The notes under the pieces were generated by a model. That model did not search any database, was not told the origin of the DNA, and saw only the letters and a program-made list of their open reading frames with translations. A stretch of DNA of 64,000 nucleotides. Origin: a virus (taxonomy: Duplodnaviria > Caudoviricetes). The stretch is from IMG/VR virus record IMGVR_UViG_3300046170_000302; one strand, 5' to 3'. Made by a program: the position numbers and the translations under genes. How positions within the stretch are numbered: the stretch's first letter is position 1; every line of letters begins with the position of its first letter. This document shows positions 1 to 64,000 of the stretch, one piece after another.

Positions 1-16
1 ATTATATTTTTCCCCT

Positions 17-1933
17 ATGAATACCTTTATCAACTTATTAAATGGTTCTATCAATGAATTTGAGTTTGCTATAAACAGTACTATAGGTAAGATACCTGGT
101 ATTCCTGATCTCAAACTTCCAGACATTCCAAATATAGAAGCCCCACAGATACCTAGGATTGAACCTCCCCCAGAGAAGACTGAAAAACCAAAAGATCCTG
201 CTGCAAAAGTACCTATTCCTGCAACTGCCATGGCAGGTGGTGGCGAAGTTACTAATGTCACCAATAATAATACTACCAATAATAATATTATTGATGGTAA
301 TAGTGGGGCTACTAATAAGTATTACCAACTTATGGAAGGCGGTGGTAAAGTTAGAACTGATAGTGGAGAGAAGGTTACAGGTGCTGGTCCTGATACACAA
401 CTGGTAGCACTCCAACCTGGTGAATCAGTTATGCAGGTAGGTGCAAGAGAAAGACAGATAGAATCTACTGGTATTGATCCATTATCATTTAATGTTGGAC
501 CTAATGCCAATAAACCTAAGATGGCAAAGGTTCAGAGTGCCTCTGGTGGAGGGTTGATTCCTGCTATGTCTGGTGGTGGTTATGTTGGAGCGAGTAATGT
601 TGTTGACACTGGATATCAAGACTACAAAGGTAGGCCAGTTATGTTGGCACCACCTGCAGCATCTGCATTCAAACAGATGGTTAGTGATGGAATGCCATAC
701 AATCCTGCTGATGTCGCAAATGTTTATAGAGACAAAGCTGAGTACAATAGATTAAAAAGTCAAGGATATAGTCCAGCTTCAAATAGTTTCCACAACCATG
801 GTGAAGCTGCTGATATTCATGGTGCAATGAACACCTGGATTAGAAAAAATGGTGCTAAGTATGGGTGGAGAGCTAATGATTATAGTGGATCACATGGTGG
901 TCACTTTGAATACAAAGGTGGTGGTAAAACTCAAGTAGATCCTCAAGAGACTGTAACAGGTAAACCTAAATCATCTAGTGGTGGAGGAGGAAGTAACAAA
1001 GGAAGATGGGGTCCTATTCTTGACCTAATCGCTGAGGGGGAATCAGATACATCTGGTGGATATGATGCTATGAATCCTGGTAGAAATACAAAAGCTGAGG
1101 GCAAACCAATCACTCAGATGACTATGAAACAGGTCAGAGATATGGCTATGAGTTCTACCAAGGGAACAGGTGCAGCTGGTAGGTATCAAATTATGCCAGT
1201 ATATAATGGTGTGAATGTATTCAAACAACTAGTAGAGTCTGTTGGTCTAAACTATGAGACAGATTTATTCTCACCTGCAAATCAGGACAAGATGGGAATC
1301 TATCGTTTAGCAGTGACCAGAGGAGGAAATGATTGGTTATCTGGTAAGATGTCAGATGAAGCTTTTGGTAAAGGAATATCTTATGAGTGGGCAGCACTCA
1401 AGAGTAAGTCTGGTGGTGCCTATGATGGTGATGGTAGAAATAAATCTACCATTGGATATAATAGAGTACTCAAAGCAATGGGTGATGTAAAGAGTGGTAA
1501 GGGTGTTAGTACAGAAGATTTGAGAACTCCAAATCAGACACCTGGATCTTCTGGACTACCTCAAGTAAGTACAAGTTCTTCAACACCTGCGCCCGCACTG
1601 GACTTTTCACCCATTGCTGAGATGGCAGGAACACCTGGTGTTAATAATCAATCATCAGGACCAAGTACCTCAGACCTGACTGTTCCAAGTATGACACCTG
1701 GCAGTTCTTCACTACCGATAGTGTCACCTAAAGTAAAACCATCATCAAGATCTAACATACAACCACCCAAGTCTCGAACTGGATCAGGTGGTATTGTTCC
1801 TCTACCTATACCAGGACAAAAACAACCAACTTCTAGTTCTGGTGGAAACCAAACAGATGCACCCATGTTCTCATCAACAGATCAGAATAATCCAGAGTTG
1901 TTGGTCATCAAATCCATTTATAATATCGTATAA
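17..1933 (+). CDS. Virion-associated peptidoglycan hydrolase of the baseplate/tail region (M15/VanY-like peptidase + lysozyme-like domain); probably 5'-truncated by the window
   Basis: SFHNHGEAAD...GHFEY (SxHxxGxAxD + H) at ~785-915; LIAEGES...GAAGRYQI...FSPANQD lysozyme-like pattern at ~1005-1480; Pro/Ser-rich linkers; frame is open back to position 2. Confidence 0.72.
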   Translation: MNTFINLLNGSINEFEFAINSTIGKIPGIPDLKLPDIPNIEAPQIPRIEPPPEKTEKPKDPAAKVPIPATAMAGGGEVTNVTNNNTTNNNIIDGNSGATNKYYQLMEGGGKVRTDSGEKVTGAGPDTQLVALQPGESVMQVGARERQIESTGIDPLSFNVGPNANKPKMAKVQSASGGGLIPAMSGGGYVGASNVVDTGYQDYKGRPVMLAPPAASAFKQMVSDGMPYNPADVANVYRDKAEYNRLKSQGYSPASNSFHNHGEAADIHGAMNTWIRKNGAKYGWRANDYSGSHGGHFEYKGGGKTQVDPQETVTGKPKSSSGGGGSNKGRWGPILDLIAEGESDTSGGYDAMNPGRNTKAEGKPITQMTMKQVRDMAMSSTKGTGAAGRYQIMPVYNGVNVFKQLVESVGLNYETDLFSPANQDKMGIYRLAVTRGGNDWLSGKMSDEAFGKGISYEWAALKSKSGGAYDGDGRNKSTIGYNRVLKAMGDVKSGKGVSTEDLRTPNQTPGSSGLPQVSTSSSTPAPALDFSPIAEMAGTPGVNNQSSGPSTSDLTVPSMTPGSSSLPIVSPKVKPSSRSNIQPPKSRTGSGGIVPLPIPGQKQPTSSSGGNQTDAPMFSSTDQNNPELLVIKSIYNIV

Positions 1934-4900
1934 TGGCTGTAATATCAGGATCTATAGCAGCTCTTACAGCTGCATCTAAAGTCTTGGCCGGAACGATGAC
2001 CAAGAAGGCAGTGATGGATGGTGCCAAGAAGTTTATAAAAGGTAAGACTAAGAATGCTGTAAAGAATAGAGTTACTGGTAAGGGTAGAAAGAAAAAGAAA
2101 GGAAAGGGTGGAGAAGGTGGAACTGAAGAACCTGGTGCAATCACAAAGGTTGGTTCATCTGATATCATACCAACATCACCTATGTTTGGTGGGTTGGCTC
2201 TTCCTGATCCTGTAGAACCAAAAGTTCAAACAGTAAAACCAGTAGGTAAGGTTTCATTCACATCCATCACTAATCAGTTGGATAGTATTGTATCTCTCAC
2301 TGGATCAATTGAATCTGTTACTGGAAAAGGTATTGCGTCCAAGAAGAAGAGGGCAGCTACTGCAAGAAAGGATAGAGAGAAGGCAAAGAAGAGAGAGAAG
2401 GAGAATAAGAGAGAGGGTATTCTGGCTGGTGTTGGTGGTTTCTTATTGAACCAAGGTAAAAAAGCTGGTGAAGGGTTAGGTATCTTTAACTTCTTTACAC
2501 AGTTATTCTTAGGGTTTGTTGCACTCTCATTACTCAAGTTTGCCAGACCAATCATGTCTGGTATTGAGTTTGCAACCAAAAATCTTCACCTAACATTCTT
2601 AGGATTTAAAGGTCTGAATGAAACATTCAAACTACTTGGACCTAAGGTATCCAAGTTCTTTAAAGATGGTCTTACTAAGTTAAAGAATTTCAAACCAAAT
2701 ATCTGGGGTAAGATTGGGAATGGTATTAAGGCTACCTTTAAAGCTCTAGGTAAAGTTCTTCCTGGTTTTATTACTAGGGGAGTAGAGAAGATTGCTGATA
2801 TATCCAAGGCAATCGGTAATGCAGCAAAGGCAGCAGGTAGAGCTGCTACATTCAATACAAGAACACAACAACTAGGAAGAACATCAGGAGCATTAGATAG
2901 ACTTACTAATAGAGGTGGTGCTGGTGCTGGTCGTAACCTTGGTATTGGTGAGGGTTTTAGAAGACTTCCTGGTGGTTCTGGAAGAATAACCAACACTCTG
3001 AGTAAGAAAACCTTACAGATACGAGCACAACATGGCGATGAAGCTGCCAGAATGTTCCAAGGCCTGCTTGATAATGGTGTAGATCCTGCAAGAGCAACTA
3101 GAAATGTTAACAAGGCAATAAGTTCTGGCAAACTAACATCTATCCCTATGAAGGGATCCCTTGGTGGTGGTATTAAAGGAAGCCAACTCTTTAAAGGTGG
3201 TGCTAATAGATCTCTGAACAGAGGTTTGATTAAAACCTTTGGAAAGAATAAGATTACGAAGGGAATTGTGAATAGTGGTGGACTACTGGCAACCAAGTCA
3301 GGTATGTCTAGAATACCTATTGTTGGTCCTCTGATTGTTGCTATCACTACTTATTTTGAAGATGCTGATGGTGATGGTAAACCAGATAAGAACCTTGATA
3401 AAACTTTGTTTAAAACCGGTGGTACCTTTTTGGGTGGTTTCTTAGGAACCTTCCTTCCTATTCCTATTCTTGGAACCATTCTTGGTGAGTTGATTGGTGA
3501 GTATGTTGGTGAGTTGTTCTATATTCTACTTAAAGGTGGTGGAGTTAGTGAGGTTGGTAACAAGTTAAAAGAAGATATTGCGGCTGTTCTTCAAACAGGA
3601 CAAAAGGTTCTTGGTTGGGCTGGTGATGGTTTCAAGAGAATGTATGAGGGTATTCCTAAGTGGACAATGCCTGATTTTGGAGCCCTTAATAATATCGTAT
3701 ATGGGCCAGTCAATTTGCTCCTAAATGCGACAATGGGAAAAGGAATACAAGATGTTGAAATTCCAAATCCTTTTTGGATGTTGAACCCTCTCAATGTAAT
3801 GGATAAAGCTGCTATGGTTGGTAAGGCTTTCTTCAGTAGAGATCCAATGATTCCTGGTAATATTAAGAAGGGTCAAGGAGATCTAACCAATGCCTCTGGA
3901 CAGACTGGTGTTATGTCAGAACAGGCTAAAGAGATATCTGAAGGTAAATACTATCTTCAACCGGGAGTTGGATACTTTAGAACTGGTGGAGATGGTGGTT
4001 TCGTAGGTAATACTGAAGAGGAAGCCATCAGTAATACTTCTCCTGATAGTCCACCTGCTTCAACAGATGAATCTGTTGGTGGAATTGGTGATGCAAGGAC
4101 TGAAACAAAATCAACAAACGTCGGGGATTTAATCATCGCTGGTGCAAGAAAAATTATAGGCCTAGGAAAAGGTGTTGTTGATCAATGCGCTAACACTACT
4201 CGTGCTGCGTTAAAAGCAGCAGGGAATCCTAACGCTAAAAAAGTGACACAAAAAGGTGACTTAGATACTCCAAAGGGAACTGCGTATAATGCTCCATCCT
4301 TCGCAGCATCCTTTGGTGGAACTGACATGGGTAAGATTATTACTCAGAAATCTAAGATTAAAAAAGGAGACATGCTTCTTTGGAAAGCAGATGTAGATAA
4401 GGGAGGAATCGTCAATAAAGGTGCAATTACTCATGTTGGGATTGCTGCTGATGATGGACTAAAACATCAGTACGATCACAATACAAGTAAAGGATTTCAT
4501 TATCGTCCACATTGGGATTCTTATGGAGGAACTTCATGGTTTGCTGGTGTCAGATTGGGCGAAAGTGGTGGTATGACTCCTTCAAAAATGGGTGAGGATG
4601 ATCAATCAAGTGGCAATGATCCTATTGAACCAGGAGATCCTAGAACTAGTTTATCATCTGAATCACCTAAAGTAGACACCTCAATACCTTTAAATTCATT
4701 TAAATTCTCATCCATTGATAAGAAGGCAGGAACACCTTACGCAGGTATCTCAACTGCTGCTGATTATGAAAAAGCTCTCAAGAAGTATGAGGCCAGAAAG
4801 GATACTCCTGTAAAGGCAGAAGTTACTCCTACAGAAACTATGACTGGTCAAGATGTAAAACCAGTTGATCCTCCCTGAGACGAAGAAACCTGAAAGGTCT

Positions 4901-5273
4901 GACTACACAGGTAGATCTGGTGCATGCCAGATTATGAAGAGGATATGAAAGAGTATAACTCACAACAGAAGGAAGAACCAAAGATCACTCCAACTGATAC
5001 ACCAGAAGGCTCCAGGTCAAACACCAGAACCATCAACACCTACGATCACACCACAGAAAGGCACCAACTCAGAATATTGGTAGTGTTGAGAAACAAGCTT
5101 CATATGAAAACCCTGGCGAAGGATCACCAACTATTGTTCCATTACCACCCCCACAACAATCATCAGGAGGTGGTGGAGGTGGCAAATCCTCTACTGGATC
5201 AACAGGTTCTGGAAACCTGTTAAATAGTTATTATGAAGCACAACTCTTAGGGTCCTTGTATAAAGTAGGTTAA
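1933..5273 (+). CDS. Long tail/baseplate (tape-measure-like) protein with NlpC/P60-CHAP-like domain; frameshifted near 4870-5080
   Basis: 981-aa ORF; DQC (Cys 4186) ...THVGI (His 4432) catalytic pattern. Removing ~5 single extra bases extends it to ...LLGSLYKVG-TAA at 5271-5273, overlapping the next ATG (TAATG). Confidence 0.62.
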
Positions 5274-6560
5274 TGTCAGAAAAAGATCTATCACAAGCAG
5301 GTAATATTGAATCATTTCAGATCAACTCCAATACTGGAGGTGGATCTGTAGATCTTTCTGCTGGTGTGGTAGAATATAATTACTATGAGAGTGTTCTTTC
5401 AAATACAATATCTGCCAGTGCAACTATTGTTGAAACAGGCAATGAAGCCGATGGTCCTGGTAGAGGATCTTTGGATGGTCTACCCATCAGAGGTGGTGAG
5501 AGAGCACAGATTAAGATAAGTGATAATCAGGGTGGAACACTAGAGGTTCCTTTGTATGTGAACAGAGGCAAGAGATGCTATCCCTGGAACACAACAGGAC
5601 TTGTATGTTCTTGACTTCGCCTCTCAAGAATACTTTGCTAATACACAGACCAGAGTTACTAAAAGATATGAAGGTAAGATATCTGATCACATCAGTTCTA
5701 TTCTAGGTGATGTTCTTCCTGTGTCTGGTGAGGTTGATGTAGACGAAACATCACTGGAGTATAACTTTATTGGTAATGATAGAAAACCATTTTATGTTTG
5801 TACTTGGCTAGCATCAAAGTCTGTTCCTGCACAGGGTGTAGGTGGTGCAGCTGGTTTCTTATTCTTTCAAACCAGAGAAGGGTTTCACTTTAAATCTATT
5901 GATAATTTGTTCAGAGGATCATCAGTAAAGAAGTTTAATTACAATAACACTGGTAATAAAGTTAAAGGTAAAGATAACAACATTCTAAACTATACTATCG
6001 AAAGTGATACTGAACTACACCAGAACCTCACACTGGGAACTTATAATAACAAATCAATTTTCTTTGACTTCTTAGCTATGAATTACAGAGAGGTTTCATA
6101 TAGTATTGAGCAACAATCGAGTGATGTTGAGGTTGCTGGTAGAAAAGGTGATGACTATAGTTTTGTAGCAAAAGAATTCACAAGAACACCATCTAGATTT
6201 ATGACTCACATTCTGGACATTGGTGTGAATCCAAAAGGAACTGGAGACGCACAACTCGATAATCAGAAAGCCAATCCTGGAGAACCAAATTTCCAAGCTG
6301 AAGATACTGCGGTTCAGAGTATAATGAGATATAATCAGTTGTTCAGTGTAAAGGCACAAATAACTATCGCTGGTGATTTTAGTATTAAAGCTGGTGATCT
6401 AGTTGAATGTAGTTTTCCTGAGTTGTCCGGTGCTGATCTAACTAATACCAATGATCAAAGTGGAGGCATATATATGGTAGCACATGTGTGTCATAGGATT
6501 ACTCCACAGTCAACTTTTACCAGTCTTGGTTTGGTAAGAGACTCATATGGCGAGAGGTAA
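5273..6560 (+). CDS. Baseplate hub protein (gp27/GPD-like); one +1 frameshift at ~5568
   Basis: ORFs 5273..5614 and 5601..6560 fuse on removing one G. YESVLSNTIS N-terminus; C-terminal ITIAGDFSIKAGDLV...SGGIYMVAHVCH pattern; lies directly upstream of gp5. Confidence 0.65.
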
Positions 6561-6568
6561 AATTTTTA

Positions 6569-9307
6569 ATGATTGACGAAACTTTATTTAAAAAACATTT
6601 CGTAGGTAGAGATGGTTTCCAATGGTGGATCGGACAGATCCCACCTGAGGAATCATGGCGAGAAAATATACCTGGAACACAACAAGATAACAATCGGGAA
6701 ACAAAAGGTTTTGGTGAGAGATACCGTGTTCGTATCATGGGATATCATACTGCCAACGCAGATGATATTCCTGATGATGAACTGCCATGGGCATATGTGA
6801 TGTATCCTGTCACCGCAGGTGGTGGTGGTAGAGGTTCATCTCAGAGTGCAAACCTGACACAAGGAACATTTGTGTTCGGTTGGTTCATGGATGGTGATGA
6901 TGCACAAATTCCTATTATCATGGGTATCTTAGGATACAATGATTATAATGCGGTGATGAAGAACATTAGTCCAACTAGGTTTCTTCCTTTTGATGGATAT
7001 CCAGCACAAGATCCGGTGTTTGGTTCAAAGAGATCTACACTTCAAGTAAGAGAGAATGGTGGTGATGAAATATTATCACAAGAAAATGCTACTGGAAATC
7101 TTGTTAATGACCAGATAACAAGTAGTGTCAATGGTAATAATGTTACTAAAGTTAAGTCAGATCCAAAACCAGATCCACCAGTTTCTCTTGCTTTTCCTGA
7201 AGATTGTGAACCAATACCAGCACACAGTATTTCAGTTGAAATTAAGAATGCGTTGAATGAGGTTCAAAAGATTAACCAAATGATATATGATGCTAGAGCA
7301 GCTTTAACAGCTGGTCTTGCGGATGCTCAAGAGTATATTCAAAAGTTAACTAAGAAATTGACTGATAAGATTTCTGGGTTCATGAAGACAATCATTAATA
7401 GAATACAAAAAGAATTAATGCATCTAAGGAATTTTGCCGAAAGAGAATTATTTGCGATTTTTCCACCGGACGTGAAAGATTTTTTCAAAGAAACTGTAAC
7501 TAAAATAATGGACGTGATGGCTTGCGCTGGTATAACTAGTGCATCACTATTGCCTAGTCAGATTTCTGGATTACTTGGTAATATGTTCGGAGTACTTTCA
7601 GGAGATAGTATTGATCTTTCAATTACAGTTCCAACTAAACTTGTAAATGTTCCTTCTTGTTTTATAGAAGATTTTGTCTCTACAGTCATAGGAAATGTTG
7701 TTGGTAACATTATTAGTGCTGTTGATGGTCTATTATCTGATGTGAGTGGTGTTGTTAGTAGTATTGGAGGGCTTCTTGATGAAGCCGGTGGTGTTGTAAT
7801 GGATGTTATTGCATTGCTACAGTGTTTGAAAAGACCCAAATGTGCTACAGTTAAAGAATGGAGTATGAGTTCTGGTGCTAGCAATGGTGGTTCTTTTGAT
7901 ATTGATCGTATCATCAGTAGGGCTGAAAGTGTAACTAGTTCAGTCACTCAACTTGGAAGTTCATTTGATGATATTGATTTCTCTGGTATATTTGATGGTG
8001 CTTCATGTGATGTTGGACCAAGGAGTTGTGGTCCTCCGACAATTCAGGTTGTAGGCCCTGGAAGTGGTGCAAAAATCAATCTAATTGTGTCTGGTGGTGG
8101 TGAAATCATGGGCGCAGATATCGTCAGTTCTGGTTATGGTTTTGATAGTGATAGTTCCTCTCTCAATGTATATGATGATTGTGGATTAGGACAAGGTGGT
8201 GTTATTGAACCAATATTTGGTCCTGTTGTTTCAAACTACAATATTCTTGGTGGTGATCTTCCTGATGATATCATTGTGAGACCTGAATATGGCACTGTAC
8301 CTGTTCCTGAAGGTTTTGATAGTTCATTCTCCGCTAACTTTACTGGTGATCTCGTTGCTGGTTCAAATGTAATTAAGAATGTACAACCTAAATCTGTTCT
8401 TGAAAGTTTAGTACCAGGAATGATTATAAAATTGACTGGTAATGCAGGAAGTGTTGAACTACCTGGCACTGCTACAATTACTGCTTTTGGATCTATTATT
8501 TTAGATAGAACATTTGCGGGAACTGGTGAAGCTCTTGGTGCTTCCCTTAATGCTAGTGGTACATCGACACAAACTGGTATTATAGGTGTAACCGTCATCA
8601 ATCCTGGTTATGGTTATCTTTCATCACCAAATGGCGCGACAGGGGGCGATGGTCAAGTATGGGCAGAAACGGATGAAACTATTATAATAGGTGATGGTAG
8701 GTTTGTTCCCTCTAATGGTGGAATTATACCTGGTGAAGATGGATTTGGTACTGATTATTATCCACCAATCCCACCAGGAAATACTGTAAACATTCCACCA
8801 GGATCAACAGTAACCACACCATCTAATTCAAATCTGTCTGAAGGTTTTGATCCTGATGGAAACACAACTGAAATACTACCTGGCACTCCTACTCTTTTCC
8901 CTAATGGTGGTAGTATGACTTCACCAACAATTATGGAGGGTGTTAAATTTGTTGATAAGTATCCATCAACTTCTTCTTATCCGGTCATATTGTATCTTTG
9001 TGAGTTGATTGTTGACGAATCTGGTGTGGATTATCAACCAACAGATAAAGTTGTCATCAAACCTGATATGGGAGCCACGGCTGTACCTAAGTTTGATAGG
9101 TTTGGTAGATTACTTTCTATTAAAGTAACTGCTGGTGGTGAAGGTTTCCAAGAAATGCCTCAATGTTACATTGAATCAGATAGTGGATTTGGTTCATTCA
9201 TTGTTCCCAAGTTCTGTATAGATAGAGTGGGTGAAAATGATCTCGAAAGAGAACCAGATTTACAGGACAAAGTTATTTCTGTTATCGATTGTGTAGGTAG
9301 TGTCTAA
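6569..9307 (+). CDS. gp5: T4 gp5-like baseplate hub/spike protein (N-terminal OB fold), no recognisable lysozyme domain
   Basis: WWIGQI...RYRVRIMGYH...LPWAYVMYPVT...VFGWFMDGDDAQIPIIMGILG is the gp5 OB-fold signature; 912 aa. Confidence 0.85.
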   Translation: MIDETLFKKHFVGRDGFQWWIGQIPPEESWRENIPGTQQDNNRETKGFGERYRVRIMGYHTANADDIPDDELPWAYVMYPVTAGGGGRGSSQSANLTQGTFVFGWFMDGDDAQIPIIMGILGYNDYNAVMKNISPTRFLPFDGYPAQDPVFGSKRSTLQVRENGGDEILSQENATGNLVNDQITSSVNGNNVTKVKSDPKPDPPVSLAFPEDCEPIPAHSISVEIKNALNEVQKINQMIYDARAALTAGLADAQEYIQKLTKKLTDKISGFMKTIINRIQKELMHLRNFAERELFAIFPPDVKDFFKETVTKIMDVMACAGITSASLLPSQISGLLGNMFGVLSGDSIDLSITVPTKLVNVPSCFIEDFVSTVIGNVVGNIISAVDGLLSDVSGVVSSIGGLLDEAGGVVMDVIALLQCLKRPKCATVKEWSMSSGASNGGSFDIDRIISRAESVTSSVTQLGSSFDDIDFSGIFDGASCDVGPRSCGPPTIQVVGPGSGAKINLIVSGGGEIMGADIVSSGYGFDSDSSSLNVYDDCGLGQGGVIEPIFGPVVSNYNILGGDLPDDIIVRPEYGTVPVPEGFDSSFSANFTGDLVAGSNVIKNVQPKSVLESLVPGMIIKLTGNAGSVELPGTATITAFGSIILDRTFAGTGEALGASLNASGTSTQTGIIGVTVINPGYGYLSSPNGATGGDGQVWAETDETIIIGDGRFVPSNGGIIPGEDGFGTDYYPPIPPGNTVNIPPGSTVTTPSNSNLSEGFDPDGNTTEILPGTPTLFPNGGSMTSPTIMEGVKFVDKYPSTSSYPVILYLCELIVDESGVDYQPTDKVVIKPDMGATAVPKFDRFGRLLSIKVTAGGEGFQEMPQCYIESDSGFGSFIVPKFCIDRVGENDLEREPDLQDKVISVIDCVGSV

Positions 9308-9984
9308 TGTCGCAAAATGTAAACTATCATAAAATTAGATACGGAACCGCTGAGGGTGAGATCAAGTTTGGACATGTCCATACTGATAATGTAAGATCTG
9401 CAGTGATGTTAAGGAGTGGATACACTTACGAACATTACATGACCATGGATGGTCCTGGTGGAAAGAAGTTTAGAAAACATAGTACAAATTTTAGAGGGCC
9501 AGGATCCTTTCAAGTTAAACATGGTAAAGGTGTCCCTGATAATGAGCCAGGTATCTTTTTAGATGCAGAGAGTGGTGATGTTGTAATCAGAGCATCCAAT
9601 GGTCGTATTAGACTTGAGGCTCTTGATATTGACATTATTGCCACTGGTGGAAATGATGAAAAACTCCCAAGAGGAAACATTCAAATTAGTGCTACTGATA
9701 AAGTTATTACAACTGGTAATATTATTGATTGTAAAGCAGTGGTCGCGGCTAAGTTTTTCTCAAATAAAAGTGTTGAAGTTTGTGGAGAGGGTGTATTAAA
9801 CATGTATGGTGGTCTCACTGAGTGGTGTGATGGTTCTACTGCTGTTGTAGGTTCTAAGACAGCTGCAAGTCAAATACCTGTTGTTGGTGCTTTTTTTGAC
9901 ATAATTGGAACAGGTTGGGAACAAAAAATGAAATTTGGATATGCTACTAATGGTGCTTCGCTCTTTGGATTATTTGGTAAATGA
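9307..9984 (+). CDS. Baseplate protein, possibly a gp5 C-terminal beta-helix/spike-like partner
   Basis: 225 aa, coupled to gp5 (TAATG), beta-rich; assignment rests mainly on position. Confidence 0.4.
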   Translation: MSQNVNYHKIRYGTAEGEIKFGHVHTDNVRSAVMLRSGYTYEHYMTMDGPGGKKFRKHSTNFRGPGSFQVKHGKGVPDNEPGIFLDAESGDVVIRASNGRIRLEALDIDIIATGGNDEKLPRGNIQISATDKVITTGNIIDCKAVVAAKFFSNKSVEVCGEGVLNMYGGLTEWCDGSTAVVGSKTAASQIPVVGAFFDIIGTGWEQKMKFGYATNGASLFGLFGK

Positions 9985-10307
9985 AAATTAATCACCCCGT
10001 AGAAGAAGGAAAGAGTTTAGTCTATGGTTCACTAGATGGACCTGAGAACTCTGTATATTGCAGAGGAAGACTGAAAGGTGGTAAGAAGGTTATCAACCTA
10101 CCTATTGAGTGGGTTGAACTTGTGAGACCTGGTTCAGTCACAGTTAGTATTACACCTGTTGGTGCCTTTCAAGATATCATTGTGAAGGGTGTGAGTGACA
10201 ATCAAGTGAAACTAGAGGCTAGACCTGGTGTTCCTATTGATTGTCATTACTTTATTATTGGCGAAAGACAAGATGTTCCTAGATTGGAGGTAATACAAGA
10301 TGCCTAA
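9981..10307 (+). CDS. Small tail protein, stand-alone copy of the HP...L.GPE..V..RG...LP..W..LV domain
   Basis: 108 aa; aligns by eye with the C-terminal domain of the next gene. Confidence 0.55.
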   Translation: MKINHPVEEGKSLVYGSLDGPENSVYCRGRLKGGKKVINLPIEWVELVRPGSVTVSITPVGAFQDIIVKGVSDNQVKLEARPGVPIDCHYFIIGERQDVPRLEVIQDA

Positions 10308-11279
10308 TGTACCTGATTTTGGTGTAAAAAAACAATTAACAGTTGGTATATCAGTTCCTCAAGCTCTCAATTTAGTTGGGATAAAGGGCAATATCAGAGG
10401 TAGTGCCTTCATTGAAGGACCCCTAGATGTTGGTACTCCTGTCTTTGCTCCTGGTGAGAGTAATGTGTGTATCAGTAGATGTATCAATCCTGATGCTACT
10501 CCACTACCACTCTCATTGGTCAAAATAAGAAACGCTCCACTAGTTCCAGCACTACCAACTGATGTGATCATTGGTGATCTTGCTGGTCCTGTTGGTGTGA
10601 CTGTATTCTGTGGTCCTTCATTCTTTACAGTTCAAGCAACAGCAATAACTTTGTTGAAGTATTGTATTCCAATATTGCTGTTCTTCATGATGAAGTTTCT
10701 GCAATGTATACAGATATTTCAGCTAAAGTATTTACCGGTTTTAAGAGTGAACTTGGTCTTGATATTAACTTTTCCTTTGCAAAGAAATGCAGCACCTGTT
10801 ATAAGTCCTGAAACAGTCGAAACTTTTTCGGACTATGTTTCTCCCTATGGAACGACACTGTTGACTACTTGGGCAACAGCACTTAGTAAGAAGGGATTTG
10901 ATATTCCACACCCAACCTAAGGAAAATCATAGACTAAGACACTATTTGTCTTGAAGGTCCAGACGCTGAGGTATTCTATCGTGGTAGAATGGAGAATACT
11001 ACAACCATTAACCTACCAGATTACTGGAGAGAGTTAGTTGATCCTGACAGTATTGGTGTCCATCTTACACCCATGGGTTCTTATCAAGAATTGTTTGTTG
11101 AGAAGATTGAATGGGGAACTAAAGTGACTGTGAAGAATGCATCAGGTGGTCCTATCAAGTGTAGTTATGTGGTATTTGGTGTGAGAACTGATGGTGAAAA
11201 GAATATCCCTGAGTATGAAGGCTTAACAACTAATGACTATCCAGGTGATAATAGTGAGTATAGATTGAATGATAATTGA
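10300..11279 (+). CDS. Tail spike/fibre-like protein with C-terminal chaperone-like domain; frameshifted at ~10918 and ~10944
   Basis: Removing two extra T gives FDIPHPTKENHRLRHICLEGPDAEVFYRGR, joining 10300..10920 to 10989..11279. An internal off-frame patch at ~10655-10790 is also likely. Confidence 0.55.
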
Positions 11280-11950
11280 TGAGTAAAGTTCATGAGATAT
11301 TTCCTCTGGTTGTTTATCAGGGGAATATTGATTGTCATAGCGAGTTCAAACAATATACTGATGAACTGAAACAATATTGGTTCAATGGTTATGAGAATGA
11401 AAGTCCTGAATACTCAGGTCGCATCTTCTTACATACAGAAGAAAAGTATGAACCTTTCTTTGATGATCTGAAAAAAAATATTGATGATTACATGACTCAC
11501 TTGAATGTGGATCATGAGAAGTTGAGTTACTTTGTATCCAAATCATGGGTTGGATATCACAATAAAGAAGTGCCTGTTTTGAATGTTCATAGTCACAATG
11601 AGGCAAATATAAGTTTTGTTTACTACCTCAAGTCATGTGACAATTCAGACAAATTCTGTGTGTCACAATCTAAAAATGTAAATGAGAATACTGGTGGATT
11701 ATTTGAGACTAGTAAACAAAGAAATACAATCAAAGGATTTAACAAATACAACTGTAACAACTATACTATTACACCACATGAAGGCAGTGTTCTCATCTTT
11801 CCAAGTGATGTTCTTCACTCTACTCTGAAGGTGTCAGACCAAGAGAATGAAAGAATTGTAATTGCTGGTGATGTAAGAGTGACTTTGAAACCAGAGTATC
11901 AAAATTATCATCAAGGGTGCACTCATCCCACAAAGTGGTTAGAACTGTAA
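11276..11950 (+). CDS. Putative 2OG-Fe(II) oxygenase (TIGR02466-like)
   Basis: HSHNEANISFVYYL...GSVLIFPSDVLHST...RIVIAGD (HxH...H...R). Confidence 0.8.
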   Translation: MMSKVHEIFPLVVYQGNIDCHSEFKQYTDELKQYWFNGYENESPEYSGRIFLHTEEKYEPFFDDLKKNIDDYMTHLNVDHEKLSYFVSKSWVGYHNKEVPVLNVHSHNEANISFVYYLKSCDNSDKFCVSQSKNVNENTGGLFETSKQRNTIKGFNKYNCNNYTITPHEGSVLIFPSDVLHSTLKVSDQENERIVIAGDVRVTLKPEYQNYHQGCTHPTKWLEL

Positions 11951-11965
11951 ATAAATAACTAAAAA
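11951..11965 (+). promoter_or_regulatory. T4-type late promoter (extended TAAATAACTAAAAA form)
   Basis: ATAAATAACTAAAAA just upstream of ATG 11972. Confidence 0.75.
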
Positions 11966-11971
11966 CTCATA

Positions 11972-13510
11972 ATGGCTGAATTATATACAGATCAAATGTC
12001 CAGTGGTGTTTCTGGTATCAGTACAACTGCTAGAAATACTGTTGAGCAGGCAAAATTGAAGATTACTTTAAGTGATAATGAAAAGATTCCATACGATGAA
12101 GCTATCAAGAATGTAGATAGGAACCTGCAAAATATTATTGTTGAAACAAACAATACTCTTGAGAAAGTAAGAGATGAATATCAGAAGAGGATTGATGTTC
12201 AGAATTGTAGAAGTGATCTCTTCTGGAGAGTAACTGGTATCAATACTGCTGCAGTTACTAGTGGTCCTGGAGCAGGTGGTATCAGAAATGATGTTATTTG
12301 TACCTGTACTAAACTATCTCCAACTTATCCTAAACTTGAAAATACTGGCACTGGAACTTCCGCTATTGGATTCTCTACAGGGTCAATGATGTGGTATACA
12401 GGACCAGTTGGTGGTGGAGGTACTGGTCCAGGAATTACTACAGTTGCTATGGGTGGTGATGAAACACTAGTCAGTGCTGGTTCTGCATTTGATACTTATC
12501 TACAACCCGACAACCTCCATGGTCTTCTATTGTATAATGAGCCATATGTTAGAGATATCGGTGATTTATTCGTAGCTACTGGTATTGGAACTATTTCTGC
12601 AGGGTTTAATACAATCACATTATTAACACCTAATCTTAATCTTGGAATTAAACCTGGCATGGTTGTAACACCAAGCAGATTTGGTATTTTTGCAGAAGCT
12701 GGTAATGTTGTTGTTGGTGTCAGCTCTACTACCATGGATCTTAGTCCTTATAGTGATGTTCTCAATATAGGATCCGCATCAACAGTTTCTGTTCCATTAA
12801 TCACACTACAAGATCCGTCTGTTTCTGCTGTAACTGCACCAGGCAGTGATGGTAAGTATACATATTTTGATTTTAGTAAAGATCCAAACTTAATTAGTGA
12901 CGAAGTGGCAGTTGAAATAACTGATAATGCTTATGTTCCTCAGGTGATCAGTTTAATTTCTTCTAGTAATAATTTTGGCAAAGGTGTTGAAATTGAGTAT
13001 ATCAATAATGGAGCAAGTTCATCTCCTCAAGAGTGGAACAAGTTTATGGAGGGTGTAACAGATCCTGATCTATTGCCTGATGAAGATGTAAAAATTACTA
13101 AACCAGTAGTTGGTGCTGATAAGATCTATTATGCAGTTGGATTTGATCAGAAACCAATTCTACTTGGTGGTGGTAATGCATCAGAAGGTGATGTAAGAAC
13201 ATTTCAAGGAACAACTGGATTTGCTCAACAAGCATACGCATCTCTATCAGGTTGTAATGATAGTGATCTGAATGCCGCTATTAGTGCTAGAGATGATGCA
13301 GAAGCTGCATTATTAGGTAGTAACTCATTTCCTGAGAAAATATCATTAGTTAATTCCATCAGGTCAAAGAGAAATGACATCTATATTACAATCTGGGCAT
13401 ATAGAACACATATTGGTAACTCAGAAAATGAATTCACTGCAAACAATAGTTTTATGAACGAAATTAATAGCTCCCCATATAAAAATTTGATAAACACAGG
13501 GACCGAATAG
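11972..13510 (+). CDS. Virion structural protein, function unknown
   Basis: 512 aa, Gly/Ser/Thr-rich with coiled-coil-like ends; behind a late promoter. Confidence 0.55.
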   Translation: MAELYTDQMSSGVSGISTTARNTVEQAKLKITLSDNEKIPYDEAIKNVDRNLQNIIVETNNTLEKVRDEYQKRIDVQNCRSDLFWRVTGINTAAVTSGPGAGGIRNDVICTCTKLSPTYPKLENTGTGTSAIGFSTGSMMWYTGPVGGGGTGPGITTVAMGGDETLVSAGSAFDTYLQPDNLHGLLLYNEPYVRDIGDLFVATGIGTISAGFNTITLLTPNLNLGIKPGMVVTPSRFGIFAEAGNVVVGVSSTTMDLSPYSDVLNIGSASTVSVPLITLQDPSVSAVTAPGSDGKYTYFDFSKDPNLISDEVAVEITDNAYVPQVISLISSSNNFGKGVEIEYINNGASSSPQEWNKFMEGVTDPDLLPDEDVKITKPVVGADKIYYAVGFDQKPILLGGGNASEGDVRTFQGTTGFAQQAYASLSGCNDSDLNAAISARDDAEAALLGSNSFPEKISLVNSIRSKRNDIYITIWAYRTHIGNSENEFTANNSFMNEINSSPYKNLINTGTE

Positions 13511-13556
13511 GAAACTGTCACAAGACCCTTCCACAGGGGGTCGAGTGTGTTATAAT
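13501..13556 (+). promoter_or_regulatory. Host-type extended -10 promoter with upstream AAACTGTCACA motif
   Basis: TG-T-TATAAT at 13548-13556; AAACTGTCACA at 13512-13522. Confidence 0.6.
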
Positions 13557-13578
13557 ATACAGGTATCAAAAGAACTCT

Positions 13579-13830
13579 ATGACGGACTACAACCCAGAAG
13601 ATTTTGAACTCGAAAACGAAGACGATGAGTATCTAACAGATGTCATGGTGAACGTTGGTGCAAGAACCTTTGTCATGTTCTCTAATGAAGGAACAGAACG
13701 TAAGGTAGAGTGTGATACGGTTGATGAGTTTATGGAAGTCCTGGAGATGGTCAGGGCTCTTGTTGATGATGAGATTGTTAGATACATATCACCAGTAGTA
13801 TCAGAACCCACAGGGAAATTCGACTTTTAG
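13579..13830 (+). CDS. Small acidic hypothetical protein
   Basis: 83-aa ORF behind the promoter at 13551. Confidence 0.7.
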   Translation: MTDYNPEDFELENEDDEYLTDVMVNVGARTFVMFSNEGTERKVECDTVDEFMEVLEMVRALVDDEIVRYISPVVSEPTGKFDF

Positions 13831-13888
13831 TTTCAAAAAAGTCGAATAAAAAATCCCTGGTATTTTTTGACCCCTTTACTTTTTTTAA

Positions 13889-14068
13889 ATGAGAAAAGCA
13901 ACTAGAGAAGCCATGGAAAATCTTTTCATCGCAAGGTGGAATGTTCCTAAAGCTGCCAAACATTGTGGTTTGACAGTAAAAGAACTTAAGATCTGTTTCC
14001 ATAACTACGTCGAAACTCATGATGTGACATACATAGAGGAAACTAATACCCAGTTACATCTTTTCTAA
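13889..14068 (+). CDS. Small hypothetical protein (59 aa, not in ORF track)
   Basis: MRKATREAMENLFIARWNVPKAAKHCGLT...QLHLF*, translated by hand. Confidence 0.65.
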   Translation: MRKATREAMENLFIARWNVPKAAKHCGLTVKELKICFHNYVETHDVTYIEETNTQLHLF

Positions 14069-14233
14069 TGGTAGTAAATTTATGGTTTTCGAAAGGACTT
14101 AGAAATATGGAGATGGACACTTACCTCTAATGAAGACAGTTATCTTCAGGAGAGTGGTAGTCAGAGAGATTTGAGAGATGCTATGGACGATATTGCTAAC
14201 ACAATTGAATACCTTCTAAATAATGAAGTGTGA
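14068..14233 (+). CDS. Small hypothetical protein; one +1 frameshift at ~14094
   Basis: TAATG-coupled; MVVNLWFSK-DLEIWRWTLT...TIEYLLNNEV* after removing one G. Confidence 0.5.
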
Positions 14234-14258
14234 AGGAAGTGCCACTCTGTGGTAATCA

Positions 14259-14283
14259 AAACCACCTTATAGGTGGTTTCTTT
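14259..14283 (+). terminator. Probable intrinsic terminator
   Basis: AAACCACC-TTATA-GGTGGTTT hairpin followed by CTTT. Confidence 0.55.
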
Positions 14284-14290
14284 ATGCATA

Positions 14291-14297
14291 CTAAATA
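14291..14297 (+). promoter_or_regulatory. T4-type late promoter
   Basis: CTAAATA ~30 nt upstream of ATG 14327. Confidence 0.6.
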
Positions 14298-14326
14298 AGG
14301 TTAATAGAAGTAATTGTGCGAGTAAG

Positions 14327-17300
14327 ATGCCACTCAGTCGCTTAGATAATTTCCTAAAGAACGTTCGTGGTAACATTCTTTATGTAAACCCAAATGACCT
14401 GGATGCCACTGATAGTATTGAGAATCAGGGCAACTCGATGGGTCGCCCGTTCCTTACAATTCAGAGAGCACTTGTAGAAGCAGCTAGATTCTCATATCAG
14501 GTTGGATTAGACAATGATCGTTTTGCAAAGACGACGATCATGTTGTATCCTGCAGAACACGTTATTGATAACAGACCAGGATGGATTCCTGATGGCACAA
14601 ATAACTATCAGTTGAGGGATGGCACTACCTCTTCTGATTTTTCACCTTTTAACTCCACATCAAACTTTGATCTTACTACCACTGATAATGCACTTTACAA
14701 ACTGAACTCTATTCATGGTGGTGTCATTGTTCCCCGTGGTGTTTCGATTGTTGGACAAGATCTGAGAAAGACAAAGATTCGTCCTCTATATGTTCCCAAC
14801 CCTGAGAACGATAGTATTGAAAGAACTTCTCTATTCAGACTGACAGGTGGTTGTTACCTGTGGCAGTTCTCGATGTTTGATGCTGATCCAAATGGATTAG
14901 CATATAAGGACTATACAACTGCTCAGTTTGTTCCTAACTTCTCACACCACAAACTCACTTGTTTTGAGTATGCTGATGGTGCAAATGGTGTCAATATTGC
15001 TGATAACTTTGTAACCTACTCATCTGCCAGAACTGATCTGGATATGTATTATGAGAAGGTTGGTTTGGCCTATGGTTCTGCATCTGGTAGAGCAATCGAA
15101 CCTGATTATCCTTCAGGAACACTTGATATTCAAACCAAGGTTGATGAATTCCGTATTGTCGGACCAACTGGTGGTGAAGTTGGTATTACAAGTATCAAGG
15201 CTGGTGATGGTTCTACATCTACTGCTATTGTTACTGCAACAATGTCGTCTGGTGTTGCTGGTTTGGATGTAGATACTACATTCATTGTAAATGGTGTTGC
15301 AGATAGTGATTATAATGGTAGTTATTCTGTTCAGGAAGTTCTGACTAGTAATTCTGATGGTGAAACACTATCATTTCACTTACCAAATTCCTGATATTCC
15401 TGTCGATGCACTTCCTGCTGTGACTGGTGCGACTGTATCTCTCGATACTGATACAGTTACCTCTGCATCTCCATACATCTTCAATATCTCACTGAGATCA
15501 GTGTATGGTATGTGTGGTATGCACGCTGATGGATCAAAAGCCACTGGATTTAAATCCATGGTTGTTGCTCAATTCACTGGTGTATCTCTCCAGAAGGATG
15601 ACAATGCATTCCTGAAGTTCAACCAAAGCACAGGTGGATTTGATGATTCCACCACTGTAGATAACCTCCATAGTGATCCTAACGCTATCTACAAGCCTTC
15701 ATATTATAACTTCCATATGAAGACATCGAACAACTCTGTAACTCAGCAAGTTTCGATCTTCGCTATTGGTTTTGCACAACAGTTCATCAACGAATCTGGT
15801 GGTGATACCAGTATTACGAACTCCAACTCTAACTTTGGTCAGAACTCACTGATTTCGAAAGGATTTAGAGAAGAAGCATTTACAAGAGACGATGTTGGTT
15901 ATATTTCACACATTATTCCACCAAGGGAGAGTGTAACACAGAATGTCAATCTAGAATTTAATTCTATTGATGTAGCAAAGACTGTTGGTGTTGCATCCAC
16001 TGGTCATCTTTATCTGTATCAGGAGACAAACGAGTCTTCTATTCCTGAAACTGTTATTCAGGGATACAGAGTTGGAGCTAAGGTGAATGATAAGTTGAAT
16101 GTTATCATCTCACAAGGTGGAACTCCAACTAACTACTTTGCTCGTATCGTGATGCCTGATACAGACAAGAGTTCTGTAAAGGCATACAATATTGGTAGAA
16201 ATGTAGGAACAGGTAATAGTATTGCATCTTCTACTATCACCTTCACTGAGAATCATGGATTTATTAATGGTGAAAGTGTTAGAATTCTGAGTGATAATGC
16301 TAGACTACCTGATGGTCTGGACAACAATAGACTATATTTCGCTATTACTGATGGTGTTGCTGCTAACCAGATTCAACTGGCAACCACACTCAATGATTCT
16401 CTAGATGGTTCAGAAACCAGTTTCAACAACGCTGGTGGTAACCTGGTAATTGAATCGAGAGTTTCTGATAAGATCGCTGGTGATATTGGACACCCTGTTC
16501 AGTATGACAACACTCAGAATCAGTGGTTTGTTAATGTATCTACTACCACCACAGAGAATACCATCTATGGAACAGTAGCTTCTCTTGGTGTGGCTGGTCT
16601 TGGAGATGCAACACCAAGAACATTCATCACTAGAAAACCTGATACCAGAAAGAATAACGAGAAGATTTATACATTCAGATATGTAGTTCCTGCTGGTAGT
16701 GGTATTACCTCTGCTCGTGCTCCTAGAGTCAATTATGTTCTTCAGGAATCAAACAAAGTAACTGGTGACAGTAATGTTGAGGTTGCACTTCAGTATAACC
16801 CAAGTTTGGTCACCATGACCAACGAAACTGAGATGAGAAACTTCAGTTTCTTGAGAGAGGCTAATTGGTCTGGTGGTACTTCATACTTCACTTCTGAACA
16901 ACCACATGGTTTGATTGAAGGAACACAAATTAGAATCAAGAATGTCCAGTCTGGTAATAATACAACTGGTGTTCGCTAACTCAGCATTCAATAATAAATT
17001 CACAGTTTCTGGTATCTCAAGTGCTAACACCTTCTTTGTAAGTGGTCCTGTAGCTGATCCTGGTTCATTCCAGAACAATACATCACTGAGAACCACATCT
17101 CTACCTACATTCCAGAGAACACAATCCAAGGATACTTTCTTCATCTATGATGTTAATACTCTAAGAGAGTATGTGACTGGAGAACAAGATGGTATCTACT
17201 ACTTGACTGTTATTGATTCTTCTAACACTCCTGTTGTATCACCATTCAATGATAAGGAACAATTCTCATTCCCATCACCTATCAGAGATCTGTATCCACA

Positions 17301-20174
17301 GTATGATAGAGATAATCCTCAGTTTGATCCAAAGGGTTCTAAGACATATGCCAAACCAACTCCTCTTGGTGAAGTTGTAGTTGATGATCCTAGAAACAGT
17401 ATCACTAAAAAGACTATTGATACCTGCTTTACTTGACTTTGGTGTGGGTCTTGGTGTTACTGATATTATCTCCAACCCAACAGGAACAGCTCATACCATC
17501 TTCACTCAACATGATCATGGATTGAACAGAGCTGCTGTTGTTAGTGTTGCTAGTAGTGGTGCTGGATATGGTAATGGTACTGGATCTATTGAGAACCTTT
17601 ATAACGCAATCCTTGTTAATACAGGAAGTGCAAGAGGAGTAAGTGCTACAGGCAAGAATCACAGTAGATGGTTCTGGTAGTATCTCAGGTGTTGAGGTCA
17701 TGAACAGTGGTTCTGACTATCAAGTTGGAGATGTTCTGAATATAACTGGAACGGCTACAACCACAGGATTCTCACAAGCAACTGTAACTGTAACACAAAT
17801 CAGTAGTAATGTTGGTGATACAGTTCGTGTTGCTGGTATTCAATCTACTTCATATGAAGGATATAACTCACTCTATCGTATTACTGGTATTACTACCAAT
17901 AACGCCTTTGAAGCTTCATCCGTTGTAGCTATCAGTGGAGCTAGTGTAACTGGTGTTGGTGTAACACTTTCTACAAACGCGTTCACTCATGTAACTGGTA
18001 AGACACTGGATGTTTCATCTATTGTTTATGACAATGTAAGTGGATTTGCAACTGTTGTTACATCTCAAAATCATGGTTTGAGACCTAATAATAAGATTGT
18101 GTTTGGTGGAGCTGATACTGAACTGGCTAATGGAGACTTCTTGGTTACAGAGATTACTAATCTCACAACATTCACAGCAAATATTGGTATTAGTACTCTA
18201 TCACCAACTATTGGTGGAACTATCAAGGCATATCTTCCTGGATTGACTTCACAAGAAGGTCCAGCTGTCCTATATGGTGAGAACTTTGGTGGTAGAGTTC
18301 AGGATATCTACGCTGGTATTACAACTACACTTTCTTCAGCTGTTTCTTCTTCGTCTGATGATGAAGTTGAAATCCTCAATATTGAAAATCTAGATATCAA
18401 CATTGGTGATTATCTGAGAATTGATGATGAGGTTCTTAGAGTTAAGAGAACTGTAACTGGAAACCCAGTTCGTGTATTCAGAGGATTGTTTGGAACAAGA
18501 GCTTCTATACATGACGCTGGTTCTGTTGTAAGAAGAATTAAAGTCAATAGTGCTGAGTTTAGAAGACCTTCTATTGTTAGAGCTTCTGGTCACACCTTTG
18601 AGTATCAAGGTTATGGACCTGGTAACTACTCAACTGCACTTCCTGACAGACAGGATACTTCACCTACACTAACAGAACAGACACTATCCCAGTCCTTCAG
18701 GTCTGATGGTGGTCTCAGTGTTTACACTGGTATGAATGATAAGGGTGACTACTTTGTTGGTAACAGAAGACTTTCTTCTACTACTGGTAAGGCTGACATC
18801 TATAATACACCTGTACCAACGGTTACCTGGTGAGGATGTTGCATCTGTAGATAGAGATGTAAGTGTTGATATTGTTGAGACATCAGCAGCTGACATCACT
18901 GGTTCTATCAAGGTTAGTGGTGGTATCAATAATAACTTTGTATCAGAGTTTGATGGTCCTGTTGTACTGAATAAGAAGGTAACTTCTACTTCTGAAGATG
19001 GTTTGGAAGCTGTAAGTCTCTTCCTTCAGGGTGATGCCACTGTTTCTAGAAAATATACAGTTGGTATTTCTACTCCAGTGAACGCTGGAAACCCTGGTGA
19101 TGTAGTTTATAACGCTAATCCCAGCACCTGGTGGTATTCTTGGTTGGAGTTATACCACTGATAATAATTGGAGTACCTTTCGGTGCTGTATCACTTGACC
19201 AGTATGGTCAGAGTGTTCTGTTTGATAAGGTTGGTATTGCAACTGGTGCACTCGGTGAGAGCACCGTATTGGTTGGTTCTGGTTCTACACAGGTATCCAT
19301 TGATGGAACAGGTGGTGTAGGTATTGGAACCACAGCTAATGGGTTCAAACTTCATGTCTTTGGTGGAAACATCAGAGGTACATTTGAGGGTGATGGTTCA
19401 CAACTTTCTAACCTTGATAGTATCTGGACTAACAACTCCACCAATGAGTGGGCATATACCAAGGACAATCCTGACCTGAAGGTTGGTATTGGAACATCAC
19501 TGGGTGTTACTTCACAACTAAGGATCGCAGGTACGGCTACTACTTCACTGTGGGTCGCCAATGAATCACGATTTGATGGTAAAGTATACTTCAACCAAGA
19601 TGTTGTAATTGGTTCTGGTGTCACACTATCTGTTGGTGATATTGAAACAACTGGTGGTTCATTGAATGTTGGTCTGATGACCGCAACTCAACTACATGTT
19701 GGAACTGGTGGCACGATTCTTTCTACCCCCGCGAATGGTGAGTTTGTTGGTGTCGGTATTGGAACTACGGCACCAAGAGCATCACTTGATGTTGAAGGTA
19801 CGGCTAGACTTAAGTCTTATTATGAGATAGCAAAAACTGTTACGAGTGATTCTGGTGTTGTAACTCTGAATCTTTCAGAGGCTCAATCATTCCTTCTCAC
19901 TACTTCTGAAAACATCACTTCCTTCACTCTCACAGGTGCGGCAGCTGATTCCACTACAGCATTCACACTGAAGATTCTTCAAGGTGGAACAGCTCGTGGA
20001 GTTGGTATAGATACATTCAGAACAAGTGGTGGTTCACCGATTCCGGTATATTGGCCGGGTGGTTCAGTTCCTGTAGTTACACCAACAGCAGCTAAAACTG
20101 ATATCTACTCCTTTATGACTTTTGATGGTGGAACTTCTCTGTTCGGTGTTGTTGGAGGTCAGAACTTCTCATGA
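14327..20174 (+). CDS. Giant (~1950 aa) tail fibre-like virion protein, split into 7 ORF-track pieces by +1 frameshifts
   Basis: Starts MPLSRLDNFLKN. Extra bases at ~15375, 16973, 17425, 17651, 18828, 19127 and 19170 join the pieces seamlessly. VGIGT fibre motifs; ends in the socket-type domain (...WPGG...DIYSF...QNFS). Confidence 0.75.
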
Positions 20175-22548
20175 GTGCAGTAGGATTTCACTTATATCGT
20201 TCAATACCGACACAGTTGGACCTTAATGGTCCACTGTTGTCATTTACACAACAACCAGAATCTGTGAGCACTGATGGGTCATCAGTGACTCTAACTGGTA
20301 TTGCAACAGTATCATTTGCCAGCACAAATCCAACTAACAGTGGAACACTTAAGTATCAATGGTATGAGATTGGTGTTGGTCCTGTCAGTGATGGTAATGG
20401 AGTAACAGGATCTGCCACAACTACACTATCCTTACAGAGTTTGGTATCACCTACTGATAGTGGTAGAGACTTCTACCTTGAAGCTTCATATGAACCATCA
20501 ACAGAGACTGGTTCTGGTATTAATGAACCATTCAACTCAAATACTGTAACAGTAACAATTTTCCCATTCATTGAGATTATTGCTCAACCATCTAATAGCA
20601 CTACAATTCCAAATAGAAATACAACATTCAACATTGATGCAAGTCTTTCTGACGCAACATTTGCAGAATCTCTTACTTATCAATGGACTTTAAATGGAAA
20701 TGATGCTGTAGATGGAACAACAACACAAGAAATTCCTGTCACAAGATTTGAAGAAACATTTTCTTCAGATACCACAGTCACACTTCCTAGTGATGCATTA
20801 GATATTGAGATTGAAGTTGCTGGTGGATCTGGTGGCGGTGGTGGTGGTGATGCAGGAGGTTCCCTGGTGGTGGAGGCAGGTGGTAGATATGGTAAGTTTT
20901 CATATAATGGTGCAGGAACCACACTAGATTTGAAAGTTGGTAGATCTGGTAATGGTGGCACTAGTGGAAATGCAGGTGCCTATGGTACTGGTGGTGCTAG
21001 TGGAGTTGCGTGGCTGGTGGTAGAGGTGGTGGTGCTGGACCTGGTGGTTGGTCTGGTGGTGGAGGCGGAGGCGGTGGTGCCTCTGGTGTTTATGATAGAA
21101 ATAGTGGTTCATATACTATCGTGTCTGGCGGCGGTGGAGGAGGCGGTGGTGCCTCACATAATGCATCAGCATCTGGTGGCGGATCTGGTAGTAGTTTTGT
21201 CCCTGTTGGTGGTTCATTTTCTGTCTCTGGTGGTTCTCAAGGACAAACTGCAGGTGGTGATGGCGGCGGTGGAGGAGGCGGAGGCGGTGGCGCCCCTGGT
21301 TCCGGCGGTGGTGGTTCAGGTCAAGATAACTCCCGTGGTGGCAGCGGAGGATCTGGTGGAGGTTCCAAGTTTGACAACACTAGAGCTACTACACTATTAG
21401 ATCAAAGAATTCTAGTGGTAATGGTTTCATTAAAATCAAGTATGATGTTCCCTGCTGGTAGTAGTTCCACAGGTATTGTAAAAATCATCAATACTACATT
21501 GAGTGGTTCACAAACCGAATCACTTACTGCAAGTTCTGATACTGTCGGTATTCAAACAATAACTTGCAAGTTAACTCACCCAACCGCAACTAACTCACCA
21601 CTTGAAAGTGATGTAGCATTGTTCTCTGCTATCTCTAATGCAGATTCATTCCCAATTATTGTTGAGGCTATTGGTGGGTTGACAGAAGCTAGTATCTCAT
21701 CTATTGATTTGTTTAATGGTGATTTTGAAATTGATACTACAGGCAGTGGTGATATTAGTGGTGGAGAGTATACAAACTACTACAGTATCTACTCCCCAGA
21801 TAAAGATATTGAGGTAGAGGTTGATTTATATGGTGGTAAGGGTGCTAATTCCGGTTCCTTTGTTGGTGGTGAAGGTGGATTCTCAAGAATCAGATTTACA
21901 ATGGAACAGAATGTTGAGTATATACTGACTGGATTGAATACACTTATTGATGCTCCATTCCTGTATCGTAAAGGTTCACTGATTGCCTGTGTGGGACAAG
22001 GTGGTTCCGCAGGTAGTAGTGGAAATGGTGGATTTGGTGGAGGTATTGGTGTATCTGGTGATGAAGGTTATGGTAGAAGAGGTGGAAATGGTGGTGAATC
22101 TGTTTCTGCTGGTACTCTTTCTAATATTGGTATCTTTGGTTCACTCTTTACCACTGCAGTACCAGTCGCACCAGATACAACAGCAACGAACCCTGATGGT
22201 GGTAGAACACTACCCTGTCCTTATGGTGTCTATTGGAGAAACCAAGGCGTATCAGCCTGTTCTGATGTAGGAACTACACAGTTTAGATTGTCTGATGGCA
22301 CTATCGTAACCAATACAGCAAATATCACTAGAGGATATAAGGCTGGTTATAGTATTATTGAAACTGCTGGTCTAGGTAATGTAAATGGTGGAAACGGTGG
22401 CAATGGAGCCACAGGTGGACAAGGTGGAGTTGGTGGAGATGGAGGCGGTGGTGCTTCTGGATACACGAATGGTAGTGTTACAGTTGTATCATCTATTCTT
22501 GGTGGTAGTAATGGAGTTGCTAAGGCAATATTCAGAGTAGTTTTATAG
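20171..22548 (+). CDS. Fibre tip protein with Ig-like repeats and Gly-rich segments; frameshifted near 21010
   Basis: ATGA-coupled to the giant fibre; two FTQQPES/IIAQPSN...YQW Ig-like units, then GGGGG-rich blocks. Confidence 0.65.
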
Positions 22549-22556
22549 TATAAATA
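22549..22556 (+). promoter_or_regulatory. T4 late promoter (perfect)
   Basis: TATAAATA upstream of ATG 22594. Confidence 0.8.
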
Positions 22557-22593
22557 AGTATAAGGTGGATAGTGAAACCTTTATAGGAGAAAA

Positions 22594-23559
22594 ATGGCTG
22601 TCAACAAGAATTTTGTAGTCAAAAATGGGATTGAAGTTGCAGAGGATTTAATCTTTGCAAATTCAGACCTAGGTAAAGTCGGTATTGGTTCCACTATCCC
22701 AACCACTACCCTTGACGTTAAAGGTCAGGGTATTGCAGCTGAAGATGGTCTGTTTACTGGAATTGTAACCGCAATATCTGAACTCAATGTGGGTTCAGGT
22801 GGAACAGTTATTACTGCATTGTCATCAGGTCTAATTGGACTTGGTACTGCATCTCCTCAATATAATGTACATATTGTAAGACCAAGCCCTGAGGCATCAG
22901 GTGAGATTTCAACCTCACTTTATGTGTCAGGTGATGTTACTGTAACTGGTCGTGTTCAATCAAACGCGATTACAAATAGTTCAGAAGTAACGACTGCTAA
23001 CTTAAATGTTACTGGTATTGCTACTGTCAGCAGTCTTGAGGCATCACAGAAGGAAATCTTCACTCAGTTTGATGTAGTTAATAGTGGTAGTGGAGCCTAT
23101 CAGTTCAATGCAACTGGTATTGGTTTTACACAGAACACTAATAATCCCACTCTTTATCTAACAAGAGGTGAGAATTATCGTTTCTCTGTAAATGCATCTG
23201 GTCATCCATTTTATATTAAAACATTAAATTCAACTGGAACTGGTAATGCTTATAATGATGGTGTTGCCAATAATGGTGCAGCAGTTGGAATTGTAACCTT
23301 TAAGGTTCCATATAATGCACCTGATATCTTACATTATAATTGCTCTATCCATTCTTCAATGCACGGAGAAATTCGTGTTGGAGGGTCAGGTGCTGGCGTA
23401 GGTGTTGGTTCTGAAGGAACTTTCATTGGTGCTGGTGTTACGATGATTGATTTTAAATCATCAAATGGATTAAACACCGTTGATATTTCATCAGGAATTG
23501 CATCAGTCACCGTAACAACCGGTGCATCTATTGGTCTTGTAATCGCTCTTGGCGGTTAA
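22594..23559 (+). CDS. Fibre stub protein with cupredoxin-like domain
   Basis: VGIGSTIPTTTLDV fibre motifs; GHPF...YNCSIHSSM; C-terminus GASIGLVIALGG. Confidence 0.65.
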   Translation: MAVNKNFVVKNGIEVAEDLIFANSDLGKVGIGSTIPTTTLDVKGQGIAAEDGLFTGIVTAISELNVGSGGTVITALSSGLIGLGTASPQYNVHIVRPSPEASGEISTSLYVSGDVTVTGRVQSNAITNSSEVTTANLNVTGIATVSSLEASQKEIFTQFDVVNSGSGAYQFNATGIGFTQNTNNPTLYLTRGENYRFSVNASGHPFYIKTLNSTGTGNAYNDGVANNGAAVGIVTFKVPYNAPDILHYNCSIHSSMHGEIRVGGSGAGVGVGSEGTFIGAGVTMIDFKSSNGLNTVDISSGIASVTVTTGASIGLVIALGG

Positions 23560-23586
23560 TAAATATAACTAACACCCCGTAAAACA

Positions 23587-24120
23587 ATGGCAGAATTATT
23601 TGTAAATGCGTTAGCTAAATCGGCAGGTATTGTTACGACCAGTTCCAATGGTACTATTGGAGCTAATGCTATCACAATCACCGGTATCTCAACTGTAGGA
23701 GTAAGTGTCGGTTATCTTGTTGATACCCAACACTTCAGAGGTGGCGCAAAAGTAAAAGCTCTTGGAGCAAGTCAAGTCACTGTAGATAAAACATCTACAA
23801 ATACTGCTTCTGCCGCTAATCAGAACGTTAAGTTCCTAGGACCAACAACCTCATACGCATCACCATCTTCAACTAAGAGTATTTTGATTGGTGGTACATT
23901 CTCAAACCTCACAAATAACAATGTGAATATTACAGTTGAGGTTGTGACTGGTGTAACATCTACAACTATTGCAAATAACATCCCTGTTCCTAGTGGAAGT
24001 TCTTTTGTTATTAGTGATGCTGGTAAGACAGTATTGGCTGGAGGAGATATAGTGAATATCTATTGTGATACAGAAAATGCTATTGATGTAACACTAGGTG
24101 TTCTTCAGGGGGTTAGCTAA
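23587..24120 (+). CDS. Small fibre adaptor-like protein (class 1)
   Basis: 177 aa; C-terminal half resembles 40835..41236. Confidence 0.5.
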   Translation: MAELFVNALAKSAGIVTTSSNGTIGANAITITGISTVGVSVGYLVDTQHFRGGAKVKALGASQVTVDKTSTNTASAANQNVKFLGPTTSYASPSSTKSILIGGTFSNLTNNNVNITVEVVTGVTSTTIANNIPVPSGSSFVISDAGKTVLAGGDIVNIYCDTENAIDVTLGVLQGVS

Positions 24121-25010
24121 TGGCAGATAGAAGCGGGTATATCGGAAGAGCTCCAAGTGATAGTAGTATCACAGTTGCTCGTCAAACAAATCAACCTACT
24201 GGGGTTACTACAACTTTTGTATTCAACTCTGGATATGAAGTAGGTTACCTTGACGTATATGTCAATGGTTCTAAACTTATTAACGCACTTGACTATACTG
24301 CAACTGATACCCAGAATGTATCACTTACTACTGCAGCACAAAGTGGTGATGTAATTGAGTTTGTAGCTTACAAGGCTTTTAATCTTACCAATGTTGTTTC
24401 ATCAACATCTGGTGATTTAACAGTTGAGGGTAGTGTTACTGCTAGTGGTAGTGTTACTGCTACTGGTAATGTTATTTCTAGTGGCAATGTCACTGCTACA
24501 TCATTTATTGGTGATGGTTCGTCTCTGACAGGTATTGCTAATACTAACAACTTGAGAACTAATTTCTTAGAAGTTAGTGGGATTTCTACACTTAGTGGTG
24601 GACTGACTGTTGCTGGAGTATCAACCTTTACTGGTAATGTAGTTCTTGATGCAAATCTGGATCTTCAAGATAATGATAAGATTTTGTTGGGAACTGGTGA
24701 TGATTTAGAAATTTATCACACTGGATCTCACAGTTTTATTGTCGATTCCGGCACTGGTGATTTGTATGTCAGAGCATCGGCAGGATATGTTCAAGATGTA
24801 GCTAATGCCAACCAAACTTGGTTGAAATTTAATTCTGCTGCTGGTGTAGAAGCACACTTCGCAGGAAACAAGAAACTTGAAACTACCACTAATGGTGTCA
24901 CTGTAACTGGTAGTGTGACTGCAACATCATTCAGTGGTTCGGGTGCTAACCTGACAAACCTTCCTGCTAGTGGTGACTCCAATGACATCACTGCTTCCCT
25001 ATTCAACTAA
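24120..25010 (+). CDS. Short fibre protein
   Basis: N-terminal GYIGR peptide and YLDVYVNG..L...DYTA domain; 6-aa repeats GSVTAS/GSVTAT/GNVISS/GNVTAT; TATSF.GDGS.LTG fibre motifs. Confidence 0.65.
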   Translation: MADRSGYIGRAPSDSSITVARQTNQPTGVTTTFVFNSGYEVGYLDVYVNGSKLINALDYTATDTQNVSLTTAAQSGDVIEFVAYKAFNLTNVVSSTSGDLTVEGSVTASGSVTATGNVISSGNVTATSFIGDGSSLTGIANTNNLRTNFLEVSGISTLSGGLTVAGVSTFTGNVVLDANLDLQDNDKILLGTGDDLEIYHTGSHSFIVDSGTGDLYVRASAGYVQDVANANQTWLKFNSAAGVEAHFAGNKKLETTTNGVTVTGSVTATSFSGSGANLTNLPASGDSNDITASLFN

Positions 25011-25029
25011 ATAAAGGAAAAATAGTAAG

Positions 25030-25434
25030 ATGGCGCTTAAAAAGACACAACTATTAGATATTGTATCAGTCACTGGTATTGCCACAGTTGGTATTCTTAC
25101 TGTTGGAGTAACACAGACTGCAGGTGGAGTTGGTATTGCATCAACCACCTATATGAAAAATATTATTATGCACAATACTGGTCTTGGTACTGCTAGGGTT
25201 TCACTTTATATTAACCCCAATACCACACCAGTTATTACAGGTTATGGTGTGACATCAAATAGATTTTTGAGAATAGATATTGCGCCAAACGAAACAACAT
25301 TCTTTGAAAGTACATATCCGATTGTAATGACACATCATGATAGTCTTACAGTAGAAGTTCAACCACCCGATGCAGGTGGAACAGGTATTGGTTCAGCAGT
25401 AAACTTTATCGTCAATGGCGACACTGATGTCTAA
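25030..25434 (+). CDS. Small fibre adaptor-like protein (class 2)
   Basis: 134 aa; shares ET...E..YP.V....SL.V...VNFI..GD with 37788..38150. CTAAATA at 25007. Confidence 0.55.
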   Translation: MALKKTQLLDIVSVTGIATVGILTVGVTQTAGGVGIASTTYMKNIIMHNTGLGTARVSLYINPNTTPVITGYGVTSNRFLRIDIAPNETTFFESTYPIVMTHHDSLTVEVQPPDAGGTGIGSAVNFIVNGDTDV

Positions 25435-25436
25435 TT

Positions 25437-27350
25437 ATGGCTCCCATCAAGACCAACAATCCATATGCATCATACTTTGATTTCTTCAGTAGGTCAGGTA
25501 CTGATGCAGTCACTCCTGAACCACCACCAGCATCAGGATTAACAGCAACTGGTGGTGTCATTAGTGATTATACTTCTGGTTCTGATGTTTATAGAGCACA
25601 TATCTTTACTTCATCAGGGGCACTGAATGTAACTGCACTTGGTACTTTTGGTGATACTGTTGATTATCTACTAGTTGCCGGTGGTGGTGGTGCTGGTGCC
25701 AACATTGGTGCAGGTGGTGGTGGAGGAGGAGTTCTAACAGCAACTTCACAACCAGTATCAATTTCTCCTTATACTATAGTTATTGGTGGTGGTGGTGGAT
25801 TCGGAATAACGCCTGGTGATACTGCTGGAGTTACAGGAAGCGATTCAACTGGATTCAGCGCAACAGCACTTGGTGGTGGTGGAGGCGGTGGTTATCAAGA
25901 TGTTGGACTTGTGGGTGGATCTGGTGGAGGTGGAAGCGGCCACGGTGGAAATTATGCAGGTGGAGCTGCCACAAATTATCCAGGACCAAATCAACAAGGT
26001 TTTCCTGGCGGTGCTGGTGCAGGTAATAGCGGTCCAGATGCAGTTCCTGGTGGTGGCGGCGGTGCTGGTGCTATTGGTGGAGATGGTGTTTCAAACACTA
26101 GAGGTGGTCATGGTGGCGATGGACTAGAAAATACTTATGACGGAACACCATATTATTATGGTGGTGGAGGTGGTGGTGGTGGCCACCCAGGATTAGGTGG
26201 TGGTAATGGTGGACGTGGAGGTGGAGCTGGAGGACATGGACCTGGTTCTCAAGGATCTGCTGGCGCAAATGGAAGATCTACTGCTTCCCCTTCAACATCT
26301 AGGGGTGGTAACGGAGGACCAATCACAGGTGGTGGTGGAGCTGGAGGAGGACCAGGTGCATCTGGTGGTTCTGGTGGTTCAGGAATTGTAGTAGTAAGAT
26401 ATCAAATTGTAGCATCACAATCAGGAACTGCAAAAGCAACTGGTGGTTCTATCAGTTATTATGGTAGTAAAACAATTCATGCCTTTACTAATTCTGGCAC
26501 TTTCACTGCACCTGGGCCATTTAGTGAAACTGTAGAGTATGTTGTTGTTGGTGGCGGCGGCGGTGGTTCAGATGCGCCTGCTCCAGGTGCTGGTGGAGGC
26601 GGTGGTGCTGGTGGATATAAAACAGGAAGTGTTTCATTATCAGGACCGTTTGCTGCACCAGTGACTATTGGTGCTGGTGGTGGAAGATTAACTAACGGAG
26701 TTGACACCGTGTTTGGTGCCCCTTCACCACAAACTGCTGGTGGCGGTGGATATGGTGGAATTAGAGCTTCAAGTAATGGAAATAATGCTCCACTTGGATC
26801 TGGTGGTGGCGGTGGTGCTGGTAGAGCTGGTGGTACTGGCGGTCCTCAAGGAAATAATGGTGGAGATGGTGACGGCAATCCAAGTCCAGGAAATGGAGTT
26901 GCTGGTGGAGGTGGTGGTGCTGGACAAGCAGGAGCACCCTTCCAGGATATAAACCCAGGAAATGGTATTGGTGGATATGGTGGATATGGTATTCAGGCAC
27001 CAGCTACATTTAGAGATCCAGCGTCTACAGTAGGTGACCCTGGTGGATATGGTCAGACCCCTAATGGATCTGCAAATCAACCAGGTGGTTATTGGTTTGC
27101 TGGTGGTGGAGGTGGTGGTGGACAAAGTGACACTAGTGTAAATGCTGCAGGTAGAGGTGGATCCGGTGGAGGAGGCAAAGGTGGTAGTGGTTGGGGACCT
27201 TCTCCATCTGGCACAACTCCGACTACACCAACGACTGGTCAAAATGGTCAATCAAACACTGGTGGTGGAGGTGGTGGTATGGGCAATAATTCTACACTAA
27301 GAGGTGGTATAGGTGGTTCCGGTCTTGTCCTGATTGCGTATCCAACCTAA
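25437..27350 (+). CDS. Gly-rich adhesin-like protein with two tandem Gly-rich domains
   Basis: LTATGG...YRAHIFTSSG...YLLVAGGGG...GSGIVVVRY / ATGG...HAFTNSG...GSGLVLIAYPT. Confidence 0.7.
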   Translation: MAPIKTNNPYASYFDFFSRSGTDAVTPEPPPASGLTATGGVISDYTSGSDVYRAHIFTSSGALNVTALGTFGDTVDYLLVAGGGGAGANIGAGGGGGGVLTATSQPVSISPYTIVIGGGGGFGITPGDTAGVTGSDSTGFSATALGGGGGGGYQDVGLVGGSGGGGSGHGGNYAGGAATNYPGPNQQGFPGGAGAGNSGPDAVPGGGGGAGAIGGDGVSNTRGGHGGDGLENTYDGTPYYYGGGGGGGGHPGLGGGNGGRGGGAGGHGPGSQGSAGANGRSTASPSTSRGGNGGPITGGGGAGGGPGASGGSGGSGIVVVRYQIVASQSGTAKATGGSISYYGSKTIHAFTNSGTFTAPGPFSETVEYVVVGGGGGGSDAPAPGAGGGGGAGGYKTGSVSLSGPFAAPVTIGAGGGRLTNGVDTVFGAPSPQTAGGGGYGGIRASSNGNNAPLGSGGGGGAGRAGGTGGPQGNNGGDGDGNPSPGNGVAGGGGGAGQAGAPFQDINPGNGIGGYGGYGIQAPATFRDPASTVGDPGGYGQTPNGSANQPGGYWFAGGGGGGGQSDTSVNAAGRGGSGGGGKGGSGWGPSPSGTTPTTPTTGQNGQSNTGGGGGGMGNNSTLRGGIGGSGLVLIAYPT

Positions 27351-27352
27351 AC

Positions 27353-27367
27353 ATAAATAACTAAAAA
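27353..27367 (+). promoter_or_regulatory. T4-type late promoter (extended form)
   Basis: ATAAATAACTAAAAA before ATG 27377. Confidence 0.75.
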
Positions 27368-27376
27368 GTATATAAG

Positions 27377-29447
27377 ATGGGCATTCGTTCTCAAAATAAT
27401 CCAATAGCAGCATACCTGGATGTATTTTCTGGTACTGGAACGGATGCTACTGGTGCTGCTGCTGGTGGCGGTGGTGGTCCAGTTGCACCTCTAGGACTAA
27501 CAGCAACTGGTGGTATCGTTAATGATTATGTTTCTGGATCAGAAGTTTATAGAGCACATGTCTTTACTTCATCAGGGGCACTGAGTGTAACTGCTCTCTC
27601 TGCAAGTCTTCCAAATACTGTTGAGTATCTTGTTGTTGCCGGTGGTGGTGGCGGTGGTGCTGCATGGGGTGGAGGGGGTGGTGCCGGTCAAGTTTCTCCG
27701 GGAACTATGACAGTAACTACATCATCTCCATACGCAATAACTGTTGGTGGTGGAGGAGCTGGTGGATTTAATGCAGGTCCAAATGCTCCAACAGCTGTTG
27801 GACTTATTGGTACTAATTCGTCTATAACACACCCAGCTGGACCATATACTGCAAATCGTGGTGGTGGTGGTGGTGGACAAAGTGATAATGCGCCACTTAG
27901 AAATGGACTTCCAGGTGGATCTGGTGGTGGTGCATCTTCTGACTGGCCATCAGGAAATACTAGTGGAACTGCTGGAGCTGCCACACCGGGACCAGGAGGA
28001 AATGCAGGAGGCCTTAGCATTGGAACTGCAAACGCTGGTGGTGGTGGAGGTGCCGGTCAAGTGGGACAAACTGGCGGATCTGGAACAGGTGGGGCTGGTG
28101 GATATGGGGTTCGTAGTAATATTGCAGGTCCAAATTATCCAATAGGAACACCGGGACCAGGACCAACTACTGGTGGATGGATTGCTGGTGGAGGTGGTGG
28201 CGGATCTCCTGGAAATTCAGGTGCTGCTGGTGGAGCTGGAGGTGCTGGTGGTGGAGGTGCTGGAGGACCACAAGGTGGCACCGCCACCGGGGAAAATGCA
28301 ACTTCCTCCACTGGCGGTGGTGGTGGAGGTAGTAATGGTATTAACGTTGGAGGATTCGGTGGTTCCGGTATTGTAGTAGTTAGATATCAAATAGGACAAG
28401 TTGCAACCGCAAAAGCAACTGGTGGTGTTGTCAGTTTCAGGAATAATAAAACAGTTCATGTTTTCACATCTTCTGGAGAGTTTACTAATACATCTGGATC
28501 AAGCTTAGATGTTGATTATCTTGTCGTCGGTGGCGGTGGTGCCGGTGGCGGTGGTGAGAATGGAGCAGGTGGAGGCGGTGGTGCTGGTGGATTGAGAACA
28601 TCATCACCAGAGGGCCCAGGAGGACCAGGATCACCGACAGAATCTGCACTATCTGTTGCTCCTGGATCACCAGCAAAATTAACTATCACAATTGGTGCAG
28701 GTGGAGGTGGACTTGGGCAAGGTACAGCAACAGGTAACGATGGTACTGATTCACAAATAACACACCCCAGTTCACCTAACAATATAATTGGTAACGGTGG
28801 TGGTGGTGGTTCATATGGTTGGCCCAACCCTAGAGGTGCCGCCGGTCGAGATGGTGGATCTGGTGGTGGTGGAGGCAAATGGTCCAAATTCGAATGCCGG
28901 ATCAGCAGAGTCTTCACCCAGAGTAATGGGATATGGTGGTGGTTCTGGTAAAGGTGATAGTGGACCAAGTTCTACTTATAGAGCAGGTGGCGGCGGTGGT
29001 GCTGGTAGTGTAGGTGAACAAGCTCTTGGAGTTCTTCAAGCAGGTGATGGTGGATCAGGAAAGAGAGTAGTAGCTTTTGTTGATCCTTCGGGAGTTGATT
29101 GGGGATTCTCTGGACCAGGTGGAGCAACAAATGGATGGCTCGCTGGCGGTGGCGGCGGTGGTTGTGGATATGAACCCGGTGGAAACGCAGGAACAACTGG
29201 CGGATATGGTGGAGGTGCATCACCTGATAGAGGAGCATTCTGGTCAGGTGGTGGAGATGGTGTTAGCCCTCCAGGAGCACCACCTGCTACATATGAGTCA
29301 TCACTCACTACTGCATCTGGAAGAATTTCTAGTGGAGGTGGCGGCGGTGGCGGTGGATTTGGAAGACCAACGTATTCTGCAAATAATCCGCAACATCGCG
29401 CAGGAAGTGGTGGTTCAGGTATTATCGTTATTGCATACCCTACCTAA
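27377..29447 (+). CDS. Gly-rich adhesin-like protein, tandem paralog of 25437; one +1 frameshift at ~28877
   Basis: Same two-domain layout; removing one A joins 27377..28951 to 28788..29447, ending GSGIIVIAYPT. Confidence 0.7.
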
Positions 29448-29504
29448 ATAACCCAGGACAATAGAGGTCCTAAATATTAAAAACATTTAATTTAGATATT
29501 AAAC

Positions 29505-29945
29505 ATGGCTCATTTCGCACAACTAGATGGTGATAACATCGTCACTCAAGTCATTGTTGTGAGCAACGATGACACTTCCGACTCAGGTGGAGTAGAAACT
29601 GAAAGTATTGGTGTTGCTTTCTGTCAGAAACTCCTTGGTGCTTCTACTAATTGGAAGCAAACTTCTTATAATGGTAATATGAGAGGCAACTATGCAGGTA
29701 TTGGATATACCTACATGAGTAATGTTGCAACCCTTGGAGTTGGTTCTACTGATATCTTTATCTCACCACAACCTTATGGTTCATGGACAATTGGTGTTGG
29801 TACTGCTACTTGGTACCCACCTACAACTCCTGGTAATGCACCTGTACTAACTGCTGATGAAGTAGCAGCAGGTAAGTATTATGTGTGGAACGAAAGTAAC
29901 TATCAGGCAGACCCAGCAACAGCATGGGTTCTGACCACACCTTAA
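29505..29945 (+). CDS. Small fibre-associated protein, possibly an assembly chaperone
   Basis: MAHFAQLDGDNIVTQVIVV...WKQTSYN...RGNYAGIG...FISPQPYGSW; follows Gly-rich genes; CTAAATA at 29444 and 29470. Confidence 0.55.
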   Translation: MAHFAQLDGDNIVTQVIVVSNDDTSDSGGVETESIGVAFCQKLLGASTNWKQTSYNGNMRGNYAGIGYTYMSNVATLGVGSTDIFISPQPYGSWTIGVGTATWYPPTTPGNAPVLTADEVAAGKYYVWNESNYQADPATAWVLTTP

Positions 29946-29952
29946 TAATCAC

Positions 29953-29978
29953 AGGGAGGGTTGAACCCTCCCTTTTTT
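29953..29978 (+). terminator. Intrinsic terminator
   Basis: AGGGAGGG-TTGAA-CCCTCCCT followed by TTTTT. Confidence 0.85.
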
Positions 29979-29983
29979 ATGCC

Positions 29984-29991
29984 TATAAATA
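29984..29991 (+). promoter_or_regulatory. T4 late promoter (perfect)
   Basis: TATAAATA upstream of ATG 30012. Confidence 0.8.
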
Positions 29992-30011
29992 GATAAAAAG
30001 TAATAGCTGAG

Positions 30012-30917
30012 ATGACTAGGGCTAGAGAACTTGCAAAATTAGCTAATTCTTCAATTTTTAGCGTTGACTCCAGCAACAATGTTGGTATCAATAGTTTAAC
30101 TCCTGACGCTAAACTTGATGTTGTTGGTGTCGTCAGTGCCACTCAATACTTTGGTGATGGTTCAAACCTCACTGGTATTGTAGCTGGAGCTACACTGAAC
30201 GCCTCAAGTGGAACACAGAGACTTGTAGTCACCAGTCAAACTTCTGGGAGTATGACCCAAGCAGCGACCAACGCTGATATTACATACGCTACATCAACTA
30301 ATACACTGAGTGCCACCACATTCAGTGGAGCATTTTCGGGTAATGTGACAGGTAATGTATCAGGAACTGCTGGAGGATTAACTGGAACACCAAGTATTAT
30401 AGTTCAAGATGTTACAGCTGAAACTGTTTCTGTTGCTGGAACAATCTCATATGAAGATGTAACCAACGTAAACTCTGTTGGTCTTGTCACGGCAGGTCTG
30501 GGTGTTAGAATTGGTACGGGTGGTACTGTTGGACCCGAGGGTGTTGGTGTTGTCACATACTTCGGTGATGGTTCACAACTGACAGGTATTGCAGCTGGTA
30601 TTGGAACAGAATCCTCAACACCATCAAACACAGTAGTTACATTGGATCTTTCTAAACAGGATCATAAACTCAGTGTTACAGGTGTCACAACAATCACAGT
30701 ATCTGGTGGAACAGAAGGAGAAAGTCATACAGTAAGGATTATTAACTCTGCTAGTGGTGTAACAGTAGGATTTTCAACTTACTTCTTATTCCCATCAGGG
30801 TCATCACCGTCATTCCCTTCGGCGAGTGGGGCAATTAGCCTTATGTCATTCACGGTAAATAGGGTAGGAGCAGCAGGAACACAACTCCTGGCTGGCGCAT
30901 CACTTAACTTTAGCTGA
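30012..30917 (+). CDS. Fibre stub with C-terminal socket-type domain
   Basis: MTRARELA N-terminus; VGINS..P...LDV; YEDVTNV.SVG motif; ends FPSG..P...SF...LNFS. Confidence 0.65.
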   Translation: MTRARELAKLANSSIFSVDSSNNVGINSLTPDAKLDVVGVVSATQYFGDGSNLTGIVAGATLNASSGTQRLVVTSQTSGSMTQAATNADITYATSTNTLSATTFSGAFSGNVTGNVSGTAGGLTGTPSIIVQDVTAETVSVAGTISYEDVTNVNSVGLVTAGLGVRIGTGGTVGPEGVGVVTYFGDGSQLTGIAAGIGTESSTPSNTVVTLDLSKQDHKLSVTGVTTITVSGGTEGESHTVRIINSASGVTVGFSTYFLFPSGSSPSFPSASGAISLMSFTVNRVGAAGTQLLAGASLNFS

Positions 30918-30930
30918 GGAGATTAGATAA

Positions 30931-33900
30931 ATGGGAGTATTAATTCCTCAGGTAGTATGTGCTACGGAGTCGGGAGCATCAGGTGCTCAGGTTATTGATG
31001 GTAGTTTGAAGTTTGATAAAAGTAAAACTCAGTTTTTAGAAAAAACATTCAGTAGTGCAGGAAACAGAAAAACTTGGACATGGAGTGGATGGTTTAAGCG
31101 TGGCACTATTCCAAGTTCAAATAATTTATGGACTGCTTATAATGGTAGTACCAGTGGATTAGACAATTTTGGGCAAATTTATACTGATGCAGCGGATGGT
31201 AGAATTGTCCTTTATCAAGGAGGCGGCGCACAATATAACAGCGAGGCTAGATTTAGAGACCACTCAGGTTGGTATCATATTGTTATATCTTGTGATGTTA
31301 CTCAATCTACTTATGCCGATCGATTTAAAATTTATGTTAATGGTGTTCTAAACACTTCATCTAGTGGAACTATCGCTCAAAATACCGATTTAGCTTTTAA
31401 TAACAATATTAAACATTACATTGGCACTAGTAACGGTGGTGGTGAACTTTTAGATGGAAATTTAACACAGGTATATTTCATTGATGGACAAGCACTTGGA
31501 CCTGAAAGTTTTGGATTTACTGATCCACTCACAAATACTTGGAGACCTAAGAAATATACTGGTAGTGTTAATACACCAGTATCTTTTTCCAATTTGGCAC
31601 CAATTTTAAATACAAATTCTGATGGTTCTGCAGTAACAAGTGGAACAAGAACAGATTCCAATAATTCAAATTGGATTTTGGGTCTTGCTATGAATACATC
31701 TGCAAACATTTATACTGATTTAAGTCCATCTGATGGAGATGCAACAGATTATAGTAATGTAACTGCAAGTACAACTCAAAGCAAATATTACGGAACAAGT
31801 GCATATTTTAATGGAAGTAATGCAAAATTAATTGTTAATGATAGTAGATTTAATTTCAGTGCCACTAATTTTACAATGGAGACATGGATTTATGTTCCAT
31901 CGACTCCATCGGTATCTCAATTAATATTCTGCAGTAGCAATCCCGATTTAATTGGTAGTTCTTCTACTGCTGGGGTTTTAGTTGGATGGAATAGTAGCAA
32001 TCAATTGTTTGTATATGTTGGTTCTGACAATGTTCCATCAATTACTAACAGTGCTGCAACAGCAGTATCTACTGGAAAGTGGCATCATATTGCAATTGTT
32101 AAAAACGGTGGCACAATAACTCTTTACATTGATGGTAGTGCTTCAGGAACTACTTCATCATCAGTCGGAAATTCTACATCAGGATTTTATGTTGCTCATC
32201 AACCAGCAAATAATAGATGGCTTCAAGCATATTATCAGGACATTCGTGTATATACAACTGCAAAGTATACATCAAACTTTAGTCTACCAGCACCTGCAGG
32301 TGTAAATGGTTTCTACCTCCCAATGGATGGAAACTCACCAATCGGTCATGACCTATCAAATCCAAATCCAGTCAATAATGGAACTGTTTGGAGCAGTTCT
32401 GTAACAGGTACTCCGTATAACGCTAATCGAGGAGGCCCTACACTTTTTGACGGCGGCGACGATTACGCACAATCTGCTTACCCAGGTGTGCTTACTTGGA
32501 CTCCTCCAGGTGGACAAGCATTTTCTACACTTGAACTGGAAGTTTATAGAGATGGATCAAATGCTTTAACTATTGTCCATGCAGGTGGAACTACAGACGT
32601 TAGTAGTCAAATTTCAAACAGTCAATGGTATAAGTGGACTGTTACTGGGATTACGTCTCCAATAACCAGTATTTCCTGGGCGTCTACTAGTAACTCTTCG
32701 TACATAGCCGCAAGAGCCGTATATATTGATGGTGTAGAATTAATTGATGGCATGTATGGTAATGGTTGGACACCAGTAAACTTTGGTGGTTCAGTAGCAC
32801 TTCCTAAAGCAACAGGAGCACTACCAATCCTGAATACTGACGGTGGTGGCAATGTTGCAAGGGTTGGTGTAAGAACTGATGCAAATGCTGCCAATCTTGT
32901 TCTTGCACTTCCACTAGTTGGCAGTAGTGCTGATGTAAGTAATTCAGTTAATAGTGGAAGCACTACAAAGATAATAACTGCTGTTGGTGGTGCTGCCGCA
33001 TCAAGTGCTCAAAGTAATTTTTATGGTGGAAGTTTTGTTTATGATGGTAGTGGAGACGCATTAAAATCAACCTCATCAGGATTAACACCAGGAACATCAG
33101 ATTTTTGTTGTGAAGGGTGGTTTTACTATAATGCATTACCTAGTTCATCTGCATACAGACTACTTGGAAATGTCAATACAAATGGGAATACAACCGATTG
33201 GCAATTAATACACGCAACGAATGGAACTTTGACAATATGGAATGGTAGTGGTCATAGTTCACTTGGAGCAGCTCCATTAAAAGCTGGTTGTTGGAATCAT
33301 ATTGCATATGTTAGGGATGGTGCCACACATAAACTTTATGTAAATGGGGTTCAAATGACTACCACAGTAACAAGAAGTGGTCATGATTTAACATTTAATG
33401 GACTTGACATTGGTGGTAGAAATGATGGTGCAGAATCTTTTAATGGATACATACAGGATGTTAGGTTCTATATTGGCACTACAAAATACACCAGTAACTT
33501 TATACCAGCATCAACCTCCCCAGATATTCTTCCAGACACCCCATCAGGTGTGAGTGGTGGTTCTAAACTTGATAAAGTCACTGATGGTGCTGTTGCTTTT
33601 GATGGTAGTGGTGACTATTTGAGTGTTGGAGATAATGCTGATTTTGAACTTGGATCGGGAGATTTTACGATAGAATTTTATGCTTATCCTAAATCTTTAA
33701 GTTCTGATTCTACGGTAATAAGTAAGTACTCAAGTAGTAATAGAAGTTATTTGGTATGGATGAACTCAACAACGGTTTACTTTACATACTCTACTAACGG
33801 AAGTTCAAACGCTGCCAGTCTTTCAGTAACATACTCTGTTCCATTGAATAAGTGGACTCATTTTGCGATGGTTAGAGACGGAAGCACTCTCAATATGTTT

Positions 33901-36737
33901 ATTGATGGTACGTTGGTATCGAGTCCATCAATTAGTGGAACTTTATATGATGGTTCCTCTAATCTTCAAATTGGTAGACAAGAGGATGGTGCTCAATATT
34001 ATTGGAATGGTTACATTAGTAGTGTAAGACTTGTCAAAGGAACCGCACTATACACTTCTAATTTTACACCGCCAACCAGAGAACTCACTAATGTAACCAA
34101 CACAAAACTACTGTGTTGTCAGTCTAATACTCTTGCTGCTGCTGCTGCGGTTGTTCCAGGTGCTAGTGGTATTAATAATGGAACTGTATGGAGTTCAAAT
34201 TTTTCTGGCAATTCACTCCCATACTCAAATTATGCTTATTCAATACCGAAATGCATTTGACGGAAGGTACTTCCACATTTGCGATGATTGCTGCTAGTAA
34301 TGGTGATATTTTATCAACAATAGTAACTCTTCCAGGACTTACTTCTGGACATAGTGTAGAATTTTATGCTGAAAAGAATACAAATGCAGGAAATTTAACA
34401 TTTAACGGGAGTGTCGTTTCTGGACTAACATCTTCTGCTGGTTGGGTAACTGCTGGAAATGCAAATGGAACATCTGACAACTTTGTCATGAATCCCAATC
34501 CGGGACAATCAACTTCAGATGCTATAAAAATATATGCTGTCAGGGTTAATGGAATTATTCTTGTAGATCTAATTAAAGCAAACGGAAACACATTCCGTGG
34601 AGCAACCACCTTCAACCCATTCACAACTGATATAAATGCAGTTCGTGGACAAGAGACTGGTTATTGTACGATGAACCCTTTAGACAAAGGCAGTACCATT
34701 GTCTTGTCAAATGGAAACTTAGTTTTTTCCAGAAACAGTGGAGGATGGGCCAACTCTGGCGGTCGTGGAACGTTTGGTGTTTCCAGTGGTAAATATTATT
34801 GGGAATTTGTCAAAAATGATTCCGCAGCTTATACGATATTTGGCGTAGCAGTAAGTGAAGCAAGTTTTTCAGAGGATTATGGAGCACCAAACAACGAAAC
34901 TTGGAGTTATATATCTAACAGTGGAAATAAATTAGGTGACAGTTATGGTGGTGCGGGTGCCTCTTATGGCGCAAGTTTTACCGCTGGCGATGCCATTGGT
35001 GTTGCTTTAGACGCTGACACAGGAACTTTATCGTTCTATAAAAATGGTGTAAATCAGGGTATAGCTTTTTCTACATTAAGTGGCAAAACTTTATTTCCTC
35101 ATATTGCTGTTTATGGTGCTACGGACAGTGCTACTACAAACTTTGGTCAAAAACCCTTCAAGTTCCCACCACCAGCAGGTTTCCAACCATTGAACCTTGC
35201 CAATATACGTCCAGAGACTGTGATTACACATCCTGATAAGTATGTTGGGGCAACCTTATGGACTGGTAATGATACTGCAAGAACAATATTAACGGGTAAT
35301 GCTCCAGATTTTGTTTGGATTAAACAAAGAAACAACAATGGTGCAAACATGTTATTTGATAGTGTTAGAGGTGCAACAAAGCGTCTTGTTTCTAACCAAA
35401 ACCTTGCAGAAGGTACTGTGCAAGGTGTGACATCTTTCAATTCAGATGGATTCAACTTGGGGAACGATGCTGATTGTAATTGGGGAGGTAAAACCACTGT
35501 TGGTTGGACTTGGAGAGCTGGTGGAAGCAAAGGCAACTTTAATGTTGATGATGTAGGGTATGAAAATGCCTCTGATGTGGGAATGAATGTTGGTGGTCAG
35601 AATAGTAATGCTTATGATCAAACTCGAACTTGGAGCAATTCAGTAGCCGCTGATGGTGGCAGCACCTTTGTTTCCAACCAAGGCCCAACCAAGATGTTTA
35701 ACGGCGTGGCTGGGATGGGCGTCGAAAAGACTGAACTAACAAGTAACGGCAGCGCAACATTCACCTCTCCAGTTCAGCTATCAGGCAATCTTCGTATGTT
35801 TATTGCTTGTGGATCGAGAGGGTCTTCAGCAACCGGAACTTTTGATTTAAAGCTTGACGGAGTTTCTGTTTTTAACAACAGCACATTTCCCAATAATGCA
35901 GGTGCGTGGGTTGATTTTGGCACTAAAACATGGACTACGTTGCAATTTGGTACAGCAACAGGTGGTAACTGGTTGGGAATTTCTGCGATCGAAGTGGCAG
36001 GCAAACTTTTAGTAGATAATGGAGTGTCTGTTACAAATGCCCCATCAATCGCTAATGCTGGCGCATCTGTTGGAACCAAGCAAGGATTTAGTATTATTAA
36101 ATTTACAAATACTACTAGTGATTCCACTCAATCTCATGGTCTTACACAAAAACCAGATTTTATCATATGGAAGAAAACATCTGGCACCAGTCACTGGGGA
36201 GTTTATCATTCATCTCTTGGTGCGACAAAAGTTTTGTACTTGAACCTTACTAATGCTGCTTCTACTGGTAGTGAATTTTGGAACAATACTGAACCCACTA
36301 ATAGTTTAGTTACAACAAGAGCAGAACCTCATTCCTTTGGTTCTGCTGGAGATACGATTATGTATGTGTGGCACAACGTCCCCGGACTACAGAAATTTGG
36401 ATCCTGTAAAGGTTCGGGAGCATCTGCTGCACCAGATTTCGTTGAATTGGGATTTAAACCATCTATAGTATGGGTGAAGAGAACTGATAACACAGGTAAT
36501 TGGACAGTATGGGATTCTACTAGAAATACATTCAATCCTTCACAAAAACAATTGTTCCCAAATACCAGTGGAACAGAACAAGATTTGTCTGTTGATGCGA
36601 TAGACATATTGAGTAACGGATTTGCTATTAGAAGTTCAAGTTCACTCACCCAAACTGGTTCTCAGACTTACATCTACTGTGCATGGGCAGAAGCACCAAC
36701 AGTTAACTTGTTTGGAGCCCAATCCAATGCAAGATAA
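30931..36737 (+). CDS. Giant (~1930 aa) LamG/SPRY multi-domain adhesin-like protein; two +1 frameshifts at ~34250
   Basis: Several LamG-like repeats (FT.E.W...WHHIA.V...LYIDG...QDIRV), SPRY (SSGKYYWEF...GVALDADTG.LSFYKNG), C-terminal PDFVWIK...YCAWAEAP domain; NAFDGST restored on joining. Confidence 0.75.
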
Positions 36738-36748
36738 ATAACTAAAAA
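36734..36748 (+). promoter_or_regulatory. T4-type late promoter (extended form)
   Basis: ATAAATAACTAAAAA overlapping the upstream stop codon. Confidence 0.75.
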
Positions 36749-36757
36749 GATATCGCC

Positions 36758-37454
36758 ATGGCTCTTGGTAGACCCTATATCACTAACAAATAATGTAGCA
36801 TCTAAGATCATCAGGCTTCTAGCTACCAACAACCAAACTGTCTTCACAGTTCCAGGTGGGTATCGTATTAACCAGATTGGTGTTTTCAGAAACGGTGTTA
36901 GATTATCTAATAATAGTGATTTCACAGCACTTGATGGTTCAACTGTAACTCTTGTCAATGCTGCACAAACAAATGATGAAGTCCTGTTTGAAATTCAGGA
37001 TGATTTTAGAGTAGCTGATGCTATTGTATCAGCAGCTTCCACACAAACAATCAGTGGTGACTTAACTGTTACTGGAACTGTTTATGGTGCTATTGTTGGA
37101 GTTAACTCTGGTGGTATTGCAATTGGTGAAGCTAAAACACTAAACTTCATTGGTAGTGGTAACACCTTCGCACAGAACGGTGATACTATTGATATCTCCA
37201 TCTCTGGTGGTAGTGGAGGAGGTGGTCTAGGAACCGCCATCAACTACAGTGATGAAACACCCACACCATTCAGTTACATTGACTCACATGTAACTGTAAC
37301 TAGTAACCTACTGATTGATACAGAGAACGCTGGATTAACCACATCCTATGTTGTATCAGTTGTTCCAAATGTTGAAGTTGCTTCTGGTGTTGCACTTACC
37401 GTTGGAACTGGTAAGACTATGATTATTGATATCCTACAGATCGGAGACCTCTGA
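36758..37454 (+). CDS. Short fibre protein; true start likely ATG 36758 with a +1 frameshift at ~36774
   Basis: MALGRP-ISLTNN on removing one base; VFRNGVRL...DFTA domain like 24120. Confidence 0.6.
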
Positions 37455-37759
37455 TGTCAAAAATAATTACAAATAATATCACTCCCCGTAGTGGTAGTAG
37501 TGTAGGACTTACTGGTGACTTAGTAGCCAGTGGAAGTATTACTGGAACTACAGGAACTTTTAGTGGTTCTGTATCAGTTGGTGGCACCATCACCTATGAA
37601 GATGTAACTAACGTCGATTCAGTCGGTATCATTACTGCTCGTAGTGGTATTGTTGTTACAGGTGTTGTTACCGCTACTAGTTTTGCTGGTGATGGATCAG
37701 CACTTACAGGTGTTGAGAGTTGGAATCAATTTGACACCTGGCTATATGGTGGCGGTTAA
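37454..37759 (+). CDS. Fibre stub
   Basis: MSKIITNNITPRSG; YEDVTNVDSVG; TATSFAGDGSALTG; ends FDTWLYGGG. Confidence 0.65.
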   Translation: MSKIITNNITPRSGSSVGLTGDLVASGSITGTTGTFSGSVSVGGTITYEDVTNVDSVGIITARSGIVVTGVVTATSFAGDGSALTGVESWNQFDTWLYGGG

Positions 37760-37764
37760 TCTTA

Positions 37765-37779
37765 CTAAATAACTAAAAA
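37765..37779 (+). promoter_or_regulatory. T4-type late promoter (extended form)
   Basis: CTAAATAACTAAAAA before ATG 37788. Confidence 0.7.
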
Positions 37780-37787
37780 GAAAAGTC

Positions 37788-38150
37788 ATGGCACTGGAAA
37801 GGGGAAAACTTACTAATGTGGTACAGGTCGCAGCAGGTGCTACTGTTGCTATGATTACTTGTGCCTCTTCTAAGAAAGTTTATATTAAATCAATCATTTG
37901 TCATGCATCTGGAACTGGAATAGCAACTGCTACCGCCCAGGTTTATTTTGTTCCTAATGGTGGAAGTGTTTCTTCAACAAATAAAATCTTTGATGTTGAT
38001 GTGGTATCAGGAGAAACAGTATTAATCGAACCATCATATCCTCTTGTATTGGATACAACTGGTGATAGTCTGCGAGTTGGAACAGGAAATGTTACTGGAA
38101 TTGCAGCAACTCACGTAAACTTCATCATTACTGGCGATAAGGAGGCTTGA
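37788..38150 (+). CDS. Small fibre adaptor-like protein (class 2)
   Basis: 120 aa; similar to 25030..25434. Confidence 0.55.
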   Translation: MALERGKLTNVVQVAAGATVAMITCASSKKVYIKSIICHASGTGIATATAQVYFVPNGGSVSSTNKIFDVDVVSGETVLIEPSYPLVLDTTGDSLRVGTGNVTGIAATHVNFIITGDKEA

Positions 38151-38153
38151 TAC

Positions 38154-39242
38154 ATGGCACCATTTAAGTCATCACTTGCAAGAAGTGCAGGAAAACTCCT
38201 TGGTGTCTTTAGACAAGCAGATTTATCATTAAGAGGTGCTACTCAGATTAGTAGACGGATAGTACTACCTATGACTACTGCTAGTGGTGGAACTACATAT
38301 ACCATCGGAGATTATAAGTATCATATCTATCAACAACCACAGACTGGAGGAACTCTTAATGTTTCTACTGCTGGTGAAGCAGAGATACTTGTTTTATCTG
38401 GCGGTGGTTCTGGTGCTCCTGACCAAATGGGTGGAGGTGGTGGAGGAGCAATTGTTTTTACAAACAATCCTGTAGATTTAGAAGCAATTAATTATTCTAT
38501 CACCGTTGGTAGTGGCGGTGCATACTCACCATATCCTCAATATGGTGCAGGACAAAGAGGTCAAAATTCTGTATTTGGATCATCTCCACAAAATATCTAT
38601 CTAATTGCTTTAGGTGGTGGTGGAGCAAAGAACCCTGTTTCACTTCCTCAATCATACGCAGATAACGCTGGATGTGGTGGAGGGGGTGGTCCTGGTGTTA
38701 ATGGATTTCCAGCATCTCAACCTGGTCAATCACAGACAGCACCTACTCCAGTAGTTAGTCAGGGATTTCAGGGAGGAGCACACCCTGGAAATGCTGGTAC
38801 TAACACAAGCGGTTCTGGTGGTGGTGGCGGTGGTGCTGGTACGGTAGGAAGACATGGTGGTCCACCAGCTCCAGCACCAACTAGAGGAGTTGGTGGTGAT
38901 GGATACCAAGTTCCATCAGATTTCTTGCCTACAAGTGCTCCAGGTGCTATGGCAACCACTTTGGGTGGAATTCCTACTGGTAATGGTGCTTGGAGATATT
39001 TTGGTGGCGGTGGTGGAGGATCAGATAATAACAACAACGGTGGAACATCAAGAAACTTTGGTGCTCCCGGTGGATTAGGTAATCCTGGTGGAAGAGGAGC
39101 GCAAGACCCTGGACCAGGGGGAGTTGGAGGAAGTCCTGGAACTGCTCATAGGGCAGGTGGAGGTGGTGGTGGATCCACACATAGTGGTATTGGTGGTGCC
39201 GGTGGGTCTGGAATAGTTATGGTAAGATACAAGTATCAGTAG
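38154..39242 (+). CDS. Gly-rich adhesin-like protein (single domain)
   Basis: ASGG...YKYHIY...LVLSGGGSG...GSGIVMVRY; Pro-rich loops. Confidence 0.7.
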   Translation: MAPFKSSLARSAGKLLGVFRQADLSLRGATQISRRIVLPMTTASGGTTYTIGDYKYHIYQQPQTGGTLNVSTAGEAEILVLSGGGSGAPDQMGGGGGGAIVFTNNPVDLEAINYSITVGSGGAYSPYPQYGAGQRGQNSVFGSSPQNIYLIALGGGGAKNPVSLPQSYADNAGCGGGGGPGVNGFPASQPGQSQTAPTPVVSQGFQGGAHPGNAGTNTSGSGGGGGGAGTVGRHGGPPAPAPTRGVGGDGYQVPSDFLPTSAPGAMATTLGGIPTGNGAWRYFGGGGGGSDNNNNGGTSRNFGAPGGLGNPGGRGAQDPGPGGVGGSPGTAHRAGGGGGGSTHSGIGGAGGSGIVMVRYKYQ

Positions 39243-39897
39243 TAATATTTTTTTGAAGACCACTTCTAGTAAAATATAAACTATTAAATTTTGTCGGCAA
39301 ACAATTAAAGGAAAGAGAAAGTCTTCCCTCTTTGTTTGTTGGCAAATAACTGTGCTTTAAATAAGAAGGCCATAATAAAATAGTTCCATTAGATACTTCT
39401 GTTTGTATTTGTGTATTGTGAAATGCATATCCCAATTTGTTTTCTTCTTGTGATGGATTGTCAACCATGATATTTCCTGTTGAAGAAGAGTTTTCATAAG
39501 GACTATGGAAAACTAAAAAATCTTCACCAACGTCAATAAACAAAGTTCCAGATATGACAGAGTTGCAGTGATTGTGAACGTATTGCCAGGATCCTTTTTT
39601 AGCATAGTTAAACCATGCATCAGTTACTTCTAGATCTGTGATGTGATTCATCACATTTTTATATACAAAATTTGAATATTTTTTAATCTTTTCCTTCAAC
39701 CAGAGTAATCTACGATACTCATCAAAAACTTCTCTATAATGAATGAGAGATTGGCATTCATCATTAATATACTTGCCATTATACTCTTTTCCTCTTATAT
39801 TGGAAAAGAAAAAAGATTTTACTTTTTTATTTTCATCTTCAGTAATCTGCATAGATACTACAGGAACTGGAAAAAACGAGGCAACTTGGTGTTCCAT
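39217..39897 (-). CDS. Putative 2OG-Fe(II) oxygenase (TIGR02466-like); only credible minus-strand gene in the window
   Basis: AWFN...HNHCNSVISG...ILLWPSYLKHS...RLSLSFN. Confidence 0.8.
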   Translation of the reverse strand: MEHQVASFFPVPVVSMQITEDENKKVKSFFFSNIRGKEYNGKYINDECQSLIHYREVFDEYRRLLWLKEKIKKYSNFVYKNVMNHITDLEVTDAWFNYAKKGSWQYVHNHCNSVISGTLFIDVGEDFLVFHSPYENSSSTGNIMVDNPSQEENKLGYAFHNTQIQTEVSNGTILLWPSYLKHSYLPTNKEGRLSLSFNCLPTKFNSLYFTRSGLQKNITTDTCILP

Positions 39898-39924
39898 TCT
39901 TAAAATTATTTTCTATATTATATC

Positions 39925-40476
39925 ATGAACTTAAAAAATGATAAAGTTATATCTGTAAAGGAAAAACATAATATATTAATTTGTCAATATCCATTTTGGG
40001 AATCTCTTAATCCAAAACTTCACGTCCTTATAAAAAATTTTCCAGATGAATATCAAAAAAATACAAATGTAAAAGCAAAAATGACTCACTATTGTGTCAT
40101 AAATCAAGAATTTGAAAAAATTGGAAGATGGGTATATCAAAAATTACCATCTATTTGCCCTCAAGGTTTAAATACAACATCTAAATTTAAATTAATAGAT
40201 ATTTGGGGTGCTTTATATAATGAAAATGACTATGCGACTTCTCATCAACATAGACCTTTAGCGTACTCATTTGTTTATTTTGTCAATACTCCAAAGAATT
40301 CTTCTCCTTTAGTATTTAACTCATCAAATACTAAAATAAATCCAGAATCAGGAAAATGTGTTATTTTTCCTTCTTGGTTAGTTCATAGTGTTCCAAAAAA
40401 TAAATCTAAAGAAAGAAGTGTGATAGCAGGAAATTTTGCATGGATGTCAGAAGATACCCCATATAGATTTAATTGA
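39925..40476 (+). CDS. Putative 2OG-Fe(II) oxygenase (TIGR02466-like)
   Basis: WGALY...HQHRP...SFVYFV...VIFPSWLVHSV...RSVIAGN. Confidence 0.8.
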   Translation: MNLKNDKVISVKEKHNILICQYPFWESLNPKLHVLIKNFPDEYQKNTNVKAKMTHYCVINQEFEKIGRWVYQKLPSICPQGLNTTSKFKLIDIWGALYNENDYATSHQHRPLAYSFVYFVNTPKNSSPLVFNSSNTKINPESGKCVIFPSWLVHSVPKNKSKERSVIAGNFAWMSEDTPYRFN

Positions 40477-40501
40477 CATCCCAATAAAACTGATATATAG
40501 T
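40473..40501 (+). promoter_or_regulatory. Sigma70-type promoter
   Basis: TTGACA (40473-78), 17 nt, TATAGT (40496-501). Confidence 0.75.
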
Positions 40502-40524
40502 ACAACTGAATACATTATAGGTAT

Positions 40525-40578
40525 ATGGCATTCCAAAGCGTTTGGTATTGCATATTTAAGTCCAGCATAAATAACTAA
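40525..40578 (+). pseudogene. Relic 5' end of an oxygenase gene (paralog of 49128)
   Basis: MAFQSVWY matches MAYQSIWY at 49128; upstream DNA 32/33 identical; only 17 codons before the stop. Confidence 0.7.
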
Positions 40579-40581
40579 AAA
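40567..40581 (+). promoter_or_regulatory. T4-type late promoter (extended form)
   Basis: ATAAATAACTAAAAA before ATG 40588. Confidence 0.75.
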
Positions 40582-40587
40582 CACATT

Positions 40588-40806
40588 ATGTCTAGAATAC
40601 AAGTAGACAACATTTTTGATAAAGAAGGAGCAGGAGCTCCTACCTTTCCTGCTGGTGTAGTAGTAACAGGTGTTTCTACTGCTACTACATTTGACGGTAA
40701 TGCAACAACTGCTAGTGCTGCTAAATCTGGTAGTTCATTAGAAACATCAATCAACGGCAAAACATCACCAGGTAAGGCTATTGCTTTGTCTATGGTGTTC
40801 GGCTGA
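40588..40806 (+). CDS. Minimal fibre stub (72 aa)
   Basis: MSRIQVDNI N-terminus, TATTFDG, C-terminus GKAIALSMVFG. Confidence 0.6.
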   Translation: MSRIQVDNIFDKEGAGAPTFPAGVVVTGVSTATTFDGNATTASAAKSGSSLETSINGKTSPGKAIALSMVFG

Positions 40807-40834
40807 TAAATAGACAAAAGAGGTATTGTAGGTA

Positions 40835-41236
40835 ATGGCTGCTCCAAATATAGTAAACGTTACAACTATCACAGGGGTAACCACTTTTCATGCTGGTATC
40901 GCTGTAACCACTGGAGGAAGAGGTTCTCTAGGTATCACGACTGTGGTGTCAAATGCCGCATCAAGTGGTAAGGTATTAAAGATTAATTCACTGGTTGCAG
41001 CAGGTATAGCAGCAACCACTGGAGTTACTCTTCAGTATTTTAACAATATTAATCATGTATCTGCGAGTAGTACAGTATCAATTGGTATGACATTATCAGT
41101 ACCAACATTCTCCACACTTGCACTCATTACCAAAGACAACTCAGTGTATCTGGAAGAAAATACTTCACTTGGTATTTTTGCACAACCAGCAACAGGAACT
41201 ATTGACGTAGTTTGTTCATACGAAGAAATTAGTTAA
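40835..41236 (+). CDS. Small fibre adaptor-like protein (class 1)
   Basis: 133 aa MAAPNIVNV...YLEEN.SL...IDVVCSYEEIS; ATAAATA at 40806. Confidence 0.55.
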   Translation: MAAPNIVNVTTITGVTTFHAGIAVTTGGRGSLGITTVVSNAASSGKVLKINSLVAAGIAATTGVTLQYFNNINHVSASSTVSIGMTLSVPTFSTLALITKDNSVYLEENTSLGIFAQPATGTIDVVCSYEEIS

Positions 41237-41248
41237 GGAGGATAAACC

Positions 41249-43294
41249 ATGGGATATCTAGGCAGACGCATAGGTTTATCACAAGACAACGGAGATTCTA
41301 ATCCAGGAGCATCAGGTGGTGCTGTTGGTGGTGGAATATTAGATTTATTTGCACATGGATATTTTGAGAGACAAGGAGATCTTTACAATGCTCCTGGTTC
41401 TTCAGCACTAGTAGGTTTAACAGCAACTGGTGGTGCGATTAGTGATTATATTTCTGGTACTGATGTTTACAGAGCACATGTCTTTACTTCATCAGGAACT
41501 TTTGATGTAAGTGCTTTAACAGATAATGTTCCAAGTGGGAATAGTGTTGAGTATCTTGTAGTTGCTGGCGGAGGTGGTGGTGGTGGATCATTTGGTGGTG
41601 CCGGAGGTGCTGGTGGTTTAAGAACTAATTTAACAGGTCATCCATTAACTGGTGCAGCATTTCCAGTATCAGTATCTTCATATACGGTAACTGTTGGAGC
41701 TGGTGGTGCTGGTAACCCAGATCGTAGTAGAGGAGCAAAAGGAGTCGATTCAGTTTTTGGATCTATAACATCAACTGGTGGTGGTTTTGGTGGAGGAAAC
41801 GACAGTGGTGTACACCCAGCAGGACCTGGTGGTTCTGGTGGTTCTGGTGGTTTATCTGGTGGAGCAGGAACACCAGGAAATGGAAATGATCCACCAGTTT
41901 CTCCGCCACAAGGAAATAACGGCGGTACATCAATTGATGCTGGTACATATGCTGGAAACTGCACTGGTGGTGGCGGTGGTGCTGGAGCAGTAGGCACAAA
42001 TGCTTCTTCCCCAGGAGTTGGAGGAGCAGGTGGTGCTGGTGTTCAGGTTGCAATTGCAGGACCAGCTGCTGATACAACTGGTGTTGGAGCAATAAACCCA
42101 GGACCAGGACAATATCAATGGTTTGCAGGTGGTGGCGGTGGTCACAGTGGAGAAGTATCAGGACGAACTAGATCTTCTGGTGGTGTAGGTGGCGGAGGAC
42201 AAGGTGGAATCAGTAATGGTGCTGTCCTAGGACCCAGAGTTGGATTACCTGCACAATATGCTACAGGTGGTGGCGGTGGTGCTTCTGGTGGTGGTAATCC
42301 TAGTCCTGGTGGTTCTGGTGGTTCCGGTATTGTAGTTGTAAGGTATAAAATAGCATCAGTAGCAACTACAAAAGCAACTGGTGGTGCTATTAGTTTCTAT
42401 AGTAATAAGACTATTCATGCCTTTAGAAGTTCTGGTACTTTTACCGCCCCAGGCACTTTTGATGAAACAGTAGAGTATGTTGTAGTTGGTGGTGGTGGCG
42501 GAGGTGGTGGTACTGCCCCCGGACCCAACACTGCTCATGGTGGCGGTGGTGGTGGCGCAGGTGCATATAGAACAGCTTCTATTCCTCTTGCGGGTCCATT
42601 TACTGCTCCAGTTACTGTTGGTTCATCTGGGTCTGGTGGAGTTGGGTCAAACAATGGCGCAGACGGTGGAACAACTACTTTTGCAGCACCAACGTCAATC
42701 GTGTCCCCTGGTGGTGGTGGCGGTGGTTATGGACAACCTGGTGCAAATGTTAATGGAACATCATCTCCTGGTGGATCTGGTGGTGGTGCTACAAGAATAA
42801 TTGGTTCTGCTCCTGGTTCAGGATCTTATGGTAATCCTGGTGGTTACCGAACACCAGCTGTTAATGACCAGGGTGCTGGTGGTGGCGGTGGTGCTGGTGG
42901 TGCTGGTGGCAACTATGGTGGTCCTGCACCTTATCACACAGGATATGGTGGACTTGGTGTCCGACTCCCCGCAACATTTCAATTTGATGGTAATTTAGGA
43001 TACCCTGGACCGGGAAGCACTCATTCTTGGGTTGCTGGCGGTGGCGGTGGCGGTGCTGGCGACAATGCCAATGGTCCTGTAACTAATGCATCAGGTGGTC
43101 CGGGTGGTGCAGGTAGTTCGAGTGCAGGTCCGTTCGCAGGTGCTGGTGCCGGAGGAAGTCATATAAACAATGGAGGATCAAACGCTGAAGTTAATTCTGG
43201 ATCTGGTGGTGGAGGAGATGGTCCTGGTCCCGCATCTCCCAAGACAGGTTCTAATGGTGGTTCCGGTATTGTCCTCATTGCATATCCTACCTAA
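41249..43294 (+). CDS. Gly-rich adhesin-like protein with two tandem Gly-rich domains
   Basis: Same motifs as 25437 and 27377; ends GSGIVLIAYPT; N-terminal GYLGR. Confidence 0.7.
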   Translation: MGYLGRRIGLSQDNGDSNPGASGGAVGGGILDLFAHGYFERQGDLYNAPGSSALVGLTATGGAISDYISGTDVYRAHVFTSSGTFDVSALTDNVPSGNSVEYLVVAGGGGGGGSFGGAGGAGGLRTNLTGHPLTGAAFPVSVSSYTVTVGAGGAGNPDRSRGAKGVDSVFGSITSTGGGFGGGNDSGVHPAGPGGSGGSGGLSGGAGTPGNGNDPPVSPPQGNNGGTSIDAGTYAGNCTGGGGGAGAVGTNASSPGVGGAGGAGVQVAIAGPAADTTGVGAINPGPGQYQWFAGGGGGHSGEVSGRTRSSGGVGGGGQGGISNGAVLGPRVGLPAQYATGGGGGASGGGNPSPGGSGGSGIVVVRYKIASVATTKATGGAISFYSNKTIHAFRSSGTFTAPGTFDETVEYVVVGGGGGGGGTAPGPNTAHGGGGGGAGAYRTASIPLAGPFTAPVTVGSSGSGGVGSNNGADGGTTTFAAPTSIVSPGGGGGGYGQPGANVNGTSSPGGSGGGATRIIGSAPGSGSYGNPGGYRTPAVNDQGAGGGGGAGGAGGNYGGPAPYHTGYGGLGVRLPATFQFDGNLGYPGPGSTHSWVAGGGGGGAGDNANGPVTNASGGPGGAGSSSAGPFAGAGAGGSHINNGGSNAEVNSGSGGGGDGPGPASPKTGSNGGSGIVLIAYPT

Positions 43295-43305
43295 ATAACT
43301 AAAAA
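43291..43305 (+). promoter_or_regulatory. T4-type late promoter (extended form)
   Basis: CTAAATAACTAAAAA overlapping the stop codon; ATG at 43315. Confidence 0.7.
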
Positions 43306-43314
43306 GTAGATAAG

Positions 43315-44042
43315 ATGTCACAGCTCTACGTTAACAATATTAAGAGTCGAGTGGGTGGAGCTGTTAGTTTCACTCAGGGCATCATTAGTGCTGGAGCAAC
43401 CTTCAGTGGGAAATGTATCGGTTGGTGGGAACACTGACCGTATGAGATGTAACCAATATTGACTCAGTTGGTGTTGTAACTGCTAGAACAGGAATTAAAG
43501 TTCTCGCAGGTGGTATTAATGCAGTTGGTGTTGTAACTGCTACTAGTTTTTCAGGTGATGGATCAAGTCTTTCTGGTGTTGTTTCTGGTATTGAAGTTAA
43601 ATCTGGCGGATCATCAGTAGGTACATCACTTACAGCAATTAATTTCTCTGGTGCTACAGCTAGTACTGGGTCTGCTGGAATTACAACGATTACTATTGCT
43701 GCTGCAGGTATCAACACAACAGCATCATCACCATCAGCAAATACAGTTGTTACACTAAATTTAAGCACAGCACAACATCATGACCTGACACTAACAGCAG
43801 GTATTACAACAATTACTTGTAGTGGTGGTAGTTTTGGTGATTCGCACTCAGTTGTGATAAGTCAACCATCATCAGGTATTGCTACTGTTGGGTTTAGCAC
43901 ATTCTTCTTATTCCCATCAGGGTCAACACCAAGTATGTCAACAGGAAGTGGTAAGGTAGATTTAGTTTCATTTGTAGTGAAACGAGTAGGCGCAGGAGGG
44001 ACACAGTTACTAGCATCTGCTGGTCTCAACTACAGCAACTGA
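43315..44042 (+). CDS. Fibre stub with socket-type C-terminal domain; local frameshifts at ~43410-43445
   Basis: MSQLYVNNIKSR start; ...DVTNIDSVG...; C-terminus closely resembles that of 30012 (FLFPSGS.PS...SF.V.RVGA.GTQLLA). Confidence 0.65.
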
Positions 44043-44055
44043 GGAGGATAGATAA

Positions 44056-47000
44056 ATGGGAGTATTAATTCCGAGTTTACAGTCAGGACTTCTTAATCAG
44101 TCTAGTGCTCAAATAGTTGATGGTAGTTTGAAGTTTAATGAAACATCAGGTAGTTATCTAACTAGAACTCCAAGCTCTAATGGAAATAGAAAAACTTGGA
44201 CTTGGAGTTGCTGGTGTAAGATTGCAAAACTTCCAGTAAGTGGAACAAATGGTGATAGAACTTTGTTTTCCGCAGTTGATACTTCAAATGGTGGTGATGA
44301 CGATGCTATAAGATTTATTAGATCTGGAATAACTGGAGGGCAGAGTTTATATTGGAGTTCCTCTGAGTATAATGTAGGGGATGAAGAAGCAATATACACA
44401 AATGCGGTTCTACGCGATCCTAATGCGTTTTATCATGTAGTTCTTATAAAAGATACAACACAATCAAGTTTGGCTAATGGTCAAATGAGAATGTATATTA
44501 ATGGAGTAGAACAATCATTAGTTGAATCAAATGCTATTTCGCAAAATGCAGAAAGAGCTATAAATTCACAAATCCCACATGCCATTGGTGATCATTATGG
44601 TCAAGATAGACCATGGGATGGAATGATGACTCAGGTCTATCTAATAGACGGATTATCACTTGGTCCTGGATATTTTGGATTCACTGATCCACTCACAAAT
44701 ACTTGGAGACCTAAAAAGTTTAAAGCAGAGGGAACGACTTTAAATGATGGTACTGTTTGGAGTTCTAAGGTAACAGGAGCAAATAATCCAGCAAATGCAT
44801 TTGATGGAAGTCTATCCTCAAATATGGATAATAATGGTTCTGCTGGAACACCTATTGTTCTAACGGCATCTTTCACAAATGTAACCTCATTTAGATACTA
44901 TACAAGTAATAGCAGTGCTCATGATGTTTCATTTAGTGGAGGAAGTGTAACAACTGATGCGGCATCATCTGGCTGGAGAACTGTTTCTGCACCTTCATCA
45001 ATAACTTCAATATCATGGATTCATTCAAATGAACCGGCTGCGTATGTTGTAATAGAGGCAATTGAAATTAATGGAGAAATTTTAAGAGATAGCACTACAA
45101 CAAACCTTGCCTTTGGAACAAATGGTTTCTACCTCCCAATGGATGGAAACTCACCAATTGGAGAAGATAAATCTGGTAGAGGAAACAACTGGACACCATC
45201 AGGATTTGGTGGTTCTTTAGAACTTGGTAATCCAAATGTATCTGGTGCAAAACCAATCCTGAATACTGATGGTGGTGGTAATGTTGCAAGACCTGGTGTA
45301 TTTGGTAGTGAAGTAGGAGCATATTATGCAGTTACTGTTGCATCGGTAGGTGGTGGAAACAGATATCACTTTGATGGAGTAGATAGACCTAATCCCACAC
45401 TAATTCGTGGTGCAACATATACCTTCGACCAATCAGATAGTTCTAACTCTGGTCATCCACTCAGATTTGCCACAGCTGCTGATGCTGCTGGAAGTTCACA
45501 ATATACTGATGGTGTTGTAACAAATGGAACACCTGGTTCTGCTGGTGCATATACCAAGATTACAGTTCCACATAATGCACCAAATACCTTACATTATTAT
45601 TGCACAAATCACGGTGGTATGGGAAGCTCTACTTCTCAAACCACTGATGAAACCAAAGCAGACCCTTATGCCTGGAAGAATACTCTTGCACTTCCATTAG
45701 TTGGTAGTGCTAATGATGTAAGTAATTCTGTTAATAGTGGAAGCACGACAAAGACAATTACTGTTTCTGGTCCGGTTGCCTCAACTGTTCAAAGTAACTT
45801 TTATAGTGGTAGTTTTGTATTTGATGGTTCTAATGATAGAATAATTACTGCAACTGATGCATCTCTGGAATTTGATGGAGATTTTACTTTCGAAGCATGG
45901 GCTAATAGAACTGCAACTGGAAGAGAGTGTTTATTTGCACAATGGCTTAACTCTTCAAGTGCTAATAGGTGGAGACTTGAATTGGATAAAACCAGCGGTA
46001 AGGTTACTTTTGTTGATGGAGAGAGCAATGAACAATCATTTACTTATACAAGCGGTGTAGGAACATGGAATCACTGGGCTATCACCCGTAGTGGTAATAC
46101 TGCATATATTTTTGAAAATGGAAATCAGATTGGGACATGGACCAGTACTACAAATCTTGGAAACGGAGGAGATTTTACTGTAGGAAATACTGAAGATGGA
46201 GGGCTTTGGTGGCAGGGATATATACAGGATGTAAGAGCTTATAAAGGAGTAGCAAAATACACCAGTAACTTTGTAGTTCCCGCAACCTCCCCAGACGTTC
46301 TTCCAGACACCCCATCAGGTGTGAGTGGTAGTTCTAAACTTACTAAAGTCATTGATGGTGCTGTGCATTTTGATGGAACTGGTGACTATTTGAGTCTTGC
46401 TGATAGTGATGATATTGACTTGACTGGAAGTATTAGTTTTACAGTTGAGGCATTTATCTACAAAAAGGATAGTGCAGAGGATCAAATTTTTGAATTTAGA
46501 GGTGGAGGATCTACAGGATGGACTTTATATACCACAACAAGTAATACTCTTCAGATATATGACTCTGTTGCAAATACTCAAGTTGGAACATCAACGGGAA
46601 AGATCATTCCAAACGCATGGAATCATATTGCTCTGACCAAGAATGGTAGTGGATCTAACAATTGTGACTTTTGGATTAATGGAGTAAATTCTGGAACATT
46701 TAGTTTAGCTTCCTTTGCAACAACAGATAGTACTGGACTTCGTATTGGTGCATCTAAAGATACTTCGGCATTCTTTACTGGGTTTATGAGTAATGTTCGT
46801 ATCCTCAAAGGAACCGCACTTTATACCTCAAACTTCACACCATCAACAACACCACTCACTAATGTAACCAACACAAAACTCCTGTGTTGCCAGTCTAATA
46901 CTTCTGCTAATTTAACAGGAGTATCACCAGCAACTTTCAGTAATGATGGAAGAACATATAGTTCAGGTGTAACATTCTCTCCAGGAGTATTGAGTTCAAC

Positions 47001-49074
47001 TAGAGGTGGTGATAAAGCATTTAATGGCACAATCTCTGATAATGCCTCAGCATCTACTAATAATCCTTCACTTTTGACTGCATCTTTTTCAGCAAACCTT
47101 ACTGGAGTTACATCTTTAAAAATATACAGTGGTTCTAATAGTTCTAATGCTTATATTAATGGTGCATCAGGTAGTACTGTTTCAATTACAGCAAACAACT
47201 GGACTGACTTAACATCATTAGCATCTGGTGCAAGTGGAACTATCAGTAGTATATCGGTTGTAACTGCTGGAGATAATGCACAGTTAGCTGCTGTAGAAGT
47301 TAATGGTTGTATTCTTGTTGATGGACTTGTGGGAGAGGCATTGGTAAGAGTAGGAGACACAGCAGCAACCAACTTCAACCCATTCAACACTGATATAAAC
47401 ACAGTTCGTGGACAAGAGACTGATTATTGCACTATAAATCCATTAGATGGATATGTTTCCACGAAAGATGGAAACCTGGAGACATCCACAAGTAGTGGAT
47501 GGCAGAGTATTAGAGCAACACTTGGAATGAATTCTGGTAAGTTCTATTGGGAAACTCAAAACAACCAAGATGCTTCAGCAATCCTTGGAATTGCTGATTC
47601 GGAAGCAACAGGGTTTGTGGATGGAAGTATTTTTGGCAGTACTGGTCATGGAGGCGGAGATGCAAATCCTGCATATACTTGGGCAGGTGCGAACTACTAC
47701 TTTAATGCAACTACAGCAGGCACCGGACTTTCAAACCATGTTCCTTCAGATGTTGTTCAGTATGCGTTTGATGCTGATAGTGGTAAACTTTGGTTTGGAA
47801 GAAATGGTGTTTGGTACAGTTCCTCTTGGGGAACCACTGGAAACCCTGCGGGTGGTTCTAACGCAACAGTGAGTGGCATAAACACTACTAAGACATATCT
47901 TGCCTGTGCTTCCTTTTATAATGGTTCAGGTAAATTTAACTTTGGACAAAAACCCTTCAAGTTCCCACCACCTGATGGTTTCTCACCACTGAATGCTGCT
48001 AATGTTCTTCCAGAGACTGTAATTACACGTCCTGATAAGTATGTTGGGGCAACAATTTGGGATGGAACAGGATCAGCAAGAAGCATAGATATTGGTACAC
48101 AACCAGACCTAGTTTGGGTTAAAGTAAGAAATCATACTTATTATCATTATTTGGTTGATTCTGTCAGAGGAGCAGGAAAAGAATTAAACTCAAACACAAC
48201 CGACGATGAATATACGGACACCAGCAATATATCTGCATTTAACGCCAACGGATTTAGTTTGGGAACTGGGGCTGGTGTAAACCAATCTGGTGGAAAAAAT
48301 TATGTGGCATGGTGCTGGAAAGCTGGTGGAAACAAAAACACCTTTAATGTTGATGATGTAGGTTATGCAAGTGCTGCTGCGGCAGGATTAGATGGTGGAA
48401 ATATTAATCCTAACCGTGCATCTGTTGGGACCAAGCAAGGTTTCAGTATCATAAGATATACTGGGACCGATGCAACATCAAATACTTTTTCTCACGGATT
48501 GACCCAAAAACCAGATTTTGCAATATTTAAGAATACATCTCAAGATGGAGACGATTGGATTGTATATCACTCCTCTATAGGAGCAACAAAGAGACTAAAA
48601 TTAAACTCATCTAATGCAGCTGATTCTCAAACCTCTCAATTCAATGATACCGAACCAACATCGTCAGTGTTCACCATTGGAACCTATGATAATATTAATA
48701 AACTGAATAATAATTATATCAGTTACATATGGCACAATGTCCCCGGACTACAGAAATTTGGTTCCGTTGAAACGGTTAGTGACGTTGGGTATGCTGAGAT
48801 AGGATTTAGACCAGCACTTGTAATCTTTAAAAATATAGATGCCAGTTCGAGTTGGTCCATTAGAGATAATAAAAGAGTCCCGTATAATCCCAATGACATA
48901 TTATTGAGGGCAGATACAGCCGGTGAAGACTTTACAAGCAGTGGAAAAGTAGATTTTCTCTCTAATGGGTTTAAGATTCAAGGTAGTGGTTTTGGCAGTT
49001 ATACATATATCTACGCAGCATGGGCAGAAGCACCAGCATTTAACTTGTATGGCGCACAGTCAAACGCCAGATAA
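44056..49074 (+). CDS. Giant (1672 aa) LamG/SPRY adhesin-like protein with an inserted cupredoxin-like domain
   Basis: Paralog of 30931 (MGVLIP start, AWAEAP..NL.GAQSNAR end); GHPL...YYCTNHGGM insert. Confidence 0.78.
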   Translation: MGVLIPSLQSGLLNQSSAQIVDGSLKFNETSGSYLTRTPSSNGNRKTWTWSCWCKIAKLPVSGTNGDRTLFSAVDTSNGGDDDAIRFIRSGITGGQSLYWSSSEYNVGDEEAIYTNAVLRDPNAFYHVVLIKDTTQSSLANGQMRMYINGVEQSLVESNAISQNAERAINSQIPHAIGDHYGQDRPWDGMMTQVYLIDGLSLGPGYFGFTDPLTNTWRPKKFKAEGTTLNDGTVWSSKVTGANNPANAFDGSLSSNMDNNGSAGTPIVLTASFTNVTSFRYYTSNSSAHDVSFSGGSVTTDAASSGWRTVSAPSSITSISWIHSNEPAAYVVIEAIEINGEILRDSTTTNLAFGTNGFYLPMDGNSPIGEDKSGRGNNWTPSGFGGSLELGNPNVSGAKPILNTDGGGNVARPGVFGSEVGAYYAVTVASVGGGNRYHFDGVDRPNPTLIRGATYTFDQSDSSNSGHPLRFATAADAAGSSQYTDGVVTNGTPGSAGAYTKITVPHNAPNTLHYYCTNHGGMGSSTSQTTDETKADPYAWKNTLALPLVGSANDVSNSVNSGSTTKTITVSGPVASTVQSNFYSGSFVFDGSNDRIITATDASLEFDGDFTFEAWANRTATGRECLFAQWLNSSSANRWRLELDKTSGKVTFVDGESNEQSFTYTSGVGTWNHWAITRSGNTAYIFENGNQIGTWTSTTNLGNGGDFTVGNTEDGGLWWQGYIQDVRAYKGVAKYTSNFVVPATSPDVLPDTPSGVSGSSKLTKVIDGAVHFDGTGDYLSLADSDDIDLTGSISFTVEAFIYKKDSAEDQIFEFRGGGSTGWTLYTTTSNTLQIYDSVANTQVGTSTGKIIPNAWNHIALTKNGSGSNNCDFWINGVNSGTFSLASFATTDSTGLRIGASKDTSAFFTGFMSNVRILKGTALYTSNFTPSTTPLTNVTNTKLLCCQSNTSANLTGVSPATFSNDGRTYSSGVTFSPGVLSSTRGGDKAFNGTISDNASASTNNPSLLTASFSANLTGVTSLKIYSGSNSSNAYINGASGSTVSITANNWTDLTSLASGASGTISSISVVTAGDNAQLAAVEVNGCILVDGLVGEALVRVGDTAATNFNPFNTDINTVRGQETDYCTINPLDGYVSTKDGNLETSTSSGWQSIRATLGMNSGKFYWETQNNQDASAILGIADSEATGFVDGSIFGSTGHGGGDANPAYTWAGANYYFNATTAGTGLSNHVPSDVVQYAFDADSGKLWFGRNGVWYSSSWGTTGNPAGGSNATVSGINTTKTYLACASFYNGSGKFNFGQKPFKFPPPDGFSPLNAANVLPETVITRPDKYVGATIWDGTGSARSIDIGTQPDLVWVKVRNHTYYHYLVDSVRGAGKELNSNTTDDEYTDTSNISAFNANGFSLGTGAGVNQSGGKNYVAWCWKAGGNKNTFNVDDVGYASAAAAGLDGGNINPNRASVGTKQGFSIIRYTGTDATSNTFSHGLTQKPDFAIFKNTSQDGDDWIVYHSSIGATKRLKLNSSNAADSQTSQFNDTEPTSSVFTIGTYDNINKLNNNYISYIWHNVPGLQKFGSVETVSDVGYAEIGFRPALVIFKNIDASSSWSIRDNKRVPYNPNDILLRADTAGEDFTSSGKVDFLSNGFKIQGSGFGSYTYIYAAWAEAPAFNLYGAQSNAR

Positions 49075-49103
49075 TTGATATTCTGATTAAACTGATATAT
49101 AAT
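49075..49103 (+). promoter_or_regulatory. Sigma70-type promoter
   Basis: TTGATA (49075-80), 17 nt, TATAAT (49098-103). Confidence 0.75.
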
Positions 49104-49127
49104 ACAACTGAATACATTATACATTGA

Positions 49128-49755
49128 ATGGCATATCAATCTATTTGGTATTACACAGATCTTCCTGAAGATGTTGTAAATATCGTGGAGAAGGATCTCA
49201 CAGAGAAGTTTGATCCTTCAATGGCAGACTCCAAACTTCATGGAGATGCACTCAACAAAGACAAACGTGACTCACAGAACACCTGGATACCCTCTAATCA
49301 TTGGGTTGGTGGTTTCTTGTGGAGTTTTGTTGAACGTGCAAACAGAGAGAACTTTTTGTATGATTTGAGTAATATTGATGGTGAAAGTCTTCAATATACT
49401 CGATATGAGACAGGTCAGTTCTATGGATGGCATAATGATGCTGGACTTGCAACACAATATAAACCTGTAAGCGTAGGGTAACAGAGGTAATGGACAGGAG
49501 AATGTTCAGGACTTTGTAAATGAGAACTGCGAAAGAGTTCGTAAGTTATCCTTCTCACTACAACTGAGTGACCCTGATGATTATGAGGGTGGTAATGTTC
49601 AGTTTATGGATGAGGGTGGTAAGAGTTACTTTGCCCCTCGTAAGAGAGGTTGTATCGTGTTGTTTGACTCACGGACACAACATAGGGTATTGAAGGTTAC
49701 TAAAGGAACCCGTAAGTCTATTGTGGGTTGGGTTGTTGGACCGAGGTGGAAGTAA
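49128..49755 (+). CDS. 2OG-Fe(II) oxygenase, prolyl-hydroxylase/PKHD-like; +1 frameshift at ~49477
   Basis: QYTRY...GWHND, then after removing one G: RKLSFSLQLSDPDDYEGG...FDSRTQHRV...RKSIVGWVVGPRWK. Confidence 0.8.
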
Positions 49756-50471
49756 TGGCAGAACAAATGAACGAACTGCAGTTATTGTTTCAAGAGAAAC
49801 AAAACACTGGAACATCATGGACTCGTAATGAAAAGTTTGATAAAGATGGATACTTAGTTGTTAAGGATCTGTGGGATGCTGAAGAACTTTATCACCCACT
49901 TCCAGAACTGAGAGGACAACTCAACTACTGGGATAAGAATGTAGAGAACTTCAATCATACTGAAGTAGAACAACAAGTAGAAGGATCACTTGCACGATAC
50001 TGGCACCCACAATATCGTCTAATTCATAGTGGTATTCGTCTAAAACTGGAAGAGATTATCGGTCGTAAGTTATATAATACTTACTACTATGACAGGTATT
50101 ACTTTCCTGGACAAGAGCTAAGTAAGCATGCTGACCGTGATGCATGTGAGATTTCAGTATCAGTTCACATTAGCACTAACCTAGAAGGTAAGGATGCTAA
50201 GTGGCCCTTTATGATTAAGACACCTGATACATACACTGATAAGAAGAAAACAGCTGTTCTTGTTCCTGGTGAAGAAAGAAGTCTGTCACTAGAACCTGGT
50301 GATGGTTTGTTGTATAAAGGATGTGAAAGACCACACTGGCGTGAAGCAATGCCAGGTAAAGTGAAGAAAGTATTTGGTAAGAAAGTTGAACTCTATTATC
50401 ATCAAATCTTCTTTCATTATGTTCTTGCTGATGGTCAGAGAGCACACTGTGCAGGGGATATGGCACGATGA
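49755..50471 (+). CDS. 2OG-Fe(II) oxygenase-like protein
   Basis: TAATG-coupled start MAEQ; KHADRDACEISVSVHI...GDGLLYKGCERPHWRE...QIFFHY. Confidence 0.72.
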   Translation: MAEQMNELQLLFQEKQNTGTSWTRNEKFDKDGYLVVKDLWDAEELYHPLPELRGQLNYWDKNVENFNHTEVEQQVEGSLARYWHPQYRLIHSGIRLKLEEIIGRKLYNTYYYDRYYFPGQELSKHADRDACEISVSVHISTNLEGKDAKWPFMIKTPDTYTDKKKTAVLVPGEERSLSLEPGDGLLYKGCERPHWREAMPGKVKKVFGKKVELYYHQIFFHYVLADGQRAHCAGDMAR

Positions 50472-51020
50472 AGGCACCTCTTTTTGAATATCCTACCTAT
50501 CAATATCAAATTAAGGATTGGGATTTTAAGAAGAAAGGATTGCTGAAGAGGTTAAAGGGAGGAGAAGTTTATTAGAACTGACCTCCAAACCTTTGAGACT
50601 GATAGACAGACTAACAAGAAATCTTATCTTCATTACTTCCAAGACTTAATCAAGGATGAGTTGTGGGAGTTTGTTCAGGAAGCACAAGTCACCTGTAGTA
50701 TGACTGATGTATGGGCAGTTCGTTATCAAAAAGGAGACCAGCAAACAATTCATAACCATAAGAGTTGGGGATTTACTGGTATTCTTTATGTTGACTTTTG
50801 ACCCTAAAGTTCATACTCCCACTTGTTTTGTGGCTCCGTGGCAAGACCCAAGAACTGATACTACATCACTTAGCATATCCACAGAATGTAAAAGGAGGGA
50901 ACAATCTTTATCTCTCCATCATATACCTTACACTTTGTCCATCCTAATCAGGTAAGAAAACACAGAACTATTATATCTTTTGACTTACTTCCTAAACTAC
51001 CTGACCATCAATCAGTATAA
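50468..51020 (+). CDS. Putative 2OG-Fe(II) oxygenase (TIGR02466-like); ~4 single-base insertions
   Basis: Hand-reconstructed: MKAPLFEYP...WAVRYQKGDQQTIHNHKSWGFTGILYVDF...PSYTLHFV...RTIISFDL. Confidence 0.65.
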
Positions 51021-51031
51021 ATAACTGAAAA
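51016..51031 (+). promoter_or_regulatory. T4 late promoter (perfect core, extended variant)
   Basis: TATAAATAACTGAAAA before ATG 51043. Confidence 0.8.
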
Positions 51032-51042
51032 GTGGATAAAAG

Positions 51043-51468
51043 ATGGCGATATCCAACGCTGTTAGTCTAGCTAACTTTACTTCTGGCGATTCACTCATCA
51101 TTGATAGTGCTAATGATAGAGTCGGTATTGCTACTACGGTACCAACTACTACACTTGATGTTGCTGGTGGTGTAAAAGTCAGTGGTGTGGTGACGGCTAC
51201 ATCATTTGTTGGTAGTGGTGCTAACCTCACCGATGTAATCTCTGGTGTTGAACTAAAACAATCTGGAAATAGTGTTGGTACCAGTATTACTGCTATCAAT
51301 TTTAATGGTGCTACAGTATCAACACCAGTAGCTGGTTTAGCTACCGTATCGGTTGCACAAAACCTCACCATTGCAGTGAGAGTGGGATCAGCTGTTACCT
51401 TTGCAATTAGTGGAAGCACATTCAATATTTCCAATAGAGCTGGTGGAAATGTTCCCATCAATGTTTGA
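51043..51468 (+). CDS. Short fibre stub
   Basis: RVGIATTVPTTTLDVAG, TATSFVGSGANLT fibre motifs. Confidence 0.65.
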   Translation: MAISNAVSLANFTSGDSLIIDSANDRVGIATTVPTTTLDVAGGVKVSGVVTATSFVGSGANLTDVISGVELKQSGNSVGTSITAINFNGATVSTPVAGLATVSVAQNLTIAVRVGSAVTFAISGSTFNISNRAGGNVPINV

Positions 51469-51497
51469 TAAATACCAACATAGGAGTTTAATTCAAA

Positions 51498-52136
51498 ATG
51501 GCTAACAGATTTCCACTTATTGCTAACTCAAGCAGTAATCAAATCCAAGAACTTGCCAACGCAGATAATCTTGATCTCACGGGTAATAACATTGTTGGAG
51601 TAGTCAACATCTCTGCTAGTGGAACTGTATCTGTTGGTGGTACACTCACATATGAAGATGTAACTAACGTAGATTCTGTTGGTTTGATTACCGCTAGGAC
51701 TGGTATTAATGTAGTTGCTGGTGTTTCAACATTTAAAGGTGCTAACTTCAACGGTGGATTACTGTTGAGAGAGAAGATTAAGATCACCGCTGGTAAGTTG
51801 AGTGATAATCTTAATATCAACCTTGATAATGGTATGGTTCACCATTTCACAACACAAGAAACCACAACAGCAATTCCAAACATCATGTCAGCTGTTGGAA
51901 TTAATACACAAATGGACACTGGTGACGCAGTAGCAGTTACTATTATCACTACAGCAGCTGCAGGTGGATATTCAGCTTCCATCAAGATTGATGGTGCTGC
52001 TAATGATGTAAAATGGTCTGGTGGTGCTGATCCATCAGCTGGTGGAGCTTCTGGTAATGATGTTTATGCACTACAAATTATTAAGACAGGATCGGCAGCT
52101 TATACGGTACTTGGTGCACTAAACAACTTCGCTTGA
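51498..52136 (+). CDS. Fibre stub with socket-type C-terminal domain
   Basis: MANRFPLIAN; YEDVTNVDSVG; ends KWSGG..P...DVY...NNFA; ATAAATA at 51468. Confidence 0.65.
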   Translation: MANRFPLIANSSSNQIQELANADNLDLTGNNIVGVVNISASGTVSVGGTLTYEDVTNVDSVGLITARTGINVVAGVSTFKGANFNGGLLLREKIKITAGKLSDNLNINLDNGMVHHFTTQETTTAIPNIMSAVGINTQMDTGDAVAVTIITTAAAGGYSASIKIDGAANDVKWSGGADPSAGGASGNDVYALQIIKTGSAAYTVLGALNNFA

Positions 52137-52151
52137 TAGGAGATAAAAACA

Positions 52152-55100
52152 ATGTTACTTGATAACTATAAAAAGCAAAGTCCAATTGTAGGTGTTGCTG
52201 GATTAGGTGGAGGTATCAACTCATATATCTTCCTATCATCTGGTGAAGATTATGTCATTTCCAAAAGCTTGCGTTTCAATTCAGGAGACTCGGCTTATCT
52301 TAATCGCACCCCAAGTTCTGCGTCTAATCGCAAGACGTGGACTTGGAGTGGCTGGGTAAAACGTTCAGACATAAGTGCTACAAAAACACTATGGGCGTCC
52401 TCAACTCTTTCTTCAATTAGATTTGCGACTAACAGTGAAATCGAATGGTTATACGAAGGCAATTATGGCCTCAAAACTAATGCGGTATTTCGAGATATTT
52501 CCGCATGGTATCACTTCGTTTTTGTTCTTGACACAACAAATTCTACGGCAGATGATCGTCAAAAAATATATGTAAATGGTACTCAATTAACCAGTTTTGC
52601 GAGCAGAGGAAACCCGTCTTTAAACTCAGACAAGCAGTGGAACGCTGCCTCTGCTCATGCAATAGGGGCTAAGCCTGATGCTTCAGTTGAGTTTGATGGT
52701 CATTTAGCCGAAATTAATTTTGTCGATGGTCAAGCATTATCACCAACAGATTTTGGTGAGTTTGATACATCTGGAGTATGGCAACCGAAGAAATACAGTG
52801 GTTCTTATGGCACAAATGGTTTCCATCTTGATTTCAAAGATAGTAGTTCAAACGCAGCTCTTGGATATGATGCTGCTGGTAGTAATAACTTTACTGTTAA
52901 TAACTTAACGGCATCAGCGCCTGGTCTTGCGACTGCTAATCAAGGGATGGATGTTGTTACTTATACAGGTAATGCTGGCACAAAAGTTGTCAGTGGATTG
53001 GCCTTCCAACCAGATCTTTTATGGTTGAAAAGAAGAGATGGTGAAGCTCACCATTATCTAGTTGACTCAGTTCGTGGTCTTGGCACAAGTGAACGACTTG
53101 CCTCTGATAGGACTGATGCTGGTGGTGATGGTACTCAAAGAGTAGCGTCTTTTAATTCAGACGGTTTCACTGTATCTGGCAATTATGGTTACACAAATAT
53201 TAGTGGGGGCAATTATGTAGCCTGGGCTTGGAAGGCTGGCGGATCTGCGTCGTCAAATACAGATGGAACGCTAACAAGTCAGGTATCGGCAAATACTACT
53301 TATGGGTTCAGTATTGTTAAATTTACAATGGGTTCTAGCGATGTCACCTGCGGCCATGGCTTGGCCGTTGAGCCTAAGTTTATAATTACAAAACGATATG
53401 GCAGCACTGGAAGTTGGATTACTTATCACGCATCACTAGGTAAGAGCAAGTACATGATGCTTAACAGTACAGCAGTAGCATATACTGATACTGCAGACGC
53501 ATACACAAGCACCAACAGTTCAGTCTTTGACGCTCGTGCGGGGTTGATAGATGCTGGTGATTGTATTAGCTACGTGTGGTCAGAAATTGCCGGATTTAGT
53601 AAGTTTGGAACATTTACGCATAGTGGTGGTGGTCAAACGCTTGATTTCGGATTTACGCCAAGATATTGGCTAGTTAAAGAAACTGATGGAACAACTCCTT
53701 GGTATATCTTTGATGCTGAGCGAGATAATTTTGATGATCCCTTATATACAAACACCAATGGCACGGAGGGTAGCAACTTTGGATTTACTTTCTCTGGTAC
53801 TACTGTCACTTGGGTAGGTGGTAGTTTTCTTGCAGGCACCTACATCTACAGTGCATTTGCGGCAAAGCCCGACCAGACTGTAATTGACTCCCTACTCGAC
53901 TCACCATCACAAAGTGTTGCAGATGAGACAGATACTGGTCTCGGAGGCCAAATAACAGGGAATTACGCGACGCTCAACCCACTCGATCCAACGACAGTAA
54001 CGTTGTCTAACGGCAATCTTGATTGTGTCACTAACAATGCTGGAACACATGTGCGTGGAACGATAGGAATTAGCAGTGGCAAATGGTATTGGGAAGTTGT
54101 TGCAGGTTCTTCGCCCGAATTGCTTGTTGGCATTTGCACTCCATCTCTTCCTTTCAATACAGACATGACTGGGGGTGGTGGCTACAGCTATTATTCAGGT
54201 AACGGCAATAAATACACAACTTCAGGGTCTAGTTATGGTGCTAGTTGGACTACTGGAGATACCATTGGAGTTGCGTTTGATGCTGACGCTGGAACACTAA
54301 CTTTCTATAAAAATGGTTCTAGCCAAGGTCAAGCCTTTTCAGGATTAACGTCTGGGCCGTATTTCCCAGCAGCATCGGACGGAAGTTCATCTGCAAGCTC
54401 TAACTTTATCATCAACTTCGGCCAACGTGCCTTCTCCCACGCAGCTCCAAGTGGCTACAAGGCTTTAACCGTTGAAAACTTACCGACACCAACGATTGCG
54501 GATGGTAGTAAGTTTTTTGATACGAAGTTGGTTTCAGGCAATAGCTCAACACAGACCATTTCTGGACTCAATTTTTCCCCAGATTTTGTTTGGGCAAAGT
54601 CAAGAAGTCACACGACCGACCACTATTTATTTGATACTGTTCGTGGCGCTACTAATGATTTAAAGTCAAACAGCACTAGTGCCGAAGGTTCTAACAGTGG
54701 CTTGACTCAGTTTAATTCTGATGGATATAACATAGGTTCAGACTCCTCGATGAATACATCAGGACGAACGTATGTAAACTGGGCTTGGGACGCCGGAACA
54801 TCGACTGTAACTAACAACGACGGCAGTATTGCTTCACAAGTAAGAGCCAACCCAGCTGCTGGGTTCTCGATTGTTACTTATTCTGGTAATGAAAGTGGTG
54901 CAACTGTAGGTCACGGATTAAATGCACCTTTGCAAATGATCTGGATCAAACAAAGGACTAACCATTCCACAACAGGTAAAGGCGATGGTAATTGGATTGT
55001 TGGACATGTTGGAGTTGGAATGGGATCAGGTCGTTTAATTTTAAATGACACTTATGCAAATGATAATGGAAGTAGTGCCGGGGGTCACTGGAACAGTACT

Positions 55101-55526
55101 GCGGCTACAAGTTCTGTGTTTTCGGTAGGTAGTTCTGGGAATGTAAATGGAAGCAACAATGCTACTTATGTCGCCTACTGCTTCGCACCTATTGAAGGAT
55201 ATAGCGCAATGGGCAGTTACATCGGCAATTCAAATGTTAATGGTCCGTTTGTATACACCGGATTTAGACCTAGCTGGATTATGTTTAAACCAGTAGCTGG
55301 TCATGATTGGGTAATCATGGATGTTAAACGTGATACTTATAACATTATGGATACATCTCTTTATCCAAACGCTGTTTCTACTGATACAAGTTCTAATCCT
55401 AGATTAGATATTCTGAGTAATGGGTTTAAGATACGTTCAACTTATGCTTCATCAAACCCATCTGGCACCGCCGTTATATACGCCGCCTTTGCTGAACATC
55501 CCTTCAATTCATCAAGAGCACGTTGA
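52152..55526 (+). CDS. Large (1124 aa) LamG/SPRY adhesin-like protein
   Basis: LRFNSG...RKTWTWSGW LamG-like N-domain; PDLLWLK domain; SPRY; second PDFVWAK domain; ends YAAFAEHPF. Confidence 0.75.
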   Translation: MLLDNYKKQSPIVGVAGLGGGINSYIFLSSGEDYVISKSLRFNSGDSAYLNRTPSSASNRKTWTWSGWVKRSDISATKTLWASSTLSSIRFATNSEIEWLYEGNYGLKTNAVFRDISAWYHFVFVLDTTNSTADDRQKIYVNGTQLTSFASRGNPSLNSDKQWNAASAHAIGAKPDASVEFDGHLAEINFVDGQALSPTDFGEFDTSGVWQPKKYSGSYGTNGFHLDFKDSSSNAALGYDAAGSNNFTVNNLTASAPGLATANQGMDVVTYTGNAGTKVVSGLAFQPDLLWLKRRDGEAHHYLVDSVRGLGTSERLASDRTDAGGDGTQRVASFNSDGFTVSGNYGYTNISGGNYVAWAWKAGGSASSNTDGTLTSQVSANTTYGFSIVKFTMGSSDVTCGHGLAVEPKFIITKRYGSTGSWITYHASLGKSKYMMLNSTAVAYTDTADAYTSTNSSVFDARAGLIDAGDCISYVWSEIAGFSKFGTFTHSGGGQTLDFGFTPRYWLVKETDGTTPWYIFDAERDNFDDPLYTNTNGTEGSNFGFTFSGTTVTWVGGSFLAGTYIYSAFAAKPDQTVIDSLLDSPSQSVADETDTGLGGQITGNYATLNPLDPTTVTLSNGNLDCVTNNAGTHVRGTIGISSGKWYWEVVAGSSPELLVGICTPSLPFNTDMTGGGGYSYYSGNGNKYTTSGSSYGASWTTGDTIGVAFDADAGTLTFYKNGSSQGQAFSGLTSGPYFPAASDGSSSASSNFIINFGQRAFSHAAPSGYKALTVENLPTPTIADGSKFFDTKLVSGNSSTQTISGLNFSPDFVWAKSRSHTTDHYLFDTVRGATNDLKSNSTSAEGSNSGLTQFNSDGYNIGSDSSMNTSGRTYVNWAWDAGTSTVTNNDGSIASQVRANPAAGFSIVTYSGNESGATVGHGLNAPLQMIWIKQRTNHSTTGKGDGNWIVGHVGVGMGSGRLILNDTYANDNGSSAGGHWNSTAATSSVFSVGSSGNVNGSNNATYVAYCFAPIEGYSAMGSYIGNSNVNGPFVYTGFRPSWIMFKPVAGHDWVIMDVKRDTYNIMDTSLYPNAVSTDTSSNPRLDILSNGFKIRSTYASSNPSGTAVIYAAFAEHPFNSSRAR

Positions 55527-55550
55527 CACTCTACAAACTGAACACTTGAC

Positions 55551-55580
55551 ACCCCACTCAAACCGAGTGGGGTTTATTAT
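55551..55580 (+). terminator. Probable intrinsic terminator ending the fibre array
   Basis: ACCCCACTC-AAACC-GAGTGGGGT followed by TTATTAT. Confidence 0.7.
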
Positions 55581-55602
55581 TGCCTATACATATACACGAC
55601 CC

Positions 55603-55707
55603 ATGAAGTATACGGGACTAGAAAAACTAATATTTCTATTCTCGACCATATGGTTGCTTCACTGGGGAGTTAGATTGACACAGGTGGGCATCAATGCACT
55701 CTATTGA
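55603..55707 (+). CDS. Small membrane peptide (34 aa)
   Basis: MKYTGLEKLIFLFSTIWLLHWGV..., one hydrophobic stretch. Confidence 0.45.
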   Translation: MKYTGLEKLIFLFSTIWLLHWGVRLTQVGINALY

Positions 55708-56020
55708 ACTAGAAGGTTGCAGAGAGACTGCAGAACCAGTAGTTACTTGGTTTATGAAGGAATACCTTCCTGATGCTTACTTCTTCCTTGTAGTGGAAGA
55801 GAAAGACCTCTCAGAGGAATGTGTGGATGGGTGGTGTATGAGAGAAACACAAAATGAGTTTCTAATACAACTTCATAAAGGTCTTGGTGATAACTACATC
55901 AGTGTTCTTCTTCATGAATTACATCATATGTGGCAATACTATCATGATTTACCAAGAGATGAAGAAGAAACGTTAAGAGAAGAACTGAGATTGCTTAACA
56001 AGTATAATCAAAACCACTAG
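55694..56020 (+). CDS. Small HExxH protein (putative metallopeptidase fold)
   Basis: ISVLLHELHHMWQY. Confidence 0.65.
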   Translation: MHSIELEGCRETAEPVVTWFMKEYLPDAYFFLVVEEKDLSEECVDGWCMRETQNEFLIQLHKGLGDNYISVLLHELHHMWQYYHDLPRDEEETLREELRLLNKYNQNH

Positions 56021-56060
56021 AATAGGTTTGTTACCGATAAACGGGACGCGCTAAGTTACT

Positions 56061-56285
56061 ATGAGACACTTTGACGAGTATGGAAGAATGATGGGGAGTA
56101 TTCTGGTAGTCACAGCATATTTTGTGATACTTCATGTGTCTCAAGGATATGGTGTCATTATCAACCTTGTAGCTGATAGTATTTCAATTCCTTACTTTAT
56201 TAGGACAAGGACCTGGGATGTGGTAGTATTATTAGCATTCATGATTACAATTTCAACATCATCACTAATGTTAGGAGAACTATGA
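56061..56285 (+). CDS. Small membrane protein (about 3 TM segments)
   Basis: 74 aa, hydrophobic throughout. Confidence 0.65.
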   Translation: MRHFDEYGRMMGSILVVTAYFVILHVSQGYGVIINLVADSISIPYFIRTRTWDVVVLLAFMITISTSSLMLGEL

Positions 56286-56602
56286 ATTACGACGAAACAT
56301 GGGAAGCAATGAGCAACCTAGAAGATGCCTTCAATCAGATCACACCATTTTCAAATATGTTAGATCAGTTACAAGAGGCAGTCGATCGTGATGATAGACA
56401 GTCAATCGTAGATATCACAGCTGCATTGAATGCCTATGTTCCTGTATACATTGCACAATATGATAAGGCAAGTAAGAGAGCCTGGAACAAGACAGTTCGT
56501 TCTATCCATCAAGAAAGAAACTACAATGAGAACCTCAACTATGAGGAAATCAAGAAAGGTCTAGAGTCTGAACCTTACACTCCTATGCATCATCCTGTAT
56601 AA
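56282..56602 (+). CDS. Hypothetical protein
   Basis: 106-aa ATGA-coupled ORF. Confidence 0.7.
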   Translation: MNYDETWEAMSNLEDAFNQITPFSNMLDQLQEAVDRDDRQSIVDITAALNAYVPVYIAQYDKASKRAWNKTVRSIHQERNYNENLNYEEIKKGLESEPYTPMHHPV

Positions 56603-56607
56603 TAGAT

Positions 56608-56775
56608 ATGTCATCCAGAACTGAACTTGTTGACTCTATGAACTACATTCGTAGGGTCATGTCACTTACAAGTGATAATGATTACTCAAGTTATATTGTT
56701 AATCAACTAAATCCTGTCTACTATGAACTAGAACGTCAGGTAATGAGGATGGATGGTACATCAGTATACAAATAA
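56608..56775 (+). CDS. Small hypothetical protein (55 aa, not in ORF track)
   Basis: MSSRTELVDS...YYELERQV...YK*, translated by hand. Confidence 0.6.
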   Translation: MSSRTELVDSMNYIRRVMSLTSDNDYSSYIVNQLNPVYYELERQVMRMDGTSVYK

Positions 56776-56805
56776 ATATTTTTAAAGTTCTTTCATATCA
56801 AATCA

Positions 56806-57036
56806 ATGTCACAACCCCGTCAAAAGGATCCCTCTGATCCTCTCTATGACCCCAATGATAAGTACAATGAGTATAAGGTAGATCTTCATTGTAACGAAGA
56901 ACATGCCCCTGATGAGTGGGATCCTACAACAGAAGGTAAAATCTCTGATCCAGAAAATCGTCACCGTGATAAGATCCTAGATAAATTCTGTGATGATCAT
57001 CCAGGTTCCCCTATGTGTAAGGTATTCGATGACTGA
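56806..57036 (+). CDS. CP12-like protein (C-terminal Cys pair)
   Basis: Ends FCDDHPGSPMCKVFDD (C-x8-C-x-V-F-DD), like the CP12 C-terminal motif; ATAAATA at 56772. Confidence 0.55.
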   Translation: MSQPRQKDPSDPLYDPNDKYNEYKVDLHCNEEHAPDEWDPTTEGKISDPENRHRDKILDKFCDDHPGSPMCKVFDD

Positions 57037-57190
57037 TAAACAAAGAGATGCTCTTACTCTTCTGATTGAGAGTATCCATAAACCAGATGCTAAACTTCGT
57101 GGTTGTGCGCACAATCAAGAGTGTTATAGTGAGTTGATGGAGTGGAGACAAAAAGTAATCACGATGTTGCAAGAATATGAAAAGAGTTGA
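57029..57190 (+). CDS. Small hypothetical protein
   Basis: MTDKQRDAL..., start overlaps the upstream stop. Confidence 0.6.
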   Translation: MTDKQRDALTLLIESIHKPDAKLRGCAHNQECYSELMEWRQKVITMLQEYEKS

Positions 57191-57422
57191 GTTTGTCTTC
57201 GAGACTGAGGAGACAGTCTTCGGTCAGTATGATATAATGTATCCTCAGACCACAGATACAAGAAAGGTTCGATCTTCTTTCGATGGTGACATTGAATTGA
57301 AAGAATACTTCAACCACTATGTGAGTTGGTTAGTTGAAGTTGGATTTTCCAAAGAGGAAATCTACAAGCAAATGATGAACTATTGTGAATTTAAGGATGA
57401 AATTTCTACTCCAATACGATAA
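57177..57422 (+). CDS. Hypothetical protein
   Basis: 81-aa ORF. Confidence 0.6.
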   Translation: MKRVEFVFETEETVFGQYDIMYPQTTDTRKVRSSFDGDIELKEYFNHYVSWLVEVGFSKEEIYKQMMNYCEFKDEISTPIR

Positions 57423-57549
57423 ACCCAAGAAAAAAGGTCGGTGGTCTCGTCAAAAGGCTACGTTTTATGACATGAACGACCTTCTGCTCTTCAAAGAGTA
57501 TATACTGGAGACCGGTGGAAAAAACTACACCATCTCACCCGTTGATTGA
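57397..57549 (+). CDS. Small basic hypothetical protein (50 aa, not in ORF track)
   Basis: MKFLLQYDKPKKKGRWSRQKATFY...PVD*. Confidence 0.55.
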   Translation: MKFLLQYDKPKKKGRWSRQKATFYDMNDLLLFKEYILETGGKNYTISPVD

Positions 57550-57551
57550 TT

Positions 57552-57837
57552 ATGGAAATCTTGATGCATCAATGTCCCTGAGGGGTTTGAATACGTTATG
57601 GATGACTTCAACAAGACAACCAAACGTATCTGGATTGTTAACCACACTATGGAGTTTCAGTATCGTGAGGGTGCTGGTCCACCACGTTCTGTGTGGGGTT
57701 TCTACAAACCAAAGTCTAAGAAGTATTATGCACCTATCAACCACAAGAAGATAGGTAAGGAAGTTCGAATTGAGGATACACGACCCTATTCGGCTATGCC
57801 TCTGAACCTAAATCCTCTTATGGCTGCATTCTCATAA
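57552..57837 (+). CDS. Hypothetical protein; +1 frameshift at ~57579
   Basis: MEILMHQC-PEGFEYV joins the 57598 ORF (...RSVWGFYK...YYAPIN...PYSAM). Confidence 0.6.
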
Positions 57838-57838
57838 T

Positions 57839-58153
57839 ATGGAAACTCGTAAGGACCGTATGGCTCATCCATACACACCAAAAGTTGATGATTATGTGAA
57901 GTGGAATCGTTCAACTGGTCAGGTTGACGAAGGGTGGATATACTTTGTTGATGATGACTATATCACTATTGAGACAGGAGTTAGGGATAAACCTAACTGT
58001 CAATACACTCAAATAGAAAGACACAAAAAGATTCACACTCTAATAGTATGCCACCATTGGTATTGGCATCAACTGGAGTATCTCAAAACCAGGAGACCTA
58101 ATGAGTCACGAAGAGATCAAATTGGCAACACCAACAAGGATGTTCACATTTGA
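57839..58153 (+). CDS. Hypothetical protein (3' end uncertain)
   Basis: YTPKVDDYVKW...EGWIYF...YITIE; overlaps the next ORF by 53 nt. Confidence 0.6.
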   Translation: METRKDRMAHPYTPKVDDYVKWNRSTGQVDEGWIYFVDDDYITIETGVRDKPNCQYTQIERHKKIHTLIVCHHWYWHQLEYLKTRRPNESRRDQIGNTNKDVHI

Positions 58154-58274
58154 ACAACTATCAAGAGACATTGATAAAATCAATGACATTGAGGTGTTGA
58201 GAGACATGACCAAATCACATATCAAACTATATTTGAAGCAACAAGAGGTTGTTGCAAGTATGGGTTTGATGTAA
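58101..58274 (+). CDS. Small helical-hairpin protein (57 aa, not in ORF track); weak NblA-like pattern
   Basis: MSHEEIKLATPTRMFTFEQLSRDIDKINDIEVLRDMTKSHIKLYLKQQEVVASMGLM. Confidence 0.6.
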   Translation: MSHEEIKLATPTRMFTFEQLSRDIDKINDIEVLRDMTKSHIKLYLKQQEVVASMGLM

Positions 58275-58299
58275 AAACTACACTATCTAAATTATTAAC

Positions 58300-58968
58300 A
58301 TGAAAAAGATTATTACAGCATTGATGACAGCAGTTACATTGTCTGCATCTGCTCCGGTGATGGCAGAACCTGTCGAAGAATATTACACCATGGATTCTAT
58401 GGGTTGTATGTTGCTTCAGGAGTGCACTGATGATGTTCAGGAAGTATTTTCTCTATTGGATATTTCCTCACAATATGATAACACTGAAGCATTTACTCCG
58501 GTGGCACAAGAGTTTAACATTATGCTCTCGTCACTGAATCAAATCGGTGTGAAGGTATATCTTGCTGATGAGAAGTATTTTCCAGTAGGACATCGTGGTG
58601 TTTATCATACTGTAAGTAATAATTTCTTTTTGAATAAAACATTTATGGGTCGTCCAAATATCCTGATGAGTGTGATGCGACATGAAGGATGGCATGCAGC
58701 ACAAGATTGTATGGCAGGAACGATTGATAATAGTTTGATCGCAATCATCATGCCAGAAGACAGTGTTCCTCCTATCTGGCGTGAGATGGTAGAAGCAACA
58801 TATCCAAAGTCTGCATGGCCTTGGGAAGCAGAAGCATCATGGGCAGGTAAGACTGAAGCAATGACTGCTGACGCACTAAATGCCTGTGCCGCTGGACAGA
58901 TGTGGACTGAGTATCCACCCACCCCACTGACTCGCGAGTATCTTGTTAAGGAAGGATATATTAAGTGA
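58300..58968 (+). CDS. Exported HExxH protein (zincin-like)
   Basis: Signal-peptide-like MKKIITALMTAVTLSASAPVMA; MRHEGWHAAQDCM; WEAEA. Confidence 0.7.
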   Translation: MKKIITALMTAVTLSASAPVMAEPVEEYYTMDSMGCMLLQECTDDVQEVFSLLDISSQYDNTEAFTPVAQEFNIMLSSLNQIGVKVYLADEKYFPVGHRGVYHTVSNNFFLNKTFMGRPNILMSVMRHEGWHAAQDCMAGTIDNSLIAIIMPEDSVPPIWREMVEATYPKSAWPWEAEASWAGKTEAMTADALNACAAGQMWTEYPPTPLTREYLVKEGYIK

Positions 58969-59047
58969 TTTCAACTCTCTATGTTGCGTTTCTGATGTTG
59001 ATATTGTGTGGTGGTATGCACCTTCACATGGCCTATCCAGAAAAGAA

Positions 59048-59104
59048 GACAGTTCTGAAAGTGTCACACTGATACACCAAATATGGAAAAACCTGCTATA
59101 TAAT
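59048..59104 (+). promoter_or_regulatory. Promoter with GACA-N10-TGTC palindrome upstream of a -10 box
   Basis: GACAGTTCTGAAAGTGTCACA at 59048-59068; TATAAT at 59099-59104. Confidence 0.6.
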
Positions 59105-59131
59105 GATTAGGTAATCCAAACGGTTCTCCTC

Positions 59132-59299
59132 ATGTCTCTCGCTTACGCTCAGAAACAACGTTTCCGTATCACTTTAGAACTGGATGTATTTGAAGACTTT
59201 GATCCTAGTCAGATTGATTGGGAGAAAGTTCTTGATGTTCAAGGTAATGAAAGTGTCTCAGCTTATGTTGAAGATCTATCAACACCTGATCGTTGGTAA
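59132..59299 (+). CDS. Small hypothetical protein (55 aa, not in ORF track)
   Basis: MSLAYAQKQRFRITLELDVFEDFDP...STPDRW*. Confidence 0.7.
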   Translation: MSLAYAQKQRFRITLELDVFEDFDPSQIDWEKVLDVQGNESVSAYVEDLSTPDRW

Positions 59300-59335
59300 T
59301 ACTAAATAATATTTGGTATTAGTTCCCTCATTACT

Positions 59336-59936
59336 ATGACTTTTCTGGAGTTTATGACTGAAGGCAAGGCATTAGACCCTGCATTAGCTGGTGCTGCTTC
59401 TATTCGTCAGACAGGTGCTGGTGGTCGTAAGTATCCAGAAAGGAAGAAGAGTGAGGGAGAGAGAACGAGAGTCAAGGCAATTGGTGGTGGTAAGACCGCC
59501 CCTGTTGCCTCATACTAAGGACAGAAAAGATATTGGAGACACAAAGGCTCGTTCTAATGTAGAGCAACAACCAACTCGTGAGAGAGGAACTGCAGGTCTT
59601 TCAGCTAAAGAACAACAGAGAAAGGCATATAGGGAGAGAAAAGCTAGAGAGAGTGGTGGTTCTACTGCACCAAAGAAGAAAGAGGCAGAGAAGAAAGCAA
59701 CAGAACTTTTGAAGAAGAAGACAACTAAAGCTGTGGCACCTGGTTATAAACCAGCACAGGCATCTGGTATGACTAGAGCTGAAAGAGACAAGAGAAGAGG
59801 TGAAGGTGAGAGAATGTTGAAAGGTATTATGAAGGACCAGGAAACTGACAAGTATAAGAAGGAAACAGGAACCAATCCTGATGCTAAGGGTAGAACAAAG
59901 ATACTTGGAAGAGTTAACAAAAGGATGTCAACATAA
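59336..59936 (+). CDS. Lys/Arg-rich late protein; +1 frameshift at ~59516
   Basis: MTFLEFMTEG start behind CTAAATA (59302); removing one T joins the two ORFs. Confidence 0.6.
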
Positions 59937-59942
59937 TATAAT

Positions 59943-59967
59943 AGAGGGTATAACCACCCTCTTTTTT
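59943..59967 (+). terminator. Intrinsic terminator
   Basis: AGAGGGT-ATAACC-ACCCTCT followed by a T run. Confidence 0.8.
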
Positions 59968-59968
59968 T

Positions 59969-60244
59969 ATGAAATATATTGCGACTAAGAATATTACTAT
60001 CAATACAAAGATTGGCACTAAGGTTAAAACTCTTCAGTTGGTTCTTGATAAGGTTGTATCACCATCAAAACTGAAGGAGTTATCTAAACGACAGATTAGA
60101 GAATACACCAAAGAAGTATATGAAGGTGCAGATCTGTCATTCTTGACACCAGAGGACAAGAAGTATTATAATAAACACAAGAAAGACCCTGATATGCAAT
60201 GGGCGCTTGATATGGTATATGAAGAACAAGGAACAACCAACTAA
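59969..60244 (+). CDS. Hypothetical protein
   Basis: 91-aa ORF. Confidence 0.55.
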   Translation: MKYIATKNITINTKIGTKVKTLQLVLDKVVSPSKLKELSKRQIREYTKEVYEGADLSFLTPEDKKYYNKHKKDPDMQWALDMVYEEQGTTN

Positions 60245-60440
60245 TTCAAACATACTGACACCGAAACCACCTAAAAATGGTTTTATTGTTGGTGCTTGGG
60301 ATGACCCAGAGATGTATGCTTGTGTTCCTTTTTGTGGTAGGTTGATGATTATCCATCAAGGAAAACAACTGAAAGTATGCAATAATGGTGATAGTGCTCG
60401 TAACTTTATTGACAAACACAAGAAACGTAGAAAGAAATAA
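60219..60440 (+). CDS. Small basic hypothetical protein
   Basis: MKNKEQ...GFIVG...YACVP...MIIHQGKQLKVC. Confidence 0.6.
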   Translation: MKNKEQPTNSNILTPKPPKNGFIVGAWDDPEMYACVPFCGRLMIIHQGKQLKVCNNGDSARNFIDKHKKRRKK

Positions 60441-60487
60441 TATACCTCACCTCTAAATTGCTCTACTGATGTAAGACACACAAACAA

Positions 60488-60715
60488 ATGACACACTCCT
60501 CCACAGGTCAACGAGTTGGAACCCTTACTGAACTTGCTGAACTAAAGAAAACATATCGTAAACAGGATTTTAAGTTTACTCAAGATCAACGTCAACGATA
60601 TGATTTACTCCTAGAACTTCGTCGTAGTCATGTTGCTGAATACTATGAAGATGGTTTAGTTTGGATTGGTCCATCGATGGCAGGTAAGAAACTAGAAGAG
60701 GATGACGCAGAATGA
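60488..60715 (+). CDS. Small hypothetical protein
   Basis: 75 aa, follows repeat copy 1. Confidence 0.7.
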   Translation: MTHSSTGQRVGTLTELAELKKTYRKQDFKFTQDQRQRYDLLLELRRSHVAEYYEDGLVWIGPSMAGKKLEEDDAE

Positions 60716-60846
60716 TTACTCTTAAACGTGTATGTTCACTGAAGACTAAACAACTTCGGTGGACATATGATGGTAAAGTTCTTCTTAAGTCATACGAAGT
60801 TGCTACCATTGGTAGAAAGAATAAACTTCAACAATTCTACAAATGA
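60712..60846 (+). CDS. Small hypothetical protein (44 aa)
   Basis: ATGA-coupled on both sides; translated by hand. Confidence 0.5.
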   Translation: MITLKRVCSLKTKQLRWTYDGKVLLKSYEVATIGRKNKLQQFYK

Positions 60847-61008
60847 CAACATTTAATTGTAAAGGTGCCTGGTATGACAAACAGGGACGAAGACACAACT
60901 TTGAGATTGAATCTGATCGATCAGAGCGTTCATTCATCAAAGAACTTGTAGAGGCACAGGTATCCCACAAATCGTGTGGTAATTAACAATGTCTCACAAA
61001 AACGGTAA
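60843..61008 (+). CDS. Small hypothetical protein; +1 frameshift at ~60960
   Basis: MTTFNCKGAWYD...EAQ-YPTNRVVINNVSQKR*. Confidence 0.5.
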
Positions 61009-61063
61009 GTTTATTGTTACTCACCTCTAAATTGCTCCACTACTGTAAGACACTTCAACCACT

Positions 61064-61954
61064 ATGGCAAACACACATCTCCCACATCCAGAAGATACCA
61101 TCCTCACGGGTGATCTGAGAGCATTCAGAGATCTTTATGGACCCGGACATGTGTCCCTTAAGATTGACGGTGCTCCCTCTATTGTGTGGGGTAAACATCC
61201 AGAAACTGGTCGGTTCTTTGTGTGTACTAAAGCGGCATTTAACAAGAAAAAGAATCGTATCTGTTACAACAACGAGGATGTTCATACTCACTTCGGTCAT
61301 CAGGAAGATGTAGCAGACATGCTATTTTTGATGTTGAAGTATATTCCCCGTGACATCTTCACTGGTGTTTATCAGGGTGACTTCATGGGTTTCGGTCGTA
61401 CCGATGCTTTCATGAACAACACTCTAACTTATGTGTTTCCTGAAGTTATTCAACAAAAACTTGTCATCGCACCTCACACAATCTATGATGTAGTTGGTAA
61501 GTTGTCTGACGCAGTTGCTGAACCTCTCCGTGAGGTATTTGCTGACACTCCACACATCAAGTGGGTTCAACCTTCTGTCGATTTCATTCATCAGAATGTC
61601 AAACCTCCCGTCTTTGATCTCAGTAAGGTTCAGTTTATGTCTGACAAAGAGTCATTCGTAGCTCAACAACAGGTCAACGCTCTTATCAAGTCAGGTCAAA
61701 CACCTGAAGATTGTGATCTTAACTGGATTCTAGGTGACAACTTCCTCACCAATCTGTATCAGTTGTTGATTGATATCAAAGAAGATCTCATGAAGTCTAT
61801 GATTGTTCATGACTCTCCTAAGTGTTATCTTCCTGATGGGACTGAGGTTGTGGGTGAGGGTTTCGTATTCTATTCTGAGTCTGGTCGTTCTTACAAACTC
61901 GTTGATCGTCCTGTGTTCGCATATACTAACTTCACCACTGGTAAGTTCAACTAA
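61064..61954 (+). CDS. Ligase-like nucleotidyltransferase-fold protein (DUF6267-like), function unknown
   Basis: KIDG (motif I), YQGDF (III), EGFV (IV), YKLV (V) in 296 aa. Confidence 0.6.
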   Translation: MANTHLPHPEDTILTGDLRAFRDLYGPGHVSLKIDGAPSIVWGKHPETGRFFVCTKAAFNKKKNRICYNNEDVHTHFGHQEDVADMLFLMLKYIPRDIFTGVYQGDFMGFGRTDAFMNNTLTYVFPEVIQQKLVIAPHTIYDVVGKLSDAVAEPLREVFADTPHIKWVQPSVDFIHQNVKPPVFDLSKVQFMSDKESFVAQQQVNALIKSGQTPEDCDLNWILGDNFLTNLYQLLIDIKEDLMKSMIVHDSPKCYLPDGTEVVGEGFVFYSESGRSYKLVDRPVFAYTNFTTGKFN

Positions 61955-62015
61955 CTAGAAGGGGTGATAATATTACTCACCCCCAAATTGCTCCATCTAT
62001 GTAAGGTTACACACC

Positions 62016-62226
62016 ATGGATCCAATCACAATTTCAAGATCACACTATGACACTATTGTTGAGAGTGTAGAGGAAGTTCTCAAAGTTCTCAACAAAGTGA
62101 ACTATGATTGTGATGACACTAGATCCAAAAAATGTATGTCACACGGCACCATTTGCTGTGGGATATTCACAAAGTGTAGTGACTCAACTTCTCTCTAACC
62201 TCAAAACAATCAAGGAGAACAACTAA
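62016..62226 (+). CDS. Small hypothetical protein; +1 frameshift at ~62120
   Basis: Follows repeat copy 3; the corrected frame ends at TAATG with the next gene. Confidence 0.5.
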
Positions 62227-62402
62227 TGAATTCCACCATGGAAAATGTGATTGATGTGATGGGTGAAACCTATTTCAGTAGGTTCATGGACTTTGTAGAT
62301 AATGAGGATTTGGAAACATCAAAGGCACTTATGGATGAGTGGATTGTTGATGGTCAAGATCCTCAAGATGGTGGAGTCGAGTTCATCTGGTTAGAAGAAT
62401 GA
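62226..62402 (+). CDS. Small acidic hypothetical protein (58 aa)
   Basis: Translated by hand; coupled on both sides. Confidence 0.55.
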   Translation: MNSTMENVIDVMGETYFSRFMDFVDNEDLETSKALMDEWIVDGQDPQDGGVEFIWLEE

Positions 62403-62938
62403 TGAGGTTACTTCAAAAGATCACATCAAGTGCTATTGGTCTATCACTCCTTACAATTCCAGGTGTGAGTGCAAAGATGAACTCAAGTCATGATGAACTA
62501 AAAAGAGCTCTGAATGATGTAGGTGTTGAAGTTTTCTTGAATGAAACAAAGTTATGTAATGGTAGTAAATCTGGTATGTATTCTCCTGACTATGATGCAA
62601 TTCTCATATGTCAGGATGATAGAATTGAAACATCAGATCAAGAGGTTGAATGGACAGAAAATGATTATGATACTTTGAGACATGAATCACAACATGTTGT
62701 TCAGGATTGTATGGAAGGAATTGATAATAACAAGATGTCACTATTTTTTAGTAACGAAATAGAATATCTGGAGTTTGTGATCATGGGTTTGACAAAATCA
62801 GAATTCTTTCAGATTGTCGAGGCATATCGACCACTTGGTGATGATGTTCTCTTGAATGAATTGGAGGCATTCGCTGTAGCTAAAGGTGTAAAACCTGACA
62901 CTATTGCTAAAGCTATTCGTGGTGTATGTGGGAATTAA
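62399..62938 (+). CDS. Exported HExxH protein (zincin-like)
   Basis: Signal-peptide-like N-terminus; TLRHESQHVVQDCM; ELEAFA. Confidence 0.7.
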   Translation: MMRLLQKITSSAIGLSLLTIPGVSAKMNSSHDELKRALNDVGVEVFLNETKLCNGSKSGMYSPDYDAILICQDDRIETSDQEVEWTENDYDTLRHESQHVVQDCMEGIDNNKMSLFFSNEIEYLEFVIMGLTKSEFFQIVEAYRPLGDDVLLNELEAFAVAKGVKPDTIAKAIRGVCGN

Positions 62939-62992
62939 AGTTACTCACCACTAAATTGCTCCAGTAGTGTAACCACTCACCAAACACACATC

Positions 62993-63475
62993 ATGGGAAC
63001 TAGAGGCAGAATCGGAATCAAACTCATCGATGGTTCAATTCTTTCGGCATATCACCACTGGGATTCATATCCTCAGTGGTTGGGTGTTAAACTCGTCAAG
63101 AACTTTAATTCACAAGAACTAGCATCTGATCTGATTGATGGAGGTGACATGTCCGCATGTTATTCTACTCACACTTGGGGTTCTGAACCTCTCAGACAGG
63201 AAGTGATTCAACCTGACGGATCTGTCACCAAAGAGTTGGTTATGAACAAAGATGGTGAGACTGTTTACACTAAAGTCAAGGCAGAAGCATCACCTCAGTA
63301 TTACTCAGAACGGGGTGAGGACACTCCTCCACGTTTAGATAAGGATCTCTTTGAGTTCCTTGATAAAGGTGAAGAATACGCATATATCTGGGAAGAAGGT
63401 TTCTGGACTTGTTATGATCTTCATCAGTTTGATGATCAAGAACCTGAAATCGTAGAAATACCTCAAGTTCTCTGA
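62993..63475 (+). CDS. Hypothetical phage protein
   Basis: MGTRGRIGI...YHHWDSYPQWLG...GDMSAC...EEYAYIW; follows repeat copy 4. Confidence 0.75.
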   Translation: MGTRGRIGIKLIDGSILSAYHHWDSYPQWLGVKLVKNFNSQELASDLIDGGDMSACYSTHTWGSEPLRQEVIQPDGSVTKELVMNKDGETVYTKVKAEASPQYYSERGEDTPPRLDKDLFEFLDKGEEYAYIWEEGFWTCYDLHQFDDQEPEIVEIPQVL

Positions 63476-63529
63476 TAGATTGTTACTCACCTCCAAATTG
63501 CTCCACTTATGTAACCACACATTCAAACT

Positions 63530-63712
63530 ATGATTAACTACCTCGTCAAATGTCCATCCGATCCTTATGAGAATACCGATTGTTTCGGTGATCTTGATAG
63601 GGCATGGGATCTCTGTTACAACCTCTCTGAAGAGTATGGATACGCAGAGGTTGGATATTACAATGTCAAAGGACATTATCAACTCGTAGGTGACTACACT
63701 AACGGTCGTTAA
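63530..63712 (+). CDS. Small hypothetical protein
   Basis: 60 aa, follows repeat copy 5. Confidence 0.65.
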   Translation: MINYLVKCPSDPYENTDCFGDLDRAWDLCYNLSEEYGYAEVGYYNVKGHYQLVGDYTNGR

Positions 63713-63713
63713 T

Positions 63714-63914
63714 ATGAACTACACTAAAGAACAACTTGTGGATGCACTTGTTCATGAGTGGGAGTATCTCTGTCATGACGATTATGATCCACAAGATCCA
63801 ACACCAGAACAATATCGCAAAGAGATGGAAGAACTCACAATCGAACAATTGATTGAAGAGACTGACACAGGTGAGGGATTTACATTAGAAGATTTCATGG
63901 ATGTTCACAGTTAA
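63714..63914 (+). CDS. Small acidic hypothetical protein
   Basis: MNYTKEQLVDALVHEWEYLCHDD... Confidence 0.65.
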   Translation: MNYTKEQLVDALVHEWEYLCHDDYDPQDPTPEQYRKEMEELTIEQLIEETDTGEGFTLEDFMDVHS

Positions 63915-63966
63915 TAAAGTTACTCACCTCTAAACTGCCCCACTATTGTAATCACTCATTCAACTT

Positions 63967-64000
63967 ATGACACTCACACAAACCAAAACCGAATATCTCA
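63967..64000 (+). CDS. Partial ORF (3'-truncated)
   Basis: ATG 14 nt after repeat copy 6. Confidence 0.5.
   Translation, partial: MTLTQTKTEYL

Follow-up and report, generated by a model that had tools for sequence, protein, structure and literature searches.

The fibres encoded in the window (the whole stretch of 64,000 nt that was analysed) are read here as separately translated pieces joined non-covalently via matched ends, a reading given a probability of roughly 0.6. The fibre pieces carry short conserved end-peptides matching the small jelly-roll proteins whose genes lie in between, so that a variety of receptor-binding tips probably attach to shared stalks. Three families of small adaptors (classes 1a, 1b and 2) were found, each preceded by a fibre gene with a class-specific C-terminal tag. 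In the proposed mechanism, a fibre piece would end in such a tag, 8–13 residues long and at the extreme C-terminus, and the next gene would encode a small jelly-roll adaptor (110–190 aa; class 1a, 1b or 2), whose N-terminal strand, C-terminal strand and invariant lysine would grip the tag. The product of the gene after the adaptor, whether a fibre piece, a Gly_rich_2 tip or a LamG tip, would attach via its N-terminal peptide (plug). Two junctions would be adaptor-free: in one, a carrier with a 120-aa C-terminal socket domain precedes a LamG/DUF7483 tip, and in the other, a protein ending in ...DILQIGDL precedes one with an MSxLxVNNI start. Given how short and portable the plugs and tags are, recombination could place any tip on any stalk.

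Gene content and junctions of the fibre array

The window covers the fibre region of a marine T4-like cyanophage, and Synechococcus phage Bellamy was the isolate nearest to it; when 20 kb were compared with the phage collection by megablast, the sole match was 380 bp of Bellamy. The genes of the 41-kb array (Table 1, named below by their start positions), their terminal peptides and their order matched the description in the first-pass annotation.

Table 1. Features of the fibre array, with positions in the window
Feature	Coordinates	Strand	Family or remark
Large fibre gene, Bellamy gene 27 ortholog	14327..20174	+	phrog_529; tblastn of Bellamy gp27
Glycine-rich protein, Bellamy gene 28 ortholog, frameshifted	20171..22548	+	phrog_24848
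Base stub, C-terminal tag 1a ...SIGLVIALGG	22594..23559	+	
Adaptor class 1a, 177 aa	23587..24120	+	phrog_26609
Link fibre, N-plug MADRSGYIGRAP, C-tag 2 ...DITASLFN	24120..25010	+	
Adaptor class 2, 134 aa	25030..25434	+	phrog_20100
Gly_rich_2 tip, MAPIK start	25437..27350	+	PF21722
Second Gly_rich_2 tip, related N-terminus MGIRSQNNP, frameshifted	27377..29447	+	
Socket carrier, MTRARELA start, FPSG...NFS C-terminal domain	30012..30917	+	
LamG/SPRY/DUF7483 tip, MGVLIPQVV start, frameshift near 34200	30931..36737	+	
Late-promoter-like 15-nt box TAAATAACTAAAAAG	36735..36749	+	one of eight copies
Other copies of the box	starts at 11952, 27354, 29986, 37766, 40568, 43292, 51018		
Fibre-base protein, 229 aa, end ...IIDILQIGDL (junction type D)	36765..37454	+	phrog_18345
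Stub, MSKIITNNI start, C-tag 2 ...FDTWLYGGG	37454..37759	+	
Adaptor class 2, 120 aa, predicted jelly-roll	37788..38150	+	
Gly_rich_2 tip, MAPFK start	38154..39242	+	PF21722
Stub, 72 aa, MSRIQVDNI start, C-tag 1b ...GKAIALSMVFG	40588..40806	+	
Adaptor class 1b, 133 aa, MAAPNIVNV family, predicted jelly-roll	40835..41236	+	
Gly_rich_2 tip, N-plug MGYLGRRIG	41249..43294	+	PF21722
Socket carrier (FPSG...NYSN), MSQLYVNNI start, frameshift near 43430	43315..44042	+	
LamG/SPRY/DUF7483 tip, MGVLIPSLQ start	44056..49074	+	
Fibre-like protein, 141 aa, head of last module	51043..51468	+	
WSGG...NFA domain carrier	51498..52136	+	phrog_5906, very common cyanomyovirus family
SPRY/DUF7483 tip	52152..55526	+	

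The N-terminus of the base stub 22594 (MAVNKNFVVKNG) matched baseplate-wedge and fibre-connector PHROGs. All Gly_rich_2 tips scored above the PF21722 gathering cut-off of 24.3 bits (25437, 59.6; 27377, 53.8; 38154, 47.6; 41249, 105.3), and the DUF7483 tips, which combine this domain with Laminin_G_3/SPRY, scored above the PF24299 cut-off of 27 bits (30931, 259; 44056, 268; 52152, 595). By sequence, the Gly-rich tip had no relative in the PDB, and SPRY domains were the sole PDB matches of the DUF7483 tip. The tip 27377 has neither a stub nor an adaptor of its own. The three-gene layout of the last module (51043, 51498, 52152) was also observed in Tara contigs.

Six frameshifts in the assembly were located in 14327..20174, to which Bellamy gp27 (1976 aa) aligned by tblastn in seven frame segments; others break 20171..22548, 27377..29447, 30931..36737 and 43315..44042. 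Programmed frameshifting was rejected, since the shift sites have no motif in common and the gene with the most breaks corresponds to a single uninterrupted ORF in Bellamy, its ortholog gene 27. The TAAATAACTAAAAAG box was found eight times against 0.39 expected, each copy directly upstream of a module head gene.

In the first-pass annotation, three junction types had been distinguished. Type A, which grouped the C-terminal domains of 14327, 30012, 43315 and 51498, lumps apparently unrelated socket domains. The part concerning 30012 and 43315 stood: both matched an independently built FPSG socket HMM (E 1e-59 and 1e-47) and both precede MGVLIP proteins, as described, and this socket family is always followed by a LamG/DUF7483 tip. 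The C-terminus of 14327 (WPGG...NFS) and 51498 gave no match to that HMM, and profile–profile comparison of their domains with the FPSG family by hhalign gave a probability of 0.2%. Between these two domains there is a weak likeness (25% identity, E 5e-5), and the gene after 14327 encodes a Gly-rich protein, not a LamG/DUF7483 tip.

Types B and C were recovered in both of their cases. For type B, stub 22594 (GLVIALGG end) is followed by 23587 and then by 24120 (MADRSGYIGR start), and stub 40588 (KAIALSMVFG end) by 40835 and then by 41249 (MGYLGRR start). For type C, the tags ITASLFN and DTWLYGGG precede the homologous adaptors 25030 and 37788, which are followed by proteins with MAPIK and MAPFK starts. 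The daisy chain proposed through 24120 was likewise found, this protein being both the cargo of class 1a and the stub of class 2.

Adaptor families and the rules of their neighbourhoods

The class 2 adaptors 25030 and 37788 share 32% identity (E 1e-16), and both belong to phrog_20100, whose HMM matched them over positions 1–123 of 123 (E 1.4e-50 and 6.8e-39). The class 1a adaptor 23587 matched the phrog_26609 HMM over its full length (E 1.6e-68). The earlier assignment of 23587 and 40835 to a single class 1 held only in part: the two proteins had no BLASTP likeness, and a remote relation was detected by hhalign (1b vs 1a, E 2e-4, probability 49%) and by the 1b HMM, which matched 1a proteins at 1e-5 to 1e-4; they were therefore treated as classes 1a and 1b. 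Comparison of 1b with class 2 by hhalign gave E 0.011, and that of class 2 with 1a gave nothing. The four adaptors had no Pfam match at E ≤ 0.01, their PHROG matches were to families of unknown function only, with none for 40835, and the ESM Atlas returned unnamed viral clusters only.

The adaptor family comprises 2005 clusters at 50% identity from uncultured phages, mostly stand-alone proteins. In some members (P0086, P0143), the adaptor is fused N-terminal to Laminin_G_3 domains, and others (P0039, P0044, P0052, P0057) carry large loop insertions. The adaptor surface is highly conserved, with a mean column identity of 60%, and includes a conserved YLEE/SYEEIS face. Phage S-CBWM1 holds an orphan adaptor copy outside the usual context.

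The first-pass annotation had proposed that terminal peptides and small adaptors form a combinatorial code, and that the adaptor class should predict the flanking peptides in other genomes. Adaptor predicted tag and tag predicted adaptor nearly one-to-one. At non-redundant loci, the expected tag stood upstream of 46 of 58 class 1b adaptors (12 loci lacked it), and of 16/18 class 1a and 22/22 class 2 adaptors, these last two counts not being independent since the loci are mostly orthologs of one module. In the reverse direction, the tag led to its adaptor at 15/15 (1a) and 41/42 (1b) loci. Three IMG/VR scans were unselected on the adaptor or socket gene, the peptides being searched with a fully degenerate DNA pattern. 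GKAIAMAIVFG was C-terminal in all 80 occurrences and was followed by a 1b adaptor in 74 of 77; a 1a adaptor preceded every protein with N-terminal NGYIGRAP (38/38), and an FPSG socket protein every one with N-terminal ..GAQVIDGS (19/19). As the reverse tests show, the pattern lies far beyond chance, and types B and C hold far beyond this genome.

Among 1b stubs, conservation is limited to the last ~13 residues, the remainder being unrelated between loci. Enrichment of the downstream N-peptide was strong for 1a and loose for 1b and 2, with matches at 37/52 loci for 1b (background 16%) and 10/22 for class 2 (background 1.3%). One plug is combined with several C-terminal ends: of the proteins with the GYIGR plug, 15 ended in tag 2, 12 in a socket, 2 in a Gly-rich end and 15 otherwise, and of those with MSxLxVNNI, 4 ended in tag 1b, 8 in tag 2 and 4 in a socket. 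The plugs at the N-terminus and the tags at the C-terminus thus recombine freely among proteins, and together with the tag/adaptor counts and the scans, these multi-tag plugs support the proposed code.

Every module having its own promoter-like box would also suit whole-cassette inheritance by recombination, in which the conserved ends would be joints at the DNA level and not protein contacts. This explanation is highly improbable, given that the peptides are kept at the amino-acid level in loci whose adaptors are only 40–50% identical to those of the window, were retrieved with a fully degenerate pattern, always lie at the extreme terminus (the 80/80 and 38/38 above) and coincide with the predicted interface.

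Predicted fold and role of the adaptors

The adaptors 40835 (1b) and 37788 (class 2) were predicted to be single jelly-rolls (pLDDT 83 and 85) with identical strand order. Their top PDB fold matches were common to both, namely 7dou_4 (Z 9.5 and 10.3, respectively), followed by 4ind_A and 8qpg_TD; further fold matches were the Sf6 needle knob and TNF/C1q heads. The VIA structure matches (Z up to 10.3) were dismissed as specific relatives, being generic jelly-rolls, and Foldseek found nothing in the PDB for adaptor 1b at E ≤ 0.001.

A 3:3 model of stub 40588 with adaptor 40835 scored an ipSAE of 0.45, against 0.00 for the best of controls that included no swapped tag/adaptor pair; values of 0.60 or under lie in a band rated by the tool as wrong in most cases, except where the pairing was likely from the outset, and the 3:3 stoichiometry and custom alignments fall outside the tool's calibration. 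The mark was reached by 58/80 solved complexes and 2/110 mismatched pairs. In the model, stub residues 61–71 meet adaptor residues 6–12, K49, 130 and 132, which are the invariant alignment columns of the stub tag and the adaptor. The modelling of a cognate pair, suggested in the first-pass annotation, thus placed the contact on invariant residues, and it weakly suggests that the tag contacts these residues of adaptor 1b. The joints may be trimeric. Going by gene order, peptide enrichment and the fusion proteins, the adaptor may also bind the downstream N-peptide.

A small gene just 3' of a fibre gene, whose product binds the fibre C-terminus, is the signature of fibre chaperones, and the adaptors share with lambda/Mu Tfa, T4 gp38 and Pam3 gp25 both this position and, as modelled, this contact; the Pam3 tail fibre, reportedly with a chaperone encoded downstream, is a precedent. 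The adaptors might accordingly act, like Tfa or T4 gp38/gp57, as assembly chaperones, which aid trimerisation of the upstream fibre without linking the next protein. We consider this unlikely. Unrelated stubs, some as short as 72 aa, share only the 13-residue tag, whereas a protein that assists folding should recognise a fold; given the absence of any Pfam match at E ≤ 0.01, with PHROG matches of unknown function or none (40835), the adaptors match no known chaperone family. Unlike Tfa-type chaperones, they are also found fused to tip domains or with large loop insertions, and the partner on their far side is conserved, class 1a predicting the N-peptide of the next protein (38/38). Furthermore, S-TIM5, S-SCSM1 and MaMV-DC have fold look-alikes of the adaptor that carry a virion-protein annotation, the S-SCSM1 labels being derived from virion mass spectrometry (PMC9602691). 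No 1b homolog was detectable by sequence in S-SCSM1, which leaves its 112-aa virion protein as a look-alike in fold only. The natural Laminin_G_3 fusions and the domains inserted in adaptor loops point to the adaptor being a virion connector and not a chaperone, and the adaptors would then be present in the virion.

In S-TIM5, a 96-aa 'virion structural protein' ending in ...INSLIFG stands directly before an adaptor-like ORF, after which no tip gene follows. Such an arrangement would be expected if the jelly-roll were the distal lectin-like knob of the upstream fibre and the downstream Gly-rich/LamG proteins were independent neighbouring fibres. Many fibres are capped by jelly-roll trimers, the adaptor fold resembles that of the Sf6 needle knob and of TNF/C1q heads, the label 'putative lectin' is attached to homologs in S-CBWM1 and DSL-LC04, and binding-type domains are inserted in adaptor loops. 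A terminal knob is nevertheless improbable, as 1a lies between two fibre pieces, the second always with a GYIGR start, the adaptor surface is conserved, unlike that of receptor-binding heads, and the variable domain of the fusions is C-terminal to the adaptor.

Relation to known fibre systems and implications

The long tail fibre of T4/T2 is built of gp34-gp35-gp36-gp37, with gp38 as the adhesin in T2/S16-type phages. The array resembles it in its serial gene products in physical order, in the small non-fibrous connector proposed to sit between trimeric rods and in the separately encoded glycine-rich adhesin at the tip. Unlike in T4, the adaptors and stubs have no Pfam link (E ≤ 0.01) to T4 fibre families, the adaptors are jelly-rolls of 110–190 aa (predicted for 1b and 2), docking would rely on a portable tag at the very C-terminal end, one genome contains several adaptor classes, and no solved structure matches the Gly_rich_2 tips in sequence. 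In branched receptor-binding systems (CBA120 TSP1-4, G7C gp63.1/gp66, SP6/K1-5 and Klebsiella dual-RBP phages), N-terminal domains dock onto T4-gp10-like domains within a large anchor protein. The present system is similar in carrying different tips on conserved docking modules and in its modular plug-and-play evolution, and differs in that free-standing small jelly-rolls and terminal peptides would make the joints. A branched apparatus mounting about eight distinct tips, as inferred in the first-pass annotation, is one conceivable arrangement of such joints.

The Ena endospore-appendage subunits, which are joined via a terminal connector peptide, and the trimeric cement protein of phage KHP40 are, like the adaptors, single jelly-rolls of ~110–125 aa (Z 8.7–10.3); their identity to the adaptors is only 6–15% and their Z-scores are barely above those of unrelated jelly-rolls, so the likeness is one of fold only. 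A literature search (cyanophage fibres, DUF7483, Bellamy, jelly-roll adaptors) found no published description of a tag–adaptor system.

A further, rather doubtful extension is that each jelly-roll adaptor acts as a trimeric hub offering three sites for cargo, and that the C-terminal tag of 11–13 residues and the adaptor form a natural, general snap-on system for branched fibres of mixed specificity in many lineages; such a hub would let a single stalk bear as many as three different tips simultaneously. Candidates for multi-tip hubs are the paralogous tip pairs that follow one adaptor here (25437, 27377) and in S-SKS1.

Marine cyanomyoviruses have large fibre regions, annotated for the most part as 'hypothetical'. 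The rule connecting tag, adaptor class and plug would assign a function to a very large family with neither a Pfam family nor a functional annotation, and the tag–adaptor pair may serve as a small natural protein-joining module. The rule would let fibre wiring be predicted from genomes and metagenomes, and would explain how tips move between stalks in host-range evolution.

Fibre modules of the window and their relatives

On the plus strand of the window, genes for a T4-type baseplate hub and tail precede about 41 kb of fibre genes, named here by their start coordinates. Close relatives of the small adaptor genes that lie between fibre pieces were found in one isolate only, Synechococcus phage Bellamy (Kyanoviridae, 204,930 bp), whose gene order is that of the window; a 205,010-bp contig carries a protein identical to 51498. 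The most broken gene of the window (14327-20174) aligned as seven frame segments to Bellamy gene 27, one intact ORF of 1976 aa, and four more genes are also split by frameshifts. Similarity ran on across every frameshift, and comparison of the sites revealed neither a common motif nor long homopolymers. Errors of assembly or sequencing are the most likely cause of the frameshifts, rather than decay into pseudogenes, and split genes were counted as single genes, as in the first-pass annotation.

Counted in this way, the window holds the eight tips proposed in the first-pass annotation: the four Gly_rich_2 proteins, the likewise glycine-rich product of 20171, and three Laminin_G_3/SPRY/DUF7483 proteins. 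The two class 2 adaptors are homologous (32% identity, E 1e-16). Adaptors 23587 (class 1a) and 40835 (class 1b) had been placed in a single class; BLASTP found no similarity between them, and what is left of that grouping is a remote likeness by profile (hhalign E 2e-4; the 1b HMM matches 1a proteins at 1e-5 to 1e-4).

Features of the window named by position
Feature	Position	Strand	Remark
Fibre genes split by frameshifts	14327-20174, 20171-22548, 27377-29447, 30931-36737, 43315-44042		At least ten frameshifts, in 14327-22548 and the last three intervals
Class 1a adaptor	23587		phrog_26609
Class 1b adaptor	40835		No family in Pfam or PHROG
Class 2 adaptors	25030, 37788		Both phrog_20100
Gly_rich_2 tips	25437, 27377, 38154, 41249		PF21722
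Laminin_G_3/SPRY/DUF7483 tips	30931-36737, 44056, 52152		PF24299
15-nt box copies	11952, 27354, 29986, 36735, 37766, 40568, 43292, 51018	+	Each just 5' of a module head gene
2OG-Fe(II) oxygenase genes	11276-11950, 39925-40476, 49128-49481		Interspersed among fibre modules
146-aa protein	29505-29945		phrog_7759

The 15-nt box TAAATAACTAAAAAG (at most 2 mismatches) occurs in 8 copies against 0.39 expected, and looks like a T4-type late promoter with a conserved leader. Oxygenase genes also lie beside fibre modules in phage DSL-LC04 (L146) and a 200-kb metagenomic contig (L334); the enzymes might modify fibre proteins. The 146-aa protein (MAHFAQLDGDNIV...) comes after Gly-rich tips in both the window and Bellamy (gene 34).

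Tags, adaptors and plugs in other genomes

The proposed rule, by which the C-terminal peptide of the upstream fibre piece (the stub) predicts the adaptor class and this in turn the N-terminal peptide (the plug) of the following protein, was tested on adaptor-centred loci from IMG/VR. Upstream of class 1a, proteins end in ...S[IL]GL[AV]IALG[GA]; upstream of class 1b, in ...[ST]GKAIAM[AS]IVFG(G); and upstream of class 2, in ...D[IV]T[AS]SLFx, ...ELDAxLFN or ...DTWL[YF](GGG/N), the two class 2 spellings being linked by an intermediate form, ...DTWLFN, in one locus (L021). Class 1b alone was found in at least 554 IMG/VR loci, and its family forms 2005 clusters at 50% identity in a library of 1.8 billion proteins. 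In 48 aligned class 1b stub tails, conservation was confined to the last ~13 residues, the upstream part being unrelated. The stub 5' of the DSL-LC04 1b adaptor is annotated in its record as containing an 'intramolecular chaperone auto-processing domain', yet has a normal end tag, GKSIAMAMIFGF.

IMG/VR was also scanned for the peptides alone, as degenerate DNA patterns and with no selection on an adaptor or socket gene. The peptide GKAIAMAIVFG terminated the ORF in 80/80 loci, and a 1b adaptor was the next gene in 74 of the 77 with enough downstream sequence. Matches to NGYIGRAP fell at ORF residues 5-12 in 38 of 39 cases, with a 1a adaptor upstream in 38/38. Outside this genome the rule held almost one-to-one on the tag side, and on the plug side for class 1a, whose downstream proteins start M[AP]DR[NS]GYIGR.P. 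For the other two classes the downstream peptide is enriched but loose: an [IVL]G motif lies within the first 12 residues of 37/52 proteins after 1b (16% background), and a strict M-small-aliphatic-basic pattern begins 10/22 after class 2 (1.3% background). Because of this looseness, we only infer that the adaptor binds the downstream protein. The tag GKAIAMAIVFGG occurs without a following adaptor in three IMG/VR loci, in two of which (L212, L222) a relative of the phrog_7759 protein is the next gene.

The four C-terminal domains that each precede a large tip gene (14327, 30012, 43315, 51498) had been taken as one socket type. This stood for 30012 and 43315, which belong to one family (FPSG): in 23/23 IMG/VR loci the socket closes a carrier protein of 215-756 aa, the carriers having four or more kinds of N-terminus, and it always stands before M..[IA][IL]PQV...SGAQVIDGSLKF..., with which a LamG/DUF7483 protein begins. 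In the GAQVIDGS scan, an FPSG-socket protein lay upstream of 19/19 N-terminal matches, while the remaining nine occur by chance in unrelated proteins, either internally or out of context. The C-termini of 14327 and 51498 did not match the FPSG-socket HMM, nor were they like the family by BLASTP or profile; they show a weak mutual likeness (E 5e-5). The 51498 family is very abundant in cyanomyoviruses (5262 proteins at E <= 0.001) and stands directly before a SPRY/DUF7483 protein in the two contexts read, and 14327 is followed by a Gly-rich protein. The proposed single socket type therefore splits into two or more unrelated junctions that resemble each other in layout.

In a fourth kind of junction the fibre pieces meet directly, with no adaptor gene between them: ends in ...D[IV]LQI[GS]DL were followed by MS.L.V.N. 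stubs in 7/7 non-redundant loci, and its ends were recognised by eye in the window pair 36765 and 37454. Plugs also differ among homologous Gly_rich_2 tips (41249, GYLGR after the 1b adaptor; 25437, MAPIK after class 2), and the GYIGR proteins of the NGYIGRAP scan have at least four kinds of ending (tag 2, socket domain, ...LYQLGDL, something else). Across all fetched loci, filled off-diagonal cells bear out the combinatorial use of terminal peptides that had been proposed.

N-terminal plugs against C-terminal ends in all fetched loci
N-plug	Tag 1a	Tag 1b	Tag 2	Socket	Gly-rich end	Other
GYIGR	0	0	15	12	2	15
MAVNKNF	33	0	0	2	0	1
MSxLxVNNI	0	4	8	4	0	11
MTRAxxLA	0	0	1	6	0	1

Adaptor fold and function

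Adaptors 40835 and 37788 were predicted as single jelly-rolls in which nine strands follow one another in the same order (pLDDT 83 and 85). Their best common PDB match is the KHP40 trimeric cement protein 7dou_4 (Z 9.5 and 10.3), followed by 4ind_A, the HFTV1 turret 8qpg_TD and Ena subunits; the Z values lie near those of unrelated jelly-rolls, and the matches therefore show fold, not function. Among BFVD models, small phage proteins come closest (TM up to 0.88); several of them are annotated as virion proteins (S-TIM5, S-SCSM1, MaMV-DC), and the S-SCSM1 labels were assigned by mass spectrometry of purified virions (PMC9602691). In S-TIM5, a 96-aa annotated 'virion structural protein' ending ...INSLIFG lies directly before a 131-aa adaptor-like ORF.

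A complex of three copies each of stub 40588 and adaptor 40835 was modelled. Its ipSAE values were 0.40, 0.45 and 0.54 (median 0.45), and the best of three controls scored 0.00; our own alignments and the 3:3 layout fall outside the calibration of the score. In that calibration the mark was reached by 58/80 solved complexes and 2/110 mismatched pairs, 7 of the 80 and both mismatches doing so at ipSAE <=0.60. Stub residues 61-71, exactly the tag, meet adaptor residues 6-12, K49, 130 and 132 in the model, all invariant or nearly invariant columns of their alignments. It is mainly because interface and conservation agree that the model was given some weight, and it weakly supports a contact between tag and adaptor.

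Such a contact with a fibre C-terminus, and an adaptor gene sitting after the fibre gene, would also fit fibre chaperones. Five observations speak against a chaperone role. Otherwise unrelated stubs, some of only 72 aa, have just a short tag in common; class 1a predicts the N-terminus of the next protein without exception; and the fold look-alikes carry virion annotations. Fourth, natural fusions join adaptors to Laminin_G_3 domains (P0086, P0143; above the Pfam cut-off) and to other C-terminal domains. Fifth, loop inserts (~270-aa propeller-like or ~90-aa cupredoxin-like) and a tandem adaptor pair are hard to square with an adaptor absent from the virion surface. The cupredoxin-like segment in a loop of one metagenomic 1b adaptor from another phage (P0057; GHPFWIQT...YYVCQNHSAMAG) resembles the segment GHPFYIKT...YNCSIHSSMHG of stub 22594 (23065-23385), and the module appears to be mobile within this set of fibre genes.

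Chains, possible branching and known fibre systems

With the adaptors read as connectors, 22594, 23587, 24120, 25030 and 25437 form a five-part chain whose N-terminus matches baseplate-wedge and fibre-connector PHROGs. The chain appears to correspond to the long tail fibre of T4, in which several gene products are likewise joined in series and include a small connector. Other chains start with MSxLxVNNI, MTRAxxLA or MANRFPLI. Branching, or a use of alternative tips, is best hinted at by the two tips that come after one adaptor, in the window (25437, 27377) and, with near-identical N-peptides, in siphovirus S-SKS1. There (L147, record 6732-9988), a 1b adaptor comes after a 1727-aa 'baseplate wedge subunit' with the end ...PIMMGMIF, and before two paralogous tips starting MLGFNGGTIG and MPLYNGGRIG; the first has a LamG-type-like end, the second having been read at its N-terminus only.

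Modular fibres joined by adaptors are already known from T4 gp34-37 and from the branched tailspikes of CBA120, SP6/K1-5 and Klebsiella phages. No description of the present adaptor family and tags was found in Pfam, PHROG annotation, the PDB or the searchable literature.

Follow-up and report, generated by a model that had tools for sequence, protein, structure and literature searches.

Why do two giant genes of a single phage carry, in the same order, short stretches of nearly identical DNA when the domains between these stretches are much less alike? The question is raised by a sequence of 64,000 nt (the window, IMG/VR record IMGVR_UViG_3300046170_000302) whose source is an uncultured marine myovirus, a distant relative of the T4-like cyanophages. 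In what follows the conserved stretches are called anchors and the segments between them modules; all features lie on the + strand.

The earlier note had spoken of two giant genes. The first of these (30931..36737) appears in the window as two open reading frames (30931..34260 and 34188..36737), but it is truly one gene of 1,934 aa. A three-frame reading places two single-base insertions that split it at about 34248 and 34265, and removing both restores a single 1,934-aa frame. Contigs of runs X1, X3 and X4, which come from three independent seawater studies, have one base fewer at 34248/49 and one fewer at 34264-66, and the extra bases are most likely assembly errors. Further extra bases are found at 36776, 43408 and 49475, and there are many 1-nt indels in comparison with the nearest relative, G001. 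Gene 2 (44056..49074, 1,672 aa) is an intact frame in the ORF list. According to Pfam searches with the whole protein and with each module, the order in gene 1, as assembled, is N-terminal LamG_3, LamG_3, an AFDG-type module that has no family assigned, LamG_3, LamG_3, AFDG-type module, SPRY and DUF7483 with an insert of ~150 aa; gene 2, as assembled, has N-terminal LamG_3, AFDG-type module, a cupredoxin-like insert with LamG_3, LamG_3, AFDG-type module, SPRY and DUF7483. Each module between anchors corresponds to one complete Pfam domain, i.e. LamG_3 (positions 1-142 of 151), SPRY or DUF7483, and the remaining modules probably have a discoidin-like or cupredoxin-like fold. Genes 1 and 2 look like paralogues for virion proteins built as beads on a string, which probably serve as fibres or in receptor binding; the virion role is suggested by homologues annotated as 'tail fiber' or 'virion structural protein', and the putative binding function of the domains by their fold families. 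A small fibre-like gene of 301 aa (30012..30917, from the ORF list) lies directly upstream of gene 1, and tblastn finds its homologues before genes 2 and 3 (43398-44036, 45% aa identity, and 51576-51713). The one before gene 2 (43398..44052) is broken by one extra base near 43408 that is absent from G001 and from run X1. The third paralogue (52152..55526; LamG-like N-terminus, DUF7483, SPRY, DUF7483 by Pfam) has no DNA anchors in common with genes 1 and 2, gives no blastn-short hits to them, and at its conserved residues the codons agree no more often than the background. As it shares the protein family but no DNA anchors, it serves as an internal control.

The identities of the ten anchor pairs that had been reported between genes 1 and 2 proved exact when re-read at their coordinates, and the two members of each pair share their codon phase. 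The colinearity likewise stood: blastn gives 13 HSPs in strict order (30782-36737 vs 43904-49074) and none out of order, and the modules between the anchors have 29-51% aa identity over aligned residues or are found in one gene only. Exact repeats of at least 30 bases are not expected by chance between two stretches of 5-6 kb. The series begins with A0 (30915..30947; 44040..44072, before and at the start of gene 2; 31/33 identical when read directly), which on the gene 1 side holds the stop codon of the upstream gene, a Shine-Dalgarno-like GGAG and the first 6 codons of gene 1 (MGVLIP). N0 (31060..31098; 44182..44220; GNRKTWTW, GNRKTWTWSGWFK), which goes beyond the ten, is a conserved block inside the N-terminal LamG-like (LamG_3) domain, and A1 (31509..31553; 44673..44717; FGFTDPLTNTWRPKK) is the linker after that domain, with a 32/32 core (31519-50 vs 44683-714), 97.6% identity over 42 nt and 23 sites in related contigs. 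A2 (32304..32345; 45120..45161; NGFYLPMDGNSPIG) is identical at 39/39 positions (32304-42 vs 45120-58), and A3 (32823..32861; 45252..45290; PILNTDGGGNVA) at 37/39. B3 (32901..33048; 45684..45828; LALPLVGS..DVSNSVNSGSTTK), also additional to the ten, is the leader of the next LamG module, found by blastn with 82% identity over 148 nt and with 11/13 identical codons. It is followed by the Pro/Ser/Gly linker A4 (33512..33570; 46283..46341; TSPDILPDTPSGVSGGSKL; 56/59, with 14/14 identical codons), by A5 after the LamG domain (34083..34131; 46854..46902; LTNVTNTKLLCCQSNT; 47/49, with 12/14 identical codons), and by A6, a linker plus SPRY lead-in (34601..34666; 47364..47429; ATTFNPFTTDINAVRGQETGY; 60/66). 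A7 (35139..35173; 47938..47972; NFGQKPFKFPP; 34/35) covers the last SPRY strand and a PPP linker, A8 (35210..35254; 48009..48053; PETVITHPDKYVGA; 43/45) the start of DUF7483, and A9 (36369..36400; 48730..48761; WHNVPGLQKF; 31/32) lies inside DUF7483, between Pfam profile positions ~220 and ~235. The third addition, the C-terminal anchor E (36666..36737; 49003..49074; YIYCAWAEAP..GAQSNAR and then the stop codon), is a blastn match with 80.6% identity over 72 nt.

The anchors had been taken for linkers between domains, and this holds for most of them, which are linkers or terminal strands, but not for N0 and A9, which are inside Pfam domains, nor for E, which closes the protein and sits where DUF7483 ends or just beyond, perhaps still inside the domain. 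An AF2 model of part of gene 2 has three beta domains, and the low-confidence coil between them holds A4, A5, A6 and A7/A8: A4 falls in the coil of residues 1-28 (pLDDT below 50), A5 in segment 181-260, likewise of low confidence, between LamG and the domain that follows it, A6 in the low-confidence segment 346-380, and A7 in the last SPRY strand and the coil that starts at residue 559.

Over-conservation at synonymous sites, which the earlier note's reading implies, is found between the two paralogues, where anchor blocks have 10/11, 9/10, 14/14 and 12/14 identical codons against a saturation expectation of 0.44, and same-codon runs at identical residues are clustered (11 runs of at least 8 vs 2.9 expected, P=0.0002 by permutation). 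The same is seen in the population when copies are ascertained by peptide only: the same-codon fraction is 0.84 for A2 (n=8) and 0.81 for A7 (n=24) vs 0.49-0.50 expected. A2 has nearly the same codons in 8/8 such copies, and the upstream flanks differ. CCC makes up 6% of the Pro codons of this genome, yet it is used in 23/24 copies, and CTC makes up 8% of the Leu codons, yet it is used in 7/8. In conserved runs generally, the fraction of identical codons is 0.70 in the giant genes vs 0.59 in backbone genes of the same contigs, the giant genes being higher in 27/29 loci (Wilcoxon P=2.6e-8).

Such a pattern could arise by purifying selection alone, if the joints were structurally critical (e.g. 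in an oligomeric fibre core), the modules had diverged in place, and silent sites were held for translational accuracy or for pausing at domain borders, with no special part for recombination. The anchors are indeed the most conserved peptides, they are rich in rare codons and in C-ending ones (28-30 of 125 vs 16 expected, an enrichment that could reflect codon-level selection at critical residues instead of recombination), a PPP motif of the stall type and a conserved Cys-Cys are among them, and the conservation of low-pLDDT linkers suggests a role in the assembled state. On the other hand, equally conserved peptides adjoining the anchors have background codon identity (KGTALYTSNFTPPT beside A5, 5/13; GTKQGFSI, 4/8; NLFGAQSNAR, 3/9), and TNTKLLCCQ is encoded with different codons in other lineages, which means that there is no universal coding constraint. 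Modules with 22-42% aa identity next to anchors that are ~90% or more identical in nucleotides are also hard to obtain by divergence in place. We consider selection alone to be an unlikely explanation, and the population data below add to this.

The similarity might also originate within one genome, by short-tract gene conversion between genes 1 and 2 and without any shared pool of phages. In favour of such concerted evolution, the copies point the same way at a distance of 13 kb and have exact repeats of 32-39 nt, and the minority TTT codon of A7 (6/24 copies) is present in both window copies. However, dozens of other contigs carry the same anchor sequences, both window copies are near the population consensus with no shared private variants, the third paralogue gives no sign of conversion, and no gene 1/gene 2 hybrid was found in the seawater contigs. 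One apparent joint from gene 1 to gene 2, at A1/A2, is ambiguous since A1 is identical in both genes, so it does not demonstrate a recombinant between them. Conversion as the sole cause seems quite improbable to us, though it is not exclusive with recombination between phages and both may hold.

The same anchor order is found in more than 30 IMG/VR contigs, with a multimodal spacing that, judged from the sequences, marks a module as absent, present or larger. In relatives the A1-A2 spacing is 25-39, 402-481 or 620-761 nt, the A5-A6 spacing 56-63, 423-491 or 681-695 nt, and the A8-A9 spacing 655-682 or 1114-1234 nt, while 15 contigs all have an A7-A8 spacing of 36-50 nt. The A2-A3 spacing of 477 nt in gene 1, compared to 84-90 nt in gene 2 and in relatives, points to an inserted module in gene 1. 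As the module shuffling proposed in the earlier note predicts, IMG/VR contigs and seawater contigs have other modules, additional ones or none between anchors that they share with the window; in the latter, from four studies, a module is missing or replaced between A1-A2, A5-A6 and A6-A7, with joints whose short sides are only 22-30 nt. For instance, a gene 2 variant without the A1-A2 module is found in X1 and X4 contigs that join 44719 to 45112 through 11 other letters. The exact A7 core is present in at least 100 metagenome contigs from many projects, and the backbones of contigs sharing the anchors are only 66-77% identical to the window. The anchors are a population-wide scaffold rather than private to this genome.

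G001 is ~96% identical to the window over 25 kb, but in genes 1 and 2 its modules have 27-57% aa identity to those of the window. The high-identity tracts between the two stop at N0, A2, A9 and E: a 93% tract ends exactly at 31098 (N0, gene 1) and at 44219 in gene 2, an 88% tract ends at 36400 (A9, gene 1), a 97% tract starts at 36648 near anchor E of gene 1, and a 90.5% tract starts exactly at 45120 (A2, gene 2). Tracts of 90-97% identity common to otherwise diverged phages end at anchors too. A LamG module of 727 nt bounded by B3 and A4 is 97% identical in G001 and L104, while the sole clearly backbone HSP between these two is 64.5% identical and other flanking HSPs 68-80%. Overall, 31% of tract ends (identity at least 90%) are within 15 nt of an anchor vs 12% at random, the maximum in 500 simulations being 22%. 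The 77 distinct copies of the exact A7 core fall into 68 upstream and 66 downstream clusters. In many pairs of contigs one flank of A7-A8 is 96-100% identical and the opposite flank about 60% (upstream/downstream 0.98/0.65, 1.00/0.69 and 0.59/0.98, for example). Purifying selection leaves unexplained these tract ends, the optional slots and the one-sided identity, and equally why phages whose backbones are at 65-70% have modules that match at 94-100%.

The sequences used for comparison come almost entirely from metagenomes assembled from short reads, in which chimeras can arise at shared stretches, and the mosaics of the window and its relatives might be due to assemblers switching strain or paralogue where k-mers coincide. 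The many 1-nt indel errors in the window and in G001, the Logan k=31 contigs that break at anchors, and the metagenomic origin of all comparison data fit this explanation. But the anchors, at up to 66 nt, do not reach the length of the reads or the largest k that common assemblers use, independent contigs bridge the gene 1 junctions across A5 and A8, and in all 14 A4-A8 stretches tested, which were taken from independent contigs, the reading frame is open and the domains are complete. Regardless of the assembly, at least 100 contigs from many projects really contain the anchor sequences with their conserved silent sites. An artefact of this kind is very improbable.

Our preferred answer, to which we give a probability of roughly 0.7, is that homologous recombination at conserved joints swaps whole binding domains between phages, as in gp37/gp38 of the T-even phages. 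Each globular module would sit between short joints whose near-identical DNA is common to a large pool of related phages. Co-infecting phages, and possibly also paralogous loci, would cross over in these joints by general homologous recombination, and whole domains would be replaced, inserted or deleted in frame with the scaffold intact. Frequent exchange together with strong constraint at the protein level would keep the joint DNA shallowly diverged, and the modules would be old, very diverse alleles, presumably maintained by host-range selection. The exchange between genomes is well indicated by the discordant flanks and the tract ends, whereas the 'built-in scheme' of the earlier note is an interpretation. 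We infer the recombination mechanism, and so we do the place of the proteins in the virion, their part in binding and any selection that favours shuffling.

Diversity-generating retroelements classically act on lectin-like folds of phage fibres, and for this reason targeted hypermutation of modules between fixed flanks, by such an element or something similar, has to be considered; in both cases ligand-binding fibre folds are diversified and the scaffold stays fixed. These elements work by reverse transcription and adenine mutagenesis, and their defining features are absent here. The repeat mismatches are not adenine-specific, blastn of gene 1 vs gene 2 gives no template/variable repeat pair, there is no reverse transcriptase among the ORFs scanned, and the modules differ by indels, whole folds and presence or absence rather than by point changes. 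These four observations effectively refute hypermutation, and we assign it a negligible chance.

It is useful to compare genes 1 and 2 with known systems, since they would be a large new example of the known reshuffling of host-recognition parts by phages. The distal tail-fibre and adhesin genes gp37/gp38 of T-even phages (Tetart et al. 1996, 1998, as cited by Trojet et al. 2011, PMC3157838), which serve host recognition, likewise consist of conserved motifs with hypervariable segments in between. We saw no sequence homology, as the Pfam hits are LamG_3, SPRY and DUF7483, none of them a family of tail fibres or adhesins. Firstly, the units swapped here are whole globular domains of 130-330 aa in optional slots, as opposed to intra-domain loops or fibrous repeats. 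Secondly, each gene has 12 joints, and a genome carries two such paralogues. In the PeSL cassettes of T4-type phages (Arbiol et al. 2010, PMC2839356) repeated short conserved elements recombine and shuffle the modules between them. PeSLs lie between genes as promoter-terminator cassettes, and what they shuffle is entire genes, while the anchors are in-frame coding sequences that separate domains within a gene, and only A0, with its stop codon, ribosome-binding site and start, is partly regulatory. Our literature search found no paper describing the anchor ladder. The full ladder was not found in cultured phages either, and the phage pool that shares it is so far uncultured. The SPRY/LamG genes of pelagiphages and cyanophages annotated as 'tail fiber' or 'virion structural protein' (e.g. 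in Methylophilales phage MEP301, HTVC011P, S-SRM01, Syn1) belong to the same families and have the same peptide motifs, and gene 3 is 33-43% identical in amino acids to such homologues over more than 90% of its length. At the DNA level the cultured phages have one or two short anchor pieces with 81-85% identity (SynMITS9220M01, Syn1/S-RIM44), and Syn1 and S-RIM44 have a 69-nt stretch near A5 in common with the window.

The two giant LamG/SPRY/DUF7483 paralogues of the window, gene 1 (30931..36737) and gene 2 (44056..49074), both on the plus strand, share a ladder of near-identical DNA anchors, A0-A9. The ten anchors claimed in the earlier note were recovered at their positions and with their identities, their codon phase is equal in both genes, and the blastn ladder is strictly colinear, as had been asserted. 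Three further boxes are added by blastn, i.e. N0 (GNRKTWTW, 31060-98 and 44182-220), B3 (32901-33048 and 45684-45828) and a C-terminal motif, E, and the ladder can be described as 12 conserved boxes alternating with variable modules. The anchors are in frame within the ORFs with the exception of A0, which covers the stop codon of a small upstream gene, the ribosome-binding site and the start of the giant gene. A small fibre-like gene precedes each giant gene, and the two small genes are homologous to one another. Three other readings of the ladder were rejected. Firstly, a PeSL-type regulatory cassette (an intergenic promoter plus a stem-loop terminator) does not agree with anchors that lie, A0 excepted, in frame inside ORFs. 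Secondly, a target of a diversity-generating retroelement (DGR) was dismissed because the mismatches are of all kinds and not adenine-specific, and because the repeats are colinear paralogous anchors with no template/variable pair; no reverse transcriptase was found among the scanned ORFs, in a scan that covered small ORFs and the remainder of the genome only incompletely. Finally, a homing-endonuclease reading was dropped as its defining parts are absent.

The window represents the region of tail and fibre genes in an uncultured marine myovirus, which occurs in seawater samples of 12 studies. Among its PHROG matches are the families of baseplate hub/tail lysozyme, baseplate wedge and tail fibre, and its baseplate hub protein has 36-40% identity to the counterparts in Synechococcus phages S-B05 and S-B43 and Prochlorococcus phage P-TIM68. 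The nearest relative chosen for comparison, G001 (IMG/VR UViG_3300046171_000184, 48.5 kb), has 34% of words in common with the window and is syntenic with it at ~96% identity over window 1-25556. Both have many single-base indels when compared with one another (37 in 20 kb), and the breaks in several window ORFs fall exactly at extra window bases. Extra single bases, absent from independent contigs and/or G001, are located at 34248, 34265, 36776, 43408 and 49475 and, on the same basis, at 16974, 17425, 17652, 18827, 19124 and 21009-21013; the genes cut up by them include the long tail-fibre gene (15357-20174) and the phrog_24848 gene (20171-22548). The ORF map of the window is not to be taken at face value. 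Gene 1 itself appears as two ORFs (30931..34260 and 34188..36737), and a three-frame reading of the split suggests two +1 shifts, 17 nt apart. Contigs of three independent seawater studies have one base fewer at 34248/49 and one fewer at 34264-66. With both extra bases taken out gene 1 becomes a single ORF of 1,934 aa, reading ...YSIPNAFDGGTSTF..., and there are therefore two giant genes, 1,934 and 1,672 aa in length.

Pfam searches on single modules, i.e. the stretches between anchors, found one complete domain per inter-anchor piece, LamG_3, SPRY or DUF7483 where matched; the LamG_3 match spans profile positions 1-142 of 151. The scores of gene 1 (LamG_3 241.7 bits, SPRY 71.0, DUF7483 259.3) and two of those of gene 2 (DUF7483 268.5, LamG_3 136.9) are above the curated cut-off. 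The SPRY score of gene 2 (20.4-23.1) is under the cut-off of 26.3, yet the domain is alignable with the SPRY of gene 1. LamG_3, Laminin_G, SPRY and DUF7483 were the only Pfam families found, with no gp37 or gp38 similarity, and the PDB sequence search matched nothing but an S-layer LamG-like protein and the SPRY domain of DDX1. Four to five modules, those of the domain type that we call AFDG and a cupredoxin-like insert of gene 2, have no Pfam match. The AFDG modules gave weak Atlas feature matches (0.75-0.84) to F5_F8_type_C (discoidin)/CBM32 clusters, which are leads only, and the AF2 model of an AFDG module has a pLDDT of only 50-65. The insert (~115 aa, window 45300-45660) follows A3 and contains GHP...YYCTNHGGM, which, judged from its residues, may be a cupredoxin-type metal site. 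Neither Pfam nor the PDB sequence search gave a match to the insert, and in G001 the first 90 aa of its module are conserved at 92% identity.

Corresponding modules of the two genes have 29-51% aa identity, or are present in one gene only. The A2-A3 distance is 90 nt in gene 2 and, owing to the insertion of a whole domain, 477 nt in gene 1, and gene 1 carries a ~150-aa insert within DUF7483. The view that the anchors encode inter-domain linkers could be retained in part. The A4-A8 part of gene 2 was modelled with AF2 on 15 homologous ORFs of independent contigs, and the model has three beta domains, with A4, A5, A6 and the A7 tail/A8 in low-confidence coil between them. A9, on the other hand, is intradomain, as it splits DUF7483. 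The annotations of homologues point to a probable virion or fibre role for both genes.

It had also been predicted that relatives carry alternative modules between the same anchors, and this proved to be so. The order of the anchors is unchanged in more than 30 contigs and the spacing is multimodal: 25-39, 402-481 or 620-761 nt for A1-A2, 84-90 or 477 nt for A2-A3, 63 or 417 nt for A3-B3, 56-63, 423-491 or 681-695 nt for A5-A6 and 655-682 or 1114-1234 nt for A8-A9. The A7-A8 spacing is fixed (36-50 nt). Logan contigs (k-mer assemblies) from four seawater studies include A1-A2 and A5-A6 intervals without a module and an A6-A7 module that is replaced. All A4-A8 (or A5-A8) stretches in the alignment are open reading frames (14/14); the shorter stretch of one related contig, L053, has two stop codons and was excluded.

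The comparison with G001 is instructive, since the backbones are ~96% identical and the modules of genes 1 and 2 have only 27-57% aa identity. The limits of its high-identity tracts coincide with the ends of N0 (31098) and A9 (36400) in gene 1 and, in gene 2, with the end of N0 (44219) and the start of A2 (45120). A LamG module of 727 nt is 97% identical between G001 (L028:10535-11261) and another related contig (L104:1123-1848), in a tract that runs from B3 to A4; elsewhere the one clearly backbone HSP of this pair is at 64.5% and other flanking HSPs are at 68-80%. We take the module as a clear case of one domain having moved recently between two phages by horizontal transfer. In general, when different contigs share tracts at 90% identity or more, 31% of the tract ends are no further than 15 nt from an anchor (random positions 12%, maximum 22% in 500 simulations), and individual tract ends are seen in metagenome assemblies at N0, A2, A9, E, B3/A4 and A5/A6. 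Flanks of A7-A8, earlier profiled by MAFFT columns, were compared by k-mer-prefiltered global alignments. The 77 distinct copies of the exact A7 core fall into 68 clusters by the 320 nt upstream and into 66 clusters by the 360 nt beyond A8, and pairs that are at least 0.85 identical on one side are nearly all unrelated on the other (upstream/downstream 0.98/0.65, 1.00/0.69 and 0.59/0.98). Assembly chimerism might produce such mosaics, and it is a real caveat as it touches every comparison between metagenome contigs, but it cannot make the anchor sequences themselves or open, domain-complete ORFs. A Mantel test on adjacent modules (r=0.02) fits free shuffling, but it is uninformative because all modules are near saturation (22-42% aa identity). 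An apparent joint from gene 1 to gene 2 (31556->45112) was rejected as evidence of inter-paralogue recombination, since A1 is identical in the two genes; the variant is the one also seen as 44719->45112.

The other prediction, over-conservation of the anchors at synonymous sites, agrees with the comparison of genes 1 and 2, with the A2 and A7 copies ascertained by peptide, and with giant vs backbone genes. Codons are identical at 56.5% of the residues common to genes 1 and 2, with 44% expected from codon usage at saturation, and the same-codon positions show marked clustering (11 runs of at least 8 vs 2.9 expected, P=0.0002). When blocks were picked by peptide conservation alone, 9/10 to 14/14 codons were identical in the anchor blocks, and nearby peptides whose conservation equals that of the anchors were at background (KGTALYTSNFTPPT 5/13, GTKQGFSI 4/8, NLFGAQSNAR 3/9). 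Amino-acid constraint alone therefore does not explain the anchors. IMG/VR was scanned with fully degenerate back-translations, so that ascertainment was via the peptide only; the scan returned 6 contigs for A2 (NGFYLPMDGN), which make 8 copies together with the two of the window, 24 copies of A7 (NFGQKPFKFPP) and 62 of A5 (TNTKLLCCQ). The same-codon fraction is 0.84 for A2 and 0.81 for A7 (expected 0.49-0.50), codons rare in this genome recur (CCC in 23/24 copies, CTC in 7/8), and the flanks of these copies are unalignable. The wider A5 set has many codon combinations (0.50 vs 0.45 expected) and lineage-specific consensus sequences, and thus there is no universal coding constraint. The backbone genes of anchor-sharing contigs have only 66-77% identity to the window. 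With protein-level ascertainment (runs of at least 8 identical residues in tblastn HSPs), identical codons reach 0.70 in the giant genes vs 0.59 in the backbone genes (27/29 contigs, Wilcoxon P=2.6e-8), an excess that is smaller than with the biased blastn ascertainment, but consistent. At least 100 metagenome contigs, which come from many projects, carry the exact 26-nt A7 core. The chief rival explanation of this silent-site conservation is codon-level selection; C-ending codons are indeed enriched in the anchors (28-30 vs 16 expected), but tract ends, optional slots and one-sided identities are left unexplained by it.

Most simply, the locus would follow the classical scheme of phage adhesins, in which recombination at conserved stretches swaps the variable parts between them. 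Homologous recombination would cross over in the conserved joints and exchange the stretches between, the exchanged units being whole globular domains in ~10 slots of a fibre-like scaffold. The anchor length of 30-66 nt is of the order of the minimal homology needed by recombination systems. Frequent exchange through the joints, together with strong peptide constraint, would keep them shallowly diverged, and host-range selection would have preserved the modules as old alleles. Genes 1 and 2 are alike at the joints because both are near the population consensus, and no private gene conversion between the two genes need be invoked. We also speculate, as a rather doubtful extension of this recombination account, that the joints are more than passive recombination leftovers and form a maintained, cross-lineage connector standard. 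If so, they would be specific DNA words, partly of rare codons, kept identical across phages whose backbones have only ~65-75% identity and possibly common to marine and other waters. A pan-viral library of many lectin-like domains could then plug in frame into any of ~10 slots, and the standard would represent second-order selection for evolvability of host range.

It is useful to compare this locus to the T-even adhesins gp37/gp38, in which recombination in conserved motifs is described as exchanging variable segments (PMC3157838). In both cases conserved motifs alternate with highly variable segments, the host-recognition role being putative here, and exchange breakpoints lie in or beside conserved motifs, here in metagenome assemblies. 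A further mark of the gp37/gp38 class is that chimeras change host range in experiments; phage and host of the present lineage are uncultured. In the Pfam searches genes 1 and 2 showed no homology to the gp37/gp38 protein families. In T4-type genomes entire genes, too, are shuffled by means of short conserved cassettes (PMC2839356). Among cultured phages, megablast with gene 1 gave no match and distant blastn with gene 2 gave only scraps of 69-200 nt, so only scraps of anchors are in common. Our literature searches found no description of an anchor ladder in LamG/SPRY/DUF7483 proteins of marine phages, and nothing relevant on LamG/SPRY hypervariable phage genes or on DUF7483. The principle of recombination at conserved motifs is already known; what is new here is the whole-domain scale, the many slots, the population-wide occurrence and joints that are demonstrably over-conserved at silent sites.

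A third giant paralogue (52152-55526; LamG-like N-terminus, DUF7483, SPRY, DUF7483) has the domain families of genes 1 and 2 and none of the DNA anchors, and served as internal control. Over its whole length it is 33-43% identical to 'tail fiber', SPRY and virion structural proteins of Methylophilales, Roseobacter, Pelagibacter and cyanobacterial phages, and therefore the family is spread over podovirus as well as myovirus lineages.

With abundant uncultured marine phages it is above all the host range that is unknown, and the locus may be a concrete and unusually clean map of its re-programming: a fixed scaffold with ~10 slots, each for one whole putative binding domain, and joints conserved as DNA in at least 100 environmental contigs. 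The old idea of T-even gp37/38 recombination at conserved motifs thereby becomes testable at population scale. The anchors can be used to catalogue the domain library of seawater by PCR and long reads, and they suggest natural in-frame junctions for chimeric receptor-binding proteins in laboratory phage-host systems. Such genes are also assembly hazards, as k-mer contigs break at every anchor.

Other repeats are present in the window. The Gly_rich_2 (PF21722) genes (25437-28951, 38154-39242 and 41249-43294) have their own ladder of 25-100-nt near-identical paralogue blocks (e.g. 25535-25636, 27493-27594 and 41417-41496), and here the phenomenon seems to recur in another family of fibre-tip genes. 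Between the two fibre cassettes there are two 2OG-Fe(II) oxygenase genes on opposite strands (39217-40476), and a 33-nt repeat (40487-40519 and 49089-49121, 97%) follows the second of them and gene 2. Further short near-identical repeats are located between or inside small genes (61013-61041 and 63479-63507, 37569-37620 and 51625-51676, 30422-30482 and 51623-51683); some of them are intergenic, and these may be PeSL-like regulatory cassettes. Finally, ~40% of the sampled words of gene 1 also occur in three metagenome sequencing runs labelled 'cave metagenome' (X10, X12 and X17), besides many seawater runs; these may come from an anchialine or marine cave, or may have only common modules.

Follow-up and report, generated by a model that had tools for sequence, protein, structure and literature searches.

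A clade-specific repeat heading small gene cassettes in T4-like cyanophages is a putative early-type promoter and recombining cassette boundary

A repeat of about 40 bp stands before each small early-type gene cassette near the 3' end of a 64,000-nucleotide stretch of viral DNA (the window), which is that of a marine T4-like cyanomyovirus (Kyanoviridae). Comparison with related genomes indicates that this element is most likely a lineage-specific promoter, and that related phages most likely gained, lost, duplicated and reordered cassettes by recombination within the repeats. A phage-private promoter would thus head every cassette in the ORFan-rich array, early in type, of one T4-like cyanomyovirus group. 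We consider it probable that the two roles are combined, with a ~40-bp private promoter for each cassette also serving as a recombining cassette boundary, as in the PeSLs of T4-type phages. Few marine viruses outnumber T4-like cyanophages, yet how they launch early transcription without the MotA/AsiA of T4 is only partly understood. The element represents a putative second, lineage-restricted early-type promoter family, of which public viral contigs hold >300 copies in at least four co-existing variants. Its sequence is unlike the upstream regions of Syn9, which together with P-TIM40 is the phage where an early element was reportedly mapped, and the family model matches neither genome.

Six copies were found on the + strand of the window (Table 1), confirming the repeats listed in the initial annotation. 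A degenerate 19-mer matched six times in 64 kb, against 0.09 matches expected from shuffled sequence, and six or more matches occurred in 0 of 100 shuffles. The same six, and only these, were retrieved from the window at E ≤ 1 by a sequence-only covariance model built from 55 copies. As first described, the length of the element is fixed, since the 55 copies, some taken from the window and the others from related contigs, can be aligned with zero gaps. The proposed 34 bp were slightly too short, as conservation spans about −8 to +31, counted, like all element positions, from the T of the TCACC core. Copy 1 has a variant 5' box, TACC-TCACC. At the window copies the preceding stop codon is 1-17 nt away, the next ATG falls at element position 40-48, and the leader is A/C-rich with GGAG-like sequence absent; the stop distance and the leader devoid of a Shine-Dalgarno were thus recorded correctly at the outset. 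The array was also expected to continue past the window, and indeed near-identical contigs carry at least five more copies.

Table 1. Features of the cassette array and its upstream flank (window coordinates; core start, position of the T of TCACC; probable start, predicted from the register of start codons and ribosome-binding sites)
Feature	Position	Strand	Core start	Score	Probable start	Description
Intrinsic terminator	59943..59962	+				Closes preceding gene block, 480 nt before array
Host-type promoter	60143..60172	+				Perfect TTGACA-N18-TATAAT, inside phrog_3612 gene
Array-heading ORF	60219..60440	+				73 aa, basic, Cys-rich; in all window-clade contigs
Element copy 1	60434..60480	+	60447	44.7 bits, E 2e-12	about 60466-60471	
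Cassette G	60488..60986	+				Three small overlapping ORFs (75, 44, 47 aa); phrog_3262 match; function unknown
Element copy 2	61010..61053	+	61021	51.5 bits	about 61040-61045	
Cassette D	61064..61954	+				296-aa DUF6267 protein with KxDG motif
Element copy 3	61964..62005	+	61977	46.3 bits	about 61996-62001	
Cassette E	62016..62938	+				Three ORFs (60, 58, 179 aa); function unknown
Element copy 4	62932..62979	+	62945	48.0 bits	about 62964-62969	
Cassette A	62993..63475	+				160-aa ORF, phrog_1987; function unknown
Element copy 5	63474..63521	+	63487	54.0 bits	about 63506-63511	
Cassette B	63530..63914	+				Two ORFs (60 and 66 aa)
Element copy 6	63912..63958	+	63924	51.2 bits	about 63943-63948	
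Cassette C, start only	63967..64000	+				Cut by window end

The element belongs to a family with four clade-specific versions, found in the window clade, S-B05 (14 copies), P-TIM68 (13) and S-SM2 (12) together with 91 IMG/VR stretches. Common to all versions is a 3' half, AAA-N12-T(G/A)TAA, that follows a clade-specific 5' box. The AAA occupies positions 8-10 and the T(G/A)TAA, 12 nt further on, positions 23-27; a TATAGT-like stretch covers 18-23. The 5' box reads TTACTCACC in the window clade and S-B05 and GTTAGTTACC in P-TIM68, and is a G6 run in the S-SM2 type. When the four versions are aligned gap-free, C3, A8-A10 and T23 are invariant. IMG/VR contigs with 96-99% identity in the DUF6267 gene hold arrays of as many as 11 copies. 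In P-TIM68 and in S-SM2 all copies lie within one small-ORF region of 9-16 kb; of the S-B05 copies, 12 share one such region and the other two precede the DUF6267 and helicase genes (156-157 kb). The copies of these three genomes and of the window are all co-oriented with the genes. The covariance models lend themselves to the annotation of early gene cassettes and transcription units, both in genomes of cyanophages and in viromes.

Zero confident matches to the family were obtained in eleven further cyanomyoviruses, Syn9 and P-TIM40 among them. Doron and colleagues reportedly described (ISME J 10:1437, 2016) a novel early-gene regulatory element in these two cyanophages. It resembles the present element in being a non-T4-like, phage-specific signal upstream of early-type small genes of T4-like cyanophages. 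Either one precedes the orthologous DUF6267 gene: in four of the eleven (S-N03, S-B68, S-SCSM1 and ACG-2014f), all with zero matches to the family model, the orthologue follows a Syn9-type upstream element instead. The two sequences, however, are unrelated, as family model R2 had 0 matches in Syn9 and P-TIM40 versus 12-14 in S-B05, P-TIM68 and S-SM2. Inspected by eye in the genome sequences, Syn9-type upstream regions combine an ordinary −10, TAYWMT, with a stretch of GCCCC and a box reading AAG(G)TG..CAC.

The observed register of the family against terminators, start codons and ribosome-binding sites argues for a promoter. In at least five different gene contexts the element is preceded, at a distance of 10-25 nt, by a canonical intrinsic terminator (dG −9 to −19 kcal/mol, T6-8), and in two of these the ATG is at element position 24, so transcription must restart within the element. 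Among 159 copies from the four clades, the ATG is at 22-26 in eight (exactly 24 in six) and at 27-36 in none; most of the remaining ATGs are at 37-49, with a peak at 43. In 33 of 221 distinct G-run copies, from at least six unrelated gene families, the ATG is at exactly 24, no copy has it at 31-35, and the next group spans 36-55. At least 98% of copies have a purine at position 24. The start codon of the S-SM2 DUF6267 protein is real, because the alignment with its orthologues begins at residue 1. Furthermore, P-TIM68 and L034-L038 copies have a Shine-Dalgarno-like AAGGAG/AAGGAA at positions 28-35, so that the start must be upstream of position 28. From the terminators and the register of start codons and ribosome-binding sites, we infer that transcription probably starts at about positions 19-24. 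The mRNAs would then be leaderless or nearly so, or would have a 13-25 nt A/C-rich leader without a Shine-Dalgarno, the latter being the case in the window.

The start-codon register would be explained equally well by a processed RNA 5' end at position 24. In such a reading the element acts not as a promoter but at the RNA level in polycistronic early transcripts, either as the operator of a RegA-type repressor or as a processing site whose cleavage would yield monocistronic, partly leaderless mRNAs. Most window-clade copies lack an upstream terminator (0 of 6 in the window had a terminator-like site in a terminator scan), so that read-through transcripts would carry the element as RNA. In addition, RegA is annotated in Syn9, and the sequence AAAUUG...(U)AUGUAA of the window and P-TIM68 versions partly resembles the T4 RegA SELEX consensus aaAAUUGUUAUGUAA (PMC3014915). 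However, this likeness is missing from the S-SM2 and S-B05 versions, there are 7 extra nucleotides between the two RegA-like halves, and the clade-specific 5' box, the most conserved part, has no counterpart in RegA sites. The T4 RegA operator is an unstructured A/U-rich RNA with a 5' A-tract and has its AUG at or just 5' of the start codon, whereas the window element lies 13-25 nt upstream of the real ATG. Neither a conserved RNA structure nor an Rfam match was found for the element. Where a strong terminator 10-25 nt upstream blocks read-through, a gene nevertheless follows directly. An RNA-level element is, in our judgement, improbable. The expression data consist of contigs assembled from four marine RNA libraries, which do not reveal the 5' ends of RNAs and may include DNA.

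With the element read as a promoter, the question is what recognises it. A sigma-70 scan found no hexamer pair coinciding with any of the six window copies (0/6), which bears out the original remark that a canonical sigma70 promoter is absent, and in the position weights neither a −35 nor a −10 stands at the canonical distance from the inferred start. A candidate −10, TAAAyT, is at positions 7-12 in three clades and in 74% of G-run copies, and is shifted or absent in S-B05. It is conceivable, though unlikely, that host sigma-70 reads the element as an ordinary −10-only promoter through this TAAAyT, or through TATAGT at 18-23, with no phage factor, its flanking conservation being kept only by concerted evolution (gene conversion) among the repeats. 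Recombination within the repeat would indeed homogenise the 5' half; A8 and T12 of TAAAyT are invariant in the window clade and P-TIM68, and a start 6-7 nt past it, near position 19 (a purine in 90% of the G-run set), suits all register data. At position 12, however, 25% of G-run copies have C and every S-B05 copy has G, and both a −35 and an extended −10 TG are absent. TATAGT is present in S-B05 and S-SM2 copies, where a reading as aTTACt-N17-TATAGT is possible, but with TATAGT as −10 the start would be near position 30, cutting off the ATG at 24 in at least 33 copies (two of them behind terminators) as well as the ribosome-binding sites at 28-35. The 5' box differs between clades and is invariant inside each, although the hosts overlap. 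Finally, the same regions contain textbook TTGACA-N17/18-TATAAT promoters, so that a second, different signal suggests a different regulatory class.

The inferred start lies so near the TATAGT-like stretch that a canonical sigma-70 −10/−35 arrangement does not fit. A private promoter would therefore probably be recognised either through the −10-like TAAAyT (7-12) together with a putative further factor on the 5' box, or by a phage-specified specificity factor. No candidate emerged from the comparison of genomes with and without the element, each of which has a gp55-type sigma only. The geometry (a start abutting the TATAGT-like stretch, frequent leaderless starts and a clade box) points to a putative recognition factor, for which the 45-bp element offers a concrete bait.

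T7, SP6 and K11 promoters have a fixed length of about 25-30 bp and end in a (C)ACTATAG-like sequence directly at the start. The element resembles promoters of single-subunit (T7/SP6/mitochondrial-type) RNA polymerases in its length, in its (C)ACTATAG-like end at the inferred start, in an A-rich block about 14-16 nt upstream and in a lineage-specific recognition part further 5'; the window clade differs in lacking the TATA core. We treat this resemblance as a lead only. PF00940 (T7-type RNA polymerase) had 0 matches in S-B05, P-TIM68 and S-SM2, a search in which the control genomes were silent too. More tentatively, a subset of marine T4-like cyanophages might have replaced the Syn9-type early-promoter system with a private initiation system. 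A virion-delivered or immediate-early phage factor, or an unrecognised polymerase, would then read the clade box and an AAA...TATAGT initiator. RNA would begin at, or a few bases before, the start codon, giving leaderless or Shine-Dalgarno-free early messages, and in ocean populations the same repeats would bring about the shuffling of cassettes in the pool of early genes.

We further compared gene content between the repeats. As the initial annotation had suggested checking, ORF content differs between relatives: the cassette map of related contigs consists of a conserved backbone with whole-cassette insertions, tandem duplication, replacement and order changes, and content varies even between near-identical contigs. 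For example, cassette E is replaced by an unrelated cassette, K, in L028-L030, and cassette B is duplicated in tandem in L004 and L021. All 23 distinct mosaic breakpoints, from junction alignments and a systematic scan, lie at −14 to +44 of the element, and contigs from the RNA libraries break and rejoin at element edges. These exchanges look like ordinary homologous recombination within the roughly 40-bp repeat. Since the same ~40 bp recurs every 0.4-1 kb in one orientation, the homologous recombination machinery of the phage could exchange, delete, duplicate and reorder whole cassettes there, and the repeats would thereby also serve as cassette boundaries, like PeSLs. Thus, the earlier proposal of a non-canonical promoter doubling as a recombination site fits the comparative evidence from terminators, register, co-orientation and breakpoints inside the element.

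An integron-like boundary had been offered as an alternative, namely an attC-like or other site-specific recombination site with a dedicated recombinase and excised cassette circles. As with attC sites, copies of the repeat bound every cassette, relatives differ in cassette content, and the GTTAC/GTAAC ends recall core-site-like inverted repeats. The supposed inversion nevertheless amounts to 4 bp of complementarity: pairing scores do not exceed those of shuffles, the outer pair is unpaired in 31 of 55 copies, RNAalifold predicts 0 pairs, covariation and a consensus structure or hairpin are absent, and the S-SM2-type version lacks the inverted ends altogether. The element (34 bp as first measured) is far shorter than attC, whose imperfect inverted repeats fold into a recombinogenic hairpin, and breakpoints are scattered over −14 to +44 rather than placed at one fixed crossover point. 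Unlike integron cassettes, those of the array have their own putative expression signal. Among the array ORFs neither an integrase nor any other recombinase domain was found, and contigs of the four RNA libraries, which drop rare forms, contained 0 circle-type joints. A dedicated site-specific system is therefore very improbable.

The PeSLs are described from T4-type phages phi1/RB49, PST/T4 and nt-1/KVP40 (Arbiol et al. 2010, PMC2839356; Comeau et al. 2014, PMC4122927). They are defined by a near-consensus sigma-70 −35/N17/−10 promoter, an upstream stem-loop and a Shine-Dalgarno (PMC2839356, PMC4122927), and dense PeSLs were not found in cyanophage S-PM2 (Puxty et al. 2015, PMC4503421). Like them, the present repeats are short, conserved intergenic (here putative) expression signals that precede small ORFan genes in hyperplastic regions, always in the same orientation, and close relatives show whole-cassette insertions, deletions and replacements through recombination within the repeat. 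Some G-run copies even have a terminator stem-loop directly upstream (about 5-8% of copies). Joints of the kind expected from PeSL-type mini-circles with a single cassette were absent from the RNA-library contigs, in which rare forms are dropped. We know of no report of PeSLs in a cyanophage. Membership was rejected, because the element lacks the defining sigma-70 promoter and, in the window, also the upstream stem-loop and the Shine-Dalgarno; P-TIM68 and L034-L038 copies do carry AAGGAA/AAGGAG. A further difference is that the inferred start directly follows the TATAGT-like stretch, and part of the family would make leaderless messages. The element nevertheless appears to work like a PeSL, and provides sequence-level evidence for PeSL-type modular shuffling of ORFan genes in natural cyanophage populations.

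The array is headed by a 73-aa ORF with a homologue in S-B05 only. The perfect host-type promoter upstream of it lies 270 nt before copy 1 and is kept in five related contigs. Given this promoter, the element, first proposed as immediate-early, could equally be delayed-early. The DUF6267 protein of cassette D, similar to a nucleotidyltransferase or a ligase, is conserved across 461 phage records.

The six copies of the 34-bp element were found where the initial annotation had placed them, all on the + strand. A degenerate 19-mer matched the window six times against 0.09 expected, a count reached by no shuffle, and a search of the 64 kb at E ≤ 1 with R1, a sequence-only covariance model trained on alignment A1 (55 copies, taken from the window and related contigs), returned the same six copies and no others. 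The copies form a gap-free alignment in which, with the T of TCACC numbered 0, conservation falls on A-8, TTACTCACC (-3 to 5), C6, AAA (8-10), TGC (12-14), A18, T23 and TAA (25-27), and the next ATG after each window copy lies at position 40-48. The element matches no Rfam family, and a CCAGTT-N4-AAsTG box is not enriched in the window.

The window's long ORFs all run along the + strand and are T4-type baseplate, fibre and virion genes. The closest isolates are the cyanomyoviruses S-B05, RB11-B, RN05-S, S-B43 and P-TIM68, at ~40-54% amino-acid identity. Gene content and this level of identity therefore indicate a T4-like cyanophage (Kyanoviridae) that lacks a close relative in culture. Among 50,697 phage records, Megablast of the region found none that is near-identical; the nearest, G001, is a 48-kb fragment from which the array is absent. 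The array begins downstream of the fibre genes, and its ORFs encode small proteins without assigned function and one DUF6267 protein (cassette D) with a KxDG motif. It is preceded by an intrinsic terminator and a perfect host-type promoter, the latter kept in five related contigs (L002, L010, L023, L026 and L029) despite spacer substitutions. In P-TIM68, S-SM2 and S-B05, too, consensus TTGACA-type promoters lie among the element copies, so that two promoter classes occur in one region. The expectation that the array continues past the window was borne out in IMG/VR contigs with 96-99% identity to the window in the DUF6267 gene: these carry up to eleven copies, extending beyond the last one of the window.

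The family comprises four versions. S-B05 carries 14 copies with the same TTACTCACC box as the window and a different middle part, the 13 copies of P-TIM68 have GTTAGTTACC as their box, and S-SM2 has 12 copies with a G6 run, a version (the G-run clade) found in 91 IMG/VR stretches. All four align gap-free and have in common C3, A8-A10, T23 and a distance of exactly 12 nt from AAA to T(G/A)TAA. Every copy in the three isolates is co-oriented with the genes. All copies of P-TIM68 and S-SM2 lie within one 9-16 kb small-ORF stretch; S-B05 has 12 in one minus-strand small-ORF stretch and two at 156-157 kb, ahead of the DUF6267 and helicase genes. R2, a broader covariance model, gave no confident match in eleven other cyanomyoviruses, with zero matches in Syn9, P-SSM2, P-HM2, S-RSM4, P-TIM40, S-N03, S-B68, S-T4, S-SCSM1 and ACG-2014f and only two weak ones (E 0.011 and 0.07) in S-PM2.

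Most of the array in the S-B05 record is thus on the opposite strand, ~116 kb from the copies at the DUF6267 and helicase genes. Annotated 102-bp border repeats (L020:11400-11501 and L014:14729-14830, record positions 40399-40500 and 158813-158914) both match the window's 73-aa array-head gene. Such an arrangement suggests that a large segment was inverted through that gene, or else that the assembly is at fault.

Comparison of the versions argues for a promoter within the element. At least five unrelated gene contexts of the G-run clade have a canonical intrinsic terminator (hairpin of -9 to -19 kcal/mol with a T6-8 tail) 10-25 nt ahead of the element, and the next gene comes directly after the element; transcription must therefore restart within it. 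Moreover, the first ORF-opening ATG has a bimodal position. Among 159 copies from four clades, it stands at 22-26 in eight (six exactly at 24), in none at 27-36, and in the remainder mostly at 37-49, the commonest position being 43. Among 221 distinct G-run copies it is exactly at 24 in 33, representing at least six unrelated gene families, and never at 31-35, with the rest from 36; the eight cases at 30 all belong to one orthologue group and have another ATG further downstream. The start codon of S-SM2 DUF6267 is real, since alignment of the protein to its orthologues begins at residue 1. At least 98% of copies have a purine at position 24. The gap is what would be expected of a message beginning at position 24 or a few bases before it, its leader being either absent or long enough for translation. 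Ribosome-binding sites, where present (P-TIM68 and the loci L034-L038), are at 28-35 and therefore put the start upstream of 28. Taken together, terminators, start-codon register and ribosome-binding sites place the start at ~19-24. With such a start, the window genes would have A/C-rich leaders of 16-29 nt without a Shine-Dalgarno sequence.

Element copies, inferred transcription starts and upstream signals in the window
Feature	Start of TCACC core	Coordinates	Remark
Inferred start, copy 1	60447	60466-60471	
Inferred start, copy 2	61021	61040-61045	
Inferred start, copy 3	61977	61996-62001	
Inferred start, copy 4	62945	62964-62969	
Inferred start, copy 5	63487	63506-63511	
Inferred start, copy 6	63924	63943-63948	
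Intrinsic terminator		59943-59962	ahead of array
Perfect host-type promoter		60143-60172	TTGACA-N18-TATAAT (12 of 12); inside phrog_3612 coding sequence, 270 nt upstream of copy 1

At or just after the inferred start, positions 22-27 read NTG-TAA in ~85% of window-clade copies (ATG > GTG > TTG > CTG), a one-codon start-stop.

A start at 19-24 excludes the TATAGT-like stretch at 18-23 as a canonical -10, and the reading of TATAGT as such a box with a start near 30 is ruled out by the ATG-at-24 genes behind terminators. The initial annotation had noted the lack of a canonical sigma-70 promoter, and indeed a scan found no hexamer pair overlapping any of the six copies. The copies have neither a -35 nor an extended -10, and a reading as a two-hexamer sigma-70 promoter was dropped because no hexamer pair fits. 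The sole sigma-70-compatible candidate, TAAAyT at 7-12, is well kept in the window and P-TIM68; at its T12, a quarter of the G-run copies have C and every S-B05 copy has G. In the layout, the clade-specific 5' box comes first, then an A-block ~14-16 nt ahead of the start, and finally a (C)ACTATAG-like sequence at the start itself, a three-part arrangement reminiscent of single-subunit polymerase promoters. A search for a single-subunit (T7-type) RNA polymerase gave no match in S-B05, P-TIM68 or S-SM2, with the control equally silent. The initial annotation had also suggested looking for a DNA-binding protein that co-occurs with the element. Two candidates fell away: the 73-aa array-head protein has a homologue in S-B05 only, and an extra sigma factor is discounted because genomes with and without the element have the gp55-type alone. 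The likeliest option is recognition by the host polymerase together with a putative phage factor. The perfect host-type promoter just upstream makes it compatible with either immediate-early or delayed-early timing.

The element also coincides with the points at which relatives differ. Clustering the cassettes of 18 window-clade loci by their 5' ends revealed a conserved backbone, G-D-E-A-B-C-F-I-H. Relative to this order, cassettes J, U and V are whole-cassette insertions, L, which is paralogous to B and occurs in L004 and L021, is a tandem duplication, K replaces E in L028-L030, and the order is changed in L012 and L025. In L004:1203-2364 and in L021 the two-gene cassette B (MINYLVKC...) is duplicated in tandem with its own element before each copy, which exemplifies unequal crossing-over between copies of the element. 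In junction alignments, homology of the upstream cassette enters the element and ends at positions 11-20, and that of the downstream cassette runs from ~-6 or, elsewhere, from just past the element. Scanned systematically, 23 distinct junction-type pairs had every breakpoint between -14 and +44 of the element.

The initial annotation had offered an integron-like cassette boundary as one reading of the element. The predicted consensus structure of the element contains no pairs and there is no covariation; pairing of the 5-bp ends is no better than with shuffled partners, the outer pair failing in 31/55 copies, and the inverted ends are missing from the G-run version. A reading as a hairpin or attC site was rejected on these grounds. 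The spread of crossover points and the absent hairpin fit homologous recombination within a ~40-bp repeat rather than a site-specific system, and the integron-like boundary is rejected.

Contigs from four marine RNA libraries diverge or rejoin at the element edges, where de Bruijn repeat artefacts are possible. Such artefacts may also underlie their loose ends (e.g. 61017, 61055, 61961, 62000, 62936 and 62972) and the joint 63468>63912, from which cassette B is missing. These contigs were discarded as a source of 5' ends, since breaks at a repeat are an assembly effect and contigs do not show RNA ends.

A minor possibility is that the element is an operator for RegA, or has a second function on read-through transcripts. 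It holds AAAUUG and UAUGUAA, both halves of the T4 RegA SELEX consensus (PMC3014915), but they are 7 nt further apart than in the consensus and absent in two clades, and copies adjacent to a terminator could not act via read-through RNA.

A promoter that doubles as a recombination site, as originally suggested, is well supported by the comparative sequence evidence of terminators, ATG register and breakpoints within the element, its promoter half remaining putative.

The suggested parallel with the promoter-early stem-loops (PeSLs) of T4-type phages holds in part. As with PeSLs (PMC2839356, PMC4122927), a repeated, co-oriented expression signal precedes ORFan cassettes in a hyperplastic region, and the element is where relatives have shuffled them; unlike PeSLs, it has no sigma-70 hexamer pair and, in the window, neither stem-loop nor Shine-Dalgarno sequence. 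We class the element as kin to the mobile promoter cassettes of T4-type phages, with a potentially new recognition logic.

Doron et al. in 2016 reportedly mapped a 'novel regulatory element' for early genes in Syn9 and P-TIM40, and the 34-bp element differs from the one in these phages. S-N03, S-B68, S-SCSM1 and ACG-2014f (L136-L140) have another signal in front of the orthologous DUF6267 gene and other small genes: a TATACT/TACTAT -10 with an AAG(G)TG..CAC box ~45-55 nt before it and a GCCCC stretch in between. This signal, which also lies upstream of small genes in Syn9 (46.3-51.3 kb), is probably the Syn9-type early element that has been published, and the 34-bp family accordingly appears to be its lineage-specific counterpart. 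A de novo k-mer search for the Syn9 early motif recovered the late-promoter core alone. No description of the motif was found in the searchable text of the literature, papers citing Doron et al. included, although this variant may be mentioned by Doron et al. themselves or shown as a logo in a figure; literal motif strings gave unrelated primer matches only.

Some copies lack a nearby gene start. No ORF lies within 140 nt in 24/221 G-run copies, several of which are followed by GTGAGGGGCA... without a nearby ATG. In one cassette variant, at L002:3922-4100 and L006:2845-3020, the element is followed by ~100 nt of GC-richer sequence with no start codon (beginning TGTAGGAGACGGACCC) and then by an ORF. 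Finally, RNA-library contigs have one base fewer than the window at 59021 (two independent runs) and 59515 (three). The discrepancy points to homopolymer-type errors of a single base each in the assembly of the window, which may split a gene at ~59336-59936 into two ORFs.
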